Assembly: GCA_902801845.1 (NCBI GenBank)
Contig: CADCJW010000002.1
Span: forward strand, 305,627-369,626
DNA from: an uncultured Eubacteriales bacterium
GTDB taxonomy: Bacteria > Bacillota > Clostridia > Christensenellales > CAG-138
Direction of reading: 5' to 3'
DNA: 64,000 nucleotides
In this document: positions 1-64,000 of the stretch, one piece after another
Position numbering within the stretch: position 1 is the first letter of the stretch
Layout: every line of letters begins with the position of its first letter
Position numbers and translations under genes: made by a program
Notes under the pieces: generated by a model
Told to the model about the DNA's origin: nothing
Database searches by the model: none
The model's input: only the letters and a program-made list of their open reading frames with translations

Positions 1-492
1 CCGCCCCGGGAGAAGCCCCAGTTCACCGAGGGCCGGGAGGGGTTCTTCCATCTGGTGTCCCTCCAGGCCGACGTGGAGCAGGCCCGGGTGGATCTCATCG
101 TCCGGGACCACGACGCAGCCCTCTTCGCCCGGCGGGAACAGCTCCTGCGGGATCTGGCGAACGGGATGGCCAAGACCTACGGCCCGGACCGGGTGCGCCT
201 CACCATCACCCCCACCTATCGGAACATGAAGGAGGTCATCGACCGATACCCCTTCCTCATCGACCATTTGAAGCAGGCCATCACCCTGTCCGGGCTCACG
301 CCCCGCTCCGTGGCCTTCCGGGGCGGCACCGACGGCTCCGCCCTCTCCCACCGGGGTCTCCCCTGCCCCAACCTGTCCGCCGGCTACGAGAACGCCCACG
401 GCCGCTTCGAATTCGTCCCCATCCCCTCCATGGAGAAAAACGTGGAGATATTGCTCCATCTGGCCAAACTGTTCGGGGAAATGACAGCATAA
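1..492 (+). CDS. pepT: Peptidase T (tripeptide aminopeptidase), C-terminal part. The gene starts upstream of the window.
   Basis: Frame 1 is open from base 1. The translation (..TEGREGFFHL.., ..AFRGGTDGSALS.., ..NLSAGYENAHGRFEF..) resembles the PepT/M20B C-terminus. A terminator follows. Confidence 0.8.
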   Translation, partial: PPREKPQFTEGREGFFHLVSLQADVEQARVDLIVRDHDAALFARREQLLRDLANGMAKTYGPDRVRLTITPTYRNMKEVIDRYPFLIDHLKQAITLSGLTPRSVAFRGGTDGSALSHRGLPCPNLSAGYENAHGRFEFVPIPSMEKNVEILLHLAKLFGEMTA

Positions 493-493
493 G

Positions 494-527
494 AAAAAGG
501 AGGCGGGAAAACGCCTCCTGTTTTTTT
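494..527. terminator. Bidirectional intrinsic terminator between convergent pepT and hypA
   Basis: AGGAGGCG-ggaaaa-CGCCTCCT stem, flanked by an A-run on one side and a T-run on the other. Confidence 0.6.
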
Positions 528-539
528 CCGTATCGGGGT

Positions 540-884
540 CTATTCGACCTCGATTTCCTTTATGATGCACTCATTCCCGCGGAGCAGCCAGGTCTCCCCG
601 CTGTGACAGTAGGGGCACTCCCGGCCGTACCGGACCGTGGGATAGGTGCGCTCGCAGCCGGAACAGAAGGTCACGGCGGGGATGGTTTCCAGCTCCAGCT
701 CCGCCGTCTCCAGGATGGGGTGACGCTTGCGGAAATAGTTCCAGCAGTCGGTGAAGTAGTCCGTCATGATGCCGGACACCTCCCCCACCTGGAGCGTCAC
801 CCGCAGGATCTTGTCGATTTCCTGCTCCTTAGCCGTCTCCTCCAGGGATTTAGCGAGGTGCAGGATGATGCCCATCTCGTGCAT
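540..884 (-). CDS. hypA: Hydrogenase/urease nickel incorporation protein HypA
   Basis: 114 aa with the MHE N-terminus and CxxC...CxxC zinc site (CSGCERT..CPYCHSG) typical of HypA. The start lies 1 nt after the upstream stop. Confidence 0.85.
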   Translation of the reverse strand: MHEMGIILHLAKSLEETAKEQEIDKILRVTLQVGEVSGIMTDYFTDCWNYFRKRHPILETAELELETIPAVTFCSGCERTYPTVRYGRECPYCHSGETWLLRGNECIIKEIEVE

Positions 885-885
885 A

Positions 886-3807
886 TCAGTCCTTCATGAG
901 CTCCTGAATGTCCACGGCGTTGCCCGTGTGGGGATGGGTCTTGTGGAATTCCCGGGTGGCCCGGTTGTACGCCTTGCGCTTGCGGCGCATCTCTTTGGCC
1001 TCCTCGGAACCGCTGTGGGCGATGATCTTGAAAGCCCGCTTGGCGGCGTAACTCAGCAGGCCGCCCACCTTGTCCTCCGCTCGTCTGAGATCGGAGTTCT
1101 GGGGATGATCCCGCAGCAGATGGATGGCGTCGAATTCGCAGCGGGTGGTGCACAGGCCGCAGCCGATGCACTTGTTTTCGTCCACGATGGTGGCGCCGCA
1201 GCCCAGGCACCGGGCGGTCTCCGCCTTCACCTGTTCCTCGGTGAACACCAGCCGGTTGTCCGCAAAACCGTTCTTGTGATCGACGGCGGGGTCCACCGGC
1301 GGCACCTGCCGCTGGGCGTGGTCGTAGGAATCGATGGCGATGTTGTCCTTGTCCAGGGACTTGAAGTAGCGCCGATCCCGGCCCAGGGTCTGGGACACGC
1401 TGTTTTTAGATACGAACCGGGCCAGGGATTCCGCGGCCTCGTGGCCCTGACCGATGGCGTCGATGACGAACTTGGGGCCGGTGAACACGTCGCCGCCCAC
1501 GAAGATGGCGGGATCGTCGGTCTGATAGGTGAACTTGTCCGCCACGGGGTAGTTGCCATGCCAGAACTTCACCCCCGTGCCCTCCAGAAGCTTGCCCCAC
1601 TCGATGGCCTGGCCGATGGCGAAGACGATATGCTTCGCCTCCACGGTCATGGTCTCGTTTTCGTCATACTGGGGGTTGAACTTGCCGGTGGCCGGGTCGA
1701 TGGTGGCGGTGCAGCGCTTGAGGACGATGCCCTTCACCTTTCCCTCCTCGTCCACCAGGACCTCCTTCGGTCCCCAGGAGGGGCAGATCTTCACGTTTTC
1801 TTCCTCCGCCTCGGCGATCTCCTCCGGGGAAGCGGGCATGGTCTCCCGGCTCTCCAGGCAGAACATGGACACCTTTTCGGCTCCCAGCCGATGGGCGGTC
1901 CGGGCGCAGTCGATGGCCACGTTGCCGCCGCCGATGATCACAGTGTCGCCGGACAGCTTGGGGCTGTTGTCCCCCAGGGCCTTCTCCAGGAAGCTGACGG
2001 CGATCTCGGTGCCGGGGGCGGTTTCGTTCTTCACCCCGGGGAGGCGGCCGCCCTGGCAGCCGATGGCGATGTAGAAGGCCTCGTAGCCCTGGTCCTTCAG
2101 CTGCTGGATGGTGACGTCCTTGCCCACCTCCACGCCGCAGCGGATCTCGGCGCCCAGAGCGCGGATGATGTCGATCTCCGCATCCACCACCCGCTTGTCC
2201 AGCTTGAAGGAGGGGATGCCGTAGGTCATCATGCCGCCGGGCTTGCTGTTCTTTTCAAAGACCGTGGGCCGATAGCCCCGGCTGGCCAGATAGTAGGCGC
2301 AGGAAAGGCCCGCCGGGCCGCCGCCGATGATGGCGATCTTCTGATCCCACTCCCCGGACACCCGGTTGATGACCTTTTTGGGCACATAGCGGGTCTCGGC
2401 GTGCAGGTCCCGCTCGGCCAGGAACTTTTTCACGTCGTCGATGGCCACCGGCTTGTCGATGGTGCCCCGGGTGCAGGCGTCCTCACACCGCTTGTTGCAC
2501 ACCCGGCCGCAGATAGCGGGGAAGGGATTCTCCCGCTTGATGAGGGCCAGCGCCTCGTCGTACCGGCCTTCCCGGGCCATCTTTAGATAGCCCTGGACGG
2601 GCACATGGGCGGGGCAAGCGGCCTTGCAGGGGGCGGAACCGGTTCTGTGGGTGTTGACCCGGGCGGTGTCCCGATAGTTTTCGTCCCAGGCGTACTTACC
2701 CCAGCGAATCCTGTCGGGCAGCACGGACTTGGGGTACGCTACAGGCGCGCCGTCCTTCTGGCACAGCTTCTGGCCCAGCTTCAAAGCGCCGGCGGGGCAC
2801 AGCTCCACGCAGCGGCCGCAGGCCACGCACTTCTCCTTGTCCACCCGGGCGGTGAAGGCGCTCTTGGACATGTTGGGGGTGTTGTACAGCAGGCTGGTCC
2901 TGAGGGCGTTGCAGATCTGCACGTTGCAGTTGCAGATGTCGAAGATATGGTCCATGCCGTCGATGTTGGTGATCTGGTGCACGTACCCGTTCTCCTCCGC
3001 CTTGCGCAGGATCTCCAGGGCCTCCTCCTTGGTGATATAGTGGGCCCGGCCCGTTTCCACGGTGTAGTCCGCCATATCGCCCACCTGGATGCACCAATCC
3101 TGTTCGTCGTCGGTGCAGCCCTCGCCCAGCATGGCCCGGGAGGCCCGGCAGGAGCAGATGCCCGCGGACAGATGGCCGTCGTACTTCTGGAGCCAGTAGG
3201 AGATCTTCTCCACGTCGATGCTGGTGCGCTCCGCCTGGACCTCCTTCTCCACGGGGATCACATGCATGCCGATGCCGTTGCCGCCGGGGCGGACCATGGA
3301 GGTAATGTGCTCCAGGGGCAAAAAGGTCATCCGCTCAAACATCTTGGCCACCGGCGGGTTCTTCTCGATCCGATCCACGGAGGAGTTGAACAGCTCCGCG
3401 CTGCCCGGCACAAAGTAGCTGGTGCGATAGCGGATCTCCTTGGGCGCGCCGGGGATGGGGCCGTTGTCGTCGTAGTGGTCGCCGTAGTCATACTCCACGA
3501 AGCCGTGAACGCACAGAAGGTCCAGCGTCTTTTTGAAGGTTTCGTCGTCCATGCCCCCGCTCTTTTCCCGCAGCTGCTCATAGGTATACCACTGGCGCTG
3601 CTTCATGGTCAGGGCGATGTCCACCTCGGGCTCAGTCAAAACCTCCCGAAGGCCCCAGTACTCCTCGTCCGTGGTCTTCAGACCAAAGAGCTTGTGAGGC
3701 ACGTTGTCCGTGATGCGCCGGCCCAGCTCGGCATACTTTTTGTTGAGGACGGCTTCGCCGTCATACCTGGACTTGGTGCGTGGATTGGAATCATAGATCT
3801 CCGGCAT
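886..3807 (-). CDS. 973-aa multidomain Fe-S flavoprotein: an N-terminal Cys-rich domain, 4Fe-4S motifs, a GltD-like NAD(P)H/FAD oxidoreductase core, and a C-terminal 2x[4Fe-4S] ferredoxin domain
   Basis: Motifs seen: CVACGRCVELCP, CxxxC clusters, the dinucleotide folds IAIIGGGPAGLSCAYYL and VIIGGGNVAIDCA, and C-terminal CLGCG..CIGCGLCTTRCE. RBS AAGGAGAAAG. The exact substrate is unknown. Confidence 0.75.
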   Translation of the reverse strand: MPEIYDSNPRTKSRYDGEAVLNKKYAELGRRITDNVPHKLFGLKTTDEEYWGLREVLTEPEVDIALTMKQRQWYTYEQLREKSGGMDDETFKKTLDLLCVHGFVEYDYGDHYDDNGPIPGAPKEIRYRTSYFVPGSAELFNSSVDRIEKNPPVAKMFERMTFLPLEHITSMVRPGGNGIGMHVIPVEKEVQAERTSIDVEKISYWLQKYDGHLSAGICSCRASRAMLGEGCTDDEQDWCIQVGDMADYTVETGRAHYITKEEALEILRKAEENGYVHQITNIDGMDHIFDICNCNVQICNALRTSLLYNTPNMSKSAFTARVDKEKCVACGRCVELCPAGALKLGQKLCQKDGAPVAYPKSVLPDRIRWGKYAWDENYRDTARVNTHRTGSAPCKAACPAHVPVQGYLKMAREGRYDEALALIKRENPFPAICGRVCNKRCEDACTRGTIDKPVAIDDVKKFLAERDLHAETRYVPKKVINRVSGEWDQKIAIIGGGPAGLSCAYYLASRGYRPTVFEKNSKPGGMMTYGIPSFKLDKRVVDAEIDIIRALGAEIRCGVEVGKDVTIQQLKDQGYEAFYIAIGCQGGRLPGVKNETAPGTEIAVSFLEKALGDNSPKLSGDTVIIGGGNVAIDCARTAHRLGAEKVSMFCLESRETMPASPEEIAEAEEENVKICPSWGPKEVLVDEEGKVKGIVLKRCTATIDPATGKFNPQYDENETMTVEAKHIVFAIGQAIEWGKLLEGTGVKFWHGNYPVADKFTYQTDDPAIFVGGDVFTGPKFVIDAIGQGHEAAESLARFVSKNSVSQTLGRDRRYFKSLDKDNIAIDSYDHAQRQVPPVDPAVDHKNGFADNRLVFTEEQVKAETARCLGCGATIVDENKCIGCGLCTTRCEFDAIHLLRDHPQNSDLRRAEDKVGGLLSYAAKRAFKIIAHSGSEEAKEMRRKRKAYNRATREFHKTHPHTGNAVDIQELMKD

Positions 3808-3836
3808 GGTCTTTCTCCTTCTATTGAAATGTTTTT

Positions 3837-4499
3837 TTATTTTCCCTGATTGTCCAAAATGGCCCTCTCGAGCCAGGTTTCCCAGTCGGCAAAGCCGTCC
3901 CCGGTCTTGGCGGAGACCTCAAAGATCTCGATGTGGGGGTTCAGGCCCCGGGCCCGCCGCTTGCAGGCCTCGAAGTCGAAGTCGAAGCAGGCGGCCACGT
4001 CCGTCTTGGTCAGGATCAGTACGTCGCTGACCGTGAACATGAGGGGATATTTGAGGGGCTTGTCGTCCCCCTCGGGCACGCTCAGGAGCATGACCCGCTT
4101 CTGGGCGCCGGTGTCGAACTCCGCGGGGCAGATGAGGTTCCCCACGTTCTCCAACACCACCAAATCGAAACGTTCGTCCCCCAGCTCATCGAGGGCGGCC
4201 CTGGTCATGCCCGCGTCCATATGGCACATGCCTCCGGTGTGGGCCTGGACGGCCTTGGCCCCCAGCTTTTCGATGCGGACCGCGTCCACGTCGGAATCCA
4301 CGTCCGCCTCCATGACCGCGATGCTGAACCGATCCTTCATGTCCCGGATGGTCCGCTCCAAAAGGGTGGTCTTCCCCGCCCCCGGCGAGGCCATCAGATT
4401 GATGAGCAGGGTGCCCCTGTCCGTCAGTTCCTGCCTGAGCACCGCCGCGTCCCGGTCGTTGGACGCGGTGACGGTCTCCTTCAGCTCGATGATCCGCAT
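3837..4499 (-). CDS. hypB: Nickel-binding GTPase HypB
   Basis: P-loop SPGAGKTTLL, ENVGNLICPAEFD and TKTD motifs (SIMIBI G3E family). RBS GGGAGGGAG. Confidence 0.85.
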   Translation of the reverse strand: MRIIELKETVTASNDRDAAVLRQELTDRGTLLINLMASPGAGKTTLLERTIRDMKDRFSIAVMEADVDSDVDAVRIEKLGAKAVQAHTGGMCHMDAGMTRAALDELGDERFDLVVLENVGNLICPAEFDTGAQKRVMLLSVPEGDDKPLKYPLMFTVSDVLILTKTDVAACFDFDFEACKRRARGLNPHIEIFEVSAKTGDGFADWETWLERAILDNQGK

Positions 4500-4733
4500 A
4501 TCTCTCTCCCTCCCCGGATCCAGTCCGTATTTTTAATTGTACCGGATATTATCGAAAAGTGCAAGAGAAAGAGACGGGCAGGGAACCTGTTTACTTCCCT
4601 TCCCGCCTGTGATACAATATCATCAAATGAAGTCCCCCGGAGGGACGGGACGCAGCGGCGATGGGGGAAAAAAGCTCCTTCGCCCGGATCTGACCTGAAA
4701 ACTCATTTTGACTTTACAAGGAGGATTTGATCA

Positions 4734-6170
4734 ATGGCTGTTTTGTCCGGCCTGGAGCCGAAAGCGGTGTTCACTTTCTTTGAGACCCTCTGCGCCATCC
4801 CCCGGGCCTCCCACAACACGGAGGCCGTCAGCGAGTACCTCTTTTCCTTCGCCCAGCAGCGGGGCCTGAAGGCCCGCCGGGACGAGGCCAACAACGTGAT
4901 CGTTTGGAAGGACGCCGCCCCGGGCTATGAGGAGGCCCCCACCGTCATGCTCCAGGCTCATATGGACATGCTGATGGAGCGGGATCACCATCTCAGCGCT
5001 CCGGAAGGGGCGGGTGTCGAGCTGTTCCTGGAGGGGGACGAGATCGGCGCCAAGGGCACCTCCCTGGGGGCGGACGACGGGATCGGCGTGGCCATGATGC
5101 TGGCGGTCCTCAGCGACGACAGCCTCCGCCACGGGCCCCTCGAATGCGTGTTCACCGCCGACGAGGAGGTGGGCCTCCAGGGCGTTCGGGCGCTGGACGT
5201 GTCCGATTTGAAGGCCAAGTATATGATCAACCTGGATTCCGCCGAGGAGCGGGTGTTCACCGTGAGCTGCGCCGGGTCCACCCGGGTGGTCACCACCCTG
5301 CCCGTGCAGCGGGCCCCCTTCGCGGGAACGGTCTGCGCCCTCATGGTGGACGGGCTCACCGGCGGTCACTCCGGCGAGGACATCCATCGGGGCCGGGCCA
5401 ACGCCAACCGGCTCATGGGCCGGGCCCTTATGGCGATCATGGACAAAACGGACATGCGGCTGCTCACCGTTTCCGGCGGCGCCAAGGACAACACCATCCC
5501 CCGAGACGCGGCGGCGCTGATCTCGGTGGCCGACCCGGAGGCGGCCAAGGCGGCGGCCGCGGACCTGGCCGAAACGCTGCAGGACGAGTATCGGGCCGTG
5601 GAGAAGAAGGTCCGCATCCGGCTCTTCCCCACCCGGAGCCACTTTTTGCCCATGGATGAAAAGAGCACCCGTCGGGCGGCCACCTTCCTCTTCTGCGCCC
5701 CGGACGGGGTCCAGATGATGAGCGCGGAGGTGCCCGGGCTGGTCCAGACCTCGCTGAATTTCGCCCAGATCTACACCGAGGACGCCGCCGTGGTGTGCCG
5801 GTTCATGATCCGCTCCAGCCTAAACTCCCAGGCGGAGGAGGTGGCCCGGCGGGTCATGGCCATGGCCCGGGCCATGGGCGGCGACGCCACGGTGCCCTCC
5901 GCCTATTCCGCCTGGCAGTATCGGCCCCACTCCCACCTCAGGGACGTGATGACCGACGCCTTCCACACGGTCTACGGCACAGAGCCCCGGATCGAGGCCC
6001 TTCACGCCAGCTTGGAGTGCGGCATCCTCTCGGGGAAGATGCCGGAGCTGGAGTGCATCTCCTTCGGCCCGGACATCGTCAACGACCATACCCCCCGGGA
6101 GCGGCTCCGCGTAGCCTCCACCTGGCGCACCTGGGCGCTGCTGCTGGAGGGATTGCGGCGATTGAAGTAA
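4734..6170 (+). CDS. pepD: Aminoacyl-histidine (Xaa-His) dipeptidase PepD, copy 1
   Basis: 478 aa, M20C-like motifs (QAHMDM, GADDGIGVA, FTADEEVGL, HTPRERL). RBS AAGGAGG. Confidence 0.85.
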   Translation: MAVLSGLEPKAVFTFFETLCAIPRASHNTEAVSEYLFSFAQQRGLKARRDEANNVIVWKDAAPGYEEAPTVMLQAHMDMLMERDHHLSAPEGAGVELFLEGDEIGAKGTSLGADDGIGVAMMLAVLSDDSLRHGPLECVFTADEEVGLQGVRALDVSDLKAKYMINLDSAEERVFTVSCAGSTRVVTTLPVQRAPFAGTVCALMVDGLTGGHSGEDIHRGRANANRLMGRALMAIMDKTDMRLLTVSGGAKDNTIPRDAAALISVADPEAAKAAAADLAETLQDEYRAVEKKVRIRLFPTRSHFLPMDEKSTRRAATFLFCAPDGVQMMSAEVPGLVQTSLNFAQIYTEDAAVVCRFMIRSSLNSQAEEVARRVMAMARAMGGDATVPSAYSAWQYRPHSHLRDVMTDAFHTVYGTEPRIEALHASLECGILSGKMPELECISFGPDIVNDHTPRERLRVASTWRTWALLLEGLRRLK

Positions 6171-6180
6171 AAACCGACTT

Positions 6181-6233
6181 GTTCCTTTTTCTCTTCGGTG
6201 AAGAGAACAAGGAACCGAAAAAAAGAAGCACAC
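6181..6233 (-). repeat. Intergenic hairpin repeat, copy 1 (reverse orientation)
   Basis: GTTCCTTTTTCTCTTC-ggt-GAAGAGAACAAGGAAC followed by CGAAAAAAAGAAGCACAC. It is the reverse complement of the consensus seen at 10283, 17653 and 27388. Confidence 0.85.
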
Positions 6234-6240
6234 ATATAGG

Positions 6241-6279
6241 GGAGAAATGGTTCGTTTTCAGGACCATTTCTCCTTTTTT
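6241..6279 (+). terminator. Intrinsic terminator after pepD copy 1
   Basis: GGAGAAATGGT...ACCATTTCTCC stem followed by TTTTTT. Confidence 0.7.
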
Positions 6280-6288
6280 GATTCGATA

Positions 6289-6317
6289 TTGACATATAAG
6301 ATATGCAGTATTATACT
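6289..6317 (+). promoter_or_regulatory. Sigma-A-like promoter for the DUF819 gene
   Basis: TTGACA, 17-nt spacer, TATACT. It would give a 5' UTR of about 100 nt. Confidence 0.55.
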
Positions 6318-6424
6318 TTAAAAAGTCGAAGGTTTCACACTGGTGACACATTTCGACGATACGATCCACGATCACATGGCCCCCTGTCGGGGGCTTTGGG
6401 ATAGAAAAAAAGGAGGGGTAATTT

Positions 6425-7540
6425 ATGATTACCAATGGTTTCACCTATTTTGCCACATTGGTCCTGATCGCTGGCGTCCTGGTCGGCGCCCAGAAGCTGA
6501 CCAAGTGGAAGTTCTTCGAGTATGTGCCCCCGGTGGTGCTGCTCTACCTCATCGGCATGCTGGGCTGCACCTTCAAGCTGTGGGACACCGCGGCCACCAA
6601 GGAAGCTTACAGCGCCCTGCGTAACCCGATCCTGTATGCCATGATCTTCGTCATGTTGCTCCGCTGCGACATCCGTCAGATCCTGAAGCTGGGACCCAAG
6701 ATGCTGCTGGGCTTCTTCACCGCCACCATCACCATCGCCATCGGCTTCGTGGCCACCTACGCCATCATGCATCCCTTGCTGGGCGAAGGCGCCTGGCGCG
6801 GCCTTGGCGCCCTGTGCGGCAGCTGGATGGGCGGCTCCGGCAACCTGGTCGCCGTGGCGGACGCTCTGCAGGCCACGGAGGCGCAGCTGGCCGGCGCGTC
6901 CATCGTGGACTCTATCGACTACTCCATCTGGGTCATGTTCCTGCTGTGGGCCATCACCCTGGCGCCCAAGTTCAACAAGTGGGTCAAGGCCAACACCAAG
7001 ACCCTGGACGAAGTTTCCTCCCGTCTCGACGCCGAGTTCGCTCAGGCGCAGACCAAGAAGGTGGACTTCCCGTCCCTCATCTTCCTGCTGGGCCTCGCCC
7101 TGTTCGTGTCCGCCGTGTGCACCAACCTGGGCACCGCGCTCCGCGACGCTTCCCCCTCTTGGCTGAAGGTCTTTGACGTGGCCACCTACCGGATCGTGCT
7201 GGTGTCCATCATCGGTCTGGTCCTGGCCATGACCCCCGTGGGCAAGATCGCCGGCTCCACGGAGCTGTCCAACATCATGCTGTACATGGTCATCGGCCTC
7301 ATCGCCTCCCGCGCCTCCTTCCTGGAGCTCTTCGAGGCGGGCATGGCCTGGTGGATCGTGGCGGGCTTCGTGATCCTGCTCATCCACGGCGTGCTGATGA
7401 TCCTCTTTGCCAAGCTCTTCAAGCTGGATATGTTCACCGGTCTCCGTGGGCGTGCTGATGGCCCTCATGGGCTATGTGGTGGGCACCTTCGGCGGCATTG
7501 GTGTAGGTTATCTTATGTCGATTTTCGGTTAATGGCATAA
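6425..7540 (+). CDS. DUF819-family polytopic membrane protein. The 3' end appears frameshifted (see findings).
   Basis: Hydrophobic multi-TM translation, RBS AAGGAGG. After about aa 337 the listed frame turns Arg/Gly/His-rich, while the +1 frame encodes a TM-like tail ending at 7532. Confidence 0.65.
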   Translation: MITNGFTYFATLVLIAGVLVGAQKLTKWKFFEYVPPVVLLYLIGMLGCTFKLWDTAATKEAYSALRNPILYAMIFVMLLRCDIRQILKLGPKMLLGFFTATITIAIGFVATYAIMHPLLGEGAWRGLGALCGSWMGGSGNLVAVADALQATEAQLAGASIVDSIDYSIWVMFLLWAITLAPKFNKWVKANTKTLDEVSSRLDAEFAQAQTKKVDFPSLIFLLGLALFVSAVCTNLGTALRDASPSWLKVFDVATYRIVLVSIIGLVLAMTPVGKIAGSTELSNIMLYMVIGLIASRASFLELFEAGMAWWIVAGFVILLIHGVLMILFAKLFKLDMFTGLRGRADGPHGLCGGHLRRHWCRLSYVDFRLMA

Positions 7541-7558
7541 TTAAATGAACGACGGACG

Positions 7559-7586
7559 CGATGCAAGTGACGTTTCACTTGCATCG
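7559..7586 (+). other. 12-bp perfect hairpin between the DUF819 gene and pepD copy 2
   Basis: CGATGCAAGTGA-cgtt-TCACTTGCATCG. There is no clean U-run, so it may be a weak terminator or a processing/stability element. Confidence 0.4.
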
Positions 7587-7619
7587 TGTTATACTTAAGA
7601 AAAAAGGAGAAAAAAAGCT

Positions 7620-9059
7620 ATGGGCGTTTTATCCGGTTTGCAGCCGCAGGTAGTCTTTCATTTCTTTGAGGAGCTGTGCGCCATCCCCCACGGGTCCCAC
7701 AACACCAAGGCGATCAGCGACTATCTGGTGGCCTTCGCCGAAAAGCGGCACTTGAAGTTCCGTCAGGACGAGCTCAACAACGTCGTCATCTGGAAGGCCC
7801 CCACGGCGGGCTATGAGCATGCCCCCGCGGTCATGATCCAGGGCCACATGGACATGGTGGCCGAAAAGGACGCGGACTGCCCCAAGGACATGGAGAAGGA
7901 GGGGTTGGACCTCTTCGTAGACGGGGACACTGTGGGCGCCCGGGGCACCACCCTGGGCGGCGACGACGGCATCGCCGTAGCCATGGCCCTGGCCGTTTTG
8001 GATGGGGACGATATCCCCCACGGGCCCCTGGAATGTTTGTTCACCGTGGACGAGGAGGTGGGCATGCTGGGCGCCCGGGGCCTCGACACTTCGGATCTTG
8101 CGGCCAAGTATATGCTGAACGTGGACTCCGAGGAGGAGAAGGTCCTCACCGTCAGCTGCGCCGGGTCCACCCGGGCGGTCTGCACGCTGCCCATCGAGCG
8201 GGCCGCCTTTACGGGCACGGTCTGCGCTCTCACCGTGGACGGGCTCATGGGCGGCCACTCCGGCGAGGAGATCCACAAATGCCGGGCCAATTCGAACATC
8301 CTCATGGGCCGGGCCCTGATCGAGCTCATGAACGTCACGGGCCTTCGGATCATCGCCCTTTCCGGCGGCGCCAAGGACAACGCCATCCCCCGGGACGCCA
8401 AGGCGCTGATCGCTGTGGAGGACTTCGCGGCGGCCAAGGCGGCGGCAGAGGCCCTGGACGCGGCGGTGAAGAACGAGTATCGGACCGCCGATCCCGACGT
8501 GCGGATCGGGCTGGCCCCCGCGGAGACGGACCTGGTCCCCCTGGACGAAAACAGCACCCGCCGGGTGGCCACCTTCCTCTTCTGCGCCCCCAACGGGGTC
8601 CAGATGATGAGCGCCGAAGTGGCGGGTCTGGTGCAAACCTCCCTGAACCTGGGCCAGGTGAGCACCGAGGACAGCACCGTCACCGCCCGGTTCATGATCC
8701 GCTCCAGCGTCAATTCCCAGGCTGCCGAGACCACGGAGAAGGTCATCGCCCTGACGAAGCTGTTGGGCGGCACGGTGGACATCCCCGCCGCCTACTCCGC
8801 CTGGCAGTATCGGCCCGAATCCCACCTCAGGGACGTGATGGTGGAGGCCTTCCGGGCGGTCTACGGCGAGGAGCCCAAGATCGCCGCCCTCCACGCAGGC
8901 CTGGAGTGCGGGATCCTCTCCGGAAAGATGCCGGAACTGGACTGCATCTCCTTCGGGCCGGATCTGATGAACATCCATACGCCCCGGGAGCGGCTCCACA
9001 TCGCCTCCACGGAGCGGACCTGGGCCCTCATGCTGGAGACCCTCAAGCGCCTGAAATAA
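7620..9059 (+). CDS. pepD: Aminoacyl-histidine dipeptidase PepD, copy 2 (paralog of 4734..6170)
   Basis: 479 aa, colinear with copy 1, with roughly two-thirds identical residues by eye. RBS AAGGAG. Confidence 0.85.
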   Translation: MGVLSGLQPQVVFHFFEELCAIPHGSHNTKAISDYLVAFAEKRHLKFRQDELNNVVIWKAPTAGYEHAPAVMIQGHMDMVAEKDADCPKDMEKEGLDLFVDGDTVGARGTTLGGDDGIAVAMALAVLDGDDIPHGPLECLFTVDEEVGMLGARGLDTSDLAAKYMLNVDSEEEKVLTVSCAGSTRAVCTLPIERAAFTGTVCALTVDGLMGGHSGEEIHKCRANSNILMGRALIELMNVTGLRIIALSGGAKDNAIPRDAKALIAVEDFAAAKAAAEALDAAVKNEYRTADPDVRIGLAPAETDLVPLDENSTRRVATFLFCAPNGVQMMSAEVAGLVQTSLNLGQVSTEDSTVTARFMIRSSVNSQAAETTEKVIALTKLLGGTVDIPAAYSAWQYRPESHLRDVMVEAFRAVYGEEPKIAALHAGLECGILSGKMPELDCISFGPDLMNIHTPRERLHIASTERTWALMLETLKRLK

Positions 9060-9069
9060 GGAGGAATCC

Positions 9070-10230
9070 ATGGGCAAAGACAAAACTTCCATCGTGTTCA
9101 CCGGCGACATCGGCTTCGATCGGTACATGGACCGCCGCTGGGAGGACGACCGGCTCCTTTCCCAGCCCATTTTGGACTTCTTCCACGGGGCGGACCACGT
9201 GGCCGCCAACGTGGAGGGGGCCCTCATCGACGCCGTGGACGACGGCAGCCGGGGCGTGTTCTTCCACGCCATGAACCCCGCCGCCACCAAGGTCCTGAAG
9301 AACATGCACGCGGACATCTGGTGCATCGGCAACAACCACACCATGGACGCGGGCCGGGACGGCGTCATCAGCACCAAAAGGATCGCCCGGGACATGGGCT
9401 GCCTCACCATCGGCGCGGGCCTCAACGTAAAGGAGGCCTCGGAGCCCATCTACCTGGAGGAGGCGGGCGGCATCGGCATGTTCGGCGTAGCGTATATGGC
9501 CGAGTGCATCCCCGCCACAGAGACGGAGCCCGGCATCTTCCGCTGGGACGACATGGACGGCATCAAGCGCCGCATCGACGAAATCAAGGCGAAGTGCCGC
9601 TGGTGCGTCGTCGTCAGCCACGGCGGCGAAGAGTTCACCAGCATGCCCAGCCCCTACACCCGGGACCGGTATCTGCGGTATCTGGAGCTGGGGGCCGACG
9701 TGGTGGTGGCCCACCATCCCCACGTGCCCGAGAACTATGAGCTCTTCCCCGACGGAAAGGCCATCTTCTACTCCCTGGGGAACTTCATCTTCGACACCAA
9801 CTACCAGCGGGCCCACCTGTACACCGACGTGGGCGTGCTCTTGAAGCTCATCTTCACCCCCGAGAAGCTGGACTTCGAGGCCATGGGCATCCGGATCGTC
9901 CGGGGCCCGGAGAACATCGTGGCGGCGCCCCTGCCCGACATCTTCACCAACATTCCCGCCGGGGAGTATGCCCTTCTATCGCCCCTGGCCGCCAAGGCCT
10001 TCGTGGCGGAAGACGCGCGCAAGATGATCTACCTGGAGCCGGAACGGTTCACCGACGCGCCCCAGGAGGTCTGGGACGGGTACTTCTTCAGCACCGAGCC
10101 CGACGGTTACTTTGAGGGGGCCCACATGGACTTCAACGTGATCGTCCCCTTCTCCAAGACCGCCGAAGAGGGGGCCTGGAAGTATTCCAAGCTGGACAAG
10201 GTGAAGGCATATATCCTTAAGCAACTATAA
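9070..10230 (+). CDS. CapA/PGA_cap-family metallophosphatase-like protein
   Basis: Motifs TGDIGFDR, CIGNNHTMD, SHGGEEF and VVAHHPHV are typical of the CapA family. RBS AAGGAGG. Confidence 0.7.
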   Translation: MGKDKTSIVFTGDIGFDRYMDRRWEDDRLLSQPILDFFHGADHVAANVEGALIDAVDDGSRGVFFHAMNPAATKVLKNMHADIWCIGNNHTMDAGRDGVISTKRIARDMGCLTIGAGLNVKEASEPIYLEEAGGIGMFGVAYMAECIPATETEPGIFRWDDMDGIKRRIDEIKAKCRWCVVVSHGGEEFTSMPSPYTRDRYLRYLELGADVVVAHHPHVPENYELFPDGKAIFYSLGNFIFDTNYQRAHLYTDVGVLLKLIFTPEKLDFEAMGIRIVRGPENIVAAPLPDIFTNIPAGEYALLSPLAAKAFVAEDARKMIYLEPERFTDAPQEVWDGYFFSTEPDGYFEGAHMDFNVIVPFSKTAEEGAWKYSKLDKVKAYILKQL

Positions 10231-10245
10231 AAAATGCACAAAAAA

Positions 10246-10271
10246 GGCGTTCCTTTCGGAACGCTTTTTTC
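10246..10271 (+). terminator. Intrinsic terminator after the capA-like gene
   Basis: GCGTTCC-tttc-GGAACGC followed by TTTTTT. Confidence 0.7.
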
Positions 10272-10282
10272 TTATCCATCCT

Positions 10283-10334
10283 GTGCTTCTCTTTTTCGGT
10301 TCCTTTTTCTCTTCACCGAAGAGAAAAAGGAACA
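10283..10334 (+). repeat. Intergenic hairpin repeat, copy 2 (forward)
   Basis: GTGCTTCTCTTTTTCG flank, then GTTCCTTTTTCTCTTC-acc-GAAGAGAAAAAGGAAC (16-bp perfect stem). Confidence 0.9.
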
Positions 10335-10337
10335 AAC

Positions 10338-11090
10338 TCAATCCAGCAAATACTCCATAAACACCGGTATCCGCGCCTCCCAGTACGCCTCGCTGTGCTG
10401 GGCGTCGGGGATCACCCGGGCGTCCACCTGGGCCCCAAAGCGGGTGAGCCGCTGGGCCGTGGCAAAGAGGCCGGTGAGGATAGAGGTGTGCTTCCCCGCC
10501 TCCCCGGTGCCCATGTCCATATAGATGCGGGTGGGCGCGGAAAGGGGGTTCGCCTTCAGCAGCTCCGTCTCGTGGCCCCGAGCCGCCCACAGGCTGGGGG
10601 ACAGGGCCGCTGCCCGGGAGAAGGTGCTATTATAAGCCACCGCGGCGTACAGGGCCATGAGCCCGCCCATGGAGCTGCCTGCGATCAGGGTGTGCTCCCG
10701 ATCCGGCAGCGTCCGATATTCCCCATCGATCCGGGGCTTCAATTCCTTTACGATCCAGTCCATGGTCAGCTGCCCCCGGGCCGGGAACATGAGCTTCCCC
10801 CGCCAGGAGATGTCCCAGGGGGTGTACTCGCTCATCCGGTTGTCCCCCTCCGGGTTGCACTCCACCGCCACCAGGATCAGGGGCCGCCGGCTCCTCTCCA
10901 GATATTGCTTCATGCCCCAGCTTCTGCCGTAGGTGGCGTGGCTGTCGTAGAACACGTTGTGCCCGTCGAACATATAGAGCACCGGGTACCGCTCGTCGCC
11001 TATCTCGTATCCCTTGGGGGTGTAGATGTACAGCCGCCGGGGCTTTTTCGTGGGCAGGGTGGGAATCTGTATCCGTTCGACGCGAATCAT
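10338..11090 (-). CDS. Alpha/beta-hydrolase 'putative esterase' family protein
   Basis: 250 aa, nucleophile elbow GSSMGG, and an N-terminal YPVLYMFDGHN pattern typical of esterase-D/enterochelin-esterase-like proteins. Confidence 0.7.
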   Translation of the reverse strand: MIRVERIQIPTLPTKKPRRLYIYTPKGYEIGDERYPVLYMFDGHNVFYDSHATYGRSWGMKQYLERSRRPLILVAVECNPEGDNRMSEYTPWDISWRGKLMFPARGQLTMDWIVKELKPRIDGEYRTLPDREHTLIAGSSMGGLMALYAAVAYNSTFSRAAALSPSLWAARGHETELLKANPLSAPTRIYMDMGTGEAGKHTSILTGLFATAQRLTRFGAQVDARVIPDAQHSEAYWEARIPVFMEYLLD

Positions 11091-11134
11091 AAAAACTCCT
11101 TCCCCCTTAAATCAGGGGTAGTTAAGGCTTTGGG

Positions 11135-12937
11135 TCACTCCCCGGCGGGGACGGGCTGCAGGTCCTCCAGCAAGTGCAGCTGGCAGTAAAGGCTGGCCAT
11201 CTGGCCCTCGGCGGCAAGGGTGAGGCGCAAGAAGCCGTCCTCCTGGAGCCGGAGGGCATAGGAAACGCCCCCCTCCTCCCATGTCAGGGCCCCGTCCTCA
11301 TAGGTCATGTCCCGGACCACGTCCCCGAAGAACGCGCCTCCCAGGGCCGCTTTCGTGCCCTCGATATACAGGATGGCGCGAACGCCCGCGGCTTCCGACG
11401 ATCCCACGGCCCCATCCGCGGCCACATACTGGGCCTTCCAGCAGCCGGCGAAGCTGTCCAAGGGCGGCGCGTCAGCCAGGGGTTCCCCGGGCACGTACTC
11501 ATCCTCCGGATCCTGGAGGATGGCCAGGTGAAGCTCCCCGTTCAAAAAATCTTCCATGGAGACCAGGTCCGCCGCGGCAGGGTCAGCGCCCGCCGCTTCG
11601 CCGGCCGCCAGCGCCTGAAAGAGGCTTGGGACGGGGTCCACGCTCTCCGTCTTGGTGGCGCCGCAGACCGTGCAGGTGAAGGTCTTCTCCCCCGGAGTGA
11701 AGCCCTTGGGCAGGGTGGTGAGCTCGCCCGCGTCCCAGCTGTGATCGCTCAACTCCCCCTCGCTGCGCCACTGGGTGACTCCGCAGCGGCCGCATTTGCG
11801 ATACTGCAGCTCCTTCCGGATGCAGGTGGCGGGGGTGTCGGTGATCCAATCGCCGAACCTGTGGCCGTAGGCGTCGATGGTCCGGGTCTCCTCCGCGCCG
11901 CAGGCCGAACAGGTGCGGATCTCCGCCCCGTCCTCGGTGCAGGTGGGGGCCTCTTTCACCGTCCAGTCCGACCAGGTATGTATGGTTTCCTGGGCTTTGA
12001 TCACCGCGCCGCAGACCGAGCAGGTCTGGCCATCGGTGAGCCCGTCCTCCGTGTCGGTGGCCTCGCGGCCGGAGACGATGATCACGGTGTGGCCGGTGGC
12101 GGGGATGGTCTCCTGGGCCACCAGCACCTCGCCGCAAACTGAGCATTTGCTGCCCTCTGCGAGGCCGTCCTCCGTGCAGGTGGCGGCCGTGCTGGGGATG
12201 GCCACGGGGGTGTGGCCGGTGGCGGGGATGACCTCCTGGGCTACCAGCACCTCCCCGCAGATGGAGCAGACCTGGCCATCCGTAAGGCCGTCCTCCGTGC
12301 AGGTGGCGGCTGTACCGGGAACGTCGACGGGGGTGTGCCCCGTGGCCGGGATGATCTCCTGGGCCACCAGCACCTCGCCGCAAACCGAGCAAACCTGTCC
12401 ATCCGTAAGGCCGTCCTCCGTGCAGGTGGCGGCCGTGCCGGGAACGACCTCGGGGGTGTGCCCTGTGGCGGGGATGGTCTCCTGGACCTTGATCACCTCG
12501 CCGCAGACCGAGCAGGTCTGCCCATCCGTGAGGCCGTCCTCCGTGCAGGTGGCCTCCCGGCCGGAGGCGATGATGACGGTGTGGCCGGTGGCGGGGATGA
12601 TCTCCTGGGCCACGAGCACCTGCCCGCAGACCGAGCATTTGCTGCCCTCGGTGAGACCGTCCTCCGTGCAGGTGGCGGCTCTGCTGGGGATGGGAACGGG
12701 GAAATGGGCGGGGATCTTCTCCATGACCGTGATGCCGCATGCCGCACAGGTCCATTGGACGTAGCCAGGATCGGTGCAGGTCGGGGCCTTCCGGTCGCTC
12801 TCCTTCCAAACGTGACGACCGTCGTCGGCTTTGCCGCAGCCGTCGGCGGACGGCTCGGCAAAGGTCGCTGTCGGAGCTGCCGCCAGCACCAGCATCAGGG
12901 CCAGCAGCAGGGACAGGACGGTTTTGAGCTGTTTCAT
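11135..12937 (-). CDS. Secreted protein with about 10 Cys-rich modules (C-X10-C-X2-C...H) and an uncharacterised C-terminal domain
   Basis: Start chosen at ATG 12937 (RBS GGGAGG). Signal peptide MKQLKTVLSLLLALMLVLAAAPTATFA. Six near-identical 41-aa units plus degenerate flanking units. Confidence 0.8.
   Translation of the reverse strand: MKQLKTVLSLLLALMLVLAAAPTATFAEPSADGCGKADDGRHVWKESDRKAPTCTDPGYVQWTCAACGITVMEKIPAHFPVPIPSRAATCTEDGLTEGSKCSVCGQVLVAQEIIPATGHTVIIASGREATCTEDGLTDGQTCSVCGEVIKVQETIPATGHTPEVVPGTAATCTEDGLTDGQVCSVCGEVLVAQEIIPATGHTPVDVPGTAATCTEDGLTDGQVCSICGEVLVAQEVIPATGHTPVAIPSTAATCTEDGLAEGSKCSVCGEVLVAQETIPATGHTVIIVSGREATDTEDGLTDGQTCSVCGAVIKAQETIHTWSDWTVKEAPTCTEDGAEIRTCSACGAEETRTIDAYGHRFGDWITDTPATCIRKELQYRKCGRCGVTQWRSEGELSDHSWDAGELTTLPKGFTPGEKTFTCTVCGATKTESVDPVPSLFQALAAGEAAGADPAAADLVSMEDFLNGELHLAILQDPEDEYVPGEPLADAPPLDSFAGCWKAQYVAADGAVGSSEAAGVRAILYIEGTKAALGGAFFGDVVRDMTYEDGALTWEEGGVSYALRLQEDGFLRLTLAAEGQMASLYCQLHLLEDLQPVPAGE
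11978..12694 (-). repeat. Six tandem 123-bp (41-aa) coding repeats inside the secreted protein gene
   Basis: The unit ATCTEDGLTDGQxCSVCGEVLVAQExIPATGHTPxxVPGTA recurs with a 41-aa period (Cys at aa 90, 131, 172, 213 and 254; Asp at 295). Confidence 0.9.
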
Positions 12938-13090
12938 GGGTAACCTCCCATCTGCAAAGGTCAAAATAGGTCGATGCGCGTCCCCGTCGGTCAAATCTGA
13001 TCCGCGGCGCGCCGAAGTTCAAAAAGAGGGAACGGCGGTGGGCTCGTCGCTTGCGCGGGAGACCCTTTCGCCAAAAGCATATACACATAA

Positions 13091-13119
13091 AGTATAGCAG
13101 AGAACGGTCCATTTGGCAA
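13091..13119 (-). promoter_or_regulatory. Promoter for the Cys-repeat protein gene
   Basis: On the minus strand: TTGCCA, 17-nt spacer, TATACT, preceded by TGc. It implies a 5' UTR of about 150 nt. Confidence 0.5.
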
Positions 13120-13166
13120 GGTGGCGGCAAAGCGCCCTCTGCCGCGGTTTTTTGTGCCCCGCCGCC

Positions 13167-13195
13167 TTGCCAGGGACGGCAGGATGGGGTATACT
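13167..13195 (+). promoter_or_regulatory. Promoter for the rlmI-like gene
   Basis: TTGCCA, 17-nt spacer, TATACT. Confidence 0.5.
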
Positions 13196-13220
13196 CAAGC
13201 CAGCAAAGGAGCGAAAGCAG

Positions 13221-14441
13221 ATGAAACAGGAGCGAACATTCCCCCGATTCACAGTGAACAAAAAGGCGGAGCTGAGCCTCCGGGCGGGCCACCCCTGGGT
13301 CTATGGGGCGGAGGTCACGGAGCGGACGCCGGCGGAGAACGGCGCCATCGTGGACGTGTTCTCGGAGAAGGGGACCTATTTGGGCAGCGGGTTCGTCAAC
13401 GACCAAAGCAAGATCCTGGTGCGGGTCCTGTCGAAAAACGCCAACGACGCCTTCGACGAAGCCTTTTTCCGGCGGCGCATCCGCTACGCCCTGGACTACC
13501 GCAAGACCGTCATGGGCGAGGATTTCAACGCCTGCCGCCTGATCTTCGGCGAGGCGGACGGCCTCCCCGGCTGGACGGTGGACCGGTTCGAAGACGTGCT
13601 GGTGACGGAGGTTTTGTCCCTGGGCATCGAAGGGCGCAAGGGGATGCTCTTTTCCCTGCTGCTGGAGGAGCTTGAACGGGACGGGGTCAGGATCCGGGTC
13701 CTGTACGAGCGGAACGAAAGCCCCCTGCGGCAGAAGGAGGGACTCCCCTCCGGCAAGGGATACGTGGATCTGCCGGGGCTTCAAACCGAGGGGACGGGCC
13801 TGGTGGAGATCACCGAGAACGGCATCCGCTACGAGGTGGACTATGTGAACGGGCAGAAGACGGGCTTCTTCCTGGACCAGAAATACAACCGGCGAGCGGC
13901 GGCCAGGCTGGCCCCAGGGAAGCGGGTGCTGGATTGCTTCACCCACACGGGGGCCTTCGCCCTGAACTGCGCCCGGGCCGGGGCCGCCAACGTGACGGCG
14001 GTGGACGTGTCGGAGCTGGCCCTCCAGGAGGTGGCGCATAACGCCGCTTTGAACGGCCTTTCCGTGACGCCCCTGAAGGCGGACGTGTTCGATCTGCTCA
14101 CCGAGCTCACGGCGAAGAAGTGCCGGGACTACGACTATATCATCCTGGATCCGCCGGCCTTCACCAAATCCAACGCCACGGCCAAAGCCGCCTTCAACGG
14201 CTACAAGCAGATCAACCGCATGGCCATGAAGCTGCTGCCCCGGGGCGGGTATCTGGCGACCTGCTCCTGCTCCCACTTCATGTACGAGGACCAGTTCCGG
14301 CGGATGCTGCTGGAAGCGGCCCAGGAGGCGGACGTGAGCCTTCGGTTCATCGAGCAGCGGCAGCAGGGGCCGGATCATCCCATCCTGCCCACGGTGCCCG
14401 AGACCTACTATTTGAAATTCTATCTGGTGCAGATCGTATGA
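13221..14441 (+). CDS. rlmI: Class I SAM-dependent rRNA methyltransferase with a PUA-like N-terminus (RlmI/YwbD-like)
   Basis: Start moved to ATG 13221 (RBS AAAGGAG). Contains VLDCFTHTGAFAL (SAM motif I) and ILDPPAF (motif IV). Confidence 0.75.
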   Translation: MKQERTFPRFTVNKKAELSLRAGHPWVYGAEVTERTPAENGAIVDVFSEKGTYLGSGFVNDQSKILVRVLSKNANDAFDEAFFRRRIRYALDYRKTVMGEDFNACRLIFGEADGLPGWTVDRFEDVLVTEVLSLGIEGRKGMLFSLLLEELERDGVRIRVLYERNESPLRQKEGLPSGKGYVDLPGLQTEGTGLVEITENGIRYEVDYVNGQKTGFFLDQKYNRRAAARLAPGKRVLDCFTHTGAFALNCARAGAANVTAVDVSELALQEVAHNAALNGLSVTPLKADVFDLLTELTAKKCRDYDYIILDPPAFTKSNATAKAAFNGYKQINRMAMKLLPRGGYLATCSCSHFMYEDQFRRMLLEAAQEADVSLRFIEQRQQGPDHPILPTVPETYYLKFYLVQIV

Positions 14442-15010
14442 TGACGAAAGCGGATGCAGTGGCCCTGATCGCGGGGCGGTTGGAGCAAACGGACCGGCTG
14501 GTGGTGGCCCTGGACGGCATGTCCTGCGCGGGGAAGACCACCTTTGCCCGGGAGCTGGCGGAACGGTTTTCCGGCTCCGTGGTCCATATGGACGATTTCT
14601 TTTTGCCCCGGGAACGGTTCACGGTCGAGATGCAATCCCTGCCCGGGGGGAACATGGACCGGGACCGGTTCCGGGAATCGGTCCTGGAGCCCTTGCGAGC
14701 GGGCGGCGACTTTGATTACGCGCCCTTCTCCTGCGCACAGCAGGCGCTGGTGCCGGACAAGGTGACGGTGACGGGCCGCCTTATCGTGGTGGAGGGGGCC
14801 TACGCCCTGCTCCCCGCCTGGGGCAAGTACTATGACCTGGCTCTGTTTTTAGAGGTGTCCCAGGAGGAGCAGCAGGGACGGCTGCTCCTGCGGAACGGCG
14901 CCCGGGGCATGGTGCCCTTCCTCACCCGCTGGATCCCCCGGGAGAAGAGCTACTTCACCGCCTGCGACGTTCGCGCCCGCTGCGACGCTCTGGTGGATGG
15001 AGAGGAATAA
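14438..15010 (+). CDS. P-loop nucleoside/uridine-kinase-like protein
   Basis: Internal start MMTKAD overlaps the upstream stop (ATGA). Walker A GMSCAGKTT. 190 aa. The upstream part of track ORF 14120..15010 overlaps the rlmI-like gene and is not coding. Confidence 0.6.
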   Translation: MMTKADAVALIAGRLEQTDRLVVALDGMSCAGKTTFARELAERFSGSVVHMDDFFLPRERFTVEMQSLPGGNMDRDRFRESVLEPLRAGGDFDYAPFSCAQQALVPDKVTVTGRLIVVEGAYALLPAWGKYYDLALFLEVSQEEQQGRLLLRNGARGMVPFLTRWIPREKSYFTACDVRARCDALVDGEE

Positions 15011-15020
15011 AAAAAGCCGT

Positions 15021-15494
15021 TTACGCCTGCCAGCCCTTGCACACGTCGATCCAGCCCTTGGACCCGGAATGCTTTTCCAGCTCCAAAAGGGTGAGCTCGA
15101 TGGCGCTGTTGGAGCTGCCGCAAGCTGGAAAGACCGTGTCGAACCGCTTCAAGGACACGTCCAGGTAGGTGCTCACCCCCTCGTTCACGGCGAAGGGGCA
15201 GACTCCGCCCACAGCATGCCCCACCAGCGTGGATGCCTCCTCGGGGGAAAGCATCTTCGCCTTGGTGTGGAAAAACGCCTTGAACTTCCCGTTATCCACG
15301 CGGGCATCCCCGGCGGCCACCACCAGCACCGGCGCCCCGTCCACCAGGAAGGACAGCGTCTTGGCGATCCGGCAGCCTTCGCAGCCCAAGGCGGCCGCGG
15401 CCAGCTCCACCGTGGCGCTGGATACCGGGAACTCCAGCACCCTTTCCGCCATGCCGCAGCGCTGAAAGTATTCTCTTACCCGTTCGATGGACAT
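15021..15494 (-). CDS. YbaK/EbsC-family aminoacyl-tRNA deacylase domain protein
   Basis: 157 aa. The KTL..V.....GD..VD..K and GGVCPF patterns are typical of the YbaK/ProRS-associated editing domain. Confidence 0.7.
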   Translation of the reverse strand: MSIERVREYFQRCGMAERVLEFPVSSATVELAAAALGCEGCRIAKTLSFLVDGAPVLVVAAGDARVDNGKFKAFFHTKAKMLSPEEASTLVGHAVGGVCPFAVNEGVSTYLDVSLKRFDTVFPACGSSNSAIELTLLELEKHSGSKGWIDVCKGWQA

Positions 15495-15504
15495 GGTCTC
15501 CCTC

Positions 15505-15795
15505 TCATTTCTCCCCTGCAGGACGCATATACAAGCCGTTCTTTCGCTGCAGCATGCCCAGCTCCACCATCTCCCGGCGCAGGGCGCAATAGTCGTCGTG
15601 GTGGTCCAGGAGCTTGAAGTTCACCTCCTGCTCGGTGTAGCTGCGGCCGGGCTCGAAGTCCTCCAGGAGCAGGTCCAGCAGCACCTTCCGCTTCTTCAGT
15701 TGGCTGGGCAGGGCCACGATGAGCCCATCCCGCCAGAAGACCCGCTTCACCTTTTCGGCGAAGGCCTCGTCGTACATCAATTCTTCGTTCAGCAT
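15505..15795 (-). CDS. DUF2087 domain protein
   Basis: 96 aa. The ..YTEQEVNFKL...HDDYCALRREMVELGML.R pattern is typical of DUF2087. Confidence 0.6.
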   Translation of the reverse strand: MLNEELMYDEAFAEKVKRVFWRDGLIVALPSQLKKRKVLLDLLLEDFEPGRSYTEQEVNFKLLDHHDDYCALRREMVELGMLQRKNGLYMRPAGEK

Positions 15796-15804
15796 AGAGC
15801 CTCC

Positions 15805-16518
15805 TTACTGGACCGGTTGAAGGGAGTCGTAAACGACCTTCAGCCCGTCGGCGTACGCCGTTTGATCCCCCACCCAGATGAGCAGGACCAGCTTCTCCCC
15901 CCGAAGGAAGATATGGCCCACAAAATCGTAGGTCTCCCCGTTCACCGTAACGTCGGAAGCACCCCGGTAGCAGGGGGTACCGTTGAGCTTGGTCTTTTGG
16001 ATGGACACGGGCGACAGGGTGAACCCGGTGACGCCGTTGCTGGTCAAAGCCCCCTCCACCATGGAGGTGATGGCCTCGTCGGAGGAAAAGAACAGGGCGA
16101 GGTCCACCATGGTCTCCGTCAGATTCATGTCGTTGGGCACCTCCTGATAGGAGAGGCAGGTGTGGTCGGTGTCGTCGAGGTCCGGGTAGAAAAAGACCCC
16201 GTCCTCCACCTTGGCCTGGAGCCATTCCCCCGGCGCCTGGAAGCGGAAGTAGGTCCCCTCGTAGGTCTGGAGCGGCGCTTGTGTCGCCTCGGGCGTGGCG
16301 GCAGGCGGCTCAGGCGAGGGCGAAAGCGTGACCCCGCAGGTGACGGAGGGCGATGCCGTGGGCTCCGGCTCAGGGGATGCGTCCGGGACCGGGGGCGTTT
16401 CTTGCGCAGCCTCCTGAACGGTGGCAGGGGCGTCGCCCCGCTCTGAGCGCGGGTTGGGCAGCGATACGCAGCCCGTCAGCAGCAACAGGCAAAGACAAAG
16501 GATCATCAGCTTTTTCAT
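15805..16518 (-). CDS. Lipoprotein of unknown function
   Basis: Start at ATG 16518 (RBS GGGGAGGAG). Lipobox MKKLMILCLCLLLLTGC, followed by a Pro/Glu/Ala/Thr linker. Confidence 0.7.
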   Translation of the reverse strand: MKKLMILCLCLLLLTGCVSLPNPRSERGDAPATVQEAAQETPPVPDASPEPEPTASPSVTCGVTLSPSPEPPAATPEATQAPLQTYEGTYFRFQAPGEWLQAKVEDGVFFYPDLDDTDHTCLSYQEVPNDMNLTETMVDLALFFSSDEAITSMVEGALTSNGVTGFTLSPVSIQKTKLNGTPCYRGASDVTVNGETYDFVGHIFLRGEKLVLLIWVGDQTAYADGLKVVYDSLQPVQ

Positions 16519-16528
16519 AGGGATCGTT

Positions 16529-16894
16529 TCACTCCTCCCCGGCATCCTTGGGCCCGCTGTCGCCGAAGACGGCCGCAAAATCCGCCTTGGCGTGGTCGTT
16601 GACCAGGGCGCAGAACCGGTCGTATTTTTCGAGAAAGGCCCGTCCCTCCGCCGTCAGGGAGGCGCCGCCGCCCTCCTTGCCGCCGGTGGTGGTGACGAGC
16701 AGGGGGAAGCCCAGCTCCCGCTCCGCCCGGCGGATGATGGCCCAGGCCTTACTGTAGGCCATGCCCATGGACAAGGTGGCCTGGCGGATGGAATGGTAGG
16801 TCTCCACCCGGTGGAGGAGGGCCGCGATGCCCGGGCCGAAAAACTTTTCCTCCCCCATGATCCGGGGAGAGACGATGAAGCGGATTTGGTTCAT
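16529..16894 (-). CDS. ModE-N-terminal-like winged-helix DNA-binding protein
   Basis: 121 aa starting at ATG 16894 (RBS AAAGGAGG). The SIRQAT..MGMAYSKAW......E...G.PL pattern resembles the ModE/LysR-like HTH. The rest of track ORF 16529..17632 is an artefact. Confidence 0.65.
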   Translation of the reverse strand: MNQIRFIVSPRIMGEEKFFGPGIAALLHRVETYHSIRQATLSMGMAYSKAWAIIRRAERELGFPLLVTTTGGKEGGGASLTAEGRAFLEKYDRFCALVNDHAKADFAAVFGDSGPKDAGEE

Positions 16895-17006
16895 AGGGCC
16901 TGCCTCCTTTTTGTGTATCATACCGCAAAAGGTCGAAACAGGCAAGAGCCGCCCCGATTGACAGGGGAAAAAGCCCATGATACACTGCAAAAAAGGAGGC
17001 GTGGAT

Positions 17007-17387
17007 ATGGGCTTCTGGATCTTTATGACGTGCATGACGGCGCTGCTCCCCCTGACCATGGCGGGGTTCGGGTCCCGGTTCGGGAAGAAGCCGCCCCGAC
17101 GCAACGGCGTCTTCGGGTACAAGACCACCCGATCCATGAAGAACGACGACACCTGGGATTTTGCCCATCGGTACGTTGGCCGGCTGTGGCGGTATTGGGG
17201 GCTGGTGACGCTGTTTGCCGCGCTCCTGGTCATGCTCCTGGTGCTGAATCGGGACGTGGAAACCGTAGGCTGTGCGGGAACGGTGCTGGTGTTCGCCCAG
17301 TTGGTCCCCCTCTTCGCCAGTATCTTCGCCACGGAGCGGGCGCTGAAGCGGACCTTCGATCGGTTCGGGCAGCGGATCGAGGGCTGA
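17007..17387 (+). CDS. SdpI/YhfL-family membrane protein
   Basis: Start at ATG 17007 (RBS AGGAGG). The N..FGY.T..S.....W..A pattern and 3-4 TM helices fit this family. Confidence 0.55.
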   Translation: MGFWIFMTCMTALLPLTMAGFGSRFGKKPPRRNGVFGYKTTRSMKNDDTWDFAHRYVGRLWRYWGLVTLFAALLVMLLVLNRDVETVGCAGTVLVFAQLVPLFASIFATERALKRTFDRFGQRIEG

Positions 17388-17410
17388 AGGGCCCTTTTTT
17401 CGTACGGGGG

Positions 17411-17439
17411 TTGACAGACGGGCGGACATGGGATAATAT
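17411..17439 (+). promoter_or_regulatory. Promoter of the trp leader / trpB2 operon
   Basis: TTGACA, 17-nt spacer, TAATAT. Confidence 0.55.
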
Positions 17440-17471
17440 AGTATATAATTTCTGAGGAAAGGAGCACGGTC

Positions 17472-17555
17472 ATGGGCAGGAACGTCGCAGGGTCCTTCTG
17501 GTTTAGCGGCTGGTGGTTTAGCCGCCGTTTTGCGCTGCCCTGGAATGGATCGTGA
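17472..17555 (+). CDS. Candidate Trp-codon-rich leader peptide (27 aa): MGRNVAGSFWFSGWWFSRRFALPWNGS
   Basis: RBS AGGAAAGGAG lies 8 nt upstream. There are four UGG codons, including a tandem pair at 17511-17516. An intrinsic terminator lies 21 nt downstream, and the next gene is a tryptophan-synthase beta homolog. Confidence 0.6.
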   Translation: MGRNVAGSFWFSGWWFSRRFALPWNGS

Positions 17556-17575
17556 GCCGCTCGGCATGGAAGCAC

Positions 17576-17606
17576 GGGCCTCGTCCAACAGGGCGAGGCC
17601 TTTTTA
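17576..17606 (+). terminator. Intrinsic terminator (putative attenuator) upstream of trpB2
   Basis: GGGCCTCG-tccaacagg-CGAGGCC followed by TTTTT, inside the 5' leader and 124 nt before the trpB2 start. Confidence 0.7.
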
Positions 17607-17652
17607 TGTGGATGGATTGGAAGCTTTCGCACTCTCCCCCATTTTACCCCTT

Positions 17653-17708
17653 ACGCTTCTCTTTTTTCGGTTCCTTTTTTCTCTTCACCGAAGAGAAAAA
17701 AGGAACAC
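17653..17708 (+). repeat. Intergenic hairpin repeat, copy 3 (forward), located in the trpB2 5' leader
   Basis: ACGCTTCTCTTTTTTCG flank, then GTTCCTTTTTTCTCTTC-acc-GAAGAGAAAAAAGGAAC (17-bp stem). Confidence 0.9.
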
Positions 17709-17729
17709 AAAACCCAGGAGGAAAAAAAC

Positions 17730-19091
17730 ATGGAAATCCCCTACAAGATCTACCTCAGCGAATCGGAGATGCCCCGGTACTGGTACAACGTCCGGGCCGA
17801 CATGAAGAAAAAGCCGGCGCCGCTCTTGAACCCGGGCACCCACAAGCCAATGACCGCCGCCGAGCTCTCCGGCGTGTTCTGCGACGAGCTGGTCAAGCAG
17901 GAGCTGGACAACACCACCCGGGAGTACCCCATCCCCGAGGAGATCTTGAGCTTCTACCGCATGTACCGGCCCTCGCCTCTGGTACGCGCCTACTGTCTGG
18001 AGGAGAAGCTGAAGACCCCGGCCAAGATCTATTATAAGTTCGAAGGCAACAACACCTCCGGCAGCCACAAGCTGAACTCCGCCGTGGCCCAGGCCTACTA
18101 CGCCAAGCAGCAGGGCCTCAAGGGCGTCACCACCGAGACCGGCGCCGGCCAGTGGGGCACGGCCCTGTCCATGGCCTGCAGCTACTTCGGCCTCGACTGC
18201 AAGGTGTACATGGTGAAGGTGAGCTACGAGCAGAAGCCCTTCCGCCGGGAGGTCATGAAGGTCTACGGCGCCTCCGTGACCCCCTCCCCCTCCGACACCA
18301 CCCAGGTGGGCCGGAAGATCCTTCAGGAGCACCCGGGCACCACGGGAAGCCTGGGCTGCGCCATCTCCGAGGCCGTGGAGACCGCCGTATCGAATCCCGG
18401 CTACCGGTACGTGCTAGGGAGCGTATTGAACCAGGTGCTCCTCCACCAGAGCGTCATCGGCGTGGAGACCAAGATCGCCATGGACAAGTACGGCATCCAT
18501 CCCGACGTCATCATCGGCTGCGCCGGCGGCGGCTCGAATCTGGGCGGCCTCATCGCCCCCTTCATGGGCGAAAAGCTCCGGGGCGAGCGGGACTGCCGGT
18601 TCATCGCCGTGGAGCCTGCCTCCTGCCCCAGCCTGACCCGGGGCGTCTACGCCTACGACTTCTGCGACACGGGCATGGTCTGCCCCCTGGCCAAGATGTA
18701 CACCCTGGGCAGCGACTTTATCCCCGCCCCCAACCATGCGGGCGGCCTCAGGTACCACGGCATGAGCCCCATCCTCTCCGAGCTCTACCACCAGGGCATG
18801 CTGGAGGCCGTCAGCGTCCCCCAGACCGCCGTCTTCGAGGCCGCCGAAGCCTTCGCCCGGGTGGAGGGCATCCTCCCCGCCCCCGAGAGCAGCCACGCCA
18901 TCAAGGCGGCCATGGACGAGGCCATCCGCTGCCGGGAGACGGGCGAGGAGAAGACCATCCTCTTCGGCCTCACGGGCACAGGCTACTTCGATCTGGTGGC
19001 CTACGAGAAGTTCCATAACGGCCAGATGGACGACTACGTGCCCACGGACGAGGAATTGACCGCCTACGCCGCAAAATTGCCCAAAATTTGA
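17730..19091 (+). CDS. trpB: TrpB2-type (long, stand-alone) tryptophan synthase beta-like PLP enzyme
   Basis: 453 aa. PLP-lysine context NNTSGSHKLN, a GAGQWG loop, and GCAGGGSN. This length is typical of the TrpB2 clade. No trpA is adjacent. Confidence 0.8.
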   Translation: MEIPYKIYLSESEMPRYWYNVRADMKKKPAPLLNPGTHKPMTAAELSGVFCDELVKQELDNTTREYPIPEEILSFYRMYRPSPLVRAYCLEEKLKTPAKIYYKFEGNNTSGSHKLNSAVAQAYYAKQQGLKGVTTETGAGQWGTALSMACSYFGLDCKVYMVKVSYEQKPFRREVMKVYGASVTPSPSDTTQVGRKILQEHPGTTGSLGCAISEAVETAVSNPGYRYVLGSVLNQVLLHQSVIGVETKIAMDKYGIHPDVIIGCAGGGSNLGGLIAPFMGEKLRGERDCRFIAVEPASCPSLTRGVYAYDFCDTGMVCPLAKMYTLGSDFIPAPNHAGGLRYHGMSPILSELYHQGMLEAVSVPQTAVFEAAEAFARVEGILPAPESSHAIKAAMDEAIRCRETGEEKTILFGLTGTGYFDLVAYEKFHNGQMDDYVPTDEELTAYAAKLPKI

Positions 19092-19119
19092 ACCACTTAC
19101 CCCTTGAAAAGGAGCCCCT

Positions 19120-20421
19120 ATGGAAAGATACTACCAACCCGAGATCGAATGCGCGTCCCGGGAGCAAATCGAACGATGGCAGAGCGAGCGCCTCATCGCC
19201 CAGGTCCGCCGGGTCTGGGAGAACGTGCCCTACTATCGGAAAAAGATGGAGGAGAAGGGCGTGACGCCGGAGGATATCCAGGGCGTCCGGGACCTTCCCA
19301 AGCTCCCCTTCCTCTCCAAGGCGGACCTTCGGGACGCCTACCCCTACGGCCTCATGGGCAAGCCCCTGAAGGACTGCGTCCGCATCCACTCCACCTCCGG
19401 CACCACCGGCAAGCGGGTGGTGGCCTTCTACACCCAGCACGATATCGACCTGTGGGAGGACTGCTGCGCCCGGGCGCTGACGGCCGCCGGCGCTACCGAC
19501 GAGGACGTGGTCCAGGTGTCCTACGGCTACGGGCTGTTCACCGGCGGAGCGGGTCTCGACGGGGGGAGCCACAAGGTGGGCTGCCTTACGGTGCCCATGT
19601 CCTCCGGCAACACGGACCGGCAGATCATGTTTATCCGGGATCTCGACGCCACGATCCTCTGCGCCACCCCCAGCTACGCCGCGTATCTGGGCGAGCGGAT
19701 GCAAGAACTGGGGCTGGGCCCCGAGGACATCCCCCTGAAGGCGGGCATCTTCGGCGCCGAGGCCTGGTCCGAGGAGATGCGCCGGGGCATAGAGAGGACC
19801 TTGGGCATCAAGGCCTACGACATCTACGGCTTGACCGAATTGTCCGGCCCCGGCGTCAGCTTCGAGTGCTCCTGTCAAAACGGCATGCACATCAACGAGG
19901 ACCACTTCATCCCCGAGATCATCGACCCGGACACCGGCGAGGTGCTCCCCGAGGGCGCTCAGGGCGAGCTGGTCATCACGGCGGTGGACAAGGAAGCCTT
20001 CCCCATGATCCGGTACCGCACCAAGGATATCTGCTCCCTGACCTACGAGAAATGCCCCTGCGGCCGGACCCACGTGCGCATGACCAAGCCCAAGGGCCGC
20101 AGCGACGACATGCTGATCATCCGGGGCGTCAACGTGTTCCCCAGCCAGATCGAGACGGTGCTTTTGAACCACGGCTACGCCGCCAACTACCAGATCCTGG
20201 TGGACCGGGTCAACAACACCGACACCTTCGAGATCTTGGTGGAGATGACGCCGGAGATGTTCACCGACTCCATCGGCGAGATACAGCAGCTGCAGAAGAC
20301 CCTGTCCTTGGGCCTCAACTCCATGCTGGGCATCCGGCCCAAGGTCACCCTGGTGGCCCCCAAGACCATCGCCCGCAGCGAAGGCAAGGCCGTCCGGGTC
20401 ATCGACAAGCGCAAGATCTGA
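19120..20421 (+). CDS. paaK: Phenylacetate-CoA ligase family (PaaK-like aryl-acetate--CoA ligase)
   Basis: 433 aa. The N-terminal ...RE.IE..Q...L...V......VP.YR pattern, STSGTTGK (AMP-binding P-loop), and a C-terminal ...GK..RV.D.R motif. Confidence 0.8.
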   Translation: MERYYQPEIECASREQIERWQSERLIAQVRRVWENVPYYRKKMEEKGVTPEDIQGVRDLPKLPFLSKADLRDAYPYGLMGKPLKDCVRIHSTSGTTGKRVVAFYTQHDIDLWEDCCARALTAAGATDEDVVQVSYGYGLFTGGAGLDGGSHKVGCLTVPMSSGNTDRQIMFIRDLDATILCATPSYAAYLGERMQELGLGPEDIPLKAGIFGAEAWSEEMRRGIERTLGIKAYDIYGLTELSGPGVSFECSCQNGMHINEDHFIPEIIDPDTGEVLPEGAQGELVITAVDKEAFPMIRYRTKDICSLTYEKCPCGRTHVRMTKPKGRSDDMLIIRGVNVFPSQIETVLLNHGYAANYQILVDRVNNTDTFEILVEMTPEMFTDSIGEIQQLQKTLSLGLNSMLGIRPKVTLVAPKTIARSEGKAVRVIDKRKI

Positions 20422-20433
20422 AAGGAGGACCCC

Positions 20434-20865
20434 ATGAGCATCCGACAACTATCCGTCTTTTTGGAGAACCGCCCCGGCAAGCTCTTTGAGCTCACCGCCC
20501 TTTTGGCCGAGCACGGCATCGACATGCGAGCCCTGTCCATCGCGGAGACCACGGACTTCGGCATCGCCCGGCTCATCGTGGACGACGCGGACAAGGCCGC
20601 TCAGGTTTTGAAGGAGGCCCGGTGCATCGCCCGGTTCTCCGACGTGCTGGCCTTCGCGGTGCCGGACGAGCCCGGCGGCCTCCACCGGCTCTTGTCTGAG
20701 TTCAACGCCGCCCAGGTGAACATCGAGTACATGTACGCCTTTCTGCAAGGCAAGGAGGGCCGGGCCTACATGATCTTTCGGGTCACGGACACGGTGGCCT
20801 CGGAAAAGGCCCTGCAATCCCGAGGCTTAATACCCCTGACCCTGAAGGAGATCAGTGCTGTTTGA
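20434..20865 (+). CDS. ACT-domain (amino-acid-binding) protein
   Basis: 143 aa. The tandem ACT-like pattern QLSVFLENRPG.L......L is commonly found next to PaaK-like ligases. Confidence 0.7.
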   Translation: MSIRQLSVFLENRPGKLFELTALLAEHGIDMRALSIAETTDFGIARLIVDDADKAAQVLKEARCIARFSDVLAFAVPDEPGGLHRLLSEFNAAQVNIEYMYAFLQGKEGRAYMIFRVTDTVASEKALQSRGLIPLTLKEISAV

Positions 20866-20906
20866 TTTTGCAGCTGTTTTGAAAACAGAGATGTGCTAAT
20901 GATTTA

Positions 20907-22001
20907 TTACAACAGTTGGTTTTCCGCCAACGCCGCGTTGCTGTAGGCGGCATCGTCGGTGACCTCGCGGATGACCTTCAGCGCCGGGGGCAGGGTCACG
21001 GGGGCGTGCTCGTGGGAGAGCTCGACCTCGCAGAGGGCCCGATCCGACCAGAAGGGGAACAGGTCGATCTCGAAGTACTGTCCCTCGTACATCAGCCGAT
21101 AGCGGGTCTTGCGGATGGTCCGCTTGGTGGGGTCCGCGTCCATGAGCCGCTTCAGATACTCCTTCTGGGTGAGATGGCGCTCCACCTCTATCTGTTTGAG
21201 CCCATCCATGGGCTTTTTTACCGTCTCATAATAGGAATAGTTGCCGTCGGACCCCTGCTGGCGGATGCGGATCTCCTCGCCAGGATCGGCGGTGAGGTAG
21301 GTCTGGCTGATCTCCACCCGACGGCTGCCGATCTGGCTCTCCAGCCACTTCATGTCCGGATACTCGATGAGGAACTTGCGTTCTGTCTCCAAGGGCACCG
21401 GTTCCCCCAGAAATACCAGGATCTCATGGAGCAGCTTCTCCAGCTTCTCCTCGAAGGCGGTGGAGTTGTCCACGATCCGCAGGTGGGGATGGCCCGTCCA
21501 AGCGGCGATGATCCGATCGTCCAAGGCGGCCGCCTGCTCCACCGTTTCGTACCGGGCGGCGTTGTTGGCGAAGGTATACGCCTCCACGGCGCCCTTGGCT
21601 GCCGTGACCAGGTGGAACACGGCGTCGTACCGGTCCCGAAGCTCCTCCTCGCTGGTGTCCAGCTCCTTGCAGAGCTGATTGAACTCGGAATCGGTCATGT
21701 ATGCCTTGTTGTCCATGGCCCCGCGATCGCAGACGATCAGGATCTTGTCCGCGTCCATGGTCCGAGCGCCCCGCTCGAAGAGGCGCTCCTTCTCCAGCTG
21801 CAGCTCCATCTGGCACCGCTGGTAATCGAGATTCGTGCCGCAGCCCCAGGGGGTGAGCCCGCCGCCGATAAGCTCCGTAGCGGTCTCCGGCACGAACAGC
21901 ACCCGGTAGCCCTTGTCGGGCAGGTTGTTGGCGATCCAGCTCAGGGCCGTGGTCTTGCCCGCGCAGGGGCCGCCGGTGATGACGATCTTTTGGATGGTCA
22001 T
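20907..22001 (-). CDS. Fusion of a NadR/AAA_28-like P-loop NTPase and a CYTH (triphosphate tunnel metalloenzyme) domain
   Basis: Start at ATG 22001 (RBS AAGGAG). Walker A GGPCAGKTT, VPETATE and CDRG motifs. The C-terminal half carries the CYTH EXEXK signature (ETERKFLI) and strand-like repeats. Confidence 0.7.
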   Translation of the reverse strand: MTIQKIVITGGPCAGKTTALSWIANNLPDKGYRVLFVPETATELIGGGLTPWGCGTNLDYQRCQMELQLEKERLFERGARTMDADKILIVCDRGAMDNKAYMTDSEFNQLCKELDTSEEELRDRYDAVFHLVTAAKGAVEAYTFANNAARYETVEQAAALDDRIIAAWTGHPHLRIVDNSTAFEEKLEKLLHEILVFLGEPVPLETERKFLIEYPDMKWLESQIGSRRVEISQTYLTADPGEEIRIRQQGSDGNYSYYETVKKPMDGLKQIEVERHLTQKEYLKRLMDADPTKRTIRKTRYRLMYEGQYFEIDLFPFWSDRALCEVELSHEHAPVTLPPALKVIREVTDDAAYSNAALAENQLL

Positions 22002-22095
22002 GGCATTCTCCTTTTTTCGTGTCCCGCTTGCACCCATAGTGTACTACACAGGGGCTCGCTTTTCAATTCGTCGGCCGGTGAATATCGGCAGAAAT

Positions 22096-22485
22096 TTATA
22101 GCCCTTTCTCCAAAATTCGCTCCAGGATGCACGCGTCGGCGGGGCAAAAGGCATAGAGAGGGATCTCCTCGGGAGCGATGAATCGGATGTCCGCATGCTC
22201 CAGCCGCTGAGGACGGCCGGCCACGATGGCCGCCCGAAAGAGAGTCAGATGGATGGTGATGTCTGGGTACACGTGGTCCACCTCCATGAAGACTTCGCCG
22301 GGCGACACGGTGACGCCCAGCTCCTCCCGACACTCCCGGATAAGGGCCTGTTCCTTCGTCTCCCCGGGCTCCACCTTCCCGCCTACGAACTCCCACAGGA
22401 GCCCGCGGGCCTTATGGGCCGGGCGCTGACAGATCATGAACCTGCCCTTCTCCACCACCAGGGCCGCCACCACGTCCACCGCCAT
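22096..22485 (-). CDS. NUDIX hydrolase (MutT-like)
   Basis: Nudix box GGKVEPGETKEQALIRECREELG. 129 aa. Confidence 0.85.
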   Translation of the reverse strand: MAVDVVAALVVEKGRFMICQRPAHKARGLLWEFVGGKVEPGETKEQALIRECREELGVTVSPGEVFMEVDHVYPDITIHLTLFRAAIVAGRPQRLEHADIRFIAPEEIPLYAFCPADACILERILEKGL

Positions 22486-22494
22486 GGCGCCGCC

Positions 22495-23328
22495 TCACAG
22501 GGTCGGGAGCACGTCCCGGATCAGGGCGGCCAGGGCGCTGTCGTTGTGGGAGGGCAGGACATGGGCGCAGAGGGCTTTCACCTCGTCGATGGCGTTCTCA
22601 GGGCAGCAGGGAACGTCCGCCGCCTGCAGCAGCTCCACGTCGTTCCAGTAATCGCCCACCGCGAAGAGGGTCCGCCCCCCGTAGACGGGCAGCTGCCGAA
22701 CGGCCGCCATGCCCGTGCCCTTGTTCACGTCCTTGGGCAGCAGCTCCTGATACTTGCCCACCTTTACCACGTCCGTGGTCCCCTCCACCAGAGCGAGCCG
22801 CTTGTCGTAGCCCTTCTCCTTCAGATACGCCCGCATGGGCGCCAGGGCGTCCACCTCCCGCTCCAGCAGGACGGTCTTGATCCAGACCTTGTCCAGGAGC
22901 CGATCCATGGGCTGATAGGTGGTGGGCTGATGGATGTGCAAAAAGCCCGGGTCCGCAATTTCCAGAGGCGAGGCGTAGTAGATGCCGTCGGTGGTGTACA
23001 CCTGCAGATCCAGGGGCCAGCCCTCGTTCTGGCAATGCTCCAACACGTCCTTAGCCGCCGCCTTGTCCATGGGGATGCTGCTCACGTACCGGCGATGGAC
23101 GAAATCGTAGATCGCCGCTCCGTTGAGGACGATGGAGGGCCCGTTCAAAGGCACGTCCGGCAGGTGCCGCCGGGCGTTGTGGGGCTCCCGCCCCGTGCCG
23201 ACGGCGAAAAGCCCGCCCCCGGCGATGAACGCCCGGATGGCGGATCGGTCCTCCTTGGACACCTCCCCTTTGCTGTTGAACAGCGTCCCGTCCAGATCGG
23301 TCAAAATAGCAGCCCGGTCGTAGCGCAT
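22495..23328 (-). CDS. HAD-IIB (Cof-type) phosphatase
   Basis: N-terminal DLDGTL, then GR motif II, and C-terminal GDYWND. 277 aa. Confidence 0.8.
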   Translation of the reverse strand: MRYDRAAILTDLDGTLFNSKGEVSKEDRSAIRAFIAGGGLFAVGTGREPHNARRHLPDVPLNGPSIVLNGAAIYDFVHRRYVSSIPMDKAAAKDVLEHCQNEGWPLDLQVYTTDGIYYASPLEIADPGFLHIHQPTTYQPMDRLLDKVWIKTVLLEREVDALAPMRAYLKEKGYDKRLALVEGTTDVVKVGKYQELLPKDVNKGTGMAAVRQLPVYGGRTLFAVGDYWNDVELLQAADVPCCPENAIDEVKALCAHVLPSHNDSALAALIRDVLPTL

Positions 23329-23524
23329 GGCCTATACCTCGTTTCCTTCAGTTTGCGTTTCAGTATACCATACCCGAAGCCGAATGTAAAACAAATGCTG
23401 CAGCATCCTGATTCAAAGCTCCGATCGAACAGGCTGGAGCCTCTTGCCTTTTGCATCATATCTGCTGTTGCAAAATGCATGACATTGAATTATACTCGTT
23501 TTATCAACCAATAGGGAGAACGTC

Positions 23525-24673
23525 ATGACACCATCCGAACAGGTCCTGCTTTCTCTGATACGACAGTCGCTGTTTGGCACCGAGGAAGCCTATCCCGCCG
23601 ACGTAAACTGGGATGCCGTGCTGCAGGAGGCCAAGCAGCAAACCGTTGTCGGCATCGCCGCTAAAGCCCTGCCTGAAAGCTGTGCGGGGGAAACCCGTGC
23701 AAAATGGACGGCAGCGGAGTATCAACTCGTGGCGAACCATGTCCGCTACTGGAAAGCCCAGGACGAATTGCATCAGCTTTTGACGGAGAACGGCATCCCC
23801 TATGTCATCCTCAAAGGTGCTGCCGCAGCCATGTATTATCCTGATCCCATGCGCCGCGCCATGGGGGACATTGACTTTTTGGTGCCGACGGACCGGTATG
23901 AAGAAGCCAAAGCGCTGCTGTTTGAAAACGGATACCAGCTGCATCACCAGGATAATGATCGACACATAGTGTTCAACAAAGGCCATGTGTTCTACGAACT
24001 CCATCACAGATTCAGTTATGAGGATCTGGATCTGGAGGAGCCCTTGCTCGCGGCCATGCCCCGTGCCATTGAGAAGGATTTGGAAGGGCACCGCTTTTTC
24101 ACGCTGCCCACCGCTGAAAATGGGCTTGTTCTCCTGGCACATTTATGGGAACATCTACATACCGGCGTTGGATTGCGCCAAGCCATCGACTGGATGCTGT
24201 TCGTCCACGCTGAACTTAGTGACGAAGCATGGGAAACCTCTTTTTCCCAGCTCAGTCAACAGTACGGCCTGCAAAGGCTGGCAAAGGTTGCTGCCCACAT
24301 GTGCCAGAAGTATTTAGGGCTGCCTGATCCCTGCACCTGGTGCGCAGATGCGGATGAAGCCCTGTGCGACGAGCTGTTCTCTCAGATCCAATGTTTCGGA
24401 AACTTCGGTCGAAAGGCTCGAAAGTTGAGTGCAACTGAATCAAAAGCACAGACCGCGCTCTCACAAATGCTTCGATATGGTTTCATTCGATACCTTCAGA
24501 AGGGGGGAGAGCTCCAGTGGAAGGCTTGCCATAAGCATCCCTGGTTAAAGCCTTTCGCTTGGGTATATCAGCTGTTTCGCTACCCTATTCTATGGCTCAC
24601 CTCACCACGGCAACATAGTATTTCTTCCATTATGAAAAAAGAGAAGAGATTAAATGATCTATTACGGGGTTAA
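23525..24673 (+). CDS. Uncharacterised nucleotidyltransferase family protein (NTP_transf_5-like)
   Basis: 382 aa. The KG.A....YP....R.MGDIDFLV pattern fits this family. The gene is visibly lower in GC than its neighbours. Its own promoter is TTGCAA, 17-nt spacer, TATACT. Confidence 0.55.
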   Translation: MTPSEQVLLSLIRQSLFGTEEAYPADVNWDAVLQEAKQQTVVGIAAKALPESCAGETRAKWTAAEYQLVANHVRYWKAQDELHQLLTENGIPYVILKGAAAAMYYPDPMRRAMGDIDFLVPTDRYEEAKALLFENGYQLHHQDNDRHIVFNKGHVFYELHHRFSYEDLDLEEPLLAAMPRAIEKDLEGHRFFTLPTAENGLVLLAHLWEHLHTGVGLRQAIDWMLFVHAELSDEAWETSFSQLSQQYGLQRLAKVAAHMCQKYLGLPDPCTWCADADEALCDELFSQIQCFGNFGRKARKLSATESKAQTALSQMLRYGFIRYLQKGGELQWKACHKHPWLKPFAWVYQLFRYPILWLTSPRQHSISSIMKKEKRLNDLLRG

Positions 24674-24691
24674 AGAAATTGACGATTGAAT

Positions 24692-24721
24692 AAAAAGCAC
24701 CGGCGGCGCCGGCGCTTTTTG
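24692..24721. terminator. Bidirectional terminator between convergent genes
   Basis: A GC-rich palindrome (CCGGCG-g-CGCCGG core) flanked by an A-run and a T-run. Confidence 0.6.
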
Positions 24722-24748
24722 ATATGCTTTACGCGTCGGCCACTATTC

Positions 24749-26476
24749 CTACCGCCGGACGATGCGATAGTACTCCCGGGCGGTGAGGCGGTAGATGCCG
24801 TAGTAGACCAGGGCGAAAATGAGCAGGGTGAGCCCGCTGCAGAGGACGAAAAGGCCCGTATTGGATAGACCGAAGAGGAGCAGGATCCTTCTCGTCATGG
24901 GGAAGGCCCCGGCGGTGTGACAGGCGGCGGCCAGGAGGGGCAGGAAGAAGACCAGGGAGATCTGGCTCCGGATGGAGGATTTCACCTCCGGTTCCGTCAT
25001 GCCCACCTGCTGCATGATGACGAAACTGCGGGCGTCCTCGTAGCCTTCGGAGATCTGCTTGTAGTAGACGATGAGCACGGCGGCCATGAGGAACAGGGCC
25101 CCCAGGAACAGGCCGATGAAGAAGAACCCGCCCAAGCTGGCCCAAAAGTCCGTTCGCCCGGTCCGGCAGTCGTCGGTGAAGCACCATTCGTTGGAAAGCT
25201 CCAGCTGGGAGGCGCCCACTTCCACGGCAGCGGAGAAGAGGCTGGCATCCGCGTCCGGGGCCAGGTTGCAGCCAACGTACACCCGCAGGGGCCCGTCATT
25301 TGGGTCCCCCACCACGTCCGCACCGTCCGCTTGCGCCAAGTAGGGGTCGATCCTGGTCCGGTTATTGGCATACGCCGTGGCCGGAGCGTAGAAGCAGAGG
25401 GCGGCAAAGTCCTTCATCTCCATGCCCAGCTCCGCGGCCTTGCGCTCGTAAAGAGCCTTGACCTTAGGAAGGTCCTCAGGGGCGCCGTGGTTCACATAGG
25501 TCTGCACATCCCGACAGTACATCTGATCCAGGATGTCGTTGACCCCCATGTAGAGGCACACCGTGGTGGACACGGTGATGAGCACCATGGTGGACAAAAT
25601 GCAGATGGTGGCGAGGCCCGCCGCGTTCCGCTTCATCCGATAGAGCATGCCGGAGATGGCGGTGAAATGCCGGGTCTGGTAATAGTACTTTTTGTTCTTC
25701 CTAAGGGCCTTCAACAGGGCGATGCTCCCGGCGGTGAACAAGCAGTAGGTGCCCACGATGACCAATATCACCGCCACGAAAAAGAGCGTCATGGCGGTGA
25801 TGGGGTCCGACACCGTCAGGGACAGGCCGTAGCCCGCGCCCAGGGTGATCAGGCCCACGACGGCCAGGACCCATTTCGTCTTTGGCTCCCGCTCCCCGGA
25901 CTCGCTGCCCTTCAAGAGCTCGATGGGCTTCACCCGGTTGAGGCGCAGCAGGTTCAGCAAGTAGTTCAGCAGGAAGATGGCCCCGAAGGCCGCCGCCGTG
26001 TAGGCCAAGGCCTCCGCCGGCACTTCAAAGCCGAAAACCACGTCCGCTTGGATCACCAGGCAAAGCAGGAGCAAAAAGAGCTTGGACAGGAGGATCCCCA
26101 CCAGGATGCCGCCCAGGATACAGATGAGGGCGGAATAGACCGTCTCCCACAGCAGGAACCGAGCCATATGCCGCTTCTCCATGCCCAGGATGTTATAGAG
26201 ACCCAGCTCCTTCTGCCGCCGTTTCATAAGGAAGCCGTTGGTGTAGCAGATGAGGGCGAAGGAGAAGATGGCCACCACCAACGCGCCAAAGCCCAGCAGC
26301 CCCTGGACCGCGTTGGCGCCCTTCATGGCGTAGACGCCCCGGTTCATGTTGAGGAACAGGATGTCGTAGAGCATGGCCGCCGAAACCACGCCGGAGAGAA
26401 GGTACGGCAGGTAGAACTTGCCGTTGAGCCGCAGGGACCGGGCGGCCAGCTTGGGATAGAAGCCGAACTTACGCAT
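24749..26476 (-). CDS. FtsX-family ABC permease (BceB-like)
   Basis: 575 aa polytopic protein with a large extracytoplasmic segment. It overlaps the upstream ATPase gene. Confidence 0.75.
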   Translation of the reverse strand: MRKFGFYPKLAARSLRLNGKFYLPYLLSGVVSAAMLYDILFLNMNRGVYAMKGANAVQGLLGFGALVVAIFSFALICYTNGFLMKRRQKELGLYNILGMEKRHMARFLLWETVYSALICILGGILVGILLSKLFLLLLCLVIQADVVFGFEVPAEALAYTAAAFGAIFLLNYLLNLLRLNRVKPIELLKGSESGEREPKTKWVLAVVGLITLGAGYGLSLTVSDPITAMTLFFVAVILVIVGTYCLFTAGSIALLKALRKNKKYYYQTRHFTAISGMLYRMKRNAAGLATICILSTMVLITVSTTVCLYMGVNDILDQMYCRDVQTYVNHGAPEDLPKVKALYERKAAELGMEMKDFAALCFYAPATAYANNRTRIDPYLAQADGADVVGDPNDGPLRVYVGCNLAPDADASLFSAAVEVGASQLELSNEWCFTDDCRTGRTDFWASLGGFFFIGLFLGALFLMAAVLIVYYKQISEGYEDARSFVIMQQVGMTEPEVKSSIRSQISLVFFLPLLAAACHTAGAFPMTRRILLLFGLSNTGLFVLCSGLTLLIFALVYYGIYRLTAREYYRIVRR

Positions 26477-27242
26477 GGCTCTTTTCCCCGCTTTCAGCGG
26501 TCATGACCGTCAGGGTTTTGGAGATCTCGGCGAACATCTCCTCCCGGGTCCGCTGGCCCCGGTAGAGCTGATGATAGATCATGCCGTCCCGAAGGAACAG
26601 GGTCCGCTTGGCGTGGCTGGCGGCGGTGACGCTGTGGGTGACCATGAGGATGGTCTGGCCCTGCCCGTTCAGGGCTTCGAAGTTTTGAAGGAGGCTGCCC
26701 GACGCCTTGGAATCGAGGGCGCCGGTGGGCTCGTCCGCCAGGAGGATCGCCGGCCGGGTGATGAGGGCCCGGGCTACGGCGGTGCGCTGCTTTTGGCCGC
26801 CGGAGAGCTCGTAGGGGAATTTGTTGAGCAGATCCCCGATGCCCAGCGCCTTTGCCAGGGGCTGGAGCCGGCGGTCCATCTCCTCGTACGCCTTGCCCGC
26901 CAGGACCAGGGGCAAAAAGATGTTGTCCCGGACGGTGAAGGCGTCCAGCAGATTGAAGTCCTGGAACACGAAACCCAGGTTGTCCCGGCGAAAGGCGGTG
27001 AGATCCCGCTCCCGGACGCCGGCCATGTCCTCCCCGTTCAGCAGCACCCGGCCGCCGGAGGGGCGATCGAGGGCCGCCAGTATGTTCAGCAAGGTGGTCT
27101 TGCCGGAGCCGCTTTCGCCCATGATGGCCACGAACTCCCCCGCCTCCACGGCAAAGGATACGTTCTTCAGCGCCTCCACCCCGGTCCCGCCCAGGCGGGT
27201 GGTGTAGACCTTCCTGAGATTTTTCACTTCCAACAGGGGCAT
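26469..27242 (-). CDS. ABC ATP-binding protein (BceA-like)
   Basis: Start at ATG 27242 (RBS GGAGGA). Walker [10 protein letters not shown], signature LSGGQKQR, Walker B ILLADEP. Confidence 0.85.
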
Positions 27243-27324
27243 ATGTTTTTCCTCCGATCCCATTTGATGGGACAAGTATACCCCCTTGGATCGGGGGCTG
27301 CCATTCGTTCAGCTTACGAAAAGC

Positions 27325-27338
27325 TTACAGTTTTGTAA
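27325..27338 (-). promoter_or_regulatory. Candidate BceR-type operator upstream of the ABC genes
   Basis: Inverted repeat TTACA-N4-TGTAA about 45 nt upstream of a TATACT -10 with a poor -35. As I recall, this matches the TNACA-N4-TGTAA type site described for BceR-like regulators. Confidence 0.55.
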
Positions 27339-27387
27339 GACGGCAGATGTGCCATCATTTTCACGACTGTTCCCAGTATCCTCCCCT

Positions 27388-27441
27388 GTGCTTCTCTTTT
27401 TTGGCACTTTTTTCTCTTCACCGAAGAGAAAAAAGTGCACA
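27388..27441 (+). repeat. Intergenic hairpin repeat, copy 4 (forward)
   Basis: GTGCTTCTCTTTTTTG flank, then GCACTTTTTTCTCTTC-acc-GAAGAGAAAAAAGTGC. The outer stem base pairs differ from copies 2 and 3 but remain complementary. Confidence 0.9.
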
Positions 27442-27451
27442 GAAAAACACA

Positions 27452-28435
27452 TCATTCCATTACCCCATTCGGCCTGGACAAATCCAAAATGACCCGGGTG
27501 CCCTTGCCGACTTCGGACTCAGCGGTGATCCCGTGCCCCAAGAGGTCGCAGGTACGCTTGCAGAGGTACAACCCCAGGCCCGTGGCCCGCTCCAACCTCC
27601 GGCCGTTTTCGCCGGTAAAGCTCTTTTCAAAGATCCGCGGCAGCTCGCTTTCCGGGATGCCCATGCCCGTGTCCTCGATGACGAGCCGGTCCCCCTGGGC
27701 AAAGATGGATACGCCGCCCTGGTTGGTATACTTGAGGGCGTTGCCGAGGAGCTGGCCGATGACGAACCCCAGCCACTTCTCGTCCGTGAGCACGGTGCGC
27801 CCCGTGGGCGTGAAGGTCAGCGTCAGCTTCTTCAGGATGAACAGCCGGGCGTACTCCTTCACGGCGGCGCGGATGACGGCGTCGAGATCGCATGCTTTCA
27901 GCACCAGGTCCGTGCTCTCGCCGCCCAGCCGCTGGTAGGTGAGGACCAGGTCCACATACTTCTCCATGGCGAACAGCTCCCCCTTGAGGAGGGCCGGATC
28001 AGGCTCCCCGCTCTGCAGGAGCAGCCCCATGGCCGCCAGGGGCGTCTTGATCTGATGGACCCAGGCGGTATAGAAGGTCTCCGCCCTATCCCGCTCCGCC
28101 GCAGCCTCGGCCACAGTCCGCCGCCGGTCCTCCTCCAGGGCATTTAGCAGGGCCTGATAGTCCGCCTCCAAAGCGTCCTCCGCCTCCGGCAGGACCAAGG
28201 ATCCCTCGCCCATCAGCTCAAGGACCCGCTGCAGGGCCTTGTGCCGGCTCCGATACCGGCAAAAGCCCAGGACCAGGAATAGGGCCCCCACCGCCAGGCA
28301 CAACAAAAAAGCGTACCACAGCCCCTCCCGGGGGACGCGGTACAGGAACAGGACAGCCGCGGCCACGCCCCCGCATACAAGGAGCATCAGCAGCAGCCGG
28401 ATATGACGCTTCAGATAGGAAAGGAACAGCTTCAT
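27452..28435 (-). CDS. Intramembrane-sensing histidine kinase (BceS-like)
   Basis: Start at ATG 28435, overlapping the response regulator (RR) stop (ATGA). Two N-terminal TM helices with a minimal loop, H-box HQIKTPL, and an HATPase region (GNALKY, DTGMGI, GLGLYL). Confidence 0.8.
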   Translation of the reverse strand: MKLFLSYLKRHIRLLLMLLVCGGVAAAVLFLYRVPREGLWYAFLLCLAVGALFLVLGFCRYRSRHKALQRVLELMGEGSLVLPEAEDALEADYQALLNALEEDRRRTVAEAAAERDRAETFYTAWVHQIKTPLAAMGLLLQSGEPDPALLKGELFAMEKYVDLVLTYQRLGGESTDLVLKACDLDAVIRAAVKEYARLFILKKLTLTFTPTGRTVLTDEKWLGFVIGQLLGNALKYTNQGGVSIFAQGDRLVIEDTGMGIPESELPRIFEKSFTGENGRRLERATGLGLYLCKRTCDLLGHGITAESEVGKGTRVILDLSRPNGVME

Positions 28436-29109
28436 AGGGATTCGATCAAATACCCCTCCCCCTTGCGGGTACGGATGGCGTCCTCGAGGCCCACCTCCTC
28501 CAGCTTCTTGCGGAGCCGGTTCACGTTCACGCTGAGGGTGTTCTCGTCCACGAAGCTGTCCGTGGACCAAAGCCGCTCCATGAGGGCGTCCCGGCTCACG
28601 GTCCTGCCCTTGTTTTCAATGAGCATTTCCAATATGCGAAACTCGTTTCGCGTCAGCTCCAGGCGTACGTCCCCCTTCACGAACACGCCCTCGCCCAGCC
28701 GCAGGGCGCCGCCGCCCAGGGGCAGCTCGGTCTGCTCCCGGGAGAACTCGTAGGTCCGCCGAAGCATCGCCTGGACCTTGGCCGTGAGCACGGCAAGATC
28801 GAAGGGCTTGGGGATGAAGTCGTCCCCGCCCATGTGCATGGCCATGACGATGTTCATGTTGTCCGAGGCGGAGGACAAAAAGATCACCGGCACCCGGGAG
28901 CGCTTGCGGATCTCGCTGCACCAGTGGAAGCCGTTATAGAAGGGCAGGCCGATGTCCAACAGCACCAGCTGAGGGTCGAAGGCGATGAAGTCAGCCATGA
29001 CGTCAGAAAAATCCGCCGCGGCCTTCACCTGCCAGCCCCAGCTTTCAAGGTACCGCTGCACCGTTTGCGCGATGATCGGGTCGTCCTCGACCAGCAGTAT
29101 TCGATACAT
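28432..29109 (-). CDS. OmpR-family response regulator (BceR-like)
   Basis: Receiver domain (LLVEDD..., DIGLP) plus a winged-helix output (LTRNEFRILE..., RKKL). RBS GGAGGAG. Confidence 0.85.
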   Translation of the reverse strand: MYRILLVEDDPIIAQTVQRYLESWGWQVKAAADFSDVMADFIAFDPQLVLLDIGLPFYNGFHWCSEIRKRSRVPVIFLSSASDNMNIVMAMHMGGDDFIPKPFDLAVLTAKVQAMLRRTYEFSREQTELPLGGGALRLGEGVFVKGDVRLELTRNEFRILEMLIENKGRTVSRDALMERLWSTDSFVDENTLSVNVNRLRKKLEEVGLEDAIRTRKGEGYLIESL

Positions 29110-29137
29110 TCCGCCATCTCCTCCATGCGCCGATGGC

Positions 29138-29264
29138 GCAAATCATGGCGAAGCCAAATCATGCGCGAAGAGCAAATCATCCCAAATGATTTGGGCTGCG
29201 CCCATGATTTGAGGCCGTGACCGGCCTCATGATTTGCCGCCTCATACGGCGGCATGATTTGAGA
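29138..29264. repeat. Symmetric array of seven (C)ATGATTTG motifs
   Basis: CAAATCAT occurs at 29139, 29155 and 29173. A central palindrome CCCAAATGATTTGGG spans 29181-29195. ATGATTTG occurs at 29204, 29229 and 29254. GC-rich mini-hairpins sit between the right-hand copies. Confidence 0.8.
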
Positions 29265-29282
29265 ATTGTCCACCGGACAATC

Positions 29283-30620
29283 TCATTGTTCCTTCAGCAG
29301 GTTCATAAACCGGGTATACTCGCCCTGCCACGCCAGCTGCACCGTGCCCGTGGGGCCGTGGCGGTGCTTGGCGATGATGACATCGGAGGTGTTGTCCAAC
29401 GTGGAGTCGTAGACCTGGGGCCGATAGAGCAGCAACACCATATCCGCATCCTGCTCGATGGAGCCGCTCTCCCGCAGATCCGCGATCATGGGCGTATGAT
29501 CGGTCCGGGTCTCCGGGCCCCGGTTCAGCTGCGCCAGCAGGATGATGGGCACGTTCAGCTCCCGGGCCAAAAGCTTCATGGCCCGGGTCATGTCGGAGAT
29601 CTCCTGCTGCCGGGAATCGTTCTTCCGATTCCCCATGCCCGTGCCGCCCATGAGCTGCATATAGTCCACGATGACCAAATCCAGCCCCTCCCGGGCCTTC
29701 AGCCGCCGGCACTTGGAACGGATGGCGGCCACGGTGGCGTTGCCCCCGTCGTCGATATGTATCTTGCTGCGCTGCATGGGCTCCGCCGCCTCCATGAGCC
29801 GGCTGGTCTCGTCATCGGTGAGCAGCCCCTCCTTGATCCGCTGGGAGTCCACGGAGGCTTCCGTACAGAGCATGCGCATGACCAGCTGTTCCTTGCCCAT
29901 CTCCAGGGAGAAAAAGACTACGGACCGGCCGTCGTGAAGGGCGGCGTACTGGGCGATATTCAGCGCGAAGGCGGACTTGCCCATGGCGGGCCGGGCGGCC
30001 ACGATGATGAGGTCCGACTTCTGCAGGCCGTTGGTTATCCGATCCAGCTCCGTAAAGCCGGTGGCCACCCCGGTCAGCTTCCCCTGTCGGGCCATAAGGT
30101 CGCCGATCTCGGCGATGGCGTCGGGGACGATCTGGGCGATGGGCGTCAGGGAATCCTCGGTCTTGCGCATGGAGATATCGTAGATCCGCTTCTCCGCCTG
30201 ATTCAGGCTCTCCTCCACGTCCTTGTCGTCGTTCATGCCGTCCCGGATCATCTCGTTCCCGGCATGGACCAGGCTCCGCTGGACGCTGCGCTCCTCCACG
30301 ATCTTGGCGTAATAGCTCACGTTGGCCGCCGTGGGCACGAAGGCCATGAGCTCCGTCAGGTACACGGACCCGCCCACCATGTCCAAAAAACCTCGGCGCT
30401 CCAGCTCCTCGCTGAGGGTGATCAGGTCCACGGCCTGACCGGCCCCGCGGATGTTGGCCATGGCCTCGAAGATGCGCTGATGGGCGGCGCTGTAAAAGTC
30501 CTCGGCCCGCAGCTGCTCCAGCATCTGCTCCAAGGCTTCCTTTTCGAGGAGCATGCTCCCCAGCACGGACTTCTCCGCGTCCAGATTGTTGGGTAGGACC
30601 CGTTCCAAACGTTCTTCCAC
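29283..30620 (-). CDS. dnaB: Replicative DNA helicase DnaB (DnaC in Bacillus nomenclature)
   Basis: 445 aa, GTG start. Walker A ARPAMGKSAF, and conserved LSLEM and DYMQLM motifs. Confidence 0.9.
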   Translation of the reverse strand: MEERLERVLPNNLDAEKSVLGSMLLEKEALEQMLEQLRAEDFYSAAHQRIFEAMANIRGAGQAVDLITLSEELERRGFLDMVGGSVYLTELMAFVPTAANVSYYAKIVEERSVQRSLVHAGNEMIRDGMNDDKDVEESLNQAEKRIYDISMRKTEDSLTPIAQIVPDAIAEIGDLMARQGKLTGVATGFTELDRITNGLQKSDLIIVAARPAMGKSAFALNIAQYAALHDGRSVVFFSLEMGKEQLVMRMLCTEASVDSQRIKEGLLTDDETSRLMEAAEPMQRSKIHIDDGGNATVAAIRSKCRRLKAREGLDLVIVDYMQLMGGTGMGNRKNDSRQQEISDMTRAMKLLARELNVPIILLAQLNRGPETRTDHTPMIADLRESGSIEQDADMVLLLYRPQVYDSTLDNTSDVIIAKHRHGPTGTVQLAWQGEYTRFMNLLKEQ

Positions 30621-30621
30621 T

Positions 30622-31068
30622 TTATTTCTGTTCCTCGACGATCACCTTTAAATTGGCCTTGACCTCCTCGAACAGGGAGAGCTTGGCCACATACTCGCCG
30701 GTGGAGCGGACGGTGTCGATGCTGATCTTCTTCTTGTCCACCTCAAGGCCCAGCTGCTCCTGGATGGCGGCGGCCACTTCCTTGCCGGAGACGGTGCCGA
30801 ACATCTTGCCGTTCTCACCCACCCGCACGGGGACCTTCACCATGGCGTTATCCAGCTTTTTCGCCAGCTCCCGAGCCTTCACGCCCGCCTCGAACTTACG
30901 ATGCTGGGCGGCGCTCTTCTGGATGTTCATGGCATTCACCGCGGAGGCGTCCGCGGGAGAAGCCATCTTCCGGGGCAAAAGGAAGTTGCGGGCGTATCCG
31001 TCGGATACGTTCACCACTTCGCCCTTCTTGCCGGTGCCCTTCACGTCCTGTTCCAAAACCACTTTCAT
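30622..31068 (-). CDS. rplI: 50S ribosomal protein L9
   Basis: The MKVVLEQDVKGTGKKGEVVNVSDGYARNFLLP N-terminus is typical of L9. Start placed at ATG 31068 (RBS GGAGGGA). Confidence 0.9.
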   Translation of the reverse strand: MKVVLEQDVKGTGKKGEVVNVSDGYARNFLLPRKMASPADASAVNAMNIQKSAAQHRKFEAGVKARELAKKLDNAMVKVPVRVGENGKMFGTVSGKEVAAAIQEQLGLEVDKKKISIDTVRSTGEYVAKLSLFEEVKANLKVIVEEQK

Positions 31069-31070
31069 GT

Positions 31071-33035
31071 TCAATTCCCTCCTTGAGGATCGGTTTGTGT
31101 TTCTGTGCCTGCCGGCAGCTCCTGAGGCCGGACGAGGCTTCTAAGCAGCTCCGCCGCCTCCGCCAGGGTCTTCCCGTACACCTGGGCCCCGGCCATGGTC
31201 AAATGCCCGCCGCCGCCCAGCTGCTCCAAAATAAGCTGCACGTTGACGAGGCCATAGCTCCGGCCGGAGATGTTGATGAACTCACCCATGTCCGCCAAGG
31301 TGAAGGCAGCCTTCACGCCCTTCACCTTCAAAAGCTCGTCCGCCGCCCGGGCCGCGATGAGCTGTACGTCGTCGATGCCCCGCTCGCAGGAAGCGATGGC
31401 GATGCCGTCGGGACCCACGTCCGCGTTCTGCACGGTGCGGGCCACGTTGACGAAGCTTTCAAAATCGTTCTGGAACAGGGTCTTGACCAGGTTCAGGTCC
31501 GCCCCGTTCCGCCGCAAATACCCTGCCGCCTCGAAGGTGCGGCTGCCCACGTTGAAGACGAACTGCTTGGTGTCCAGCTCGATGCCCGCCAGGAGCGCGC
31601 TGCACACGAAGCTGTCCGGCCGCACGGACTCGTCGTAGTACTGGATGACCTCGGTGACCATCTCCGAAGCGGAGGAAGCCCGAGACTCCAGATAGTGCAG
31701 GGTGGGGTTGTCGATATAGTCCGCGCTGCGGCGATGATGGTCGATGATGACCAGCTTCTCCACCCGCTCCAACAAGGCCGGGCAGTCGGTGATCATGGGC
31801 CGCTGGGTGTCCACCACCACCACCACCGAGTTGGGCTTCACCATCTCGAGGGCCTGGGGCCCGGTGACGAGTATCCTCTCCGACAGCCCCATCCGATCCA
31901 TCTCCGCCAGGGCGTCCGCCGTGGCGTCGTTCCGCTCGCTGAGCACGATGAAGGGCCGCATGCGGGTGTGCTCCACACAGGTGGCCACGCCCAGAGCCGC
32001 CCCCAGGCAGTCCATGTCCGGGTTCTTGTGGCCCATGATGAACACGTCCCCGCCGCCCTCGATGAGCTGCCGCAGAGCCTTGGCGAACAAGCGCATCTTG
32101 ACCCGGCTCTGTCGCGCGTCCTGCTGCTTCTTGCCGCCGTAAAACCGATAATCCGCGCCCTCTCGGACCACGGCCTGATCGCCGCCGCGGCCCAGCGCCA
32201 GCTCCATGGCGGTGCGGGCGCCCTCCTCCGACTGGGCGATCCGGGGGGCCATGCCCACGGCCACGGACAGGGAGACCGTGGCGGTTGTGCCCGTGTCCAA
32301 ATGCCGGGCCTGCTCCAGCAGCTGGAACTTTTCTTTCTCCAGCTTGCCCACCTCGGAGGCCTCCAGCACGCACAGGAAGCGACCGTTCTCGTACCGGCAG
32401 TAGATGCCTCCGGTCCGGCGGCACAGCTCCGCCACCAACCGTTCCACCTCGGCAAGGACCGCCGTGCCGTGGAACTGCCGATCCCCGGCCAGCTCCTCAT
32501 AGTTGTCCATGTACACCAACATCACATAGGGCATCTGCTCGGTGTACAGCCGCTGATAGTGGGCGGCCTCGGTCCGGTCCAGCCAATACTGGAACAGAAG
32601 CTTCTTGCGGGTGTTGGGACGACGGACCGGCATGGTCATGACCTGAAAATTGGTGCCGGCCAGCAGGATCTGCTGGACCGTAGGCTGGCTGGGCTTGAAG
32701 TTGGGCAGCACCTCCAGCACGTTCTTCCCCTCGAAGACAGCCGCCAGAGCATCGTTGCGCCAGACGATCTTCCCGTTCAGATCCATGAGCAGCACGGGGA
32801 TATCCACCTTGCGGATCAGCTCTGAGGCGGCTGTGCCGTTATCCGCGAAGACGGTGTCCATGAGCCGCTGCTGCCGCCTGGCCACCCCCATCAGCAGGAG
32901 CGCCACCACCAGTGTCACAAAGATCGCCGCCCCCAAGCACACATAGCCCAGGGTCCGGTCGTTATAGAATACGGCTCCCGCCAGGGCCAACAGGGCCACC
33001 GGCAAAAAGATGAGAACGCCGCGATACCGTTTCAT
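31071..33035 (-). CDS. gdpP: GdpP/YybT-type DHH-DHHA1 phosphodiesterase (c-di-AMP phosphodiesterase family)
   Basis: 654 aa. Two N-terminal TM helices, a PAS-like and degenerate GGDEF-like middle region, a DHH motif region (GHKNPDMDCLGAA), and a C-terminal GGGGH. Conserved position between yybS and rplI. Confidence 0.8.
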   Translation of the reverse strand: MKRYRGVLIFLPVALLALAGAVFYNDRTLGYVCLGAAIFVTLVVALLLMGVARRQQRLMDTVFADNGTAASELIRKVDIPVLLMDLNGKIVWRNDALAAVFEGKNVLEVLPNFKPSQPTVQQILLAGTNFQVMTMPVRRPNTRKKLLFQYWLDRTEAAHYQRLYTEQMPYVMLVYMDNYEELAGDRQFHGTAVLAEVERLVAELCRRTGGIYCRYENGRFLCVLEASEVGKLEKEKFQLLEQARHLDTGTTATVSLSVAVGMAPRIAQSEEGARTAMELALGRGGDQAVVREGADYRFYGGKKQQDARQSRVKMRLFAKALRQLIEGGGDVFIMGHKNPDMDCLGAALGVATCVEHTRMRPFIVLSERNDATADALAEMDRMGLSERILVTGPQALEMVKPNSVVVVVDTQRPMITDCPALLERVEKLVIIDHHRRSADYIDNPTLHYLESRASSASEMVTEVIQYYDESVRPDSFVCSALLAGIELDTKQFVFNVGSRTFEAAGYLRRNGADLNLVKTLFQNDFESFVNVARTVQNADVGPDGIAIASCERGIDDVQLIAARAADELLKVKGVKAAFTLADMGEFINISGRSYGLVNVQLILEQLGGGGHLTMAGAQVYGKTLAEAAELLRSLVRPQELPAGTETQTDPQGGN

Positions 33036-33976
33036 CTTCTTTCCTTTCCGGCGCGGCGTCTGAAGAGGATGATCCCGAAGAATCCCAACAGCAGCAGCAC
33101 CATTTGCGCAAATTCAGGGACGAGCACCAGCAGCGCCCCCACGATGATCCCAAACGCCAGTTTCAGCCGATGGCCCGAAAGCCGACGTCCCAGCAACGAA
33201 TACAAAAAGTTGGCCCCCGTCATCATAAGGGGCATGGCCCACATCTCATAGAGCAGCAAGGACAGCCCGGACATCGTGGGGGAATCGGCGGACAGGGTGG
33301 CGAAGGTGGACACCAGGCTGGCCGCCCCCAGGGCCATGGCGTAGCCGTAGGGGGCCCGCCAGGTCCCAAAGGGCCCCAGGGGGCAGAGGGGCATGTCCTT
33401 TTTCTTTCCATTGAAAGCGTGCAGCAGCAGCACGTTCACCAGGGCATAGAGCCCGGAAAAGGCGAAGAAGCAGGCCACTATGAGCTCGTCGATCCGGCTC
33501 AGCAGCAGCCGGGCCGTGTCATAGAGGACCGTGCCCGCGAACAGCTCCGGCATGTCGGCAAAGTACGTCCGAATGGAGGCATAGGGGTCGCCGCTTTGCA
33601 GCAGGTCCGGCATGCAGAAGATGAGGAACAGGCCGAAGGTCAGCGCCACAGAAAGGAACAGGACGCTTTGGAAGTTCCCCATCCGCTCCTTCTGGCTCAG
33701 CCACAGCAAACACCCCGCCGGGGCCACCAGCCCCAGGATGCACAGGCAGTTCACCGTGTCGAAGCCCATGAAAAGCCCAAAGAGGAACACCAGCGCCCCG
33801 GCCGCCAGGAGCGTCGCCGGATGGACCCGGAAGGCCATGGCCGCCCAGATCGCCGGCACCGCCAGCATGGTCAGCACGAACAGAGGGTAAAAGTACGCGC
33901 TCACCCCGCCCAGCACTCCAAGGCCCAGCCACAGCAGCCACAGGGACCCATTCTGTTTTCCCCTGCTATTTTCCAT
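33032..33976 (-). CDS. yybS: YybS/DUF2232-family membrane protein
   Basis: 314-aa polytopic protein, 4-nt overlap with gdpP, conserved synteny. Confidence 0.7.
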   Translation of the reverse strand: MENSRGKQNGSLWLLWLGLGVLGGVSAYFYPLFVLTMLAVPAIWAAMAFRVHPATLLAAGALVFLFGLFMGFDTVNCLCILGLVAPAGCLLWLSQKERMGNFQSVLFLSVALTFGLFLIFCMPDLLQSGDPYASIRTYFADMPELFAGTVLYDTARLLLSRIDELIVACFFAFSGLYALVNVLLLHAFNGKKKDMPLCPLGPFGTWRAPYGYAMALGAASLVSTFATLSADSPTMSGLSLLLYEMWAMPLMMTGANFLYSLLGRRLSGHRLKLAFGIIVGALLVLVPEFAQMVLLLLGFFGIILFRRRAGKERR

Positions 33977-33982
33977 GATTAC

Positions 33983-34012
33983 ATTTTACATTTAATGGCG
34001 GCAAGTGTCAAT
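33983..34012 (-). promoter_or_regulatory. Promoter of the yybS operon, possibly producing a leaderless mRNA
   Basis: On the minus strand: TTGACA, 18-nt spacer, TAAAAT, then only 6 nt before the ATG. No Shine-Dalgarno sequence is visible. Confidence 0.45.
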
Positions 34013-34030
34013 GAAAAGAGCTGTTCCCTC

Positions 34031-34058
34031 TTGACATGAAAAAACACCATGGTATAAT
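34031..34058 (+). promoter_or_regulatory. thrS promoter
   Basis: TTGACA, 16-nt spacer, TATAAT. Confidence 0.65.
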
Positions 34059-34059
34059 G

Positions 34060-34281
34060 AATCCAATTTCGGGGATGACCCGGGAAGCAGTACCCTCAAA
34101 GGCTGTCCTTCCTCAGAGAGCGCGTTCACCGGCTGCAAGACGCGCGAAGGGCAGGAGGCGAAGACCGCCCGGCGACTCGAAGGGGACCGGCCCCATATCG
34201 CCGGATGCGAGTGATAAACTTGGGTGGAACCGCGCAAACCAAGCGCCCCAGTGTCCTTTCGGACATTGGGGCTTTTATTTT
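34060..34281 (+). promoter_or_regulatory. T-box leader (Thr specifier) with terminator
   Basis: An AGAGAG box, candidate specifier ACC at 34164-34166 followed by a purine, T-box sequence AAACTTGGGTGGAACCGCG (34216-34234), and terminator GCCCCAGTGTCC-tttc-GGACATTGGGGC plus TTTTATTTT (34245-34281). Confidence 0.85.
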
Positions 34282-34309
34282 ACCTTCGGAAGAAAGAGAG
34301 GAACCTACT

Positions 34310-36214
34310 ATGATCATCACATTCCCCGACGGATCCCAACGGGAATACCAGAACGGCTCGACGGCGCTGGACATCGCCGCCAGCATCAGCCCTCGGCTCG
34401 CCAAGGCCACCTTGGGCTGCGCCATCGACGGCGAGCGGGCGGACGCCTTTCGCCCCATCGACAGGGACTGCTCCCTGAAGCTCCTCACCTTCGAGGACGC
34501 GGACGGCCGCTGGACGCTGCGGCACACGGGCTCCCATATCCTGGCCCAGGCCGTGAAGCGCCTGTTCCCCGAGACCAAGCTGGCCATCGGCCCCGCCATC
34601 GATAACGGGTTCTATTATGACTTCGACCGGGACGAGTCCTTCACGCCGGAGGACCTGGAGAAGATCGAGAAGGAGATGAACAAGATCATCGCCGAGAACC
34701 TGAAGGAGGAGCGGTTCGAACTGCCCCGGGCGGAGGCCATCGCCTTCATGAAGGAGCGGCAGGAGCCCTATAAGGTGGAGCTCATCGAGGACCTGCCCGA
34801 GGACGCCGTCATCAGCTTCTACCGGCAGGGGGACTTCGTGGACCTGTGCGCGGGCCCTCACGTCATCTCCACGGGCAAGGTGAAGAACGTGAAGATCATG
34901 TCCATCGCCGGCGCCTACTGGCGGGGCAGCGAAAAGAATAAGATGCTCCAGCGCATCTACGCCACGGCCTTCGAGAAGAAGGCGGACCTGGACGAGTACA
35001 TCCAGCGCATCGAGGAAGCGAAGAAGCGGGACCACCGGAAGCTGGGCCGGGAGCTGGGCCTGTTCGCCTTCCGGGATGAGGCCCCCGGCATGCCCTTCTA
35101 TCTGCCCAAGGGCATGGTTTTGAAGAACGTGCTGCAGAACTACTGGCGCGAAGTCCACAAGAAATGGGAGTATTTGGAGATCTCCACGCCCCAGATCATG
35201 CGCCGGACCCTGTGGGAGACCTCCGGACACTGGGATCATTACAAGCAGAACATGTACACGACGGTCATCGACGGAGAGGATTTCGCCGTGAAGCCCATGA
35301 ACTGCCCCGGCAGCATCCTGGTCTATGGTCTGGAGCCCCACTCCTATCGGGAGCTGCCCCTTCGCTACGGCGAGATGGGTCTCGTGCATCGGCACGAGCT
35401 GTCCGGAGCGCTCCACGGCATGTTCCGGGTCCGCTGCTTCACCCAGGACGACGCCCACATCCTGCTGGCTCCCGAGCAGATCAAGGACGAGGTGGTCCGC
35501 ATCACCAAGCTCTTTGACGAGGTCTACAGCCTCTTTGGCCTCCCCTACACCATCGAGCTGTCCACCATGCCCGAGGACCACATCGGTTCCGTAGAGGATT
35601 GGGACATCGCCACCAAGGCCCTTTCCGACGCCATCGAGAGCCTGGGCAAGACCTACGTCATCAACGAGGGCGACGGCGCCTTCTACGGACCCAAGCTGGA
35701 CTTCCATATCGAGGACTGTCTGGGCCGTACCTGGCAGTGCGGCACGATCCAGCTGGATTACCAGCTGCCCGGCCGGTTCGATCTCGAATACACCGGCGCT
35801 GACGGCGAGAAGCACACGCCCGTCATGATCCACCGGGTGGTCTTCGGATCCATCGAGCGGTTCATCGGCGTCATCACGGAGCACTTCGCCGGCGCATTCC
35901 CCACCTGGCTCGCTCCGGTGCAGGTGAAGGTGCTGCCCCTGACGGATCGGACGCTGCAGGCCTCCAAGGGCATCGCCGCCCAACTGGACAAGGCGGGCAT
36001 CCGGGTGGAGGTGGACGATCGGAACGAGAAGCTGGGCTACAAGATCCGGGAAGCCCAGCTCCAGAAGGTGCCCTACATGCTGGTCATCGGCGATCGGGAC
36101 GTGGAGAACGGCGTGGTTTCCGTCCGCTCCCGGTCCAAGGGCGATCTGGGCGCCATGCCTCTGGCCGACTTTATGGCCATCGTCCAAAAGGAGATCGAGA
36201 CCAAGGCCCTGTAA
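34310..36214 (+). CDS. thrS: Threonine--tRNA ligase
   Basis: Start at ATG 34310. TGS domain N-terminus (MIITFPDGS), the second additional domain, class II core motifs, and a C-terminal anticodon-binding domain. Confidence 0.9.
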   Translation: MIITFPDGSQREYQNGSTALDIAASISPRLAKATLGCAIDGERADAFRPIDRDCSLKLLTFEDADGRWTLRHTGSHILAQAVKRLFPETKLAIGPAIDNGFYYDFDRDESFTPEDLEKIEKEMNKIIAENLKEERFELPRAEAIAFMKERQEPYKVELIEDLPEDAVISFYRQGDFVDLCAGPHVISTGKVKNVKIMSIAGAYWRGSEKNKMLQRIYATAFEKKADLDEYIQRIEEAKKRDHRKLGRELGLFAFRDEAPGMPFYLPKGMVLKNVLQNYWREVHKKWEYLEISTPQIMRRTLWETSGHWDHYKQNMYTTVIDGEDFAVKPMNCPGSILVYGLEPHSYRELPLRYGEMGLVHRHELSGALHGMFRVRCFTQDDAHILLAPEQIKDEVVRITKLFDEVYSLFGLPYTIELSTMPEDHIGSVEDWDIATKALSDAIESLGKTYVINEGDGAFYGPKLDFHIEDCLGRTWQCGTIQLDYQLPGRFDLEYTGADGEKHTPVMIHRVVFGSIERFIGVITEHFAGAFPTWLAPVQVKVLPLTDRTLQASKGIAAQLDKAGIRVEVDDRNEKLGYKIREAQLQKVPYMLVIGDRDVENGVVSVRSRSKGDLGAMPLADFMAIVQKEIETKAL

Positions 36215-36231
36215 CGGAAAGAACATAAAGG

Positions 36232-36262
36232 AAGCCGCTGCCCGAAAGCAGCGGCTTTTTTC
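36232..36262 (+). terminator. thrS intrinsic terminator
   Basis: AAGCCGCTGC-ccgaaa-GCAGCGGCTT followed by a T-run. Confidence 0.8.
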
Positions 36263-36285
36263 TTCAGATCCTGTCGTCCCGTTTG

Positions 36286-36323
36286 TGGTTCTCTTCTTTG
36301 GTTCCTTTTAGAAAAAAGAACAC
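36286..36323 (+). repeat. Intergenic hairpin repeat, copy 5 (degenerate; hairpin tip deleted)
   Basis: GTGGTTCTCTTCTTTGGTTCCTTTTaGAAAAAAGAACAC aligns with the consensus flank and outer stem, but the central TCTCTTC-acc-GAAGAG is missing. Confidence 0.6.
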
Positions 36324-36332
36324 AGGCATTCT

Positions 36333-37526
36333 CTATATCAGCGAAAGCAGCACGAACAGCCAGTGGGCCGCGATGCCGGCGCAGAAGCCGCCCACGGTGT
36401 GACAGAGGATGGATTTACCCACCAGCTCGTTGCAATGGAGCATGTCCATCATGGACACGTGGGTGGAAAGATACCCACTCCAGCACATGCACATGCCGGT
36501 GAACACGGCCACGTCGTTGGCGCCGGCGGCCCCTTCGCGAAGGAGCTCCGGCACCATGCCCAATGACGCGCCGGCGGACCCAAGGGCCGTGATGGGCACG
36601 GACACGCAGGCGGAGGAGGCGAACCCGAAGAGAGGCTTGAAGAGGAACTGGAGCTTATCCCCCAGCATGGGCAGGATGCGGATGCCCTCGTAGGCCGCGC
36701 CGGTGTAGGTGCCGTCGGCGGCGGGGCCGTAGGTCAGCATCATGACCACGGTGCAGATGACCAGCACCCCGGGGATGATCCCCAAACCCAGCTCCACGCC
36801 ATTCTTGCCGCCCTCCATGAGGGCATTGAGGAGCCGCAGCATGAACCCCTTCTTAGGCTTGTTCTCCTCGTCGGTCATCTGCCCCATCTCCCGGGGGGAC
36901 AGGGCCAGGGTCTCCGTGCCGTAAAATTTCTTGGAAAAGTGGAGGAGCATCCGGGTGCTGATGACGCTGCCCGCCACCGCGCCCAAATTCCCGCACAGGA
37001 CCGCCTTGCCCAGGCTCATCCCCGTCACGGCGGACAGGCCCGCCATATAGCTGGTGACGATGAGGCCCATACCGAAGGCCGTGCCCAGGTTGGTCAGGGC
37101 CGGGATCTGATACGCCTTGAAGTATCGCCGGTACTGCTGCTCCTTGGCCAGGGCCAGGATGGATGGGTTGTCGGAAAAATAGGTGGACACTATGCCCAGG
37201 GCCGCCGCCCCGGGCATGCCGTACAGGGGCTTCATAAGGGGCGAGAGCAGGAAGTTGAAAAGCTCCAGCACGCCGAACTCCGTCAGCATCTCGGACAGGG
37301 CCCCCGCCAGCACGGCGATGGCCATGATGTAGAACACCGTATCCAGCAAAATACGGTAGGCGGTGTTCATCATGGTGTTGATGGCGTTGGTCATGCCCAT
37401 GGGCACCATGAACAGGGCCATGAACCCCAAAAATACCGCTAAGAACAGGGTGCTTTTCAGCAAATTCTTCCCCGTCACCATCCGCTGCTGCCGCAGGGCC
37501 TCTCGTTTTTCGTCAAAAGATGGCAT
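36333..37526 (-). CDS. Nucleoside-recognition (Gate) domain membrane protein, YjiH/YjiG-like
   Basis: 397-aa polytopic protein. Last gene of the glutaminase operon. RBS GGGAGAG. Confidence 0.55.
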   Translation of the reverse strand: MPSFDEKREALRQQRMVTGKNLLKSTLFLAVFLGFMALFMVPMGMTNAINTMMNTAYRILLDTVFYIMAIAVLAGALSEMLTEFGVLELFNFLLSPLMKPLYGMPGAAALGIVSTYFSDNPSILALAKEQQYRRYFKAYQIPALTNLGTAFGMGLIVTSYMAGLSAVTGMSLGKAVLCGNLGAVAGSVISTRMLLHFSKKFYGTETLALSPREMGQMTDEENKPKKGFMLRLLNALMEGGKNGVELGLGIIPGVLVICTVVMMLTYGPAADGTYTGAAYEGIRILPMLGDKLQFLFKPLFGFASSACVSVPITALGSAGASLGMVPELLREGAAGANDVAVFTGMCMCWSGYLSTHVSMMDMLHCNELVGKSILCHTVGGFCAGIAAHWLFVLLSLI

Positions 37527-37544
37527 GGGCTCTCCCTCTCTCCA

Positions 37545-38471
37545 TCAGAATAGCCGAATGTCCATGGCCTTGGCCAGATATTCCAGCATGGCGATGCCTG
37601 CCACGCTGTTGCCCCGCCCGTCCAGGGCCGGGCCGAACACGCCGATGCCCATCCGATCCAGCATGGCCGAGGCGATGCCGCCGCCCACCCCGCTCTTGGA
37701 AGGGAATCCCACCTTCACGGCGAACTCCCCGGACCCTTCATACATGCCGCAGGTGACCATGAGGGCTCGGATGATCCGGGCATGCTCCGCCGCCATGAGC
37801 CTTTCCCCGGTGACCGGATCCACGCCCCGGTTGGCCAGGACCAGCGCCAAATGGGCGATATCCTCCGCCGTTACATACAGGGAGCACATGCGGAAGTACA
37901 CATCCAGGTTCTCCCCCACATCCCCCTCCAGCATTTTGGTGGCCTTCAGGTGATAGGCCAGGGCCCGGTTCTTATCCCCGGTCTCCCGCTCGGACAGATA
38001 CGCCTCCCCGCAGAGAGAGATGCCCTTGGAGCCGCACAGCTTTTCAAAGAATCGGAACAGCCGCTCGAACTTCTCCGTGCCGGTGCGCCCCTTGATGGCC
38101 CCCACCACGGCGATAGCGCCGGCGTTGATGAAGGGGTTATAGGGCTTTTTGTCCGTTTCCAGGCGAATGATGGAGTTGAAAGGGTCCCCCGTGGGCTCCA
38201 GGCCCACCCGACCGGAGAACAGATACTTTTCCCCCCGATCCTGCAGGGCCAGGGCCAGAGCCACCACCTTGGCGATGCTCTGAACGGTGAAGCGGGTTTG
38301 GGCGTCCCCGGCTGAAAGGCGCTGCCCGTCCGCCGTCTGAACCGAGATCCCCACAAGATCCCGGTCCACATGGCGAAGGTAGGGAATATATTGGGCTGTT
38401 TTCCCCTGGCTGGTGAAGGTGCGTCCGTAGGCGAGGGCCTCCTCCAGCATGGCTTGGGTGATATTGGGCAT
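37545..38471 (-). CDS. glsA: Glutaminase A
   Basis: 308 aa. The YIPYL, SIAKV (serine-lysine catalytic motif context) and KSGVGGGI motifs are typical of the glutaminase family. Confidence 0.9.
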   Translation of the reverse strand: MPNITQAMLEEALAYGRTFTSQGKTAQYIPYLRHVDRDLVGISVQTADGQRLSAGDAQTRFTVQSIAKVVALALALQDRGEKYLFSGRVGLEPTGDPFNSIIRLETDKKPYNPFINAGAIAVVGAIKGRTGTEKFERLFRFFEKLCGSKGISLCGEAYLSERETGDKNRALAYHLKATKMLEGDVGENLDVYFRMCSLYVTAEDIAHLALVLANRGVDPVTGERLMAAEHARIIRALMVTCGMYEGSGEFAVKVGFPSKSGVGGGIASAMLDRMGIGVFGPALDGRGNSVAGIAMLEYLAKAMDIRLF

Positions 38472-38474
38472 AGA

Positions 38475-38957
38475 TCAGGCGTTGTAATACTTGTCGAACT
38501 CGGCGGGATGGGGGATCTTCCCGATCTCCACACATTCCTTCCGCTTCTCGGCGATGAAATTCTTCAGCAGATGCTCCGGGAACACGCCGCCCCGGGTGAG
38601 GTATTCATGGTCCGCCTCCAGGGCATCCAGGGCCTGATCCAGGGAGGTGGGCAGGTGATGGAGCTTGGCCTTCTCCTCATCGGAAAGGCTGTAGAGGTTC
38701 ATATCATAGGGAACCCAGCCGTTCTCATGGGGGTCGATTTTGTTCTGGATGCCGTCCAGGCCCGCCATGAGCAGCGCTGCATAGCCATAGTTGGAGGCGT
38801 CGAAGCCCACGCCGTCCGTCATCATGTCCTCGCTGAAGTTTTCCGCAGGGATGGTCACATGGCGGAACTGCCCGTGAATATCCACCATCTTGAAGTCCAC
38901 CATCTGGATGTCCTCGTCCCGCAGTAGCCGCAGGATGTCCTGCACCGCGTTCGCCAT
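38475..38957 (-). CDS. 160-aa glutamine-synthetase-derived protein: GS N-terminal beta-grasp segment fused in frame to the GS C-terminal helical tail, with the catalytic core absent
   Basis: ATG 38957 with RBS AGGAGG and its own promoter. The N-terminus (DIQMVDFKMVDIHGQFRHVTIP...DGVGFDASN) is GS-N-like. The C-terminus (AALLMAGLDGIQNKIDP...LPTSLDQALDALEADHEYLTRGGVFPE...) is GS-C-terminus-like. The upstream 276 codons of the track ORF are an artefact. Confidence 0.65.
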   Translation of the reverse strand: MANAVQDILRLLRDEDIQMVDFKMVDIHGQFRHVTIPAENFSEDMMTDGVGFDASNYGYAALLMAGLDGIQNKIDPHENGWVPYDMNLYSLSDEEKAKLHHLPTSLDQALDALEADHEYLTRGGVFPEHLLKNFIAEKRKECVEIGKIPHPAEFDKYYNA

Positions 38958-39030
38958 GATCTGCCTCCTGTAAAGATTTTTTGTGCGCTTTCGATCCGCC
39001 GCCGTCGAGTTTTTGGGGCTTTCTGGTCCC

Positions 39031-39059
39031 ATTGTAGCACGGCTCCCACAAAGCGCAAG
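39031..39059 (-). promoter_or_regulatory. Promoter of the mini-GS / glsA operon
   Basis: On the minus strand: TTGCGC, 17-nt spacer, TACAAT, with an extended TGc. Confidence 0.55.
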
Positions 39060-39080
39060 AGCTTTTCTTTCCCGGGGATG

Positions 39081-39120
39081 AATATATAATTCGCCCCTTT
39101 CCTCCGGGAAAAGGGGCGAA
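39081..39120 (-). terminator. Terminator after the Opp-1 operon (DUF3899 gene)
   Basis: TTCGCCCCTTT...AAAGGGGCGAA stem followed by a T-rich tract on the minus strand. Confidence 0.65.
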
Positions 39121-39148
39121 ACGGAACCATGTGCAGGGTAGGCAGCGC

Positions 39149-39571
39149 CTATGGATACAGGCGGCTGAACCGCACTGTCAGCAGGATGCCCACGATCAGG
39201 AACAGGAGGCCGACGAAGAACAGGCAGCCGTAGCCGGTGACCTTCTTCTTGGCCCGCCGCTTGACGAACTCCCGATAGGGCACGTACTCCGAGCGAAGGA
39301 AGGGCAAGAAGATCTCCTTCCCCCGCTTGAGCCCGAACAGGACCCCGTTGAAGGCCCCCTGCCCGCTGACAAACAGGACCCCCGCCACCAGCACCAGCAG
39401 CGCCCCGGGGACGGAAAACCCGTCGCAGAGGATCCGAGCTCGATCCATGGGGTCTTCCGCCTTCCAGTATCCGCTGATGGTCAGAACCGCCAGCAGCAGC
39501 CCCACCGCCACGGCCAGGGTGATACCATAGGAGGCCAGCTTTGCCTTTATCCCGCCCTGCTCCTTGTTCAA
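39149..39571 (-). CDS. DUF3899-like small membrane protein, translationally coupled to the Opp-1 ATPase
   Basis: 140 aa, 4 TM. TTG start overlaps the upstream TGA (TTGA), with AAGGAG 8 nt upstream. The central basic loop ..GLKRG..F.P is typical of the family. Confidence 0.5.
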   Translation of the reverse strand: MNKEQGGIKAKLASYGITLAVAVGLLLAVLTISGYWKAEDPMDRARILCDGFSVPGALLVLVAGVLFVSGQGAFNGVLFGLKRGKEIFLPFLRSEYVPYREFVKRRAKKKVTGYGCLFFVGLLFLIVGILLTVRFSRLYP

Positions 39572-40752
39572 CGGCAGTACTCCTTCTTATACTTCGCTTC
39601 CTCGGCGTCGTTGCAATAGACGAAGTGGCCGGGAAGGATCTCCCGCATGGTGGGCTTCTGAACGCTGTAGTCGTGCTCGGCGATGGCGTTGTAGATGATG
39701 CGGGTCCGCTTTTTCTCCGAACGGGGATCGGGCAAAGGTATGGCGGACAGGAGGGACCGGGTATAGGGGTGCATGGGATGGGCAAAGAGCTCCTCCGTCT
39801 CCGCCAGCTCCACCATGTTGCCGTAGTACATGACGCCGATCCGGCCCGAGAAGTATTTGACCACGGACAGATCGTGGGCGATGAACAGGATGGTGAGGCC
39901 CAGCCGTTCCCGCAGCTCGTTCAGAAGGTTGATGACCTGGGCCTGAATGGACACGTCCAGGGCGGAGATGGGCTCGTCGGCGATGAGCAGCTCCGGGTTC
40001 ATGACGATGGACCGGGCGATGCCGATGCGCTGCCGCTGGCCGCCGGAGAACTCGTGGGGGTACCGACCCGCATGCTCCCGGACCAGGCCCACCAGCTCCA
40101 ACATCTCGTAGACCTTCTCGTCGATGTAGGCCTTGTCCTTGATGCCGTTGATGACCAGGCCCTCGGAGATGATCTCCCGAACCGTCATACGGGGGTCCAA
40201 GGAGGCCACCGGATCCTGATAGATCATCTGGATCTGGGTGATGAGCTTGGTGTTCTTGGCCACCCGCAGGGCGTCCTTATACTCCTTTTCCAGCTTGGGA
40301 CGGTCCTGGGCGGAGCAGTTCTTTAGCTTCTCCTCGTACTTGGCCTTGGTCTCCTCCACCAGCTTCTTGGCGTATTCCTTGTCAGAATTCTTGTGGTCGA
40401 ACTTGGCCCGCTTGATCTGCTCCTTGTTGTCGGCGATGATCTTGTCGAGCTCAGCAAGACGGGCAGAATCCGTGCAGCCCTTCTTCTCCTTCCGGGCTTC
40501 CTGGATGGCGTCCTTGTAGGACTTGATGCCGGCGCAGATGCGCTGGCCCTTGAAGTAGATGTTGCCGGAGGTGATGTCATAGATCTTGATGATGGAACGG
40601 CCGGTGGTGGTCTTGCCGCAGCCGGACTCGCCCACAAGGCCGAAGACCTCGCCCTTGTAGATGTCGAAGCTCACGTTGTCCACGGCCTTGGTAGGTCCGA
40701 AGTATTGGCAGAGATTCTCTACTTTCAGCAGCACTTCTCGATCATTAGCCAT
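39568..40752 (-). CDS. Opp/Dpp-type ABC ATPase (OppF-like) with an insertion of about 90 aa
   Basis: Walker A GESGCGKTT, signature FSGGQRQR, Walker B LLIADEP. A K/E-rich segment (about aa 75-168) lies between the Walker A region and the Q-loop. This segment is absent from the paralog at 48821..49795. Confidence 0.8.
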   Translation of the reverse strand: MANDREVLLKVENLCQYFGPTKAVDNVSFDIYKGEVFGLVGESGCGKTTTGRSIIKIYDITSGNIYFKGQRICAGIKSYKDAIQEARKEKKGCTDSARLAELDKIIADNKEQIKRAKFDHKNSDKEYAKKLVEETKAKYEEKLKNCSAQDRPKLEKEYKDALRVAKNTKLITQIQMIYQDPVASLDPRMTVREIISEGLVINGIKDKAYIDEKVYEMLELVGLVREHAGRYPHEFSGGQRQRIGIARSIVMNPELLIADEPISALDVSIQAQVINLLNELRERLGLTILFIAHDLSVVKYFSGRIGVMYYGNMVELAETEELFAHPMHPYTRSLLSAIPLPDPRSEKKRTRIIYNAIAEHDYSVQKPTMREILPGHFVYCNDAEEAKYKKEYCR

Positions 40753-42904
40753 TTTCGGTACCTCCCTCCAGTCTCTCGGTCATGCGGCGGATACGGTCGG
40801 TGATCGCCTTGGGGACCTCCACCTTGGGGGCGTCCGGATGGAGCAGCCAGGTGGCTGCGTAGTGGGTATCCGACACCTTGAAGAAGGGCGGATGCTCCTC
40901 GTAGTCGATCTGCATGGCGAACTTGTTCCGGGCCGCGAAGGCGTCGCCCTTGGGCGGATAGATCATGTTGGGCGGGGTGCCGGGGATGGCATCCAGCTTC
41001 TCCTTGGTGTCCAGATCCGGCATGGAGCTGAGCAGCGCCCAGGTGTAGGGATGGCGAGGATCGTAGAAGATATCGTCCGCCGTGCCGTACTCCACGATCT
41101 TGCCGGCGTACATGACGGCGATATCGTCCGCCATGTTGGCCACCACGCCCAAATCGTGGGTGATGAAGATGATGGACAGGCCACGCTCCGCCTTCAGGCG
41201 ATTGATGAGCTCCAGGATCTGGGACTGGATCGTCACGTCCAGAGCCGTGGTGGGCTCGTCGCAAATCAGGATATCCGGGTTGGCAGCCAGGGCGATGGCG
41301 ATGACGATACGCTGCCGCATACCGCCGGAGAACTCGAAGGGATACTGGGTATAGCGCAGACGGGGCTCGTGGATGCCCACCTCCTCCATGAGCTTGATGG
41401 CCTTTTCCTTGGCCATGCTCTTGGTGACCCGGTAGACCACTTCGGAGGCCTTGCTCTTGAAGTGGTTCACCAGCTTTTGGCTCCTGTCATGGTAGTCCAT
41501 GGCGGGGGCGGCGGCGATGTATTCCTCGTAGTGCTCCTTCAGCCGGTCGATGATGGTGAGGATGTTGGCCCGCAGCTCCTCCTTCTCGTAGACCACCTTG
41601 GGAACCACCTTCCAGGTGACGTTCTTGCCCCGGGCAATGAGCTGCTCCCGCCGCTTGGTCTGGCGAGCAAAGCGCGCTTCCTCCTTGGGGTTCCGCTTGA
41701 GGTAGTAGAAGTAGTTCTTGATGGCGTTGGAAAGAGCGTTGCGGAAGGTGTAGGCCCGGCTGTCCTTGATGTATTCCAGCTGGTCGATGGAAGCTTCGAT
41801 CTCGTCGGAAAGGGCCTTGCACTTTGCCTTGGCGTCGGCCTTGGTGAAGTCGGTACTGAAGAAGGCGTGGGCCTCATCCAGCATGGGCAGCACGGCGATC
41901 TTCTTATTCAGCGCGGTCTCGTAGGAATAGGTGACGGCCTTCTCCTCCACCTCGCGGAACCGGTCCAGGAACTTCTCGTTCATGAACTTGCGTGCTTCGG
42001 TCTCCAGCTCGCTCTGGGGCCGATCCAGCTTGGCCTCGGGATCGAAGAGCTTGTAGTAGGCGATGCTGACGAAGTCGGGCCGCTCCTTGCCGGTGAGCTC
42101 CTTGAGCAGGGTCTCCAGCTTCTGCATGACCTCCACAGCGCCGGTCACGTCCCCGGTCTTGGGCACGTAGGCACGGGCTGCGTCGCCCAGCTCGTTCCCC
42201 AGGCTCTCCATCTGCTCCTCCATGCCCCGGGTAAGGAAGGGGTTACGGATCTTATGGAGCCGGGACTTGTAATCCCGCAGCAGGCCCTTCACGTCCAGCT
42301 TCTGCTTTTTCTCCGCCTTGAAGAGGAAGTCCTCGGTATAGGAAAGCAGGTCCGCCGCGCCGGTGTAGGCGATGTTGTAAGCGTTCTCCAGATGGTTCGC
42401 TTCGATGCAGGTCTTGTTGAAGGTCTTGCACAGCTCGTCGGCCTCGGCGGCGTTGTTCTGACCCAGGGCGGCCACCATGCACTTCTTCAGGATAGCCAAA
42501 CGGTCGTTGAACTCCTTCTTGGCCTCCCGACGGTTGGTGCTGCTCTTGAGGAGCATGGCCTCGGTGATCTGCTTGCCGATCTTCACGATGGGATCCAGGG
42601 AGGACAGGGGGTCCTGGAAGATCATGGAGATCTTGTCGCCCCGGATGTTGTGGAAGTCCTCCTCGCTGATCTTCAGCAGGTCCTTGCCGTCGTAGAGGAT
42701 CTCGCCGCCCTCGATGATGGTGTTGCCGGCCAGAATGCCCAATATGGCCTTGGCCGTCACGGACTTGCCCGAACCGGACTCGCCCACGATGGCCAGGGTC
42801 TTGCCCCGCTTCAGGTCGAAGGAGATGTCCCGCACGGCCTTCAGGGTGCCGGCCTGGGTACGGAAGGATATCTTCAGGTTTTTGACTTCTAAAATGTTAT
42901 CCAT
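40745..42904 (-). CDS. Opp/Dpp-type ABC ATPase (OppD-like), 719 aa, with an insertion of about 370 aa
   Basis: Walker [10 protein letters not shown]-loop FQDP, signature FSGGMRQR, Walker B LICDEP. About 370 extra residues lie between ITEAMLL and SMAKEKAIKLMEEVGI. The paralog at 49785..50858 has 6 residues there. Confidence 0.8.
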   Translation of the reverse strand: MDNILEVKNLKISFRTQAGTLKAVRDISFDLKRGKTLAIVGESGSGKSVTAKAILGILAGNTIIEGGEILYDGKDLLKISEEDFHNIRGDKISMIFQDPLSSLDPIVKIGKQITEAMLLKSSTNRREAKKEFNDRLAILKKCMVAALGQNNAAEADELCKTFNKTCIEANHLENAYNIAYTGAADLLSYTEDFLFKAEKKQKLDVKGLLRDYKSRLHKIRNPFLTRGMEEQMESLGNELGDAARAYVPKTGDVTGAVEVMQKLETLLKELTGKERPDFVSIAYYKLFDPEAKLDRPQSELETEARKFMNEKFLDRFREVEEKAVTYSYETALNKKIAVLPMLDEAHAFFSTDFTKADAKAKCKALSDEIEASIDQLEYIKDSRAYTFRNALSNAIKNYFYYLKRNPKEEARFARQTKRREQLIARGKNVTWKVVPKVVYEKEELRANILTIIDRLKEHYEEYIAAAPAMDYHDRSQKLVNHFKSKASEVVYRVTKSMAKEKAIKLMEEVGIHEPRLRYTQYPFEFSGGMRQRIVIAIALAANPDILICDEPTTALDVTIQSQILELINRLKAERGLSIIFITHDLGVVANMADDIAVMYAGKIVEYGTADDIFYDPRHPYTWALLSSMPDLDTKEKLDAIPGTPPNMIYPPKGDAFAARNKFAMQIDYEEHPPFFKVSDTHYAATWLLHPDAPKVEVPKAITDRIRRMTERLEGGTENG

Positions 42905-42907
42905 ACA

Positions 42908-44473
42908 TCAATCCTCCACGTTGCGCAGGGACGGGTTGAAGGCGTCTCTGAGGCCGTTGCCGAACAGGTTGAATGAGATCATCAGCAGGGAGATGAACAG
43001 GGCCGGCAGGAGCATCAGGTGAGGATAGTTGGTCCAGATGGCGCTGGCGTCGGCCAACAAGGTACCCAAAGAGGTGGTCTTGGCCGAACCCAGCTTGACG
43101 ATGCCCAGATAGCTCAACATGCTCTCGCTGAAGATGACGCCCGGAATGATCAGGGCCGTCGAGGTGACGATGGTGCCCAAAGAGTTGGGGAAGATATGCT
43201 TCCAGATGAGGCGCGCGTCCCGGGCGCCCAGGGTGCGGGCCGCCAGGACGAACTCCTGCTTCTTGAAGCGGTAGAACTGGGTCCTGACCCGGTAGGCGAT
43301 GCCGATCCAGCCGTTCAGTATGTAGGCGAAGAGCAGGCACGGGATGGCGCCCACCTTGGCCGCCAGATGGATCTGAAAGAGGGTGGCCACGATGATGAAG
43401 GGCACGCCGCTCAGGATATCGGAAACGCGCTCCATGAGCAGGTCCACCCAGCCGCCGTAAAAGCCCTCCACGGCGCCGTAGGCCGCGCCGATGATGAAGT
43501 TGAGGACGGACACGGACACGGCCAGCAGCAGGCTCAGCCGAAGGCCGCCGGCGAGGCGCAGCATCAGATCGTAGCCCTGGCTATCGGTGCCGAAGTAGTA
43601 CCGGGGCTCGAAGCCGTTCTTGTAGATGTAGTAATGGCTGTAGAGGACCCGGATCTTATAGCCCGCCGTCTCCAAGGTGCCGCCGCCGGTGTACTCATAG
43701 TAGATGGGGTTGCCGTCGGCGTCCCGCTTGTAGTTGTCCTCCAGGACCATGCCGGGGGCATACTCCACGTTCTTGACCTTGCCCTTCTCGTTCAGGTAGA
43801 TGGGCTGATACTTCTTGGTCTTGTACCAGTTGTTGGCGTCCTTGGGGTCCACGTTGTAGCTGTTCTCCTCGACCAAGGGATAGAGGAGGTGCAGGCCCGT
43901 TTCCTTCTCCCATTCCTGCATGCGCTGGAGCTCGGACTGCTCGATGCTCTTGTAGAGGAAGCCAACCTCCGCATAGGAGTTGATGCGGGCGTGGTAGTAG
44001 GTCTTCTCCTTCTTGGACGCGTCCAGGATGGTATAGGGATCACTGATTTCCATCAACGGCTGCTGGATGCTGGCCATGCCCTCCTCCAGCGTGGCGCCAT
44101 GGGCGTCCCAGTCCTCGGCGCCGATGCCGATGGCGATCTTGGAGATGAGGCCCGGCTCGGAGAAGTCGCGGTCCACGCCGCCGTCCATGAAGCCGTCCTT
44201 GTTCAGGCCGTAGACGTAGGGTCCCTTCTTGGCGTAGTAGGTGTCCATGAAGCCGTTCTCGTTGTTGGTCAAAAACGGGGCAACCACGGAGAAGATGAAG
44301 ATGATCAGGATGATACAGGCGGCCGCCACGGAGGCCTTGTTCTTGCGGAAGCGGATCCAGGCATCCTTAAAGTAGCCGATGGGCTTGTCGTCAAACTTCA
44401 CGTCGGTAAGACGCTCGCCCATGTTGACGAAAGTAAACTGCTCGGGGCTGATTTTCTTATTCTTGTCTGCCAT
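42908..44473 (-). CDS. Opp/Dpp-type permease (OppC-like) with an extracytoplasmic insertion of about 210 aa after TM1
   Basis: 521 aa versus 311 aa for the paralog at 50871..51806. The BPD-transporter core sits in the C-terminal half. Confidence 0.8.
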   Translation of the reverse strand: MADKNKKISPEQFTFVNMGERLTDVKFDDKPIGYFKDAWIRFRKNKASVAAACIILIIFIFSVVAPFLTNNENGFMDTYYAKKGPYVYGLNKDGFMDGGVDRDFSEPGLISKIAIGIGAEDWDAHGATLEEGMASIQQPLMEISDPYTILDASKKEKTYYHARINSYAEVGFLYKSIEQSELQRMQEWEKETGLHLLYPLVEENSYNVDPKDANNWYKTKKYQPIYLNEKGKVKNVEYAPGMVLEDNYKRDADGNPIYYEYTGGGTLETAGYKIRVLYSHYYIYKNGFEPRYYFGTDSQGYDLMLRLAGGLRLSLLLAVSVSVLNFIIGAAYGAVEGFYGGWVDLLMERVSDILSGVPFIIVATLFQIHLAAKVGAIPCLLFAYILNGWIGIAYRVRTQFYRFKKQEFVLAARTLGARDARLIWKHIFPNSLGTIVTSTALIIPGVIFSESMLSYLGIVKLGSAKTTSLGTLLADASAIWTNYPHLMLLPALFISLLMISFNLFGNGLRDAFNPSLRNVED

Positions 44474-44474
44474 C

Positions 44475-45434
44475 TTACCGTTCCCCCATTCTGATGCGCG
44501 GATCGATGAATCCGTAGCTGAGGTCCAGCACGATACCGGCCAGCAGGCCGATGAAGGTGTAGAACACGCAGTCCATCATGAACACATCATAGTCGAACAG
44601 ATTCAGCGACCGAATGTACAGCTGGCCCACGCCGGGGATGGAGAATATCCGCTCGATGATCATGGAACCGGACAAAAGGCCGATGAACTCAGACAAAATG
44701 CTTGGCAGGATAGGCACCATGGCGTTCTTCAGCGCGTGACGGGCCGTGGCCTGGGGCCGGGTGAGACCCTTGGTGCGAGCCAGCAGCATATATTCACTGG
44801 TCAGCGACTCGGTGAGCTCCGCCCGAACGAATCGGGTGTAGCCCGCGATGGAGCCGAAGGAGAGGGCGATGACCGCCGGGATCATGCTGACGAACATCTT
44901 TCCCGTAAAGTAGGAACCGCCTGCATCCGCCAGGGAATACATGGTCAGCGGCAGCCAGCCCAATTTGAAATACAGGAAATACTGAACGAGGAAGGCGTAT
45001 ACATAGCTGGGCACGGAAATAAACACCATGACCAGGGTGCTGATCAGGGAGTCGTCCCATTTGTTTTTGCGGATGGCTGCGTAGACGCCCAGCGCGATGC
45101 CCACGGGCACCGAAAAGATCATAGAATACAGGTTGACCAGCAGCGTGGGCAAAAAACGGCTGGTGAGCACGTCCAGGGCCGGCTTGCGAGGCGCGATATA
45201 CCAGGAAGTGCCGAAATCCCACTTCGTAAAAATGTTTTTGAGGTAGATGCCATACTGGGTCAAAACGGGCTTTTTATAGCCCAGCGCTTCCCAGCGAGCC
45301 GCGATGGCCGCCGCCTGGGTCTTGTCCGTGGGCATCTCCCGCGGCAGGATATGCACCAGGATGAATGTCATTGTCACGATGATGAAGAGTGTAAACACCA
45401 TCAGGACAAGTCTTTTTATCACATATTTCAGCAC
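44475..45434 (-). CDS. Opp/Dpp-type permease (OppB-like)
   Basis: 319 aa. The MLKYVIKRL N-terminus is typical of OppB/DppB. Confidence 0.85.
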   Translation of the reverse strand: MLKYVIKRLVLMVFTLFIIVTMTFILVHILPREMPTDKTQAAAIAARWEALGYKKPVLTQYGIYLKNIFTKWDFGTSWYIAPRKPALDVLTSRFLPTLLVNLYSMIFSVPVGIALGVYAAIRKNKWDDSLISTLVMVFISVPSYVYAFLVQYFLYFKLGWLPLTMYSLADAGGSYFTGKMFVSMIPAVIALSFGSIAGYTRFVRAELTESLTSEYMLLARTKGLTRPQATARHALKNAMVPILPSILSEFIGLLSGSMIIERIFSIPGVGQLYIRSLNLFDYDVFMMDCVFYTFIGLLAGIVLDLSYGFIDPRIRMGER

Positions 45435-45520
45435 CGCTCTTGCTTCTCCTTTTCTCTGTTCACACGGGATGGAAGGATGACAGACGATCAGGGCAAGGAT
45501 ACCCCCTAAAATAACACATC

Positions 45521-45545
45521 CGCAGGGGGGAGAGCCCCCCCTGCG
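45521..45545 (-). terminator. Hairpin between the binding-protein and permease genes (likely partial terminator or mRNA stabiliser)
   Basis: CGCAGGGGGG-ctct-CCCCCCTGCG on the minus strand, followed by a weak T-tract. Confidence 0.5.
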
Positions 45546-45592
45546 AAGGTTGTCATTTCTCGTCGGGTTCGGCGGACCGACCCCTCAGAGCC

Positions 45593-48100
45593 TTATTCGT
45601 AGTTCAGCGCGCCGTTCTGGCTGGCGACGAACGCATCCCACTCGGCATCGTCGTAGTTGTACTTCATGAGCTCGAGACCGCCCCAACCGTAGGCCAGGTT
45701 GTAATCGGGGGTGTAGTAGTCGAGTTTGAAGGAGAGCATGGTGCAGGTGGTGGAGGTGGCCAGAGGAATACGATAGTACTTCTTCAGGTACTCGGTCTCC
45801 ATCTGAGAGGTGATCTGCAGCTTGAGCTTGTTGTCCTCAGCGGCGTACTCACCGGTACCGGTCATGGAGTTGGACCAGGCCTGCCAGGTCTTGGTGACTT
45901 CCTCACCGTTGACGGTCAGGGTCAGGGTCTCGGTGGCAGGATCCCAGCAACCGGCCTCGTGGATATCCACGTAGTCGGGGTCGCAGTAGACGCGGAAGTT
46001 ACGGAACGGATACAGAGCCGCACCGCCCCAGGCGCCGTAACCGATGGCGTACTCGCCCTTGGCCACGTCGCCGTACCGGTCATTGATGTTGCCCAGAGCT
46101 TCCAGGGTGACCTTGCCGAAGCCGGAACCTTCCACAGCGGCGTTGATGTACTTGTTCATCAGCTCCATCTGCTTGTTGTCGGCGGAATCCAGGGCGCCCT
46201 TCTTGTAACCGACGCGGATCTTGATCTCCTCGCCCTCTTTGTAGAGGCCGGCCTCGACCAGCTCCTTGCAGGCCTGAGCCATGAGCTCCTTGGCCTCGGT
46301 CAGGTTGTAACCGTTGATGGACTTATAGGCATCCTTCAGCGTGGCATAGGGGGTGCCCTCGCCATACTTCACCTCGTAGAGGTCGCAAACAGCCTGCATG
46401 GCCTCGTCGGAGGAACGGTAGGAGGACTCGGGGTTGTTGTAGAAGTCGTAGTAGTACTGGTCGTTCATCAGACCGAAGGAGGGCTTGTAGCCGGCGGTGG
46501 CGGTGACCCACTCAGCACGGTCGATGGCAAGGCTGAAGGCCTTACGGAAGTTCACGTTGGACATGACGACGGAGTTCACGTTGCCCTTGGAGTTATCCAT
46601 CTCCTGGAGGGCCTCCAGACCGGTGTTGAAGAAGAACGACATGGTGTAGGTCTCGTCGGCCTTGTACAGACGATCGGAAGCACCGTAGGTGGTCAGTTCC
46701 TCAGAGCTGGGCGCCCAGCTGACCAGCTCGCCCTTCAGGAAGGCCTGCTTGGCGGCATCGTCGTCCATGACGTTGATGACGATCTTGGTGGTCTGATAGC
46801 GCTGCACGTGCTCGCCGTCCACCAGGTAGGGGGTGTAGGACAGGAGCGCGCCGTTGGGCTGCTTCTCCCAGCCGTACCAGTTCTCGTTCTGGGTGAAAAC
46901 GATCTGCTTGTCCTCCTGGAGGGACTCCAGCTTGTACACGCCGTAGGACATGGTGTTCTCGGGAGCGGTACCGTAGTTGGTGGTCACCAGGGAGCCGGTG
47001 GTGTCCTTGCCAGCCTCATAGAGGGGCTCGTAGACCAACCAGGTGGAGGTGAAGGAAGTGAGGCCGTAGTAGTAGTCGATGGGGTTCTCCATCACGTAGT
47101 AGATGGTGTAATCATCGGTCTTGTACAGGCCAACCTTCTCAAAGGGCAGGGCCTCATAGGTGCCGGTCACCGCGAAGCAGAATTCCTTCCAGGCTTCGGG
47201 GTTGCTGTCACCGAAGTTGACGGCGATGGTGGTCAGATCAGCGATGATCTCGTCGGTCACGGGGACGTAGCCGGCGGTCTCGGTGAGCTTGGCGAACAGG
47301 TCGTTGCCCTCGGCATCCTTGTAGTAATCGGCATAGCCGGCTTCATAGTAGTCCTTCGCGGAGTTGGGGCTGAAGAACACGCTGGGCAGGGTCAGATCGA
47401 GGAAGTACTCCTCCACACCCTCGAGACCGGCGGCGTCGCCATAGATGGGCTGGCCGGCCAGGTCGGAGTTGTAGTACCCGTTGCCGCCGGCGATGGCGGA
47501 CTCACCGGAGTAGTACAGGTTGGCCCGGTAGTTCTTCATGGCGGGATCCAGCAGCTGCTTCATGGAGTAGATGTAGGAATCCGCATTGATGGGGGTGCCA
47601 TCCTGCCAGCAGGCCTTGGGGTTCAGCTTGATCTCGAAGACGTAGCCGGATTCGATGTCGGCCGCAGTCTTTCCCTCGGGAAGCTTCACCGGATACTTCT
47701 CCAGGTCTTCCTTATGGGTGGCGGTCACATCGTTGATCTCGGTGGCCATCTCATAAATCCACTGATAGATGCCATCCTCGGTGTTCTCCGCCTGCATGGT
47801 CACGAAAGGCATGGAGAGATAGCCAAGGATGGTATCGTCCGCGTTAGTCTCCCAGGTGTGGGGGTTCCAGTTGTTGCCCAGGCTGCTGGAGTAATCGTTC
47901 ATGGTATACTCCTTGGCGGGCTCCATGGGCTCTTCCGTGGCGGGAGCGGGCTCCTCCGTGGGCTTCTCTTCGGCCTTGGGGGCTTCCTCAGCCTTGGGAG
48001 CTTCTTCCGTCTTGGGTGCTTCGGTGGTCTTCTTGGAGCAGGCCACAGCCAGACCAAGGACCATCAGCAGAGCCAGCAGGATCGCTATTGTCTTTTTCAT
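45593..48100 (-). CDS. Family-5 (Opp/Dpp-type) substrate-binding lipoprotein, unusually long (835 aa)
   Basis: Start at ATG 48100 (RBS AGGAGGAAAG). Lipobox LGLAVAC, then an (EAPKA)n-like linker. Confidence 0.8.
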   Translation of the reverse strand: MKKTIAILLALLMVLGLAVACSKKTTEAPKTEEAPKAEEAPKAEEKPTEEPAPATEEPMEPAKEYTMNDYSSSLGNNWNPHTWETNADDTILGYLSMPFVTMQAENTEDGIYQWIYEMATEINDVTATHKEDLEKYPVKLPEGKTAADIESGYVFEIKLNPKACWQDGTPINADSYIYSMKQLLDPAMKNYRANLYYSGESAIAGGNGYYNSDLAGQPIYGDAAGLEGVEEYFLDLTLPSVFFSPNSAKDYYEAGYADYYKDAEGNDLFAKLTETAGYVPVTDEIIADLTTIAVNFGDSNPEAWKEFCFAVTGTYEALPFEKVGLYKTDDYTIYYVMENPIDYYYGLTSFTSTWLVYEPLYEAGKDTTGSLVTTNYGTAPENTMSYGVYKLESLQEDKQIVFTQNENWYGWEKQPNGALLSYTPYLVDGEHVQRYQTTKIVINVMDDDAAKQAFLKGELVSWAPSSEELTTYGASDRLYKADETYTMSFFFNTGLEALQEMDNSKGNVNSVVMSNVNFRKAFSLAIDRAEWVTATAGYKPSFGLMNDQYYYDFYNNPESSYRSSDEAMQAVCDLYEVKYGEGTPYATLKDAYKSINGYNLTEAKELMAQACKELVEAGLYKEGEEIKIRVGYKKGALDSADNKQMELMNKYINAAVEGSGFGKVTLEALGNINDRYGDVAKGEYAIGYGAWGGAALYPFRNFRVYCDPDYVDIHEAGCWDPATETLTLTVNGEEVTKTWQAWSNSMTGTGEYAAEDNKLKLQITSQMETEYLKKYYRIPLATSTTCTMLSFKLDYYTPDYNLAYGWGGLELMKYNYDDAEWDAFVASQNGALNYE

Positions 48101-48247
48101 CTTCTTTCCTCCTATGTTTATTTTTCTCCAAATGAGAAATTGAGTTCTTACAGTCTGTTTACGAACGACGGCCTTCATACGGCCTCCCTCACCCTGCATC
48201 GTGACCTTAAGGTGGCGAAAATATGGCCTTTATATGAATTGCCAATA

Positions 48248-48276
48248 ATTATACCATCCGTTCTTCCGGTTGTCAA
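48248..48276 (-). promoter_or_regulatory. Opp-1 operon promoter
   Basis: On the minus strand: TTGACA, 17-nt spacer, TATAAT, preceded by TGg. Confidence 0.65.
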
Positions 48277-48458
48277 ACCGAGGTCCCCAAAAGCGCCTAT
48301 ATATTTTCGGTATTTTGCTCCGGTTCCGTATCTTTTTTTGTTATTATGCAAAAATATCGTTTTTCATGCAGAGCTTGACCGTCTCCTACCGACGGTTGAC
48401 GGAAGGCTTCTTTGGTGATAGCATGGGGTTACACATATAAAGAAGAAGGGTGAACCCC

Positions 48459-48824
48459 ATGTTCAAGCGATTCAAAAACCTAAAGGCAAAGACTCTGCTC
48501 GTCCACCTCATCGTCACCCTGGCCTACCCCGCAGCCAAGGCGATCACCAGCGAGGATCATGGGCTGCTGGTCTTTTGCGACGTGCTCACCATCGTGGCGG
48601 GCGTCCTTTTGATCGCAGGCGTGGTCTACGGTTTGGCCATCCACGGGGACTTCGACGTCGCCGGCTACACCTTCCGGCGGGGTCTGCGCAACCAGCCAAA
48701 GCAGACCTATGACACCTACCGTAAAAATCTGAAAGAAAAAAGAGAGGATGCTTTCAACTATCCTCTCTTCCTTGGTCTCGTGTATATAGCGCTTTCGGCG
48801 TTCATCGCCTGGGTGCTGCTTTAG
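48459..48824 (+). CDS. DUF3899-like small membrane protein (second copy)
   Basis: About 121 aa, 4 TM, central basic loop YTFRRGLRN. The start is uncertain (GTG 48450 or ATG 48459). Confidence 0.5.
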
Positions 48825-49795
48825 TTTTCCTTCAGTTCCTTCTCCATCTGAGCGATCTTCTCTTCATAGCCTGCAAACTCCTTCGTCGTGGCGTACACAA
48901 AGTGGCCAGGACGGATCTCCTTCATCGTACGCTTTTCGCCGGACTGATCCAGCTTGGAAGGATCGTAGACGATGGCGTGCCTGTCCCGCTCCACCACGGG
49001 GTCGGGCATGGGCACGGCGGAGAGCAGGGAGATGGTGTAGGGATGGAGCGGATACTTGAACAACGTCTCGGATTCCGCGATCTCCACGATCTCACCCAGA
49101 TGGATGACGGCGATACGGTCTGCGATGAACCGGACCACGGACAGATCGTGGGCGATGAACAGGTAGGTCAGATTCTTCTCAGCCTTTAGCTTGTTCATCA
49201 GGTTCAAAACCTGGGCCCGGATGGACACGTCCAAAGCGGAGATGGGCTCGTCGGCCACGATGAACTTGGGGTCCATGATCATGGCCCGGGCGATGCCCAC
49301 GCGCTGGCGCTGGCCGCCGGAAAACTCGTGGGGATACCGGGACTTATGCTCCGGCAGCAGACCCACGTCCTGCAGGGCCTTGTCCACCTTGGCGATCCGG
49401 TCCTCTTCATCCTTGTACAGATGGAAGTTGTACAGGCCCTCGGACACGCAGTACTCGATGGTGGCTCGCTCGTTCAGGGAGGCGGCGGGATCCTGGAAGA
49501 TCATCTGGATGTTCCGGACCACGTTGCGGTCCTCCTCCCGGCTGATCTTGCCGGAGATGCGCTTGCCCTCGAACTCGATCTCGCCCGCGCTGAGGGGGTT
49601 GATCCGGAGGATGGCCCGGCCCAGCGTGGTCTTGCCGGAACCGGACTCGCCCACCAGGGCGAAGGTCTCGCCCTTGTAGATGTCGAAGTTGGCGTCCTTC
49701 ACGGCCACGAACTTCTTCTTGTGGCCCTGATCGAAGGAGATGTCCACGTGCTTGATGGAGAGGATGACCTCCCGGTCAATGGAATTATTCGACAT
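48821..49795 (-). CDS. Opp/Dpp-type ABC ATPase (OppF-like), canonical length
   Basis: 324 aa with Walker A, signature and Walker B motifs present. Confidence 0.85.
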
Positions 49796-50858
49796 GGAAC
49801 GACCCTCCCTTATCCGTCATCTTCTTGATCTTCTCATGCAGGTTTTGGATGGCCTCAGGCTTCTCCAACTTGGGGGCCCTGGGATCCAGCAGCCAGGTCT
49901 TGGCGAAATGGGTGTCGCTGACCTGGAAGAAGGGCGGCTCCTCCACGAAGTCGATCTTCAAGGCATGCTCGTTCCGGGGCGCAAAGGCGTCGCCCTTGAT
50001 CTTGTTGTACAGGGAGGGCGGCGTGCCGGTGATGTAGGCAAGGTCCTGACCCTTCACACCCAGCTGGGGCAGACTGGAAAGCAGCGCCCAGGTGTAGGGG
50101 TGACAGGGCTCGAAGAAGATCTCCTCCACCGTGCCGTACTCGATGATCTGGCCGCCGTACATGACGCCGACCCGGTCGGCCACGTTGGCCACCACGCCCA
50201 AGTCGTGGGTGATGTAAACGGTGGTGAAGCCCAACTCCTTCTGCAGATCCCGGATGAGCTTGATGATCTGAGCCTGGATGGTCACGTCCAGAGCCGTGGT
50301 GGGCTCGTCGCAGATCAAAATCTCCGGGTGGCAGCTGAGGGCGATGGCGATGACGATACGCTGCCGCATGCCGCCGGAGTACTGGAACGGGTACTCGTCG
50401 AAGCGGTTGGCGGCGTTGGGAATGCCCACGCGCTCCATGATCTCGATGGCCTGCTTTTTGGCCTCGCCCTTGGAGACGCCCTGATGCTTCTCGATGACCT
50501 CGGTGATCTGGGAGCCGATGGTCCGAATGGGGTTCAGGGAGGTCATGGGGTCCTGGAAGATCGTGGAGATCTTGGCGCCCCGGATGCCTTCCCAGTCCTT
50601 ATCGGTCTTGAGCTTGGTAAGGTCCTTTCCATGGAACATGACGGAGCCGTTGGAGATGGTGCCGTTGGACTCCAGCATGCCGGTGAAGGTCTTGGTGAAC
50701 ACGGATTTTCCGGAGCCGCTCTCGCCCACGATGGCGAAGGTCTCGCCCTCATAGAGGTCCAGCGACACGCCCCGGATTGCGGTCAGGTAGTTGTCCCTGA
50801 CCCGGAATTTCACTTCGATGTCCTTAGCGGACAGGATGATGTTGCGCTTTTCTTCCAT
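49785..50858 (-). CDS. Opp/Dpp-type ABC ATPase (OppD-like), canonical length
   Basis: 357 aa. [22 protein letters not shown]. Confidence 0.85.
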
Positions 50859-50870
50859 GTTCGTCCCCCC

Positions 50871-51806
50871 TTACATATGCGTCCGCGGATCCGCGGCGTC
50901 GGCCAGTCTCTGGCCCACGATGTACAGGCTGATGGAGATGATGGCCAACACGCCCACGGGGATCCAGAACAGGTGCGGGTAGCCCCTCATGTAGGAGGTG
51001 TACAAGCTGATGGACTGGCCCAGAGAGGCGTTGGTGGTACCAAGGCCCAAACCCATGTAGGAAAGGAACACCTCGTAGGAAATGAGGTTCGGGATCATAC
51101 GGGCCACGTAGGTCATGATGACGGAGATCAGATAGGGAAGGATGTTCTTCGTGATCATGGTCATGGTCCGGGTACCCAGGCACTTGGAGGCCATGTTGTA
51201 CTCACGGTCCCGGATGATCATGACCTGGGTACGGATGAAGTAGGCCACGATCACCCACTCCGTACAGGTCATGGTGATGATCAGGGATTTCATGCCCGCG
51301 CCCAGCACGTAGCAGAGGATCATGGCGAGGAGTAGGAAGGGGATGTTGGCGACGATGTTGTACACCTCGATCATCCACTTATCCATCTTCTTGGAGAAGC
51401 CCCACACGGCGCCCACCAGGATGCCGATGATCATGTTGATGCCCGTACAGACGAAGGAGATAATGATGGAGTTCCTGGCGCCGGCCCACACCGCGTCGAA
51501 CACCTCGTTGCCCACGTGGTCCGTTCCGAAGATGTGCTCCTTGCAGGGCTTGAGGAACTTCAGCTCGGGACTGTTGATGTTGGGCGTGACGATGGGGCTG
51601 TAGCCCGAACGCATGGGCTGGATCAGGGCGAAGCACAGGATGAACAGCAGCAGGATGGCCACGGCCACCGTGAACTTGTTCCTGAAGAAGGTGCGGAACA
51701 CGGATTTCCAGTAGGAATACCGGGGTGCCGCGATGTGCTCCGACTCCATTTCGTCGAACTCTGCGAACGTAAAGAGGTCGTTCAGGTTTTTGTTTTCGTT
51801 TTCCAT
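50871..51806 (-). CDS. Opp/Dpp-type permease (OppC-like)
   Basis: 311 aa with a BPD transporter core. Confidence 0.85.
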   Translation of the reverse strand: MENENKNLNDLFTFAEFDEMESEHIAAPRYSYWKSVFRTFFRNKFTVAVAILLLFILCFALIQPMRSGYSPIVTPNINSPELKFLKPCKEHIFGTDHVGNEVFDAVWAGARNSIIISFVCTGINMIIGILVGAVWGFSKKMDKWMIEVYNIVANIPFLLLAMILCYVLGAGMKSLIITMTCTEWVIVAYFIRTQVMIIRDREYNMASKCLGTRTMTMITKNILPYLISVIMTYVARMIPNLISYEVFLSYMGLGLGTTNASLGQSISLYTSYMRGYPHLFWIPVGVLAIISISLYIVGQRLADAADPRTHM

Positions 51807-51809
51807 GAC

Positions 51810-53309
51810 TTAGGACCTCCCTGCTTTCTCGCTGAGCGAAATTCGAGGATCGACCTTGGTGATCAGGATGTCGCCGGCCAGCACCGACAGCACCGACACC
51901 GTGGAGAACATGAACGCCAGAGCGATGATCATCACGTTGTTGTACTGGTTGATGGCGCTGGGGAGCATCTTGCCCATGCCTCCCACAGAGTAGATAGCCT
52001 CGGTGATGATGGCGCCGGTGATGCAGCCGGCCAGGGAGGCCGGGATGCCGTGAGCGATGGGGATGATGGCGTTCTTAAAGATGTGGCCCCGGAAGATCTC
52101 ACCCTGGTTGAGGCCCTTGGCCTTGGCGAACTTCACATAGTCGGAGTTCATCTGGTCCACCACGTAGCGGCGGGTCCAGAGCATGAGGCCGGCGATGGAG
52201 GGCAGCGACAGGGAGATGACGGGCAGTATCCAGGAGCGGATGTCGCCCGGACCGTAGGTGGTGAACACGGTCGGCAGGTCGAACGCGCTGGTCATCAAAT
52301 ACCGGAACAGGTAGATGTAGGCCAGGGACGGCACGGCGATGATGAAGATGATGTACACCATGCCCAGCTTATCCGCCAGCTTATCCTTCCGCCGGGCCAT
52401 GAGCAGGCCGAAGGGCAGGCCGAGACCGTAGGCCAGGACCATGGCGAAGATACCCATGAGGAAGGACGTGCCGATCATGGAGGGCTGGTTCTTCTTGGTC
52501 TCGTAGGTGGCGTAATTGTCCACGAACTTCTTTTTATCCATCCGGTCCAGCTTTTCCTTATAGGTCAGGGTGCCGAAGATGATGCCGGACTCGGACTCGT
52601 AGCCCGTTTCAAAGGTGACGGGCCGCTTGACCTCCGTGCCCTGGGATTGGAACAGGACCCGAATGACCTCCATGCCCTGATAGGTGGGATAGGAGGTGCC
52701 GAAGTTCAGCTTGATGATGTTCTGGTGGATCCAGGGAAAATTGGTGTCGGTATACAGAAGATACTTGTGGGTGGTGCCGCTGCCGATCAGAGCCAGGCCG
52801 CCGGAGGGCGTCCGACCGAAGGACAGGCCCCGCTTGAGATCCGGGTTGTTCGGGTCCTTCACGGACATGGGCGTGTCGATCTTGATCAGCTGGCTGAGCC
52901 ACAGGGCCATCCGCTTGATGACGGGCACGTCCTTATAGGCATAGTAGCGACCGTTGCCCAGATAGGTCTCCACCGTATAGCCCTTGGACGTGTACAGGTC
53001 CACAAAGTCCTTGCTTTCTTTGGAATCCGGCTTGACCGCCTCGTTGATCTCGGGGCTGGCCGCCTCATAGAGGGTGAGGGCATAATCGTTGATCCGCACA
53101 TAGTCCAGATACCCCAGCTTCTGCCAGGTGGAATAGACGTATTCCGTTTTATCGTCGGACTTGCTGCTGAGCTTGCGGTAGGTGCTGTCCTCAAAAAAGA
53201 TGTTTTCACGGGGCACCAGCGTGTACACCATGGTGAACACGATGAGCATGATGATGAGAATGGAGAGGAGCGACCGAAGCAGTCGCTTCCAGAAATACCC
53301 TTTCGACAT
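51810..53309 (-). CDS. Opp/Dpp-type permease (OppB-like) with an insertion of about 180 aa after TM1
   Basis: 499 aa versus 319 aa for the paralog at 44475..45434. Confidence 0.8.
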   Translation of the reverse strand: MSKGYFWKRLLRSLLSILIIMLIVFTMVYTLVPRENIFFEDSTYRKLSSKSDDKTEYVYSTWQKLGYLDYVRINDYALTLYEAASPEINEAVKPDSKESKDFVDLYTSKGYTVETYLGNGRYYAYKDVPVIKRMALWLSQLIKIDTPMSVKDPNNPDLKRGLSFGRTPSGGLALIGSGTTHKYLLYTDTNFPWIHQNIIKLNFGTSYPTYQGMEVIRVLFQSQGTEVKRPVTFETGYESESGIIFGTLTYKEKLDRMDKKKFVDNYATYETKKNQPSMIGTSFLMGIFAMVLAYGLGLPFGLLMARRKDKLADKLGMVYIIFIIAVPSLAYIYLFRYLMTSAFDLPTVFTTYGPGDIRSWILPVISLSLPSIAGLMLWTRRYVVDQMNSDYVKFAKAKGLNQGEIFRGHIFKNAIIPIAHGIPASLAGCITGAIITEAIYSVGGMGKMLPSAINQYNNVMIIALAFMFSTVSVLSVLAGDILITKVDPRISLSEKAGRS

Positions 53310-53329
53310 TGGCAGGTACCGTCCTCTTG

Positions 53330-53378
53330 CTTTGAATAAAGAGGGAGCCAGAGAAAGATTTCCGTCTGGCTCCCTCCA
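53330..53378 (-). terminator. Hairpin between the binding-protein and permease genes of Opp-2
   Basis: GAGGGAGCCAGA...TCTGGCTCCCTC stem, followed on the minus strand by TTTATT. Confidence 0.55.
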
Positions 53379-53423
53379 GGGTTCAGTTAGTAACGGTCAG
53401 GCCCTGGGGCCGAGAGCAATTTC

Positions 53424-55382
53424 TTACTCGCCAGCCAGCCAGGCTTCCTTGGCGGCATAGTACTCGGAAGCGAGCACGGGCGCATCCAGGAGCTCCATGT
53501 ACTTGAAGTAGGGCACCTGGTTGTAAGCGGCCTGGCCATAGAGACCGTAGGCGGCGGAGAAGGGCTTCACCTTGCTGACGGTCAGGGAGGCGCCGTTGGT
53601 GCTGTAGGGACGGAGGATACCGCCGGTCAGCAGCATGGCCTCGGCCTGGGCAAAGAGCTCGATGCGCTCGTCGCCGGAGGCCAGGGTGGCCTTGTCGACA
53701 ACGGCCTGGATCTCTTCGAGACCAAGCTCCTTGAGAACGGCCTTCTGCTCGTCGTCCTGACCCTGGCTCTCGTAGTTGATGCCGGAGTAGTTGAGCATGT
53801 CGCCGTCATGGATGTCGAAGCAGTGGAGGTAGGTCAGAGGATCGCCGTAGTCGGGACCCCAGCCAGCGCCGAACACCAGGTCGATGGAGTTGGACACACC
53901 GTCGGGCTGGTTGTAGAAGGCGGAGTAGTAGACGGAGCTGTTGCCCTCGAGGAACTGCAGGTCGATCTGGACGTAGTCGCCGATGGCATCCTCGATGGCC
54001 TTCTCCATGGCCAGCTGCATGTTCTTCTGGTTCTCAGAGGCAGCGTACACAGGCACATCCAGGTGGACAGGCCAGGAAGCGACCTTGTCGCCCAGCTCTT
54101 CCTTGGCGCGCTCGGCAAAGACCTTGGCCCGCTCGGGGTTGTACCAGGCATCCTGACCATCGTTCAGGTTGATGCCCGCGAATTCGGGAACCAGCTCGCC
54201 GGCGTACTTCTCGACGAGGGAGCCATAGGCGCGGCCGTCGGAAGTGATAGCGAAGGTGTAGGGCACCAGGGTGTTACGGATGACGTCGTCGGCAAGCTCT
54301 TCACCGCGGGTCACGGCCTCGACCACATGAGCGGAGTAGGCGGCGTAGACGGCGCGACGGAAGTCGGCGTTCAGGATGGCGGCCTTGGTGTCAGCCTTCT
54401 CCTGATCGGTGGTCTTGGAGGTGGTGGACACGGAAGGATCGTTGTACAGGTTGTACATACGACGGTCCCAGTTGAAGGCGCCCCAGAAGGAGGTGGCGGT
54501 GGTCATGGACTTGTACTGGTTGTCCTTGTACAGCTCATCGGCCTTGGCCTTGACCTCGGGCAGGGACTGGTTGATGGCGGTGGAGGTGACTTCGCCGTTC
54601 ACGAACATATTGAAGTTCTGGGCGGGATCCTTGCCATCGGAGTAGGTGACGACCACGTGCTGCACATGGACGTTGTCCTTGTCATAGTAGTTGGGGTTGG
54701 CGTCGAACCGGACCTCCTGGGCAGGAACCAGGGAGGAGAGGATGTAGCAGCCGTTGTAGAGGATGGAGTCGGGCTGGACAGCGCCGAAGTCAGCACCCTT
54801 GGACTCGAGGAACTCGGCATTGATGGGCCAGAGGATGGAGTAGGTGGTCATGCCATCGAAGTAGCCGCAGGGGCCGGTGAGGGTGTAGACCAGCTTGTTG
54901 CCATCCGCCTTGCAGCCGACCTCTTCCCAAGCGCCGGTGCCCTCGGAGTAGGCGCGCAGACCAACGATCAGGTCGGCGACCAGGCCCAGGGTCTCGGACT
55001 TGGAATCAGCGGCATGCTTGAGGCCGGTGACGAAGTCTTCGGCAGTCACGGCATCATACTCTTCACCGGAGTTGGTGGACCAGACGGCGTCGTCACGGAT
55101 GATGAAGGTCCACTCGGAGCTGTCATCATTGTGGCTCCACTCCTTGGCCATGCCGGCGATCAGCTTGCCATGAGGATCCTGAGTGAGCAGGCCCTCGATG
55201 AAGTTGGAAGTGTAGTCACCGTTGGAGGACTTGTTGTTGTAAACATAGTCCAGGGTGGTGATGTCGAAGTTGGCGATCATGTTGAACGTGTCAGGGCCAT
55301 CATAGGCCATGGCAGGCTTGGCAATGGCGACGATCGAGAAGACCATCAACAGAGCCATCAACGAAGCGACCAGTTTCTTCAT
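53424..55382 (-). CDS. Family-5 substrate-binding protein (Opp-2)
   Basis: 652 aa. The signal peptide MKKLVASLMALLMVFSIVAIAKPAMA has no lipobox Cys. Confidence 0.8.
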   Translation of the reverse strand: MKKLVASLMALLMVFSIVAIAKPAMAYDGPDTFNMIANFDITTLDYVYNNKSSNGDYTSNFIEGLLTQDPHGKLIAGMAKEWSHNDDSSEWTFIIRDDAVWSTNSGEEYDAVTAEDFVTGLKHAADSKSETLGLVADLIVGLRAYSEGTGAWEEVGCKADGNKLVYTLTGPCGYFDGMTTYSILWPINAEFLESKGADFGAVQPDSILYNGCYILSSLVPAQEVRFDANPNYYDKDNVHVQHVVVTYSDGKDPAQNFNMFVNGEVTSTAINQSLPEVKAKADELYKDNQYKSMTTATSFWGAFNWDRRMYNLYNDPSVSTTSKTTDQEKADTKAAILNADFRRAVYAAYSAHVVEAVTRGEELADDVIRNTLVPYTFAITSDGRAYGSLVEKYAGELVPEFAGINLNDGQDAWYNPERAKVFAERAKEELGDKVASWPVHLDVPVYAASENQKNMQLAMEKAIEDAIGDYVQIDLQFLEGNSSVYYSAFYNQPDGVSNSIDLVFGAGWGPDYGDPLTYLHCFDIHDGDMLNYSGINYESQGQDDEQKAVLKELGLEEIQAVVDKATLASGDERIELFAQAEAMLLTGGILRPYSTNGASLTVSKVKPFSAAYGLYGQAAYNQVPYFKYMELLDAPVLASEYYAAKEAWLAGE

Positions 55383-55447
55383 TTGGATTTCCTCCTGTGT
55401 TTTTTGTTTTGTACAGAAACGTATAGTTCCCGCTTGTACAGTTAGTA

Positions 55448-55476
55448 ATTATACAAACATCCCCCCTGTTTGTCAA
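55448..55476 (-). promoter_or_regulatory. Opp-2 operon promoter
   Basis: On the minus strand: TTGACA, 17-nt spacer, TATAAT (consensus hexamers). Confidence 0.7.
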
Positions 55477-55625
55477 GACGATGCAGGGAGGATGGGCTAA
55501 AGATTAAATGATTTTTCCGCGAATACTGGAAATTTTCCAGATGTTGGCCGAGACGTTCGGCGATTCTTTCGTTTCAAAGAACAATCATCGTTTTTCTTGC
55601 ATATATCCCGTATGGGTCGGCACGG

Positions 55626-56852
55626 CTATTGTCCATCCGACAGGGCCTCGATGGCGGCGATCCGCTGGCTCAGGGTGGGGTGGGAGTATTCGAGGGCCAC
55701 CAGAATGGGGGACGGGGACAGATCGGCGAAGTTCTCTCGGCTCAGCTTTTTGAGGGCGCGGATGAGGGCGTCGCCATAGCCCTCCTGCACCGCCTGGGCG
55801 TCGGCCCGGTACTCCGCCCGGCGGGAGAACCAGCTGGCGAGGAGGCCGAAGAGGGGCGAGACGAGGGCGAACTCCACGCTCATGATGAGCAGCAGAGCAA
55901 AGCCGTAGTTCACCTCCGTAAAGCCGAAGCTGCGGAAGATCTCGGGATAGCGGAGGGTGGCCCAAGCCAGCACCCCCAGCACCAGCATCTGCAGGAAGAC
56001 CAGGACGTGGTTCTTCAGGGTATCTTTATGCAGGCCGTGGCCCATCTCGTGGGCGAAGACGGCCAGGATCTCGTCGGTGGTCATGGTGGAGATCAGGGTG
56101 TCGTAGAGGACGATGGTCTTCATCTTCCCGAAGCCGGTGAAGTAGGCGTTGGACTTGGTGGACCGGCGGGAGGCGTCCATGACCTGGATGGCCCGGACCT
56201 TGTACCCGTTCTTCTCCAACAGCTTGGTGATGCCCTCCTTCAGCTCCCCGTCGGGGAGGGGCGTGAACTTGTTGAAGATGCGGCTGAAGAAGGGGGACAG
56301 GAAGGTGATGAACAGCAAGAACAGGGTGGCGAACACGGCGAAGGCCAGGATGAGCCAATCCCCGAAGCTCTTGTGGAGGCCCATGACCATGGACGCAAGG
56401 CCCACCATCAGCAGCAGGTTCAGGATGAACTCCTTCACCTTGTCCCCGAAAAAGGTCTTGCCGCTGGTGCGGTTGAAGCCGTACTTCTCCTCAATGTGCA
56501 TGGTGTCATACCAGGAGAAGGGGATGAGGGGAAGCGTAGCCAGGGCGGAAAGGAGCATGACCGCGAACAGCTGCCACCAGACCTGGTCCGGAAAGAGCCG
56601 GGCGAAGGCAGCGTAGGCGTCGGTGAGGATCAGCACGAGATCGATGGCGAAGCTCACGGCGGCGGTGAGGATGCCGAAACGGACCTTCTCCCCGTGGTAG
56701 GCCTTCCATTTGAGATAGGTGTCGGCGTCGTACACGTCCGCCACGTTCTTGGGAACAGGGTTGTGGGCGGAGCGGTAGCGCAAAACGTCCAAAAACAGCC
56801 CGTAGAGATATACAACGATGAGGATCAGGACGGCGATGGCTTTGAAGTTCAT
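55626..56852 (-). CDS. M48-family (Ste24/HtpX-like) zinc metalloprotease
   Basis: 408 aa, multiple TM helices, HEMGH zinc motif. Confidence 0.8.
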   Translation of the reverse strand: MNFKAIAVLILIVVYLYGLFLDVLRYRSAHNPVPKNVADVYDADTYLKWKAYHGEKVRFGILTAAVSFAIDLVLILTDAYAAFARLFPDQVWWQLFAVMLLSALATLPLIPFSWYDTMHIEEKYGFNRTSGKTFFGDKVKEFILNLLLMVGLASMVMGLHKSFGDWLILAFAVFATLFLLFITFLSPFFSRIFNKFTPLPDGELKEGITKLLEKNGYKVRAIQVMDASRRSTKSNAYFTGFGKMKTIVLYDTLISTMTTDEILAVFAHEMGHGLHKDTLKNHVLVFLQMLVLGVLAWATLRYPEIFRSFGFTEVNYGFALLLIMSVEFALVSPLFGLLASWFSRRAEYRADAQAVQEGYGDALIRALKKLSRENFADLSPSPILVALEYSHPTLSQRIAAIEALSDGQ

Positions 56853-56982
56853 AGAGTTTCTTCCTTATAAAAATATATGGTATATGATGTTTTGGCGGGA
56901 CGGGTACAGTATACCACGATCGGCTCCCGGAATAAAGGGGGAAACGCTACGAAGCGCGGCGCCCTTCGCCGCAAGCCGCCGA

Positions 56983-58611
56983 TCAGCGGTCCGTCCCCCT
57001 GGCCACGTGGGCCGGATACCAGTTCTGGAACCATGCGGTGAACAAGCCCATAAGCGCCGTGAGCCCGTAGATAAGGATCTGCCCGAGGCCCATGCGACCG
57101 GTCCGCTGGAGCAGAGGCATGGCGGCGCCGATGAGCAGGTACAGGATCCCCCACCCGGCAGCCAGGATGTAGTTCGTCCTCATGAAGATGGGGTTGCTCA
57201 GAGCTCTGTCCCCGCCGTAGCCGTACTTGACGTAGGCGGCGCAGAGGGGCTCCCTGGTACAGCAGGACAAAAGCCAGAGCAGCCCGAAGGCCGGATAGCT
57301 GAGACAGAGCGCCAGCCCGGTCTTGCCCGTGAACAGGGCGAGGCCGCAGAGCAGGGCCGTGACGGCGGAGGACAGGGTGTCGTACACGGTCCTTTCAAAC
57401 CGGATCGTCAGGACCGGGAGCAGCAGGATGAAGGCCAGAGCCGCGGCCACGCCCGTCGGGGAGGCTATGGACAGGCCGATCCACAGCGCCATCCAGGACA
57501 GCAGCAGAAACAGGAGCCGGGGCGGTTTCTTCCCTGGCTTTTCCGCCCTCACGGGCTCCTCCTCCGCCTCCGCCGAGCCGAAGAAGCGATCCCAATGGAT
57601 CATCAGGGAGAAGTCTCCCTTGACCCTGTATTTTTGCTCCATGAGGGCGGCGTCGCCCCGGATCTCGCCGGCGGCGATCTGCTGCCAAAGGGTGAAGGGG
57701 GTCTCGATCCGGGTGGTGAAGGGCTTCTCGGGCTGAGGGAGCACCCGACTCCCCTCCCTCTCCAACAGGATCTGATAGGTCTCGCCCAGGTCCGTATAGT
57801 GCATCTCCAGCACCCTATCCTGGCCGTCGTAGCTGGCTTTGTTGTACAGAGCCGCCATTTGCCGGGTGAAGGACAGGGCCCCGCTCTCCTTTTCGCCGGT
57901 CTCCCGGTCCACGCCCCAGCTGGCGTCGGCCATGGTCTCAAATACCTGCTTGGGGAACAGCAGCCGGGCCAGCTCCGCCTTCGTCTCGGCGGAGATCCTG
58001 TCCGCGGCGAACTCCTGCCCCGCCCTGCGGCAGAGGGAAAGATATTCGTCCGTCCGCTGAGAGAGCTCCTTCACGCGGAACAGCTCACCCTGGCCGCAGA
58101 AGATCGTCTCGTATTTGCCCTTGCCGCAGAAATGATCGAACATCGAACAGACGCTGTCGTAGTTCTTCTCGGCGGAATAGAAGCCGCAGGTGGAGATGAG
58201 CACATGGCGCTGGCCCTCCATATCGTAGCGCATGGGGTGGCTGCCGCTGCCTATGCCGTCGGTGTTCTCCGCCATGAAGGGGAGCGCCATGGGCAGCTGG
58301 CGGTCGATGAAGTTCTTCAGGGGGCCCGGCACGTTGAAGAAATAGAGGGGGAAGCTCCACACCACCAGATCGGCCCGGATCCGCTTCTCCAAAAGCTCCG
58401 GCATATCGTCGTCGATGATGCAGCGGCCGGGGGTCTTGCACCAGCAGCCAAAGCAGCCTCGGCAAGGCTCGACGCGCTTGCCCTTCAAATCGATCTGCTC
58501 GATCTTCGCTTCGGGAACGGCGCTTGTATAGCCCTCGAGAAAGGCCTCTGCCAGGCGCAGGGAGTTGCTGGCCCGCCCCTTGGGGCTTCCGTTAATCAGC
58601 AGGATATTCAT
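56983..58611 (-). CDS. Three-part fusion: flavodoxin-like NAD(P)H-dependent FMN reductase domain, SCP2 sterol-carrier-like domain, and a C-terminal polytopic membrane domain
   Basis: N-terminal MNILLINGSPKG...CxxCxxC region. The middle segment (..ALMEQKYRVKGDFSLM..) is SCP2-like. The last 170 aa or so form about 5 hydrophobic helices. Confidence 0.6.
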   Translation of the reverse strand: MNILLINGSPKGRASNSLRLAEAFLEGYTSAVPEAKIEQIDLKGKRVEPCRGCFGCWCKTPGRCIIDDDMPELLEKRIRADLVVWSFPLYFFNVPGPLKNFIDRQLPMALPFMAENTDGIGSGSHPMRYDMEGQRHVLISTCGFYSAEKNYDSVCSMFDHFCGKGKYETIFCGQGELFRVKELSQRTDEYLSLCRRAGQEFAADRISAETKAELARLLFPKQVFETMADASWGVDRETGEKESGALSFTRQMAALYNKASYDGQDRVLEMHYTDLGETYQILLEREGSRVLPQPEKPFTTRIETPFTLWQQIAAGEIRGDAALMEQKYRVKGDFSLMIHWDRFFGSAEAEEEPVRAEKPGKKPPRLLFLLLSWMALWIGLSIASPTGVAAALAFILLLPVLTIRFERTVYDTLSSAVTALLCGLALFTGKTGLALCLSYPAFGLLWLLSCCTREPLCAAYVKYGYGGDRALSNPIFMRTNYILAAGWGILYLLIGAAMPLLQRTGRMGLGQILIYGLTALMGLFTAWFQNWYPAHVARGTDR

Positions 58612-59149
58612 GCTTCATCTCCTCCAGTTTCTGCATGCAGTCTTCGCTCCACCGGCGAAGCAGGTCCATATACATCACGCCGTATTCGATGGTCATGTTC
58701 CAATAGACGGCCCGCCGGGGATCCTGGATGACCCGTTCATATTCTGCGGCGATGGCCGGGGGCTGCTTCATGGTCTCCATCGCCTCCACCGCGAAACGGT
58801 GCATGGCCTCGAAATAGCGGATGTTCTCCTCCGGCGGCAGCTCGCCCCGGAAGAAGGTCCGCATGAGCAGCGGGCTATTGGCCGTCTCCTTCCGATCCTC
58901 TAAAAGCCAGTGGCGCAGCTCCTCCCGGCCTGCTTCGGTGACGGAAAAGACGTTTTTATCCGGCTTCCCCTTCTGGGGGACGGTCACGTCCGACACCCAG
59001 CCCCGGGCTTTGAGTTCCTTCAGCTCCCGATAGATCTGGCTGGTCTGCGCCTGCCAGAAAAAGGCCAGGGAGTCCTTGAAAACGCCCCGGATCTCATACC
59101 CCGTCATGTCATGATAATTCAGAAGGCCCAGGATGCCGTGTTTCAGCAT
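58592..59149 (-). CDS. PadR-family transcriptional regulator
   Basis: Start at ATG 59149 (RBS GAGGAG). The N-terminal LGLL....MTGYEI.......FW....SQIYRELK.L pattern is typical of PadR. Confidence 0.8.
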   Translation of the reverse strand: MLKHGILGLLNYHDMTGYEIRGVFKDSLAFFWQAQTSQIYRELKELKARGWVSDVTVPQKGKPDKNVFSVTEAGREELRHWLLEDRKETANSPLLMRTFFRGELPPEENIRYFEAMHRFAVEAMETMKQPPAIAAEYERVIQDPRRAVYWNMTIEYGVMYMDLLRRWSEDCMQKLEEMKHEYPAD

Positions 59150-59165
59150 GGTTCTCGCTCCTCTC

Positions 59166-59210
59166 ATATTCCACTTGTAGTATAATATTCTATAAGTGGA
59201 ATATTGTCAA
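59166..59210 (-). promoter_or_regulatory. PadR promoter with a flanking 11-bp inverted repeat (candidate autoregulatory operator)
   Basis: On the minus strand: TTGACA, 17-nt spacer, TATTAT. ATATTCCACTT (59166-59176) and AAGTGGAATAT (59194-59204) bracket the -10. Confidence 0.6.
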
Positions 59211-59220
59211 CCCCCCAAAC

Positions 59221-59257
59221 GGCAAAACAAAAGGGACAGTCCGAAGACTGTCCCTCT
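59221..59257 (-). terminator. Terminator after the PH-domain gene
   Basis: AGGGACAGTC-ttcg-GACTGTCCCT followed by TTTTGTTTT on the minus strand. Confidence 0.7.
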
Positions 59258-59270
59258 TGAATGGTTTGGT

Positions 59271-59660
59271 TTACTCAACTGCCGGGATAGGCTGCTCCAT
59301 GGCCCAGGTGAACAGGTCCTTGAGCTTGCCCTGGACGTTGGTGAAGGTGAAGGAGGCGCCGCCGTTGGTCTCGATGGTGAGACTGGAGAACAGCAGCTTC
59401 TTCTCGAACCGCCAGTCCTTTACGGACGCTCGCCGGATGACCTTCACGTCCCCTCCCCCCAAGGAGGTGAAGAGGATGACGATCCGCCGGTCGGTGACGG
59501 CCACCATCTTCCGGTTGCCCTCGTGGACGCCGGTGAGCAGGCAGTTGAGCCGCTCATACTCCCCCAGCATCCCGCACAGGGCCTTGAGCTCCTTGCGATA
59601 ATAGAAATCGCTGTAGATGCCCAGCTCCCTAAGCCGGTTGTCGAGATCGCTCCGGATCAT
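59271..59660 (-). CDS. Bacterial PH-domain (YokE-like) protein
   Basis: 129 aa. The ...G.....VA.TD.R...... pattern is followed by beta-rich repeats. The family assignment is tentative. Confidence 0.45.
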   Translation of the reverse strand: MIRSDLDNRLRELGIYSDFYYRKELKALCGMLGEYERLNCLLTGVHEGNRKMVAVTDRRIVILFTSLGGGDVKVIRRASVKDWRFEKKLLFSSLTIETNGGASFTFTNVQGKLKDLFTWAMEQPIPAVE

Positions 59661-59663
59661 GCC

Positions 59664-60977
59664 TTATTTCAGCACGGAATCGGCCTTGAGGAAGCCCAAC
59701 TGCTTGGCGATGCAGCAGGTGCAGGTCAAGTCGCCGGTGACGTTCAGGGCGGTACGGCCCATGTCGAGGATGGCGTCGATGCCCAGGATCATGGCATAGG
59801 CACCGGCCAGGACAGAACCGGCCTCGATGGGCAGGTTGATGCCCTGCATGACCATGGCCAGCATGATGGCGCCGGCGCCGGGCACACCCGCGGTGCCGAT
59901 GGAGGCCAACGTGGCGAGCAGGACGATCATGCCCATCTCACCCATGGTCAGGCCACGGCCGAAGCAGGACATGACCAGGAAGAAGGCGCAGACGCCCTGG
60001 TAGATGGCCGTGCCGTCCATGTTGATGGTGGCGCCCAGAGGCAGGGAGAAGGCGTACACTTCCTTGTCCACGCCCAGATTCTCCGCCGCGGCGAAGGTGG
60101 TGGGCAGGGTGCCGTTGGAAGAACGGGTGACGAAGGCGGTGATGAAGGGCGTCCGGGCCTCCTTGAAGAAGGTGCCCAGCTTGATCTTGAAGATGGCCAG
60201 CAGGCCGCCGTAGACCAGCACGATGTGGATGGCGTAGCCCAGGAAGCAGGCCAGGGTCACCGTGGCCAGCGCGCCGGCCACCTTGGCGCCGTTCTTGGCG
60301 AAGACCTCGCAGATCAGCACGGCCACGCCGATGGGAGCATACTGCATGATGCCGGAGACGATCTTCATCATGATCTCGGCCAGGCAGTCGAAGATGTTGT
60401 ACATGGTGGTGGAGATGGTGCGGATGCGCTCATTCTCGGACACCTTCATGAAGGACAGGCAGAGGCCGAAGATCAGGGAGAAGAAGATGACCTGAAGCAC
60501 GGTCTCGTTCACCAGGGACTGAAGCACGCTGGTGGGGATAATCTCCGCGATGACGTTCCACACGCTCACGTCCGCGGTCTTACCGGCGGCCTCGGCGGCC
60601 AGCTCGGTGACCTGGGCCAGCTCAGCATGGGGCTGGAAGACGTTGCCCATGACGAGGCCGATGATGACGCCGAAGGCGGAGGTGATCAGGTAGATGATGA
60701 CCACGCGGATACCGACCTTGCCCACGTTAGCGGGAGAGACGGAGGACGCGCCCACCACCAGGGAACCGACGATCATGGGGATGATGATCATCTTCAGCAA
60801 CCGGGTGAAGATGGTGCCGAACATGCTGATCCACTTGGGCAGGGCCGTGACGCCGGAAGCCGCCAGGATGATGCCCGCGACCGCGCCGATGACGAGGCCG
60901 ATAAGGATCTTGTAGAGTACGTTGAAGTTCAGGTATGCTCTGAGGATACCGCCCTTCTTGGGTTCGTTGTTTGCCAT
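59664..60977 (-). CDS. Dicarboxylate/amino acid:cation symporter (DAACS; GltP/SstT-like)
   Basis: Start at ATG 60977 (RBS AGGAGG). About 437 aa with the conserved ...SSNGTLP... and ...NMDGTA.Y... motifs. Confidence 0.8.
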   Translation of the reverse strand: MANNEPKKGGILRAYLNFNVLYKILIGLVIGAVAGIILAASGVTALPKWISMFGTIFTRLLKMIIIPMIVGSLVVGASSVSPANVGKVGIRVVIIYLITSAFGVIIGLVMGNVFQPHAELAQVTELAAEAAGKTADVSVWNVIAEIIPTSVLQSLVNETVLQVIFFSLIFGLCLSFMKVSENERIRTISTTMYNIFDCLAEIMMKIVSGIMQYAPIGVAVLICEVFAKNGAKVAGALATVTLACFLGYAIHIVLVYGGLLAIFKIKLGTFFKEARTPFITAFVTRSSNGTLPTTFAAAENLGVDKEVYAFSLPLGATINMDGTAIYQGVCAFFLVMSCFGRGLTMGEMGMIVLLATLASIGTAGVPGAGAIMLAMVMQGINLPIEAGSVLAGAYAMILGIDAILDMGRTALNVTGDLTCTCCIAKQLGFLKADSVLK

Positions 60978-61170
60978 AAATACCCCTCCTGAATGTTTTT
61001 TCCCCACGCCCGGCAAAACCGGGCAAATCGGGATGGTAATAGTATATCATGGGGCGGCAGGATATGGAAGAGAAAACGAAAAAAGTTCAAACATTTTGGC
61101 ATTTTGGTGAACTCGGCCCGGAATGCTGCTCATAAAAAGGGAAGGGCGTGAACCCTCCCTTTATATTCCT

Positions 61171-61220
61171 GAGCTTTTCTTTTCGGCTCCTTTTCTTTTC
61201 ACTGAAAAGAAAAGGAACAA
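61171..61220 (+). repeat. Intergenic hairpin repeat, copy 6 (forward, variant)
   Basis: GAGCTTTTCTTTTCGG flank, then TCCTTTTCTTTTCA-c-TGAAAAGAAAAGGA. The internal C-to-T and G-to-A changes relative to the consensus are compensatory. Confidence 0.8.
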
Positions 61221-61230
61221 AGGTATCCCC

Positions 61231-62154
61231 TTACTGCAGGAACCCGTTGATGATCTGCTCCTCGGCCTCGGCTTCCGTGAGGCCCAGGGTCATGAGCTTG
61301 GTGAGCTGCTCCCCGGCGATCTTGCCGATGGCGGCCTCGTGGACCAGCGCCGCGTCCAGGTCGTTGGCTTCCAGCCCCGGCACCGCCAAAATGCGGCCCC
61401 GGTCCATGATGATGGAGTCGCACTCCGTATGGCCGGAACAGGGGGCGTTGCCCACGATCTTGGCGTCGAACTTCTGATAGGAATCATCCCGGGCCACGGA
61501 CCGGGAGACCACGTCCGCCGTGGCGCCGGCGCCGTTGAGGGAGACCACATAGGTGCTGACGGCCCGCTGCTCGCCGTGGGTCATCAGCCGCTCCCGGACC
61601 AGGAGCTTTGCCCCGGCTTTGAGCTCTGCGGTGGTGGTGCGGACGGTGTCGTCCACGCCCTTGATCTGCACCATCTCCATCTCGACGGTGCTGCCCTCCT
61701 CCTGGTAGACCTCGGTGCCCGGGTTCAGAATGCGCTTGCCCTTGCCCTCGCCGGAGCCGTAATGCTTTTCCACGTACTTCACATGGGCGTTTTTGCCCAC
61801 GTAGAACCGGTGGATGCCGTCGTGCTCCGCATCCTGGTTGCCGCAGTTGTCGATGCCGCAGCCCGCCACGATGAGCACGTCCGCCCCCTCGCCCACGAAA
61901 AAGTCGTTATAGACCACCTCTTTGAGGCCGGTCTGGGTGAGGACCACGGGGATGTGCACGCTCTCGTTCTTCGTGAAGGGGGCGATGCGGATGTCCATGC
62001 CGCTCACGTCGGTCTTGGACGTGATCTCGATGTTGGCCGTGGACCGGCGGCCCGCCATCTGGCTGTTGGAGCGGATGTTGTAGGCGCCCTCGGGCACGGC
62101 GTGCAGGTCCGCGATCTCCCGCAGGAGCCGCTTTTGGATCTCATCCAGCTTCAT
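61231..62154 (-). CDS. SufB/SufD-family Fe-S assembly protein (short, 307 aa)
   Basis: Start at ATG 62154, overlapping the sufC stop (ATGA). Beta-helix-like repeats and a C-terminal ...EAAIGKI..EQL..LM..GL.E.EA pattern typical of SufBD. Confidence 0.7.
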   Translation of the reverse strand: MKLDEIQKRLLREIADLHAVPEGAYNIRSNSQMAGRRSTANIEITSKTDVSGMDIRIAPFTKNESVHIPVVLTQTGLKEVVYNDFFVGEGADVLIVAGCGIDNCGNQDAEHDGIHRFYVGKNAHVKYVEKHYGSGEGKGKRILNPGTEVYQEEGSTVEMEMVQIKGVDDTVRTTTAELKAGAKLLVRERLMTHGEQRAVSTYVVSLNGAGATADVVSRSVARDDSYQKFDAKIVGNAPCSGHTECDSIIMDRGRILAVPGLEANDLDAALVHEAAIGKIAGEQLTKLMTLGLTEAEAEEQIINGFLQ

Positions 62155-62900
62155 GCGTCCACGCCTCCCTTCGGGCTGATCATGTGGCATTCGGACACGG
62201 CGGAGGAGGTGCCCATGAGCTGGGGCAGGATCTCGCTTCGGGTGCCCTGCTTCTCCACCCGGCCGTCCTTGATCATGACGATCTCGTCGGCGATGTTCAA
62301 AATGCGCTCCTGGTGGGAGATGATGAGGATGGAGCTGTTTTGCACGGTTTTGCGCATGCGCTCGAAGACCTCGATCAGGTTCTGAAAGCTCCACAGGTCG
62401 ATCCCCGCCTCGGGCTCGTCGAACACGGATAACGCCGCGCCCCGGGCCAGGACCGTGGCGATCTCGATGCGCTTGAGTTCACCGCCGGACAAACTGGCGT
62501 TCACCTCCCGGTCGATGTAGTCCCGGGCGCACAGGCCCACGGCGGACAGGTATTCGCAGGCCCCCGCCGGGCTCAGCTGCTTCCCGGCGGCGATGCGGAT
62601 AAGGTCCATGACCTTGATGCCTTTGAACCGGACCGGCTGCTGAAAGGCGTAGGCGATGCCCAGGCGCGCCCGGTCGGTGATGCTCTTGTCGGTGATGTCC
62701 TCGCCCCTGAAGAGGATGCGGCCCTCGGTGGGCTTTTCGATGCCTGCGATGAGCCGGGCCAGGGTGCTCTTGCCGCCGCCGTTGGGGCCGGTGATGACCA
62801 CCAGCTTGTTCTCGGGGATGTTGAGGCTCACCCCGCGGATGATCTCCTTGTCCCCCTTGTCCTCCGCCACCTGGAAGGACACGTTTTCCAATTCCAGCAT
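62151..62900 (-). CDS. sufC: Fe-S cluster assembly ATPase SufC-like
   Basis: Start at ATG 62900. Walker A GPNGGGKST, signature LSGGELKR, Walker B SVFDEPE, and an H-loop ISHQERIL. Confidence 0.8.
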   Translation of the reverse strand: MLELENVSFQVAEDKGDKEIIRGVSLNIPENKLVVITGPNGGGKSTLARLIAGIEKPTEGRILFRGEDITDKSITDRARLGIAYAFQQPVRFKGIKVMDLIRIAAGKQLSPAGACEYLSAVGLCARDYIDREVNASLSGGELKRIEIATVLARGAALSVFDEPEAGIDLWSFQNLIEVFERMRKTVQNSSILIISHQERILNIADEIVMIKDGRVEKQGTRSEILPQLMGTSSAVSECHMISPKGGVDA

Positions 62901-62970
62901 ATCTCTCCCTCGCTGTTGCACATAGTAAGGGTATTATACCAGAGTTTTATTGGAAAGAAAGACTTTTTTT

Positions 62971-63026
62971 GCGTTTGCCGCTTTTTCTCTTTAGACAAAG
63001 AGAAAAAGCGGCGGAAAAAGAGGAAC
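62971..63026 (-). repeat. Intergenic hairpin repeat, copy 7 (reverse, variant)
   Basis: GCCGCTTTTTCTCTTT-agac-AAAGAGAAAAAGCGGC followed by GGAAAAAGAGGAAC. The stem ends and one internal pair differ from the consensus but stay complementary. Confidence 0.8.
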
Positions 63027-63086
63027 TTAAAGAATCAAACAGGGAGTATCCGCTTGAACGACACTCCCCAAATAAAGTTCTTTGGC

Positions 63087-63123
63087 ACCACCTTTCTTTC
63101 AAGAAAGGTGGTCCGTTTTTATT
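63087..63123 (+). terminator. Orphan plus-strand terminator-like hairpin
   Basis: ACCACCTTTCT-ttca-AGAAAGGTGGT followed by ccgTTTTTaTT. No plus-strand CDS lies upstream. Confidence 0.4.
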
Positions 63124-63356
63124 CCTTCCAATTATATCATCTTCACCCTCACCGAAGCGTCGCCCTCGATCCCGCTCTGGAGGCAGAAGGCGTAGTATCC
63201 GTCCCCATGGCTCTCGCCGGTGAAGCGGGCGTGGACCTCGAATATGCCGCCGCCAGCCAAATGAGCATTCGTTTCATGGTGGTCCCCCCTCGTTCCTTTG
63301 CCCATAACACCGGCCAGGGGGCGAAAAGGTTGCGCGGGCAGAGGGGGACTGGATCT

Positions 63357-64000
63357 CTAAGCCCCGTGTGCCCGCTTCTGATCCCGAACAGCGAAGAATA
63401 GGAACAGCGCGCCGCCAGCCATGCCGATGAGCGTGCAGAGGAGCAGGGCCCGCAGGGCGCCGCAGGCGGAGACCAGCATCCCGCCGAACAGATAGCTGAA
63501 CACCCCCGACAGGGAGATGGCCCCGGTGATCAGGGCCTGGACCGTGACCTTCTCGTCCTCGGCCATGCGCTCGTTCCCATAGTAGGTGAGGGCCAGCAGG
63601 AAGGGGGCGAAGGAGAAGAAATGGGAGGCGCGCATGAGGTACACGCCCCACACGGACCCAAAGAGCAGGATGAACCAGGGCTTCAGGGCCATGAGGAGCA
63701 CCGACACCTTCAGCACCCGGCCCACGCCCAGCCGCCTCTCCACCCGGGAGAAGAGGAACATCATGGGCGTCTCCACTAGCGCCCCGATGAGCAGGGCCGT
63801 GCCCAGCTCCGGGGTGCCGCCGCCCACAGCCACGATCACGTCATAGAGATAGGCCTCCAAAAAGTTGTGCTGGAAGAAGAGGAACACCGCCCCCAGCAGC
63901 ATCCCGAAGAAGGCCGGATAGCTTTTCAGCAGGGATCCCTGCTGCAGCCGCGCCCGGGGGCCGGCGGTCTCCATTTCCTTGCCCGCCAGCATCAGGGAGC
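63357..64000 (-). CDS. MFS transporter, C-terminal half. The gene continues beyond the window.
   Basis: About 6 TM helices. The frame is still open at 64000, so the listed Met at 63992 is probably internal. Confidence 0.6.
   Translation of the reverse strand, partial: SLMLAGKEMETAGPRARLQQGSLLKSYPAFFGMLLGAVFLFFQHNFLEAYLYDVIVAVGGGTPELGTALLIGALVETPMMFLFSRVERRLGVGRVLKVSVLLMALKPWFILLFGSVWGVYLMRASHFFSFAPFLLALTYYGNERMAEDEKVTVQALITGAISLSGVFSYLFGGMLVSACGALRALLLCTLIGMAGGALFLFFAVRDQKRAHGA

Follow-up and report, generated by a model that had tools for sequence, protein, structure and literature searches.

Here we describe a closed operon of three genes, carried by the minus strand of a 64,000-nt stretch of DNA (the window), in which hypB, a gene for a 973-aa Fe-S flavoprotein reductase and hypA follow one another (Table 1). 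An ORF check found the gene order and coordinates proposed in a first-pass annotation to be exact to the base, and its judgement that the genes were very likely one operon agrees with the gaps of 29 nt and 1 nt, with a ribosome-binding site (GAAGGAG) in the former, with the terminator and with the orientation of the flanking genes, a convergent pepT and a divergent pepD-like gene. The 1-nt junction reads TGAtATG, and translation of hypA is probably coupled to that of the reductase. The sigma-70-like match in the divergent intergenic region lies on the plus strand only, with none for the minus-strand operon, and a scan of the whole window against Rfam gave no match. The neighbouring peptidase genes do not hint at a substrate. 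Both hyp genes are single-copy in the genome.

Table 1. The hypB-reductase-hypA operon, its borders and the parts of the reductase, by position in the window
Feature	Position	Strand	Remarks
hypB	3837-4499	minus	220 aa ORF, GTPase nickel chaperone
Putative IsrA-family Fe-S flavoprotein reductase	886-3807	minus	973 aa ORF
N-terminal domain, aa 1-320	2848-3807	minus	Winged-helix-like elements; putative catalytic and nickel-binding domain
Cys-rich segment, Cys6 site with two CxC motifs	2911-3156	minus	C218-S-C220...C239...H277...C292-N-C294...C299
[4Fe-4S] motif CxxCxxCxxxCP (C327-C337) and NfnB/DPD-type cluster domain	2404-2847	minus	PF00037, PF14691
Pyr_redox_2 segment	1408-2346	minus	PF07992 95.5 bits, NF009410 438 bits, motifs read
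C-terminal 2x[4Fe-4S] ferredoxin motif	1099-1221	minus	C867, C870, C880, C883, C886, C890
hypA	540-884	minus	114 aa ORF, nickel/zinc metallochaperone
Intrinsic-terminator-like hairpin and T-run	498-519	minus	Closes the operon, also serves convergent pepT
Divergent intergenic region, hypB / pepD-like gene	4500-4733		Presumed promoter region

The reductase and the flanking chaperones

The identities given to the two chaperones at first pass are backed by profile scores. HypB reaches 248 bits against TIGR00073 (cut-off 121), also matches PF02492, and carries the P-loop SPGAGKTT together with GMCHMD and ENVGNLICPA, thus keeping a CH...C metal site in a P-loop GTPase G domain; it is of the short type that has no His-rich or CxxCGC N-terminus. 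HypA scores 103.5 bits against PF01155 (cut-off 28.9) and 71.8 bits against TIGR00100, under the equivalog cut-off of 88.1, and is thus a divergent member. Its sequence begins with Met-His-Glu (MHEMG...), an N-terminus that in HypA binds nickel, and contains the CxxC pairs of a Zn site (CSGC and CPYC). In a HypA tree the 65 enzyme-linked HypA proteins all lie to one side of a branch (support 89/96), and the HypA of the window belongs to this lineage.

A profile scan of the reductase matches Fer4, Fer4_20 and Pyr_redox_2, giving the order unannotated N-terminal domain, Fer4, Fer4_20, Pyr_redox_2 and 2x[4Fe-4S]. The core, at residues 383-902, is GltD/NfnB-like and residues 1-320 have no match in Pfam, in keeping with the earlier description of a GltD-like protein with a distinctive Cys-rich N-terminus. 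None of the sixteen canonical cluster cysteines varies among family members; they comprise the ten of the C327-C337 motif and the NfnB/DPD-type domain (in the latter C394, C398, C433, C437, C441 and C445) and the six of the C-terminal ferredoxin, where Fer4-type matches fall at residues 875-903 (PF13459) and 874-898 (PF14697).

The N-terminal domain, of which no relative with a solved structure was found, is highly conserved, with a mean column identity of 68% over 36 sequences from three phyla. Clustered at 90%, the relatives that share it number more than 8000. Searches of the PDB returned no credible sequence relative; the best match (E 9e-4), a helical stretch of yeast Vps38, was judged to be due to chance. 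Foldseek found nothing at E<=0.001 and aligned winged-helix pieces only. The AF2 model of the domain is of moderate confidence (pLDDT 72), and an invariant loop, 164-196, is disordered in it. Both cysteine motifs quoted at first pass are present, as C218-S-C220...C231...C239 and C292-N-C294...C299, and the two CxC motifs (C218/C220 and C292/C294) stand 74 residues apart. Among full-length members that are only 35-53% identical, C218, C220, R221, C239, H277, C292, N293, C294 and C299 are all invariant.

Gene neighbourhood and nickel enzymes of the genome

Bracketing of the enzyme gene by hypA and hypB is not specific to this strain. Across 80 related loci from Clostridia, Erysipelotrichaceae, Bacilli and Atopobiaceae, each with flanks of ~10 kb, hypA lies directly downstream of the enzyme gene in 66 and hypB occurs within the flanks in 54, mostly directly upstream; because 14 loci have no hypA and 26 no hypB in the fetched flanks, the chaperones may not be strictly required by the enzyme. 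When 201 genomes of the same order were surveyed, a full-length enzyme was found in 22, every one of which encodes HypA (Fisher p = 4e-19). An own hypA lies at most 240 nt away from 27 of the 28 full-length enzyme copies in the order, and genomes with two paralogs carry two hypA genes, one for each. The [NiFe]-hydrogenase profile PF00374 has no match in any of the 22 carriers, and the other HypA genes of the order mostly adjoin Ech-like hydrogenase large subunits.

The genome itself (2.44 Mb, 97.6% complete, rumen-type Clostridia) was searched for nickel enzymes, and the earlier remark that no such gene lies within ~4 kb of the operon holds genome-wide: [NiFe]-hydrogenase (PF00374), CODH/HCP (PF03063), urease (PF00449) and HypD (PF01924) are all absent. 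There is accordingly no canonical [NiFe]-hydrogenase operon upstream of the window or anywhere else in the genome, and the combination of large subunit and HypCDEF that would mark [NiFe]-hydrogenase maturation is missing PF00374 and PF01924. CbiM/NikM and NiCoT, two common families of nickel importer, likewise gave no hit in the genome. Two LarA-like genes are present and the LarC nickel insertase is not. LarA receives a preassembled nickel-pincer cofactor, which is not, to our knowledge, a HypAB route, and a LarA-like gene sits in an unrelated transketolase/malic-enzyme operon. The genome thus offers HypAB no other known client.

Probable IsrA family membership and proposed function

The link between such reductases and hypA/hypB was described in 2023 for IsrA, a putative isoprene reductase of Acetobacterium wieringae ISORED-2 / strain Y, and 988 homologs, of which 73% have an adjacent hypA and 56% an adjacent hypB (Kronen et al. 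2023, mSystems, PMC10134865). These authors proposed the Cys6 site of IsrA, with CxC motifs Cys180/182 and Cys254/256 that are 74 residues apart, as a nickel site, and reported that isoprene induces the IsrA operon, HypA and HypB included, in a host that has neither [NiFe]-hydrogenase nor hypCDEF (PMC10134865). In an isoprene-reducing Pelotomaculum culture, hypA was induced 373-fold and hypB 585-fold; as of February 2026 nickel in the family was a hypothesis in the literature, with no member purified (bioRxiv 10.64898/2026.02.25.708027).

Judged against the published description, the window enzyme appears to fit the "clade 9" family of IsrA. Like IsrA it has four canonical [4Fe-4S] sites and runs from an unannotated N-terminal domain of ~300 aa through an NfnB-like FAD/NAD(P)H core to a ferredoxin at the C-terminus, within the range of the clade (~900-1000 aa, of which ~270-320 N-terminal, followed by Fer4, NfnB-like core and 2x[4Fe-4S]). 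It shares the Cys6 site with the same CxC spacing (C218-x-C220 and C292-x-C294, with C239 and C299 invariant) and the adjacent hypA and hypB, and its genome, like that of the IsrA host, has no [NiFe]-hydrogenase or hypCDEF, the latter searched for with the HypD profile PF01924. Several features differ. At 973 aa the window protein is longer than IsrA (901 aa), and family members of 905-911 aa share 46% identity with it. Its operon consists of three genes where that of IsrA has five, and lacks both a second hypA and a separate ferredoxin bearing the N-terminal domain. The host belongs to the rumen-type Clostridia rather than to the acetogens, and the locus has no link to isoprene. Because homologs at 47-49% identity in other Acetobacterium do not reduce isoprene (PMC10134865), the substrate of the window enzyme is probably a different one. 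The system is of a recognised kind whose nickel content is still hypothetical, and conceptually the locus adds nothing new; it is a tidy, minimal case, in which three genes stand in a genome that lacks any other known HypAB client.

We consider it likely that the operon encodes a multi-cluster Fe-S flavoprotein reductase of the IsrA family together with its own dedicated nickel chaperones. In the mechanism that we propose, the GTPase HypB and HypA would bring Ni(II) to the N-terminal domain, where the target would be the six invariant cysteines of the two-CxC site with the invariant His and Arg, a site that probably also carries an Fe-S cluster. Electrons would be supplied either through the GltD/NfnB-like FAD/NAD(P)H module or by ferredoxin, and would reach the Cys6 site by way of the four canonical [4Fe-4S] clusters. 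There an unactivated C=C bond would be reduced; the most plausible case is a conjugated diene that loses one of its double bonds, in line with the isoprene proposal for IsrA. Confidence is not uniform along this chain. We lean towards nickel being inserted into the enzyme; that the Cys6 site is its destination seems to us evenly poised, and on the assignment of the reaction as C=C reduction we would commit ourselves neither way. The pairing probably marks a kind of nickel enzyme that is still putative.

Other explanations of the locus differ chiefly in the client that they assign to the chaperones. The first-pass annotation had suggested that the oxidoreductase might be the electron partner of a distal nickel enzyme, and HypA and HypB do classically serve [NiFe]-hydrogenase or urease, while the two LarA-like genes without LarC might mean that some nickel-cofactor enzyme is short of a known maturase. 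We regard service to an enzyme encoded elsewhere, with the flavoprotein as electron partner or unrelated passenger, as very improbable, and this earlier suggestion is not borne out: the nearly complete genome has none of the classical clients, nor CODH/HCP or HypD, no carrier in the order has a [NiFe]-hydrogenase, hypA stays with the enzyme gene copy by copy, and the cofactor route and operon context of LarA point elsewhere. Still further from credible, in our view, is an ordinary GltD/NfnB/YgfK-type electron-transfer subunit, as in glutamate synthase, Nfn or the partner of selenate reductase, with hyp genes adjacent by chance. The core indeed matches PRK12771, gltA, gltD and YgfK models at E 1e-76 to 1e-131, but every NCBIfam equivalog model scores under its cut-off (TIGR01316 (gltA) 280 vs 472; TIGR01318 259 vs 483; TIGR03315 (YgfK) 257 vs 835; NF009410 438 vs 516), the 320-aa N-terminal domain is absent from these families, and the conservation of hypA adjacency across phyla excludes chance.

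Less easily set aside, though we think it unlikely, is an enzyme with Fe-S clusters and FAD only, in which the HypA/HypB-like proteins deliver Zn or Fe, or assemble or quality-control a Cys6 Fe-S site that might be double-cubane or P-cluster-like. CxC motifs bind Fe-S clusters too, and the resemblance of the Cys6 site to P-type and double-cubane clusters was remarked on by Kronen et al. (PMC10134865). The metal specificity of HypA could have shifted, given its TIGR00100 score and separate lineage, and the missing CbiM and NiCoT importers and the relatives with no hypB or hypA nearby would fit the same view. Against it, HypA retains the nickel-binding N-terminus as well as the Zn site, and HypB keeps its metal site and scores well over the equivalog cut-off. 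We know of no non-nickel role for a HypA/HypB pair. Of the three readings offered at first pass, recruitment of the chaperones to metallate this protein is therefore the best supported, on grounds that are purely comparative-genomic (the 27/28 adjacency, one hypA per paralog and an own HypA lineage). The third, an unrecognised nickel-dependent redox system, loses its first adjective to the 2023 description (PMC10134865) and stands as a hypothesis in the rest.

Possible substrate, significance and comparison with other systems

PAI is a polyunsaturated fatty acid (linoleate) isomerase whose product is a conjugated diene, the chemical class to which isoprene belongs. In 17 of the 80 related loci a PAI gene is found at most 10 kb from the enzyme gene, and the arrangement is often PAI-hypB-enzyme-hypA; the neighbouring homolog closely matches the PAI of Cutibacterium acnes (PDB 2b9w) at E 1.7e-111. 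These neighbours hint at conjugated fatty acids as the substrate class; for the window enzyme the link is by orthology only, through relatives 60-82% identical, since no PAI gene occurs in the window genome. The rumen/gut clade could then be a nickel-dependent conjugated-diene fatty acid reductase, that is, the "CLA reductase" of biohydrogenation, a step for which no gene has been defined, and a new nickel enzyme class with a Ni-Fe-S site on two Cys-X-Cys motifs and HypAB-only maturation; we offer this as a speculation that is rather doubtful as it stands. Its substrates would be conjugated linoleic and linolenic acids from PAI-type isomerases, which the PAI-less window organism would obtain from neighbouring bacteria.

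IsrA-family enzymes abound in anaerobes of the rumen and gut, and their proposed reaction, the reduction of an unactivated C=C bond, is difficult chemistry that bears on ruminal fat biohydrogenation, and with it on the fatty-acid profile of milk and meat, as well as on anaerobic isoprene and terpene turnover. The small size of the operon and the lack of any further known HypAB client make this locus a good candidate for expression work.

Among other known systems, the A-cluster of acetyl-CoA synthase is a [4Fe-4S]-Ni-Ni centre with a Cys-Gly-Cys nickel site. The window enzyme resembles it in having Cys-X-Cys motifs beside what is presumed to be an Fe-S cluster, where an electron chain would end, an analogy only, also drawn by Kronen et al. 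(PMC10134865); the N-terminal domain has no sequence or fold similarity to acetyl-CoA synthase. With NfnB/GltD/DPD-type proteins the window enzyme shares a core, here residues 383-802, with two [4Fe-4S] clusters and FAD and NAD(P)H sites, but it is extended by the Cys6 domain at the N-terminus, by a further Fer4 and by a ferredoxin at the C-terminus, and no gene for a partner subunit accompanies it. HypA and HypB belong to the same chaperone families, with the same metal and GTPase motifs, as those serving [NiFe]-hydrogenase and the urease of Helicobacter pylori, and HypB, like that of H. pylori, is short and has no N-terminal high-affinity site. In contrast to the hydrogenase and urease systems, no client large subunit or urease is present, and HypA falls into its own lineage under the TIGR00100 cut-off. 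If nickel were confirmed, the IsrA family would join the short list of nickel enzymes as a new class and would give HypA and HypB a third type of client, one with no need for HypCDEF.

The hypB-flavoprotein-hypA operon

The hypB, oxidoreductase and hypA genes form a closed three-gene operon, with gene order, strand and ORF coordinates that match the first-pass annotation exactly. The 29-nt gap between hypB and the enzyme gene contains a GAAGGAG ribosome-binding site, the enzyme stop codon joins the hypA start in a TGAtATG junction, and the operon ends in a GC-rich hairpin with a T-run; it is flanked by a convergent pepT gene on the left and a divergent pepD-like dipeptidase gene on the right. 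The short gaps, terminal hairpin and opposed flanking genes thus bear out the initial reading of a single operon. No Rfam family was matched across the whole window, and there is therefore no riboswitch upstream of hypB; a search for sigma-70 promoters likewise gave none on the operon's strand.

Nearby genes at the locus encode peptidases, a DUF819 membrane protein, a PGA_cap protein and an esterase. Two paralogous PepD-like genes (beta-Ala-His dipeptidase family), the DUF819 gene between them and the pepT gene close to the operon may constitute a small peptide-utilisation cluster. Two long antisense ORFs of high GC3, one over hypB and one over the DUF819 gene, have no family matches; they are probably artefactual, reflecting the 62% G+C composition, and would mislead a naive ORF caller.

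Features of the operon, its surroundings and the encoded enzyme (nucleotide positions in the window; residue positions in the 973-aa protein)
Feature	Position	Strand	Detail
hypB	4499-3837	minus	220 aa ORF
Oxidoreductase (enzyme) gene	3807-886	minus	973 aa ORF
hypA	884-540	minus	114 aa ORF
GC-rich hairpin and T-run	498-519		operon end
pepT	1-492	plus	
PepD-like genes	4734-6170, 7620-9059	plus	paralogous
DUF819 membrane protein gene	6425-7540		
Antisense ORF over hypB	3850-4536	plus	
Antisense ORF over DUF819 gene	6335-7468	minus	
[4Fe-4S] motif	C327-C337		CxxCxxCxxxCP
NfnB/DPD-type cluster domain	391-468		PF14691
GltD-like FAD/NAD(P)H domain	488-800		IIGGGPAG, IIGGGNVAID
C-terminal 2x[4Fe-4S] motif	C867-C890		

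The first-pass annotation had singled out the cysteine-rich first 330 aa of the enzyme for domain mapping, and residues 1-320 matched no Pfam or NCBIfam model. A sequence-profile search of the PDB with this N-terminal domain returned only yeast Vps38, at chance level, and hence no credible relative; Foldseek with an AF2 model of the domain (pLDDT 72) gave nothing at E<=0.001 and only winged-helix fragments (RPC62, MarR-like) at E>0.01. These searches therefore reveal no structural analogue, and in particular nothing that resembles ACS, CODH or hydrogenase. An invariant loop, PGGxGIGMHVIPVE (about residues 173-187), was modelled with very low confidence, and we infer that its folding may depend on a cofactor.

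Mean column identity across the N-terminal domain is 68% in 36 sequences from Clostridia, Erysipelotrichales/Bacilli and Atopobiaceae. Among family members at only 35-53% identity, the invariant positions in this domain are C218, C220, R221, C239, H277, C292, N293, C294 and C299, which include six cysteines, four of them in two Cys-X-Cys motifs, as well as a His and an Arg (the Cys6 site, a putative nickel site), and C231 is variable; a further 16 cysteines, sufficient to hold four canonical [4Fe-4S] clusters, do not vary among these members either. The window protein shares 46% identity with family members 905-911 aa long. All NCBIfam equivalog models of glutamate synthase, AegA/YgfT and YgfK were matched, but far under their cut-offs, and the enzyme is therefore none of these. 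Shorter proteins, of about 375-485 aa (P0126, P0127, P0134, P0136 and others), carry the N-terminal Cys6 domain as well; some may be fragments, and others may consist of just this domain and a ferredoxin, as the ferredoxin of the isr operon does.

Conservation of the arrangement

A scan of one genome per species identified at least 407 relatives, with neighbourhoods taken from the best 80 loci. In these, hypA lies immediately downstream of the enzyme gene in 66, and in 54 the fetched flanks include hypB, which in most cases is directly upstream, so that the bracketing by chaperone genes is not peculiar to one strain. Among the carriers is a cultured one, Olsenella porci CA-Schmier-601-WT-1, with the order hypB-enzyme-hypA (locus L074). 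Some of the 80 loci lack hypA or hypB in the fetched flanks, which we count against the nickel model.

The order to which the window belongs was covered by 201 evenly sampled genomes; the full-length enzyme is present in 22 of them and HypA in every one of these carriers (Fisher p = 4e-19). hypA lies within 240 nt of 27/28 full-length gene copies, the exception being on a contig whose sequence ends. HypA was also found in 18 of the remaining genomes, 15 of which have a hydrogenase-like large subunit, often beside hypA. From these adjacency counts, hypA in this order therefore always sits beside a client, either an Ech-type hydrogenase or the flavoprotein. No carrier genome has a [NiFe]-hydrogenase (0/22 against 16/179), a mutual exclusion that does not by itself reach significance (p = 0.14).

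Where a genome has two paralogs whose flanks could be recovered (five cases), it also has two hypA genes. Genomes with two full-length paralogs, which are 48-67% identical to the window protein, are found among G199, G122, G053, G082, G108 and G016 of the order sample; paired paralogs, each with an adjacent hypA, point to several substrate specificities in one organism. Some public bins that contain the module have odd taxonomic labels (L031, Escherichia coli; L025, Gammaproteobacteria; L080, Prevotellaceae). These bins have Firmicutes-like gene content and a HypA tree position among Erysipelotrichaceae, and are probably mis-binned or mislabelled contigs rather than cases of cross-phylum transfer.

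The chaperones and their possible clients

HypB, at 248 bits, is well above the TIGR00073 equivalog cut-off of 121 and retains the P-loop, GMCHMD and ENVGNLICPA motifs; it has neither a His-rich nor a CxxCGC N-terminus. HypA, at 103.5 bits on PF01155, retains the Met-His-Glu N-terminus and two CxxC pairs, and is a divergent HypA because its 71.8 bits on TIGR00100 fall under the equivalog cut-off of 88.1. In a HypA tree, a branch supported at 89/96 sets the 65 enzyme-linked proteins apart, and long branches lie between them and the few alignable HypA linked to hydrogenases. Only 5 of 16 fetched non-enzyme-linked HypA genes were similar enough to place, leaving a thin outgroup, and the tree is thus supportive rather than conclusive of a separate enzyme-linked lineage.

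Three readings of this locus had been offered on first pass: that the oxidoreductase is the electron partner of a distal nickel enzyme, that the chaperones metallate the oxidoreductase itself, or that the operon is an unrecognised nickel-dependent redox system. The genome (2.44 Mb, 11 contigs, 97.6% complete) has one copy each of hypA, hypB and the N-terminal domain, and no [NiFe]-hydrogenase large subunit, CODH/HCP, HypD or urease alpha subunit was found in it. The lack of a nickel enzyme remarked near the operon hence extends genome-wide, and no hydrogenase operon lies just outside the window. We therefore reject the distal-enzyme reading, as the genome offers HypAB no other known client. 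Metallation of the enzyme by HypAB is the best of the three readings, although the CbiM/NikM and NiCoT nickel importers are both absent from the genome, which counts against the nickel model; in these family searches, importers of the NikABCDE ABC type are indistinguishable from peptide importers.

The genome also carries two LarA-like genes of the nickel-pincer racemase family (G000:C4:175812-176390, in locus L081, ORF 1483-2736; G000:C9:56127-56576, in locus L082), and no LarC nickel insertase (PF01969) was found in the 97.6%-complete assembly. One of them lies in an operon between a split transketolase pair, whose end it overlaps, and a malic-enzyme gene; this setting suggests that it acts as a sugar or hydroxy-acid epimerase. 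We regard LarA-like genes without LarC as an oddity, and not likely a HypAB client.

Substrate leads and comparison with IsrA

Clustering of neighbouring ORFs in the 80 loci recovered little beyond the enzyme, hypA and hypB: in 17 loci, no more than 10 kb from the enzyme, a gene closely homologous to that of PAI, the linoleate isomerase of Cutibacterium acnes (PDB 2b9w, E 1.7e-111); in 5 loci, a CrtI-like flavoprotein; and, scattered, ABC ATPases, MatE and flavin reductases. The order PAI-hypB-enzyme-hypA is frequent, and the PAI loci include L010, L012 and L015, whose enzymes share 80-82% identity with that of the window. Of the 201 genomes in the order sample, five have PAI, and the enzyme is present in all five (Fisher p = 1e-5). 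The product of PAI is a conjugated diene, the chemical class of isoprene and 1,3-butadiene, which together with its position suggests that at least part of the gut/rumen clade hydrogenates conjugated fatty acids. PAI was not found in the window's own genome, nor a CrtI-like neighbour at the window locus. In L010, L012, L015, L011 and L032, the PAI-like isomerase is directly followed by a CrtI/RetSat-like 513-aa FAD protein (e.g. L015:2770-5741), a second candidate double-bond reductase in these neighbourhoods; the pair precedes the IsrA-like gene by a few kb.

In the best-supported model, which follows the metallation reading, HypB and HypA would load Ni(II) into the N-terminal Cys6/His site, and electrons entering via the FAD/NAD(P)H module, or from ferredoxin, would travel along four [4Fe-4S] clusters to the N-terminal site and there reduce an unactivated C=C bond. 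That nickel is inserted, where it goes and what type of reaction follows are all inferred.

The underlying question is an important one, with a possible new class of nickel enzyme and a possible role in biohydrogenation, to which this locus contributes a clean minimal example and no new idea. In Acetobacterium wieringae ISORED-2, whose genome lacks [NiFe]-hydrogenase and hypCDEF, the putative isoprene reductase IsrA (901 aa) shares its operon with a ferredoxin gene, a single hypB and two copies of hypA (Kronen et al. 2023, mSystems, PMC10134865). Neighbourhoods of 988 "clade 9" homologs, analysed as a network, gave a co-occurrence of 0.73 for hypA and 0.56 for hypB, and nickel insertion by HypAB into the Cys6 site was explicitly proposed (PMC10134865). 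In an isoprene-reducing Pelotomaculum culture, hypA was induced 373-fold and hypB 585-fold (2026 preprint, bioRxiv 10.64898/2026.02.25.708027). As the family, its hyp synteny and the nickel hypothesis are already published, the word "unrecognised" in the third reading is outdated, and the window protein adds a member to a biochemically unproven family. IsrA has four canonical [4Fe-4S] sites and a fifth whose "Cys6" environment includes the CxC motifs Cys180/182 and Cys254/256 (PMC10134865); going by that published description, the same 74-residue spacing separates C218/220 from C292/294 in the window protein.

Follow-up and report, generated by a model that had tools for sequence, protein, structure and literature searches.

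In the 64-kb window (the whole stretch of DNA analysed), seven copies of an interspersed repeat were located at the positions given in the initial annotation, next to genes whose identities were confirmed by Pfam. The repeat is extragenic and strikingly AT-rich in a GC-rich genome, as that annotation had stated, the GC content of the window being 55-66%. An eighth element, missed at the time, belongs to a second family and forms a composite with copy 7, at one end, and a central hairpin. Using a 16-mer arm and at most three mismatches, 10 matches were obtained in the window vs. 0.30 expected from shuffles, while a sequence-agnostic scan for the three-tract architecture described below recovered six of the seven copies and found none in 200 Markov simulations of the window. 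The features are listed in Table 1.

Table 1. Repeat copies and associated hairpins in the 64-kb window.
Feature	Position	Strand	Description
Copy 1, hairpin	6181-6215	-	Pyrimidine arm with a single G interruption; 10 nt 3' of the stop of the M20 peptidase gene (4734-6170, +)
Copy 1, third tract	6217-6228	-	CTTCTTTTTTTC on the minus strand; one mismatch vs. the purine arm
Terminator-like hairpin and T-run	6238-6276	+	Directly 3' of copy 1 on the mRNA strand
Terminator-like hairpin	10247-10264	-	3' of copy 2 on the esterase mRNA strand
Copy 2, third (Hoogsteen-type) tract	10286-10297	+	CTTCTCTTTTTC
Copy 2, hairpin	10299-10333	+	16 bp; ACC loop; RNA free energy of -22.8 kcal/mol; 4 nt between its end and the esterase gene stop (10338-11090, -)
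Copy 3	17656-17706	+	Third tract 17656-17668, hairpin 17670-17706; run lengths 6/6/6; minority orientation, ending 23 nt 5' of the ATG of the PALP-enzyme gene (17730, +)
Copy 4	27390-27438	+	Third tract 27390-27404, hairpin 27404-27438; clamp GCAC/GTGC; 13 nt 3' of the histidine-kinase gene stop (27452-28435, -), upstream of an ABC ATPase gene (-)
Copy 5 (whole copy)	36288-36321	+	Decayed, hairpin tip deleted; between the ThrRS terminator and the stop of gene 36333-37526 (-)
Terminator-like hairpin	61140-61159	-	3' of copy 6 on the mRNA strand
Copy 6	61174-61218	+	Third tract 61174-61184 (CTTTTCTTTTC), hairpin 61187-61218, GAAAAG type; 12 nt 3' of the SufBD-family gene stop (61231-62154, -)
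Copy 7	62977-63025	-	Hairpin 62977-63012, AAAGAG type, GCCGC clamp
Copy 7, third tract	63013-63025	-	TTCCTCTTTTTCC, one mismatch
Central hairpin of the composite	63042-63068	.	GGGAGT...ACTCCC
Second-family element	63077-63112	+	Third tract 63077-63085 (GTTCTTTGG), hairpin CACCACCTTTCTT-tc-AAGAAAGGTGGT; inverted relative to copy 7

Both stem arms change together between copies, GTTCC/GGAAC becoming GCAC/GTGC or GCCGC/GCGGC and, at the tip, CTCTTC/GAAGAG becoming CTTTTC/GAAAAG or CTCTTT/AAAGAG; the sequence agrees with each of these previously described changes. The selection on the hairpin that had been read from them is supported, but the unit is more than a hairpin, its third tract covarying with the purine arm. 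What had been called a 5' extension, CTTCTCTTTTT, complements the purine arm GAAGAGAAAAA in parallel, Hoogsteen-type fashion, with T under A and C under G, and is a mirror of the 5' arm, a feature overlooked earlier. On one strand, the unit consists, from 5' to 3', of the third tract, a 2-nt linker, a 5-bp GC clamp, the pyrimidine arm, a loop of 3-4 nt, the purine arm and the other side of the clamp. The exact 2-nt linker and 5-bp clamp are found in 66 of 93 copies, and adjacent C residues in the third tract in none of the 93.

Judged from its sequence, the unit has the architecture of an intrastrand triplex, with a pyrimidine motif on one strand ("class IV", T.A-T and C+.G-C triples) and a purine motif on the other, where the hairpin is followed by a purine mirror tail ("class II", A.A-T and G.G-C triples). 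It is the class II strand that is usually the mRNA sense, as in copy 1, whose third tract is a purine tail on the plus (mRNA) strand. In copy 5, since the tip is deleted, the third tract no longer has a match in the arm. The third tract is unpaired in secondary-structure predictions (ViennaRNA does not model triplexes), and in some copies its T-run can alternatively pair with the A-rich 3' flank, giving stems of 22-27 bp.

A census of at least 13 ruminant-gut Clostridia genomes together with the window yielded 106 non-redundant copies, of which 92 have a perfect parallel complement of 10-13 nt at most 26 nt upstream. Among the same 106, such a third tract occurs on the opposite strand in none and a direct-repeat reading fits one, and permuting the purine cores among copies produced 45 matches on average and never more than 58, vs. 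the 92 observed. A set of 129 hairpins was also collected without reference to the flank, and the upstream pyrimidine run was then compared: in 118 of the 129, its 5' hexamer complements the tip of the purine arm in parallel (GAAGAG/CTTCTC in 91, AAAGAG/TTTCTC in 18 and GAAAAG/CTTTTC in 9). The copies being related and orthologues homogenised or swapped, part of the overall concordance is copying of concordant masters and not independent compensation. Run lengths are concordant at 4/4 in 6 copies, 5/5 in 42 and 6/6 in 59, and discordant in 11; tip variants and run lengths of 4, 5 and 6 shift jointly in all three tracts. Where the two arms have unequal run lengths, the third tract matches the purine arm in 25 cases and the Watson-Crick arm in 2. 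Each tip or run-length state is found on several clamp, linker and loop backgrounds, and because the clamp separates the tracts, a single crossover cannot explain the concordance. An additional tip type (GAAGAAAAA, in L111) is concordant too, and the same third-tract rule holds in 54 of 56 hairpins of the second family, which is unrelated in sequence. A wobble-asymmetry strand test gave 48 T.G vs. 42 C.A.

These data bear on whether the element might simply be an ordinary REP-like hairpin, its flank being the U- or A-tract of a bidirectional terminator or low-complexity sequence and the likeness of the tracts coming from a few masters, which we regard as unlikely. The third tract does sit between the central terminator-like hairpin and the element and reads T-rich or A-rich depending on the strand, the sequences are of low complexity (the core TTCTCTT is itself mirror-symmetric), and copies are homogenised or swapped as whole units. 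However, nothing in a U-tract role calls for parallel complementarity at every base, whereas TTTCTC occurs only with AAAGAG and CTTTTC only with GAAAAG, and runs match at each of the three lengths; nor does an ordinary hairpin predict that the third tract would track the purine arm when the arms differ, or that a second family of different sequence would follow the same rule. Moreover, the concordance spans at least 25 clamp, loop and tip combinations, and the tract is retained in solo copies without the central hairpin, e.g. copy 4 of the window and L096.

As for position, five of the seven window copies (1, 2, 4, 5 and 6) do lie directly 3' of a stop codon, as first reported, while copies 3 and 7 have the reverse arrangement, upstream of gene starts. 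Over a set of 118 copies, the stop codon faces the hairpin in 86, at a median distance of 13 nt (interquartile range 10-15), and these 86 have the purine tail in the mRNA sense; in 31 of the 118, both neighbouring genes are on the purine-tail strand. The element shares with intrinsic (Rho-independent) terminators a stable hairpin a few nt 3' of a stop codon, but its stem is AU-rich and is followed on the mRNA strand by an A/G-rich tract without a U-tract, so that the earlier view that it is not a canonical terminator holds, the mRNA strand 3' of the hairpin being A-rich and not U-rich. It is the neighbouring central hairpin that resembles a bidirectional terminator: the "terminators" 3' of copies 1, 2 and 6 correspond to this central hairpin, which recurs beside related copies, and the one at copy 2, flanked by an A-run and, on the opposite side, a T-run, looks bidirectional. 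An inverted partner around the central hairpin was found for 82 of 116 copies (71%), which supports the REP/BIME-like organisation suggested in the initial annotation.

No named family had been recognised, and Rfam indeed gave no match, but a precedent of the same kind exists in BoxC/PIT/TM-ECO (PMC4666352), known from E. coli and other Proteobacteria (Hoyne et al. 2000; Holder et al. 2015, PMC4666352), a class II intrastrand-triplex repeat that is interspersed and likewise found in inverted pairs (PMC4666352). This is the closest known relative of the Clostridia repeat. Both are interspersed, strictly intergenic and about 40-50 nt long, with three consecutive tracts (pyrimidine arm, purine arm and second purine tract), a possible class II intrastrand-triplex fold and the pyrimidine-motif class on the complementary strand; both have tens of copies or more per genome and inverted pairs of two subtypes, and the presence of both varies between close relatives. 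Their sequences are unrelated, BoxC being G/C-rich (CCCTCNCCC...GGGNGAGGG...GGGNGAGGG) and the Clostridia repeat A/T-rich, and they differ in their hosts, Proteobacteria vs. ruminant-gut Clostridia. Unlike BoxC, which has no preferred distance to ORFs, the Clostridia repeat has a median distance of 13 nt after the stop and a fixed orientation. It also differs in that a 5-bp GC clamp separates its linker from the triplex part, and in that it usually lies within a composite with a terminator-like hairpin. BoxC copies are nearly identical and the evidence for their fold is physical (CD, NMR), whereas that for the Clostridia repeat is three-way covariation.

On this basis, we somewhat favour the reading that the element is an interspersed REP/BIME-like intergenic repeat whose unit would be an intrastrand triple-helix motif, comparable to E. 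coli BoxC/PIT/TM-ECO but AT-rich. With REP/BIME/REPIN elements it shares extragenic palindromes in 3' UTRs and intercistronic regions, compensatory stem changes, clusters or pairs in alternating orientation, and orthologous sites that are filled or empty; REPs near a stop codon can reportedly affect translation and mRNA decay, as Liang, Rudd and Deutscher are said to have described in 2015. However, the conserved GTAG-type 5' tetranucleotide of REPs is absent, and REPs have no covarying third tract. With H-DNA mirror repeats, it shares the purine arm and purine tail forming a mirror on one strand and the same base-triple rules; H-DNA requires no more than a mirror repeat within duplex DNA, whereas here a covarying inverted repeat is also kept, which suggests that a single strand makes the fold by itself.

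Under the triplex reading, a single strand would fold into a hairpin with the third tract in its major groove, and selection would keep the three-stranded fold itself; if true, this would be rare comparative evidence of selection maintaining such folds in bacteria. The acting molecule would probably be DNA, since it is the purine motif that lies on the normally transcribed strand, and purine-motif intrastrand triplexes are reported not to form in RNA (PMC4666352). The fold would most plausibly form on transiently single-stranded DNA, candidate states being the non-template strand once RNA polymerase has passed, the template of lagging-strand synthesis, or an intermediate of mobilisation or gene conversion. 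Propagation or homogenisation might be limited to copies that retain the fold, and copies may also provide the 3' UTR with its first stable hairpin, before the terminator. Against a triplex, C+.G-C triples require protonation and purine-motif triplexes rich in A are weak; for a 2-nt linker, spanning a 5-bp clamp poses no difficulty in A-form RNA but entails strain in B-form DNA.

That linker resembles loop 1 across the deep groove of RNA pseudoknots, which counts for another, distinctly less probable reading, that of a host-selected 3'-end module acting via RNA or transcription. In one version, the pyrimidine-motif strand would be transcribed by read-through from a convergent or upstream gene, and a U.A-U/C+.G-C helix of 10-13 triples would cap the 3' end of the transcript against exonucleases, as in MALAT1/ENE. 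If transcribed, this strand would offer a U.A-U run with isolated C+.G-C triples that equals or exceeds that of MALAT1 in length. PAN/viral ENE, MALAT1 and MEN-beta differ, however, in that the Hoogsteen strand of the bacterial element is directly 5' of a simple hairpin, without a U-rich internal loop or a captured 3' A-rich tail, and in that the mRNA normally contains the other strand. In the second version, the purine-rich non-template strand would fold as a purine-motif triplex while the adjacent gene is transcribed, the purine-rich RNA staying on the template and RNA polymerase slowing just 5' of the terminator. Orientation follows the adjacent gene and not the chromosome strand, in composites between convergent genes each half faces the stop codon of its own gene, the stop-to-hairpin spacing is tight, the terminator-like hairpin comes after the element, and orthologous copies are about 100% identical vs. 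81-86% for coding flanks, all of which suits such a module. Convergent read-through past the central hairpin would also end in the pyrimidine-motif fold of the other element, and pyrimidine-motif intrastrand triplexes can form in RNA (PMC4666352). However, in the 31 copies with both neighbours on the purine-tail strand, no ordinary transcript would carry the pyrimidine motif, BoxC has no promoter or terminator activity, and, because many orthologous sites are without the element, it is dispensable.

Copies are indeed present or absent between close relatives: window copy 2 has no counterpart at the orthologous site of L017 and L109, L077 and L096 lack whole or half composites, and at the esterase site some relatives have no element and others hold four different subtypes. 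Among 28 orthologous pairs, the copies are 96-100% identical in 18, with coding flanks at about 86%, and the copy has been replaced whole by another subtype in 5. Target-site duplications were not seen at the sites compared between relatives, an absence typical of RAYT/IS200-type mobilisation; neither a transposase nor another mobilising enzyme was identified, and a search short of genome-wide found no associated RAYT gene. The high conservation at orthologous sites would also fit a protein-recognition site, in which a nucleoid protein or recombinase reading pyrimidine or purine tracts imposes the symmetry, and REP/BIME elements bind gyrase, IHF and RAYT transposases. This is nevertheless highly improbable: a mirror repeat in duplex DNA has no rotational symmetry, identical subunits would not read both tracts alike in single strands, where backbone polarity is opposite, and a tract sequence that is free to vary if the three tracts agree is the behaviour of pairing, not of sequence-specific contact. 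Finally, the three-tract architecture is clade-limited, with 10 matches in 102 kb of close relatives vs. 0 in 273 kb of more distant ones.

The seven repeat copies of the initial annotation were all found at their positions in the window, with the consensus and the stem changes as first quoted, and their AT-richness stands out against a window GC content of 55-66%. With up to three mismatches allowed, the 16-nt arm occurs ten times in the window vs. 0.30 expected from shuffled sequences. RNA folding predicts free energies of about -22 to -24 kcal/mol for the hairpins (z-scores between -5 and -6.5), except for copy 6 (-15.4 kcal/mol, z-score of -1.9), and leaves the pyrimidine-rich 5' extension upstream of each hairpin unpaired. 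The earlier opinion that these hairpins are not canonical terminators was borne out: a terminator scan called none of the seven, reporting neighbouring hairpins instead, and a GC-rich stem with an immediate U-tract on the transcribed strand, as in intrinsic terminators, is absent from all of them. The scan does report a hairpin of a second repeat family, followed by CCGTTTTTAT on the plus strand. The features discussed here, with a few isolated observations on their surroundings, are collected in the table below.

Positions of the repeat copies and associated features in the window and in loci from other genomes or metagenomes (L-numbers)
Feature	Position	Strand	Remarks
Copy 1	near 6181
Strong promoter-like sequence	6289-6317	+	TTGACA, 17 nt, TATACT (11/12 matches); after the terminator-like hairpin of copy 1, upstream of a DUF819 gene
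Copy 2	near 10283		A/T run lengths 5/5/5 across the three tracts
Esterase gene	10338-11090	-	stop codon adjoins copy 2
Region with a 367-aa ORF	15805-17632	-	Pfam HTH_1 (LysR-type) at residues 272-331 of the ORF
Second ORF, other frame	15805-16578		overlaps the 367-aa ORF; the pair suggests a LysR regulator gene with a frameshift or assembly error
Copy 3	near 17653		A/T run lengths 6/6/6
Copy 4	near 27388		A/T run lengths 6/6/6
Copy 5	near 36286		tip-deleted, decayed
Remnant-like sequence	61066-61090	+	GAAGAGAAAACGAAAAAAGTTC; resembles purine arm, linker and purine tail without the pyrimidine arm; upstream of a dicarboxylate-symporter gene
Copy 6	near 61171		tracts CTTTTCTTTTC / CTTTTCTTTTC / GAAAAGAAAAG
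Copy 7	near 62971		full composite
Central hairpin of copy 7	63042-63068
Second-family element of copy 7	63077-63112
Hairpin called by the terminator scan	63087-63112	+	second family
Second-family outer flank motif	63113-63130
Second-family outer flank motif	L100:2320-2340		also in L107 and L020
Hairpin with loop insertion	L118:2391-2580		esterase site
Unrelated repeat	L023:7726-7790		shares the 19-nt search word

Concerning the 5' extension, its presence had been noticed correctly, but its identity as a triplex-type third tract had been missed. The extension, CTTCTCTTTTT, mirrors the 5' arm (TTTTTCTCTTC); aligned with the purine arm (GAAGAGAAAAA) so that both run 5' to 3', it is complementary at each base. 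This agrees with the rule for a pyrimidine third strand in a triple helix, which runs parallel to the purine strand and places T under A, and C under G. Seen on the opposite strand, the tract is a purine tail whose bases are those of the purine arm in antiparallel order, as the purine motif requires. Its being a direct or inverted repeat of anything was ruled out; a direct repeat of the pyrimidine arm, in particular, fits one of 106 copies vs. 92 for the mirror reading. A symmetry imposed by a bound protein, geometrically implausible for a mirror repeat, is most improbable. Exactly two linker nucleotides and a 5-bp GC clamp separate the third tract from the pyrimidine arm in 66 of 93 copies, so that the spacer measures 7 nt with the clamp unpaired and 2 nt with the clamp paired (the ITxF search setting allows loops of 1-6 nt); the hairpin loop has 3-5 nt, and none of 93 third tracts contains adjacent C residues. 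The triplet rules (T.A-T and C.G-C parallel, or A.A-T and G.G-C antiparallel), for which eight positions would suffice, hold over 10-13 nt with at most one mismatch in 100 of 106 non-redundant copies. A comparison of wobble pairs, meant to show which strand is folded, favoured neither, with 48 T.G vs. 42 C.A cases, many of which come from run-length offsets. Intrastrand triplexes ordered Hoogsteen-pyrimidine-purine are referred to as class IV, and those ordered pyrimidine-purine-reverse-Hoogsteen as class II (PMC4666352); this three-tract order (class IV on one strand, class II on the other) is present in all intact window copies and in 118 of 129 family hairpins. A sequence-agnostic scan for the architecture (9 nt, at most one mismatch per tract) recovered six of the seven copies, vs. 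no hit at all in 200 windows simulated by a second-order Markov model.

Among window copies 2, 3, 4 and 6, the three tracts vary together, as they do on a larger scale among the 129 first-family hairpins obtained from all loci. In 118 of these, the 5' hexamer of the third tract complements the purine-arm tip in the parallel sense, a raw count inflated by homogenisation among copies that are related and not independent: CTTCTC accompanies GAAGAG in 91 copies, TTTCTC accompanies AAAGAG in 18 and CTTTTC accompanies GAAAAG in 9, while a further tip type, GAAGAAAAA, found in L111, is likewise concordant. The lengths of the A-run and T-run are 4/4 in 6 copies, 5/5 in 42 and 6/6 in 59, and discordant in 11. 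Once orthologous duplicates were removed (106 copies), the whole purine core of 10-13 nt had a perfect parallel complement at most 26 nt upstream in 92 copies, one with at most one mismatch in 100, and none on the opposite strand in any of the 106. Permutation of the purine cores among copies yielded 45 on average and 58 at most, vs. the 92 observed; with exact run length demanded, the observed value was 86, vs. 31 on average and 42 at most after permutation. When the run lengths of the two arms are unequal, the third tract follows the purine arm in 25 cases, many of these from one subfamily, and the pyrimidine arm in two. As for the second family (GTTCTTTTTGG-clamp-CCTTTTTCT-loop-AGAAAAAGG), the upstream TCT(n) equals the A-run length in 54 of 56 hairpins (3/3 in 10, 4/4 in 32 and 5/5 in 12).

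The stem covariation first noticed in seven copies persists with more of them, and the third tract joins it. As judged from these sequences, the covariation fits triple-helix rules and fits no Watson-Crick alternative. A plain hairpin repeat, flanked by a mere U- or A-tract, predicts neither the base-by-base concordance nor the second family, and is quite unlikely. Every tip and run-length state was found on several clamp, linker and loop backgrounds, and since the clamp separates the third tract from the hairpin arm, one crossover cannot move a tip type to another clamp without breaking the concordance. The occurrence of these states on many backgrounds argues for repeated coordinated change under selection.

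Genes were called by a self-trained codon model, and all neighbours of the window copies were checked with Pfam. In the orientation from third tract to hairpin, the right-hand gene lies on the opposite strand, with its stop codon facing the hairpin, in 86 of 118 cases (median distance of 13 nt, IQR 10-15), and in 25 of 118 it runs in the same direction and starts about 24 nt after the hairpin. The left convergent gene ends at a median of 107 nt (IQR 95-111), which leaves room for a central hairpin and an inverted partner. From this orientation and spacing, the usual mRNA would read stop codon, about 13 nt, hairpin, purine tail and terminator-like hairpin. The stop-adjacent placement reported for five of the seven window copies was confirmed for copies 1, 2, 4, 5 and 6, copies 3 and 7 having the minority orientation. 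Between convergent genes, each half of a composite (a first-family copy, a central terminator-like hairpin and an inverted partner) faces its own gene, for which reason replication-strand orientation was judged unlikely to lie behind the gene-orientation bias. The gene-tied orientation and the tight stop-hairpin spacing speak for the main rival to the reading that we favour, a host-selected function in RNA or transcription, which might act through a 3'-end-capping U.A-U helix on read-through transcripts or through a co-transcriptional pause before the terminator; 31 copies, on the other hand, have no sense transcript for the pyrimidine motif.

On the far side of the hairpin, the 3' flank of first-family copies in third-tract orientation (e.g. 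L011, L032 and L107) is A-rich and partly conserved (aAAAGaAAACTC) up to the reverse-complement stop codon, and corresponds on the mRNA strand to a U-rich spacer between stop codon and hairpin. Pairing of this flank with the third tract's T-run is possible in some copies, the stem then reaching 22-27 bp.

In 82 of 116 copies, a partner in inverted orientation is present at a distance of about 100 nt; it belongs to the second family in 57 cases and to the first in 25. The central hairpin between the partners has a purine-rich 5' arm and a variable sequence whose two arms vary together; with an A-rich tail on one side and a T-rich third tract on the other, it resembles a terminator for both directions. 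Window copies 1, 2 and 6 each have a terminator-like hairpin immediately after them on the mRNA strand, and copy 7 is accompanied by a second-family element which the initial annotation, otherwise right on the seven copies, had left out. A small ORF or a ribosome-binding site in the central region was considered and rejected, the purine-rich "RBS + ATG" strings being the 5' arm of the central hairpin, which covaries with the 3' arm. The outer flank of second-family elements, between hairpin and neighbouring stop codon, carries the conserved motif GCTTTCAATAAAttcc (reverse complement GGAAtTTATTGAAAGC). In one direction, TTGAAA stands 17 nt before the hairpin loop in a -35/-10-like arrangement, a weak promoter candidate; in the other, the T-rich version gives the hairpin the look of a terminator.

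The repeats come and go between close relatives. Copy 2 is missing at the orthologous sites of L017 and L109, where the esterase is one residue longer and has its own stop codon; a whole composite is missing in L077 relative to L107, and half a composite in L096 relative to L015. Among metagenomic orthologues, the site downstream of the esterase may be empty, may carry one copy alone or a composite (of three different subtypes in all), or may show an exact deletion of the hairpin or an insertion in a hairpin loop. The insertion (L118), of about 130 nt, replaces most of the purine arm, the purine tail and centre being intact. The deletion, seen in L114, L115 and L128 relative to L117, removes about 39 nt after the esterase stop, that is, the U-rich spacer and nearly the whole hairpin, and stops at the last 4 nt of the 3' clamp; what is left is the stop codon, TCGC, CC, the purine tail, the centre and the second-family element. 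Evidently, family palindromes can be lost cleanly. As regards the terminal inverted repeats and target-site duplications that characterise MITEs, composites are roughly palindromic, and a search for the duplications, proposed initially, revealed none at the three filled/empty comparisons, where flank divergence or replaced sequence blurs the borders. The likeness to REP/BIME elements holds in that the repeats are extragenic imperfect palindromes, often in alternating orientation. RAYT-mobilised elements of that type also have a conserved, GTAG-like tetranucleotide at the 5' end and a RAYT/Y1-transposase gene in the same genome.

Among 28 orthologous pairs, coding flanks average 86% identity and the 130 nt upstream of the third tract 79%, vs. 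96-100% for the element itself in 18 pairs; in five others, it had been swapped for another subtype, third tract and hairpin switching together. Near-perfect conservation at orthologous sites is a further point for a host-selected function in RNA or transcription, and the dispensability of many sites one against it; on balance, we regard that function as possible, though on the unlikely side.

Faced with the three-tract architecture, the triplex-rule covariation, the gene-tied position and orientation, the pairing and the turnover, we lean towards a reading in which a three-stranded fold of one strand is what is kept. This fold would form in transiently single-stranded DNA, be it the non-template strand during transcription, the lagging-strand template or an intermediate of mobilisation or gene conversion; concordant copies would be those that spread or become homogenised, and the hairpin would only incidentally be the first stable structure of the 3' UTR. 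Since the hairpin arms covary too, duplex H-DNA alone is insufficient to explain the pattern. Pyrimidine-motif intrastrand triplexes can reportedly form in RNA and purine-motif ones cannot (PMC4666352); as the usual mRNA strand carries the latter motif, a fold of transient single-stranded DNA is the most economical reading. That the triple helix serves as a functional component of gene ends in bacteria seems rather unlikely. It could be so in two ways: the pyrimidine-motif strand would be transcribed and its transcripts capped by a MALAT1-like helix of 10-13 triples, or the coding-strand DNA would fold co-transcriptionally into a purine-motif triplex, slowing RNA polymerase between stop codon and terminator. 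Either way, this would be the first bacterial 3'-end module with a long major-groove triple helix maintained by selection.

The Rfam search suggested at the outset gave no match in the window at the gathering threshold; at permissive E-values, one composite gave only sub-threshold, generic (miRNA-like) hairpin hits. The nearest known system is BoxC/TM-ECO of E. coli, an interspersed intergenic repeat described as a "potential intrastrand triplex" of class II order, whose oligonucleotides adopt a triplex fold by CD and NMR (PMC4666352). It is commonly found in inverted pairs made up of two subtypes, lies at no set distance from ORFs, lacks promoter and terminator activity, and has been associated with genomic variability (PMC4666352). 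The window repeat is alike in kind, with the class II order on what is usually the mRNA-sense strand and class IV on the other, but it belongs to a different phylum, does not match the BoxC/TM-ECO consensus (CCCTCNCCC N3-6 GGGNGAGGG N3 GGGNGAGGG; PMC4666352), its sequence being unrelated and A/T-rich, and differs by its GC clamp, its fixed position after stop codons and its terminator-containing composite. By sequence comparison, the two are separate families of the same kind of element. The initial finding is real and richer than first described, a variant of a known, poorly understood kind of element. The question of whether intrastrand triplexes arise and have a role in living bacteria goes back to the BoxC/PIT work, the copies of which are too alike to offer comparative evidence. 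The present family is a natural mutational series, with subtypes that differ in tip, run length and clamp while keeping both Watson-Crick and Hoogsteen-type complementarity.

A search of one genome per species, with the hairpin tip as the only query, gave at least 108 loci, about 85 of those listed being true family members. Among the matches listed, all true members come from rumen or ruminant-gut MAGs labelled as uncultured Clostridiales, Christensenellales or Oscillospiraceae; at least 13 genomes have the family, including RUG11019, RUG14803, RUG11425, RUG10656, RUG472, RUG13181, RGIG5880 and ruminal_MAG_432. L017, from the sheep jejunum genome RGIG5880, is 92-98% identical to the window, which places the window in the same species or in a near relative. 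When all listed loci were rescanned for polypyrimidine/polypurine hairpins with the flank ignored, the 129 first-family hairpins were obtained, many of them outside the original search pattern. Copy density would be about one per 8-16 kb (scattered 8-kb pieces totalling about 0.9 Mb). The architecture is limited to the clade, with 10 hits in 102 kb of close relatives vs. none in 273 kb of more distant ones. The composite had no match in phage and plasmid collections, and a scan of viral contigs gave a single hit, unrelated to the family. Motifs found upstream of the repeat are cTTAAGC, cCTGAGC and TGTGC. As a whole, the family recurs in many 3' intergenic regions of this uncultured clade of ruminant-gut Clostridia, either as a solo unit of 50 nt or as a composite of about 170 nt; unless recognised, such units might be taken for terminators or small RNAs.

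The 19-nt search word also occurs in an unrelated repeat, not a family member, in nine loci (L001, L023, L046, L057, L066, L078, L082, L087 and L103), the hosts being an uncultured Prevotella MAG and one MAG labelled as Bacillota. This repeat reads ...TTCTCTTCACCGAAGAGAAgaagcaagagaaagtagcgacgtcctcgccacgct, after tandem 'ttctcttcaccgaggggg' units.

Follow-up and report, generated by a model that had tools for sequence, protein, structure and literature searches.

The trpB2 gene (17730..19091) lies on the plus strand of the stretch of DNA analyzed here, which spans 64,000 nucleotides and is called the window below; all features are on the plus strand unless stated otherwise. It encodes a stand-alone type of TrpB-like PLP enzyme, tryptophan synthase beta-2, which matched the profiles NF009057 at 685.7 bits (cutoff 366), TIGR01415 at 590.6 bits (cutoff 518.85) and also PF00291. 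A gene for a PaaK-like aryl-acetate-CoA ligase (19120-20421) follows after a 28-nt gap and a gene for an ACT-domain protein (20434-20865) after another gap of 12 nt. A terminator scan found none between trpB2 and the ligase gene, and co-transcription of the ligase and ACT genes with trpB2, the first gene of the presumed regulated unit, is probable.

On its upstream side the region is bordered by an SdpI-like gene that ends at 17387 and has its own terminator-like hairpin (17379-17396). Between this hairpin and a short leader ORF lies a sigma-70-type promoter (17411..17439), in which the -35 hexamer TTGACA (17411-17416) and the -10 hexamer TAATAT (17434-17439) are separated by a 17-nt spacer; it has 10 of 12 matches in a promoter consensus scan, and we infer a transcription start near 17446. 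The Shine-Dalgarno (SD) sequence of the leader ORF, AGGAAAGGAG (17455..17464), was read directly from the sequence and has its GGAG core (17461-17464) 7 nt 5' of the ATG. The leader ORF itself (17472..17555), which is absent from the gene calls of the window, has 27 codons followed by UGA (17553-17555) and would encode the peptide MGRNVAGSFWFSGWWFSRRFALPWNGS. Its four UGG codons are W10 (17499-17501), the tandem pair W14/W15 (17511-17516) and W24 (17541-17543). The tandem pair overlaps a small hairpin formed by GCGGCT (17506-17511) and AGCCGC (17520-17525), and a second copy of AGCCGCT stands at 17555-17561, where it overlaps the stop codon. Downstream of the ORF is an intrinsic terminator (17576..17606) with an 11-bp stem, GGGCCUCGUCC/GGGCGAGGCCU, an AACA loop (arms and loop, 17576-17601) and then UUUUU. 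Its energy is -22.3 kcal/mol (z = -5.4 versus shuffles), and none of 200 shuffles was as good.

An earlier note on this DNA, made by eye, had described the promoter, the strong SD sequence, the 27-codon ORF, the small hairpin, the AGCCGCT repeat and the terminator, and when we reread the sequence each was where the note had placed it. The note had also put the terminator upstream of a TrpB homologue; trpB2 starts at 17730. A minus-strand ORF (16529-17632) spans the leader; the real gene is only the 3' third of that ORF, with an HTH_1 match at 16529-16894, and the part antisense to the leader gave no family match.

Trp codons and conservation of the leader

The Trp content of the leader had been presented as a large enrichment. 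Measured against usage in real genes (0.8%), it gives a binomial P of 7e-5, which is the wrong null for out-of-frame GC-rich DNA. Among all ATG-initiated ORFs of 15-45 amino acids in the six frames of the window (n = 241; window 61% GC), 6 have at least four Trp codons and 4 have a WW pair. The Trp richness is thus not beyond chance and by itself is weak evidence. The four UGG codons, tandem pair included, are present as the note had said, but the signal was overstated, since only two to three of them are conserved. The tandem WW is invariant in 12 distinct aligned peptides, and L004 has W-R-W (UGG-CGG-UGG). W10 is a frequent third Trp codon among the orthologues without being universal. W24 is specific to the window: in the nearest relative, L131, whose peptide has the same N-terminus, PGIGS replaces the PWNGS of the window. 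W24 is probably not regulatory; it sits within the antiterminator strand described below, and a ribosome stalled there would favour termination.

We recovered 19 further leaders, 5 through an unbiased search with TrpB2 and 14 from metagenomes through a DNA search whose pattern contained TGGTGG and TGCCC, so that these 14 cannot be counted in independent support of either motif. Scanning genomes with TrpB2 gave five loci that were at least 87% identical and had usable upstream sequence (L001-L004 and L008, which with the window form the unbiased subset), and each has a homologous leader ORF with two Trp codons and a terminator. Twelve of the 14 metagenome leaders are on contigs that reach the following gene, and in all 12 that gene is trpB2. 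The organisms behind the 20 leaders are close relatives (TrpB2 87-95% identical), and in every leader a frame of 84 to 90 nt is open, two Trp codons are present and a terminator follows. The 18 full leaders retain the promoter, SD sequence and ATG: TTGACA and a TAnAAT-like -10 hexamer stand in the same place in 18/18 orthologous leaders with upstream sequence, and a purine-rich GGAG, GGGAG or GGAAG lies 7-9 nt 5' of the ATG in 18/18 aligned leaders.

Several features of the alignment are those of a translated frame. Frame 0 is open in 18/18 leaders, while frames +1 and +2 contain stops in 6/18 and 16/18, respectively. The ORF is 84, 87 or 90 nt long, its indels being multiples of 3, and the distance from WW to the stop codon is 42 nt in 17 of the 18. 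The N-terminal codons drift in sequence and length, in frame, with the SD sequence and ATG fixed. The earlier note had proposed an alignment of orthologous leaders, and in ours the terminator, the tandem Trp codons and the ORF with its frame all persist as the N-terminal codons drift.

The peptide has a conserved core, FxF-S-G-W-W-F-S-R-x-F-x-x-P-x-x-G-S, with an invariant Pro five codons before the stop. Synonymous sites are also nearly fixed: the columns for GGC-UGG-UGG-UUY-AGC-CG, CCC (Pro), GGA and UCG are invariant or nearly so. Within segment 2 (defined below), this appears compatible with constraint at the RNA level. The core is conserved beyond the need of a pure codon counter, which RNA pairing may explain or which may hint at a peptide-specific effect.

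The arrangement upstream of trpB2 is conserved in 19 other sequences despite differing flanking DNA, and because the whole of it is conserved we take the leader to be a real feature. As judged from these sequences, conservation, not Trp richness, is the real evidence for a leader. Between the window and L131, substitutions in the upstream gene number 8, 4 and 8 by codon position.

Alternative folds of the leader RNA

The leader RNA can adopt two sets of pairings. Segment 1 (17492..17517; codons F9 to W15) forms the 5' half of a stem-loop with segment 2 (17521..17565; codons 17-27, the stop codon and 10 nt beyond), of which 17521-17550 pairs with segment 1. This 1:2 stem-loop is the minimum-energy fold of 17490-17550 (-24.1 kcal/mol) and holds Trp codons inside it. 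RNAalifold recovered it from the 18 leaders, with 16-18 of the 18 sequences paired at 15 of 16 pairs; its inner hairpin has 97% of cells paired and one G-C to A-U change. The small GCGGCU/AGCCGC hairpin of the earlier note does exist, but both the RNAalifold result and the minimum-energy fold show it to be better viewed as part of this larger stem-loop. The terminator consists of segments 3 and 4; across the 18 leaders it has 100% of cells paired, with compensatory changes at 2 pairs.

The earlier note had seen no convincing antiterminator. We found one, in which 17532-17565 of segment 2 (codons 21-27 and the stop region) pairs with 17572-17599, a stretch that begins 4 nt before the terminator and takes in its 5' arm, its loop and the greater part of its 3' arm. 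In the window the antiterminator fold (-31.6 kcal/mol) and the terminator fold (-31.2 kcal/mol) are nearly equal. Across the 18 leaders the two folds differ by a median of +0.65, the difference staying within 4.5 kcal/mol in 13 of them; the antiterminator is clearly weaker than the terminator in L089, L008 and L094 (+6.5 to +9.2 kcal/mol). The antiterminator duplex was better than shuffles in 16/18 leaders (z -1.4 to -4.1) and no better than shuffles in L089 and L008. In aligned columns 84% of its cells are paired, versus 32-46% when the partner is slid, and covariation in fixed alignment columns was not above shuffles. By eye, the terminator loops of L003, L004, L116 and L089, which differ, are still complementary to the codons between Pro and Gly.

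We then folded the RNA with parts masked, as the earlier note had suggested for a ribosome stalled on the leader. When the 5' part was masked to mimic a stall at WW and the RNA was truncated, pairing between the last leader codons and the 5' arm of the terminator, worth -10 to -17.5 kcal/mol, appeared in nearly all of the 16 leaders whose truncated fold was usable. This antiterminator and the terminator are mutually exclusive, and its placement is the one that the classical model requires. Full-length folding with a masked ribosome footprint always kept the terminator; for the antiterminator to appear, the mask had to extend over the 5' region too, or the RNA had to stop short of the 3' arm. 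Such dependence on masking or truncation is the behaviour expected of a kinetic switch.

Two further structures were considered as parts of the switch. The translation-initiation region of the leader, from the SD core to codon 3 (17461..17479), can pair with 17534-17558 in free RNA, and does so when the window and most orthologues are folded to minimum energy. Of its cells in aligned columns, 78% are paired, versus 19-51% when slid; the register differs in L001, L003 and L004, and no significant covariation was found in the aligned leaders. This pairing might sequester both the leader start and the antiterminator strand in free RNA, as the folds weakly suggest. Given its shifting register and lack of significant covariation, we set it aside as the main anti-antiterminator and treat it as a secondary element. 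A second hairpin (17655-17722; -28.8 kcal/mol), whose outer stem can cover the trpB2 SD sequence, was not accepted as belonging to the switch: eight orthologous leaders lack it (L002, L003, L004, L097, L115, L116, L129 and L131), in L001 the trpB2 SD sequence lies ~30 nt farther from it, and it is a dispersed repeat with two more copies in the window.

Comparison with known regulators

The earlier note had allowed that the region might prove to belong to a known riboswitch or T-box class. Rfam gave no relevant match, either across the whole window at the gathering score or in 17300-17800 at E up to 10, and no Rfam family claims the region; the only matches at E up to 10 were chance ones to a miRNA and to Phe_leader on a long repeat hairpin (17663-17713). 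Rfam Trp_leader (RF00513) did not match the leader region at E up to 10. Four leader peptides compared with Pfam and NCBIfam, including the leader and arrest peptide families, gave no match at E up to 10. Between 17400 and 17730 there are nine (G/U)AG triplets, none at the 2-3 nt spacing of TRAP-type repeats (TRAP type, ~11 triplets). A search for a T-box in 17300-17800 gave no match at E up to 10 and no Stem I, specifier loop or T-box sequence.

Most of the other TrpB2 loci retrieved (81-86% identical) have a Trp (UGG) T-box instead of a leader peptide. Rfam T-box matches (E 1e-11 to 1e-18) stand directly upstream of trpB2 in 9 of the 10 other TrpB2 loci scanned (L005 and L009-L016; 64-91 bits), the specifier is UGG in the two T-box alignments inspected, and a T-box sequence motif occurs in 60 of 80 TrpB2 loci. 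Since T-boxes with a UGG specifier stand upstream of it, trpB2 across Clostridia appears to be induced by uncharged tRNA-Trp, and since most other retrieved loci have a Trp T-box, one clade appears to have swapped sensors. The T-box leaders are like the window leader in position, in the orthologous gene, in the signal (tRNA-Trp charging) and in the choice between terminator and antiterminator. They differ in that an RNA of ~230-270 nt binds uncharged tRNA directly, with no translation, whereas the window leader has ~130 nt before its terminator; by eye, the two types of terminator look unrelated. The gene order differs as well: of 12 leader-bearing loci whose sequence extends far enough downstream, 11 have the ligase gene next after trpB2 (L004 is the exception), and in the T-box loci examined it does not stand there.

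By sequence and predicted fold, the leader has the structural elements of a classical attenuator: an SD-led ORF, regulatory codons, a terminator, an exclusive antiterminator and a 1:2 pairing. With trpL of E. coli and other proteobacteria (RF00513 Trp_leader; Pfam Leader_Trp) it has in common a short ORF that has an SD sequence and tandem UGG codons, a 1:2 hairpin holding the Trp codons, a 2:3 antiterminator and a 3:4 intrinsic terminator of comparable stability, and a stop codon placed for a terminating ribosome to cover segment 2. It lacks sequence or covariance-model similarity to trpL. The window-type peptide, at 27-29 amino acids, is about twice as long as that of E. coli trpL, which has 14. 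The window antiterminator strand also pairs with the terminator loop and 3' arm besides the 5' arm, and the unit downstream, in a Clostridia lineage, is not trpEDCBA but a stand-alone trpB2 together with genes for a CoA ligase and an ACT protein.

Classical Trp-codon attenuators are also described in Gram-positives, among Actinobacteria such as Corynebacterium and Streptomyces, with one candidate leader in C. diphtheriae upstream of an operon named trpB2A (PMC1262725). These belong to another phylum and are unrelated in sequence, a comparison made through the negative Rfam and Pfam scans only. The C. diphtheriae "trpB2" is a second trpB paired with trpA (PMC1262725), and the name alone does not make it of the TIGR01415 type. 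The earlier note had called classical attenuation unusual in Firmicutes. It is rare there but not unknown: predictions of His leader attenuators exist for the B. cereus group, Peptostreptococcaceae and Erysipelotrichales (PMC2965389, PMC9413887), and a Leu-rich attenuator peptide is described for ilv-leu of S. aureus (PMC5794164). Several of these peptides are described as replacing a T-box or other regulator in a narrow lineage. They share mechanism class and phylum with the window leader but serve other amino acids and are unrelated in sequence. The literature searched, whose coverage is incomplete so that absence is not proof, held no report of a Trp-codon leader peptide in Firmicutes, Clostridia or Bacillota. 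On these comparisons the window leader is a new sequence family of what appears to be the classical attenuation mechanism.

Discussion

We consider it likely, from the sequences and the modelled folds, that the leader is a classical ribosome-mediated transcription attenuator that senses charged tRNA-Trp and controls the operon of trpB2, the PaaK-like ligase and the ACT protein. The earlier note had read the locus as a ribosome-mediated Trp attenuator, and the orthologous leaders and constrained folding give that reading computational support. All parts of the device are conserved, and the alternative folds exist with the appropriate geometry and near-equal energy. Translation of the leader ORF and a response to Trp are what we infer from them.

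In the proposed mechanism, transcription would begin at ~17446, and a ribosome would load at the SD sequence and translate the 27-codon leader as RNA polymerase advances. Because the Trp codons lie in the 1:2 hairpin, a stall at W14/W15 would release the antiterminator strand, which a ribosome at the stop codon would instead occlude. When Trp is scarce, the ribosome would stall once the A site holds W14 or W15 (W10 too, in most orthologues). The stalled ribosome's footprint (~17496-17529) would cover segment 1, with its edge just short of the antiterminator strand. The freed segment 2 would then pair first with the 5' arm and loop of the terminator as they emerge and afterwards with its 3' arm, so that the terminator would be blocked and polymerase would read through into trpB2. 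When Trp is plentiful, the ribosome would reach the UGA codon (17553-17555) and cover ~17538-17568, which is the antiterminator strand, so that the terminator would form and a ~160-nt transcript would be released. If the leader is not translated at all, segment 1 would pair with segment 2, possibly aided by pairing of the SD region with segment 2, and the terminator would again be free to form. Bacillota are classed as having runaway transcription, in which polymerase outpaces ribosomes (PMC13323073), and tight coupling over ~100 nt is for that reason less certain unless polymerase pauses. The 1:2 hairpin, which precedes a U-rich stretch, may serve as such a pause signal.

The same data bear on other explanations. 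The high conservation of the RNA, even at synonymous sites, together with the placement of almost every nucleotide of 17492-17565 within a predicted helix and the use of an RNA sensor (the T-box) by orthologous genes elsewhere, is what would be seen if the leader acted without translation, as a structured RNA switch recognizing a ligand, a protein or tRNA-Trp, for instance a much reduced ancestral T-box, with the ORF incidental. Such a switch would not account for an SD sequence and ATG kept at the correct spacing, a frame open in 18/18 leaders, indels in multiples of 3 and in-frame drift at the N-terminus; the leader also has none of the T-box elements or Rfam matches sought, and the geometry of a ribosome footprint accounts for the alternative folds without an extra factor. 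We therefore regard an RNA switch as very unlikely. The conserved peptide core, including the invariant Pro and aromatic residues, could instead mark an arrest peptide like TnaC or SecM, with the nascent FxFSGWWFSRxFxxP stalling the ribosome in answer to free Trp, indole or another small molecule and not to tRNA-Trp charging; TrpB2 uses indole, which would make an indole-sensing leader biologically sensible. Yet the conserved residues coincide with base-paired RNA segments, which can explain their conservation, no Pfam or NCBIfam leader or arrest family matched, and the terminator is intrinsic and not a Rho site. The T-box orthologues, moreover, read uncharged tRNA-Trp, the same signal as codon-based stalling, and a ribosome arrested at the stop codon or close to it would sit on the antiterminator strand, giving termination, not induction. 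An arrest peptide is accordingly very unlikely in our judgment, although the peptide itself may make some contribution to stalling.

It is most improbable of all that a spurious W-rich ORF in GC-rich DNA merely happens to lie beside an ordinary terminator with no regulatory role. W-rich short ORFs are fairly common in the window (the 6 of 241 above), but the SdpI-like upstream gene has its own terminator-like hairpin (17379-17396) before the promoter and the ORF, the whole arrangement precedes trpB2 in the 19 other sequences with their differing flanks, and a terminator between a promoter and its gene is a regulatory arrangement in itself.

Taking the locus as a Trp attenuator, a broader joint reading can be proposed, which to us stands evenly balanced between right and wrong. 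It would be the first Trp-codon leader attenuator family in Bacillota; it would have displaced an ancestral Trp T-box in one Clostridia clade (largely rumen and gut MAGs), coincident with the fusion of trpB2, ligase and ACT genes into one unit; the operon might be a salvage operon for indole and indole-3-acetate induced by Trp starvation; and its operation would imply synchrony of ribosome and polymerase over ~100 nt. The last point, if true, would be notable in a phylum generally classed as one of runaway transcription, and a working Trp attenuator would mark a lineage, or a local pause mechanism, with adequate coupling. The apparent sensor swap would mean that one orthologous gene answers the same signal through two unrelated devices, a T-box in most Clostridia and a leader peptide in one clade. 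For annotation, the leader is covered by no RNA family, and the 18-sequence alignment could seed one. For metabolism, the apparent control of a PaaK-like CoA ligase and an ACT protein by Trp offers a testable lead toward the salvage of indole or indole-acetate in gut and rumen anaerobes.

A Trp-rich leader ORF and an intrinsic terminator precede trpB2

On the forward strand, a promoter (TTGACA at 17411-17416, a 17-nt spacer and TAATAT at 17434-17439; 10/12 in a consensus scan) is followed by the Shine-Dalgarno (SD) sequence AGGAAAGGAG (17455-17464) and by a 27-codon ORF (17472-17555) encoding the peptide MGRNVAGSFWFSGWWFSRRFALPWNGS. Its UGG codons, at 17499, 17511, 17514 and 17541, specify W10, W14, W15 and W24. 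A small hairpin (GCGGCU, 17506-17511, with AGCCGC, 17520-17525) lies within the ORF, a second AGCCGCU (17555-17561) overlaps the leader stop codon, and a clean intrinsic terminator (17576-17601; -22.3 kcal/mol, z = -5.4) is followed by UUUUU. All of these elements, which the earlier note had located by eye, were confirmed in the sequence, the ORF list and the translation. The tryptophan-synthase-beta homologue placed downstream of the terminator is a TrpB2-type enzyme, encoded from 17730 (+) (NF009057, 685 bits; TIGR01415, 590 bits).

In the public contig gene calls, an uncalled gap of 343 nt separates trpB2 from the end (17387) of a gene for an SdpI-like membrane protein (126 aa; 17007-17387, +), which is transcribed divergently from a gene for an HTH_1 (ModE-N-like) protein (121 aa; 16529-16894, -). 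These are the real genes of this interval; the long ORFs at 16421-17455 (+) and 16529-17632 (-) were rejected as largely GC-rich artefacts. Farther upstream, the ORF at 15021-15494 (-) encodes a tRNA_edit (YbaK-like) domain.

The leader is conserved in relatives

Trp richness had been taken as a large enrichment. The four UGG codons are there, but their number by itself is not beyond chance: among 241 ATG-initiated ORFs of 15-45 aa in this window (61% GC), six have at least four Trp codons and four contain WW. What counts is the comparison with relatives. A TrpB2 protein scan of one genome per species returned 80 loci, and the five closest with usable upstream sequence (L001-L004 and L008; 87-93% identity) all carry a homologous short ORF and terminator in the same place. 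A pattern scan of metagenome DNA added 14 leaders, for a total of 20 including the window; because TGGTGG and TGCCC were part of the pattern, the 14 cannot be counted as separate support for either motif.

Upstream sequence is available for 18 leaders, all of which have the -35, -10, SD and ATG in position; the ORF measures 84, 87 or 90 nt in all 20. Frame 0 is open in 18/18 aligned leaders; stops occur in the +1 frame of 6 and the +2 frame of 16. Aligning orthologous leaders, as had been proposed, showed that the ORF, the tandem Trp codons and the terminator are kept and that the first 8-11 codons vary both in sequence and in number. The retained peptide core is F-x-F-S-G-W-W-F-S-R-x-F-x-x-P-x-x-G-S-stop, with 42 nt from WW to the stop codon in 17/18 leaders. 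The tandem Trp codons are invariant except in L004, the most divergent leader, which has W-R-W. W10 is common among the leaders, not universal; W24 occurs in the window only.

Predicted mutually exclusive structures in the leader RNA

RNAalifold applied to 18 leaders predicted the terminator together with a stem-loop that has codons F9 to W15 as its 5' half. In the window this stem-loop (1:2 hairpin) pairs 17492-17517 with 17521-17550 (-24.1 kcal/mol). The small hairpin is indeed present, but only as the inner part of this larger structure; 97% of its alignment cells are paired, and one pair changes from G-C to A-U. A U-rich stretch follows the 1:2 hairpin in all leaders, and by analogy with the 1:2 hairpin of E. 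coli we infer that it might serve in pausing.

When full leaders were folded with the ribosome footprint masked, the terminator was always kept, as expected of equilibrium folding, in which terminators are usually favoured. We then masked all of the RNA through the downstream edge of a WW-stalled ribosome and cut it before the 3' arm of the terminator. Truncation gave a usable fold for 16 leaders, and in nearly all of these the final codons of the leader ORF (UUGGAUCG...GCC) pair with the 5' arm and loop of the terminator (GGC...CG.UCCAA), at -10 to -17.5 kcal/mol and at -20.4 kcal/mol for window 17527-17592. Adding the 3' arm extends the pairing: UGCCC(G/U)G binds the end of the loop together with GGGCG in that arm, and the pair list shows the entire terminator unrolled onto 17532-17565. 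Constrained folding thus supplied what had been missed by eye, a mutually exclusive antiterminator (17532-17565 with 17572-17599).

In the window, the antiterminator (-31.6 kcal/mol) and the terminator (-31.2 kcal/mol) are nearly equal under constrained folding; over 18 leaders the median difference is +0.65 kcal/mol, and 13/18 lie within 4.5 kcal/mol. The duplex of antiterminator strand and terminator region reaches -20 to -28 kcal/mol in 15/18, with z scores against shuffles of -1.4 to -4.1 in 16/18; L089 and L008 do no better than chance. In fixed alignment columns, 84% of antiterminator cells are paired versus 32-46% with the partner slid. Covariation in these columns did not exceed that of shuffles, because most positions never vary. 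The more telling sign is the terminator loop, normally unconstrained, which in divergent leaders is by eye still able to pair with the codons that separate Pro from Gly: GCCCGGAAUGGA with UCCAUUUUGGGC in L003 (12 contiguous pairs), GCCCGAAC(C)GGA with UCCGUUUGGGC in L004, AAAUUGGA with UCCAGUUU in L116 and CCGG with CCGG in L089.

If the ribosome has a standard footprint, reaching ~12 nt to the 5' side of the P site and ~15 nt to its 3' side, then stalling with W14 or W15 in the A site would place it over ~17496-17529, including all of segment 1, with its downstream edge exactly at the start of the antiterminator strand. A ribosome at the UGA would cover ~17538-17568, the antiterminator strand. 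The modelled arrangement would be the classical one of four segments (17492-17517, 17521-17565 and the two terminator arms). A stall at W24 would cover the antiterminator strand and favour termination, so this codon is probably not regulatory. It arises from a G-to-U change relative to the GGG or GGA of relatives (the nearest, L131, has PGIGS there), and in the antiterminator fold the changed U is paired with the final A of AACA, the terminator loop of the window. W24 may be a side effect of RNA pairing.

In folds of free RNA, the region from the SD to codon 3 can pair with 17534-17558. This pairing, for which we found no covariation support and which shifts register in L001, L003 and L004, is a possible secondary element that would shut off leader translation and occupy the antiterminator strand.

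Hairpin modules in the spacer before trpB2

A dispersed repeat of ~55 nt, a long pyrimidine/purine hairpin with the core GGTTCCTTTTTTCTCTTC-ACC-GAAGAGAAAAAAGGAAC, lies between the attenuator terminator and trpB2 (17655-17712, +) and recurs in the window at 10283-10333 (+) and 6181-6230 (-). Each copy is intergenic and by eye ~25-60 nt 3' of a terminator-like hairpin. Some orthologous leaders carry this repeat, which may be of a REP-like or MITE-like kind, and L002, L003, L004, L097, L115, L116, L129 and L131 lack it, so the spacer ranges from ~25 to ~330 nt. A second short module, CTTTTCTT-GAAA-GAAAAGG and variants, often with a conserved AAAAGAACTTTAAGAAG on its 3' side, is absent from the window and occupies the spacer of several relatives (L008 2917-2935, L084 1978-1996, L089 1305-1324, L094 733-750 (-), L113 1372-1391 and L120 2775-2796). 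By its appearance, the spacer is a patchwork of hairpin modules that can be inserted.

Alternative explanations and known systems

On computation, the leader quite likely works as a classical Trp attenuator. An RNA switch that is not translated would account for the high synonymous-site conservation, but the leader carries a coding signature and ribosome footprints suffice to explain switching, which makes this improbable. We give marginally less credence to a leader peptide that arrests the ribosome through its own sequence in response to free Trp or indole: the residues it conserves lie where the RNA is paired, termination is of the intrinsic type, and stalling close to the stop codon would cause repression, not induction. 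Conservation and the promoter-terminator-gene order in practice rule out a chance arrangement. Compatible with any of these readings, the released transcript (~160 nt) might in addition work in trans as a small RNA, as does rnTrpL of Sinorhizobium (PMC6614838).

Assignment to a known riboswitch or T-box class by covariance models, named beforehand as counter-evidence, did not emerge from the Rfam search of the leader region, which gave no match. With E values of up to 10 allowed, neither Pfam nor NCBIfam matched any of four leader peptides, and a search of the leader for a triplet array of the TRAP type found none. Feature by feature, the mechanism computed for the window agrees with E. coli-type trpL attenuation. 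Trp leader-peptide attenuators have been reported in Proteobacteria and Actinobacteria (PMC1262725), and in Firmicutes attenuators of this type are reported for His (PMC2965389, PMC9413887) and for Leu (PMC5794164). An incomplete survey of the literature found no Trp case in Firmicutes/Clostridia, which does not show that none exists. As a phylum, Bacillota are assigned to the runaway-transcription class (PMC13323073); this would be a ground for the rarity of such attenuators among them, and it calls for caution on the window case.

A T-box precedes trpB2 in most relatives

In E-value mode, Rfam matched T-boxes at nine of ten other TrpB2 loci (L005 and L009-L016; 84-86% identical). These matches score 64-91 bits (E 1e-11 to 1e-18), and their 3' ends lie 70-150 nt upstream of trpB2 (for example, L012 2673-2916). 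A gathering-mode scan reported none of them since they fall below the RF00230 gathering score (93 bits in the release used), and the gathering-mode scan of the whole window may likewise have missed T-boxes elsewhere. In two alignments the specifier loop reads GAA-UGG-A or GAA-UGG-G, a Trp specifier. Near trpB2 we also observed a second, downstream T-box in L016 (6970-7177, -), a TPP riboswitch in L020 (5130-5238, -) and a NiCo riboswitch in L018 (209-309, -).

Twelve leader loci extend far enough downstream to show what follows trpB2. In 11 of them, all but L004, a gene for a PaaK-like aryl-acetate-CoA ligase (window 19120-20421, +) comes directly after it, and an ACT-domain protein gene (20434-20865, +) comes next in the seven that extend farther still. 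This arrangement was noted for the leader-peptide clade in the window (19120-20865), L001, L002, L003, L008, L081, L094, L097 and L120; it is absent from the T-box loci examined. The two genes may provide a Trp-controlled step activating indole-acetate or phenylacetate. Some rumen anaerobes make aromatic amino acids via reductive carboxylation of aryl-acetates, which makes it tempting to speculate that the operon combines salvage of indole and indole-acetate.

Across the 80 TrpB2 loci, a T-box sequence pattern lies upstream of trpB2 in 60, the leader in five and neither in 13; two were too short. This distribution suggests that trpB2 is normally induced by uncharged tRNA-Trp. The analysis supports the Trp attenuator interpretation of the earlier note and extends it with an antiterminator, a 1:2 hairpin and a T-box replacement: judged by sequence, one clade appears to have swapped the T-box for a ribosome-based device reading the same signal, and the mechanism is a known one, for which the leader would be a new sequence family from an unusual lineage.
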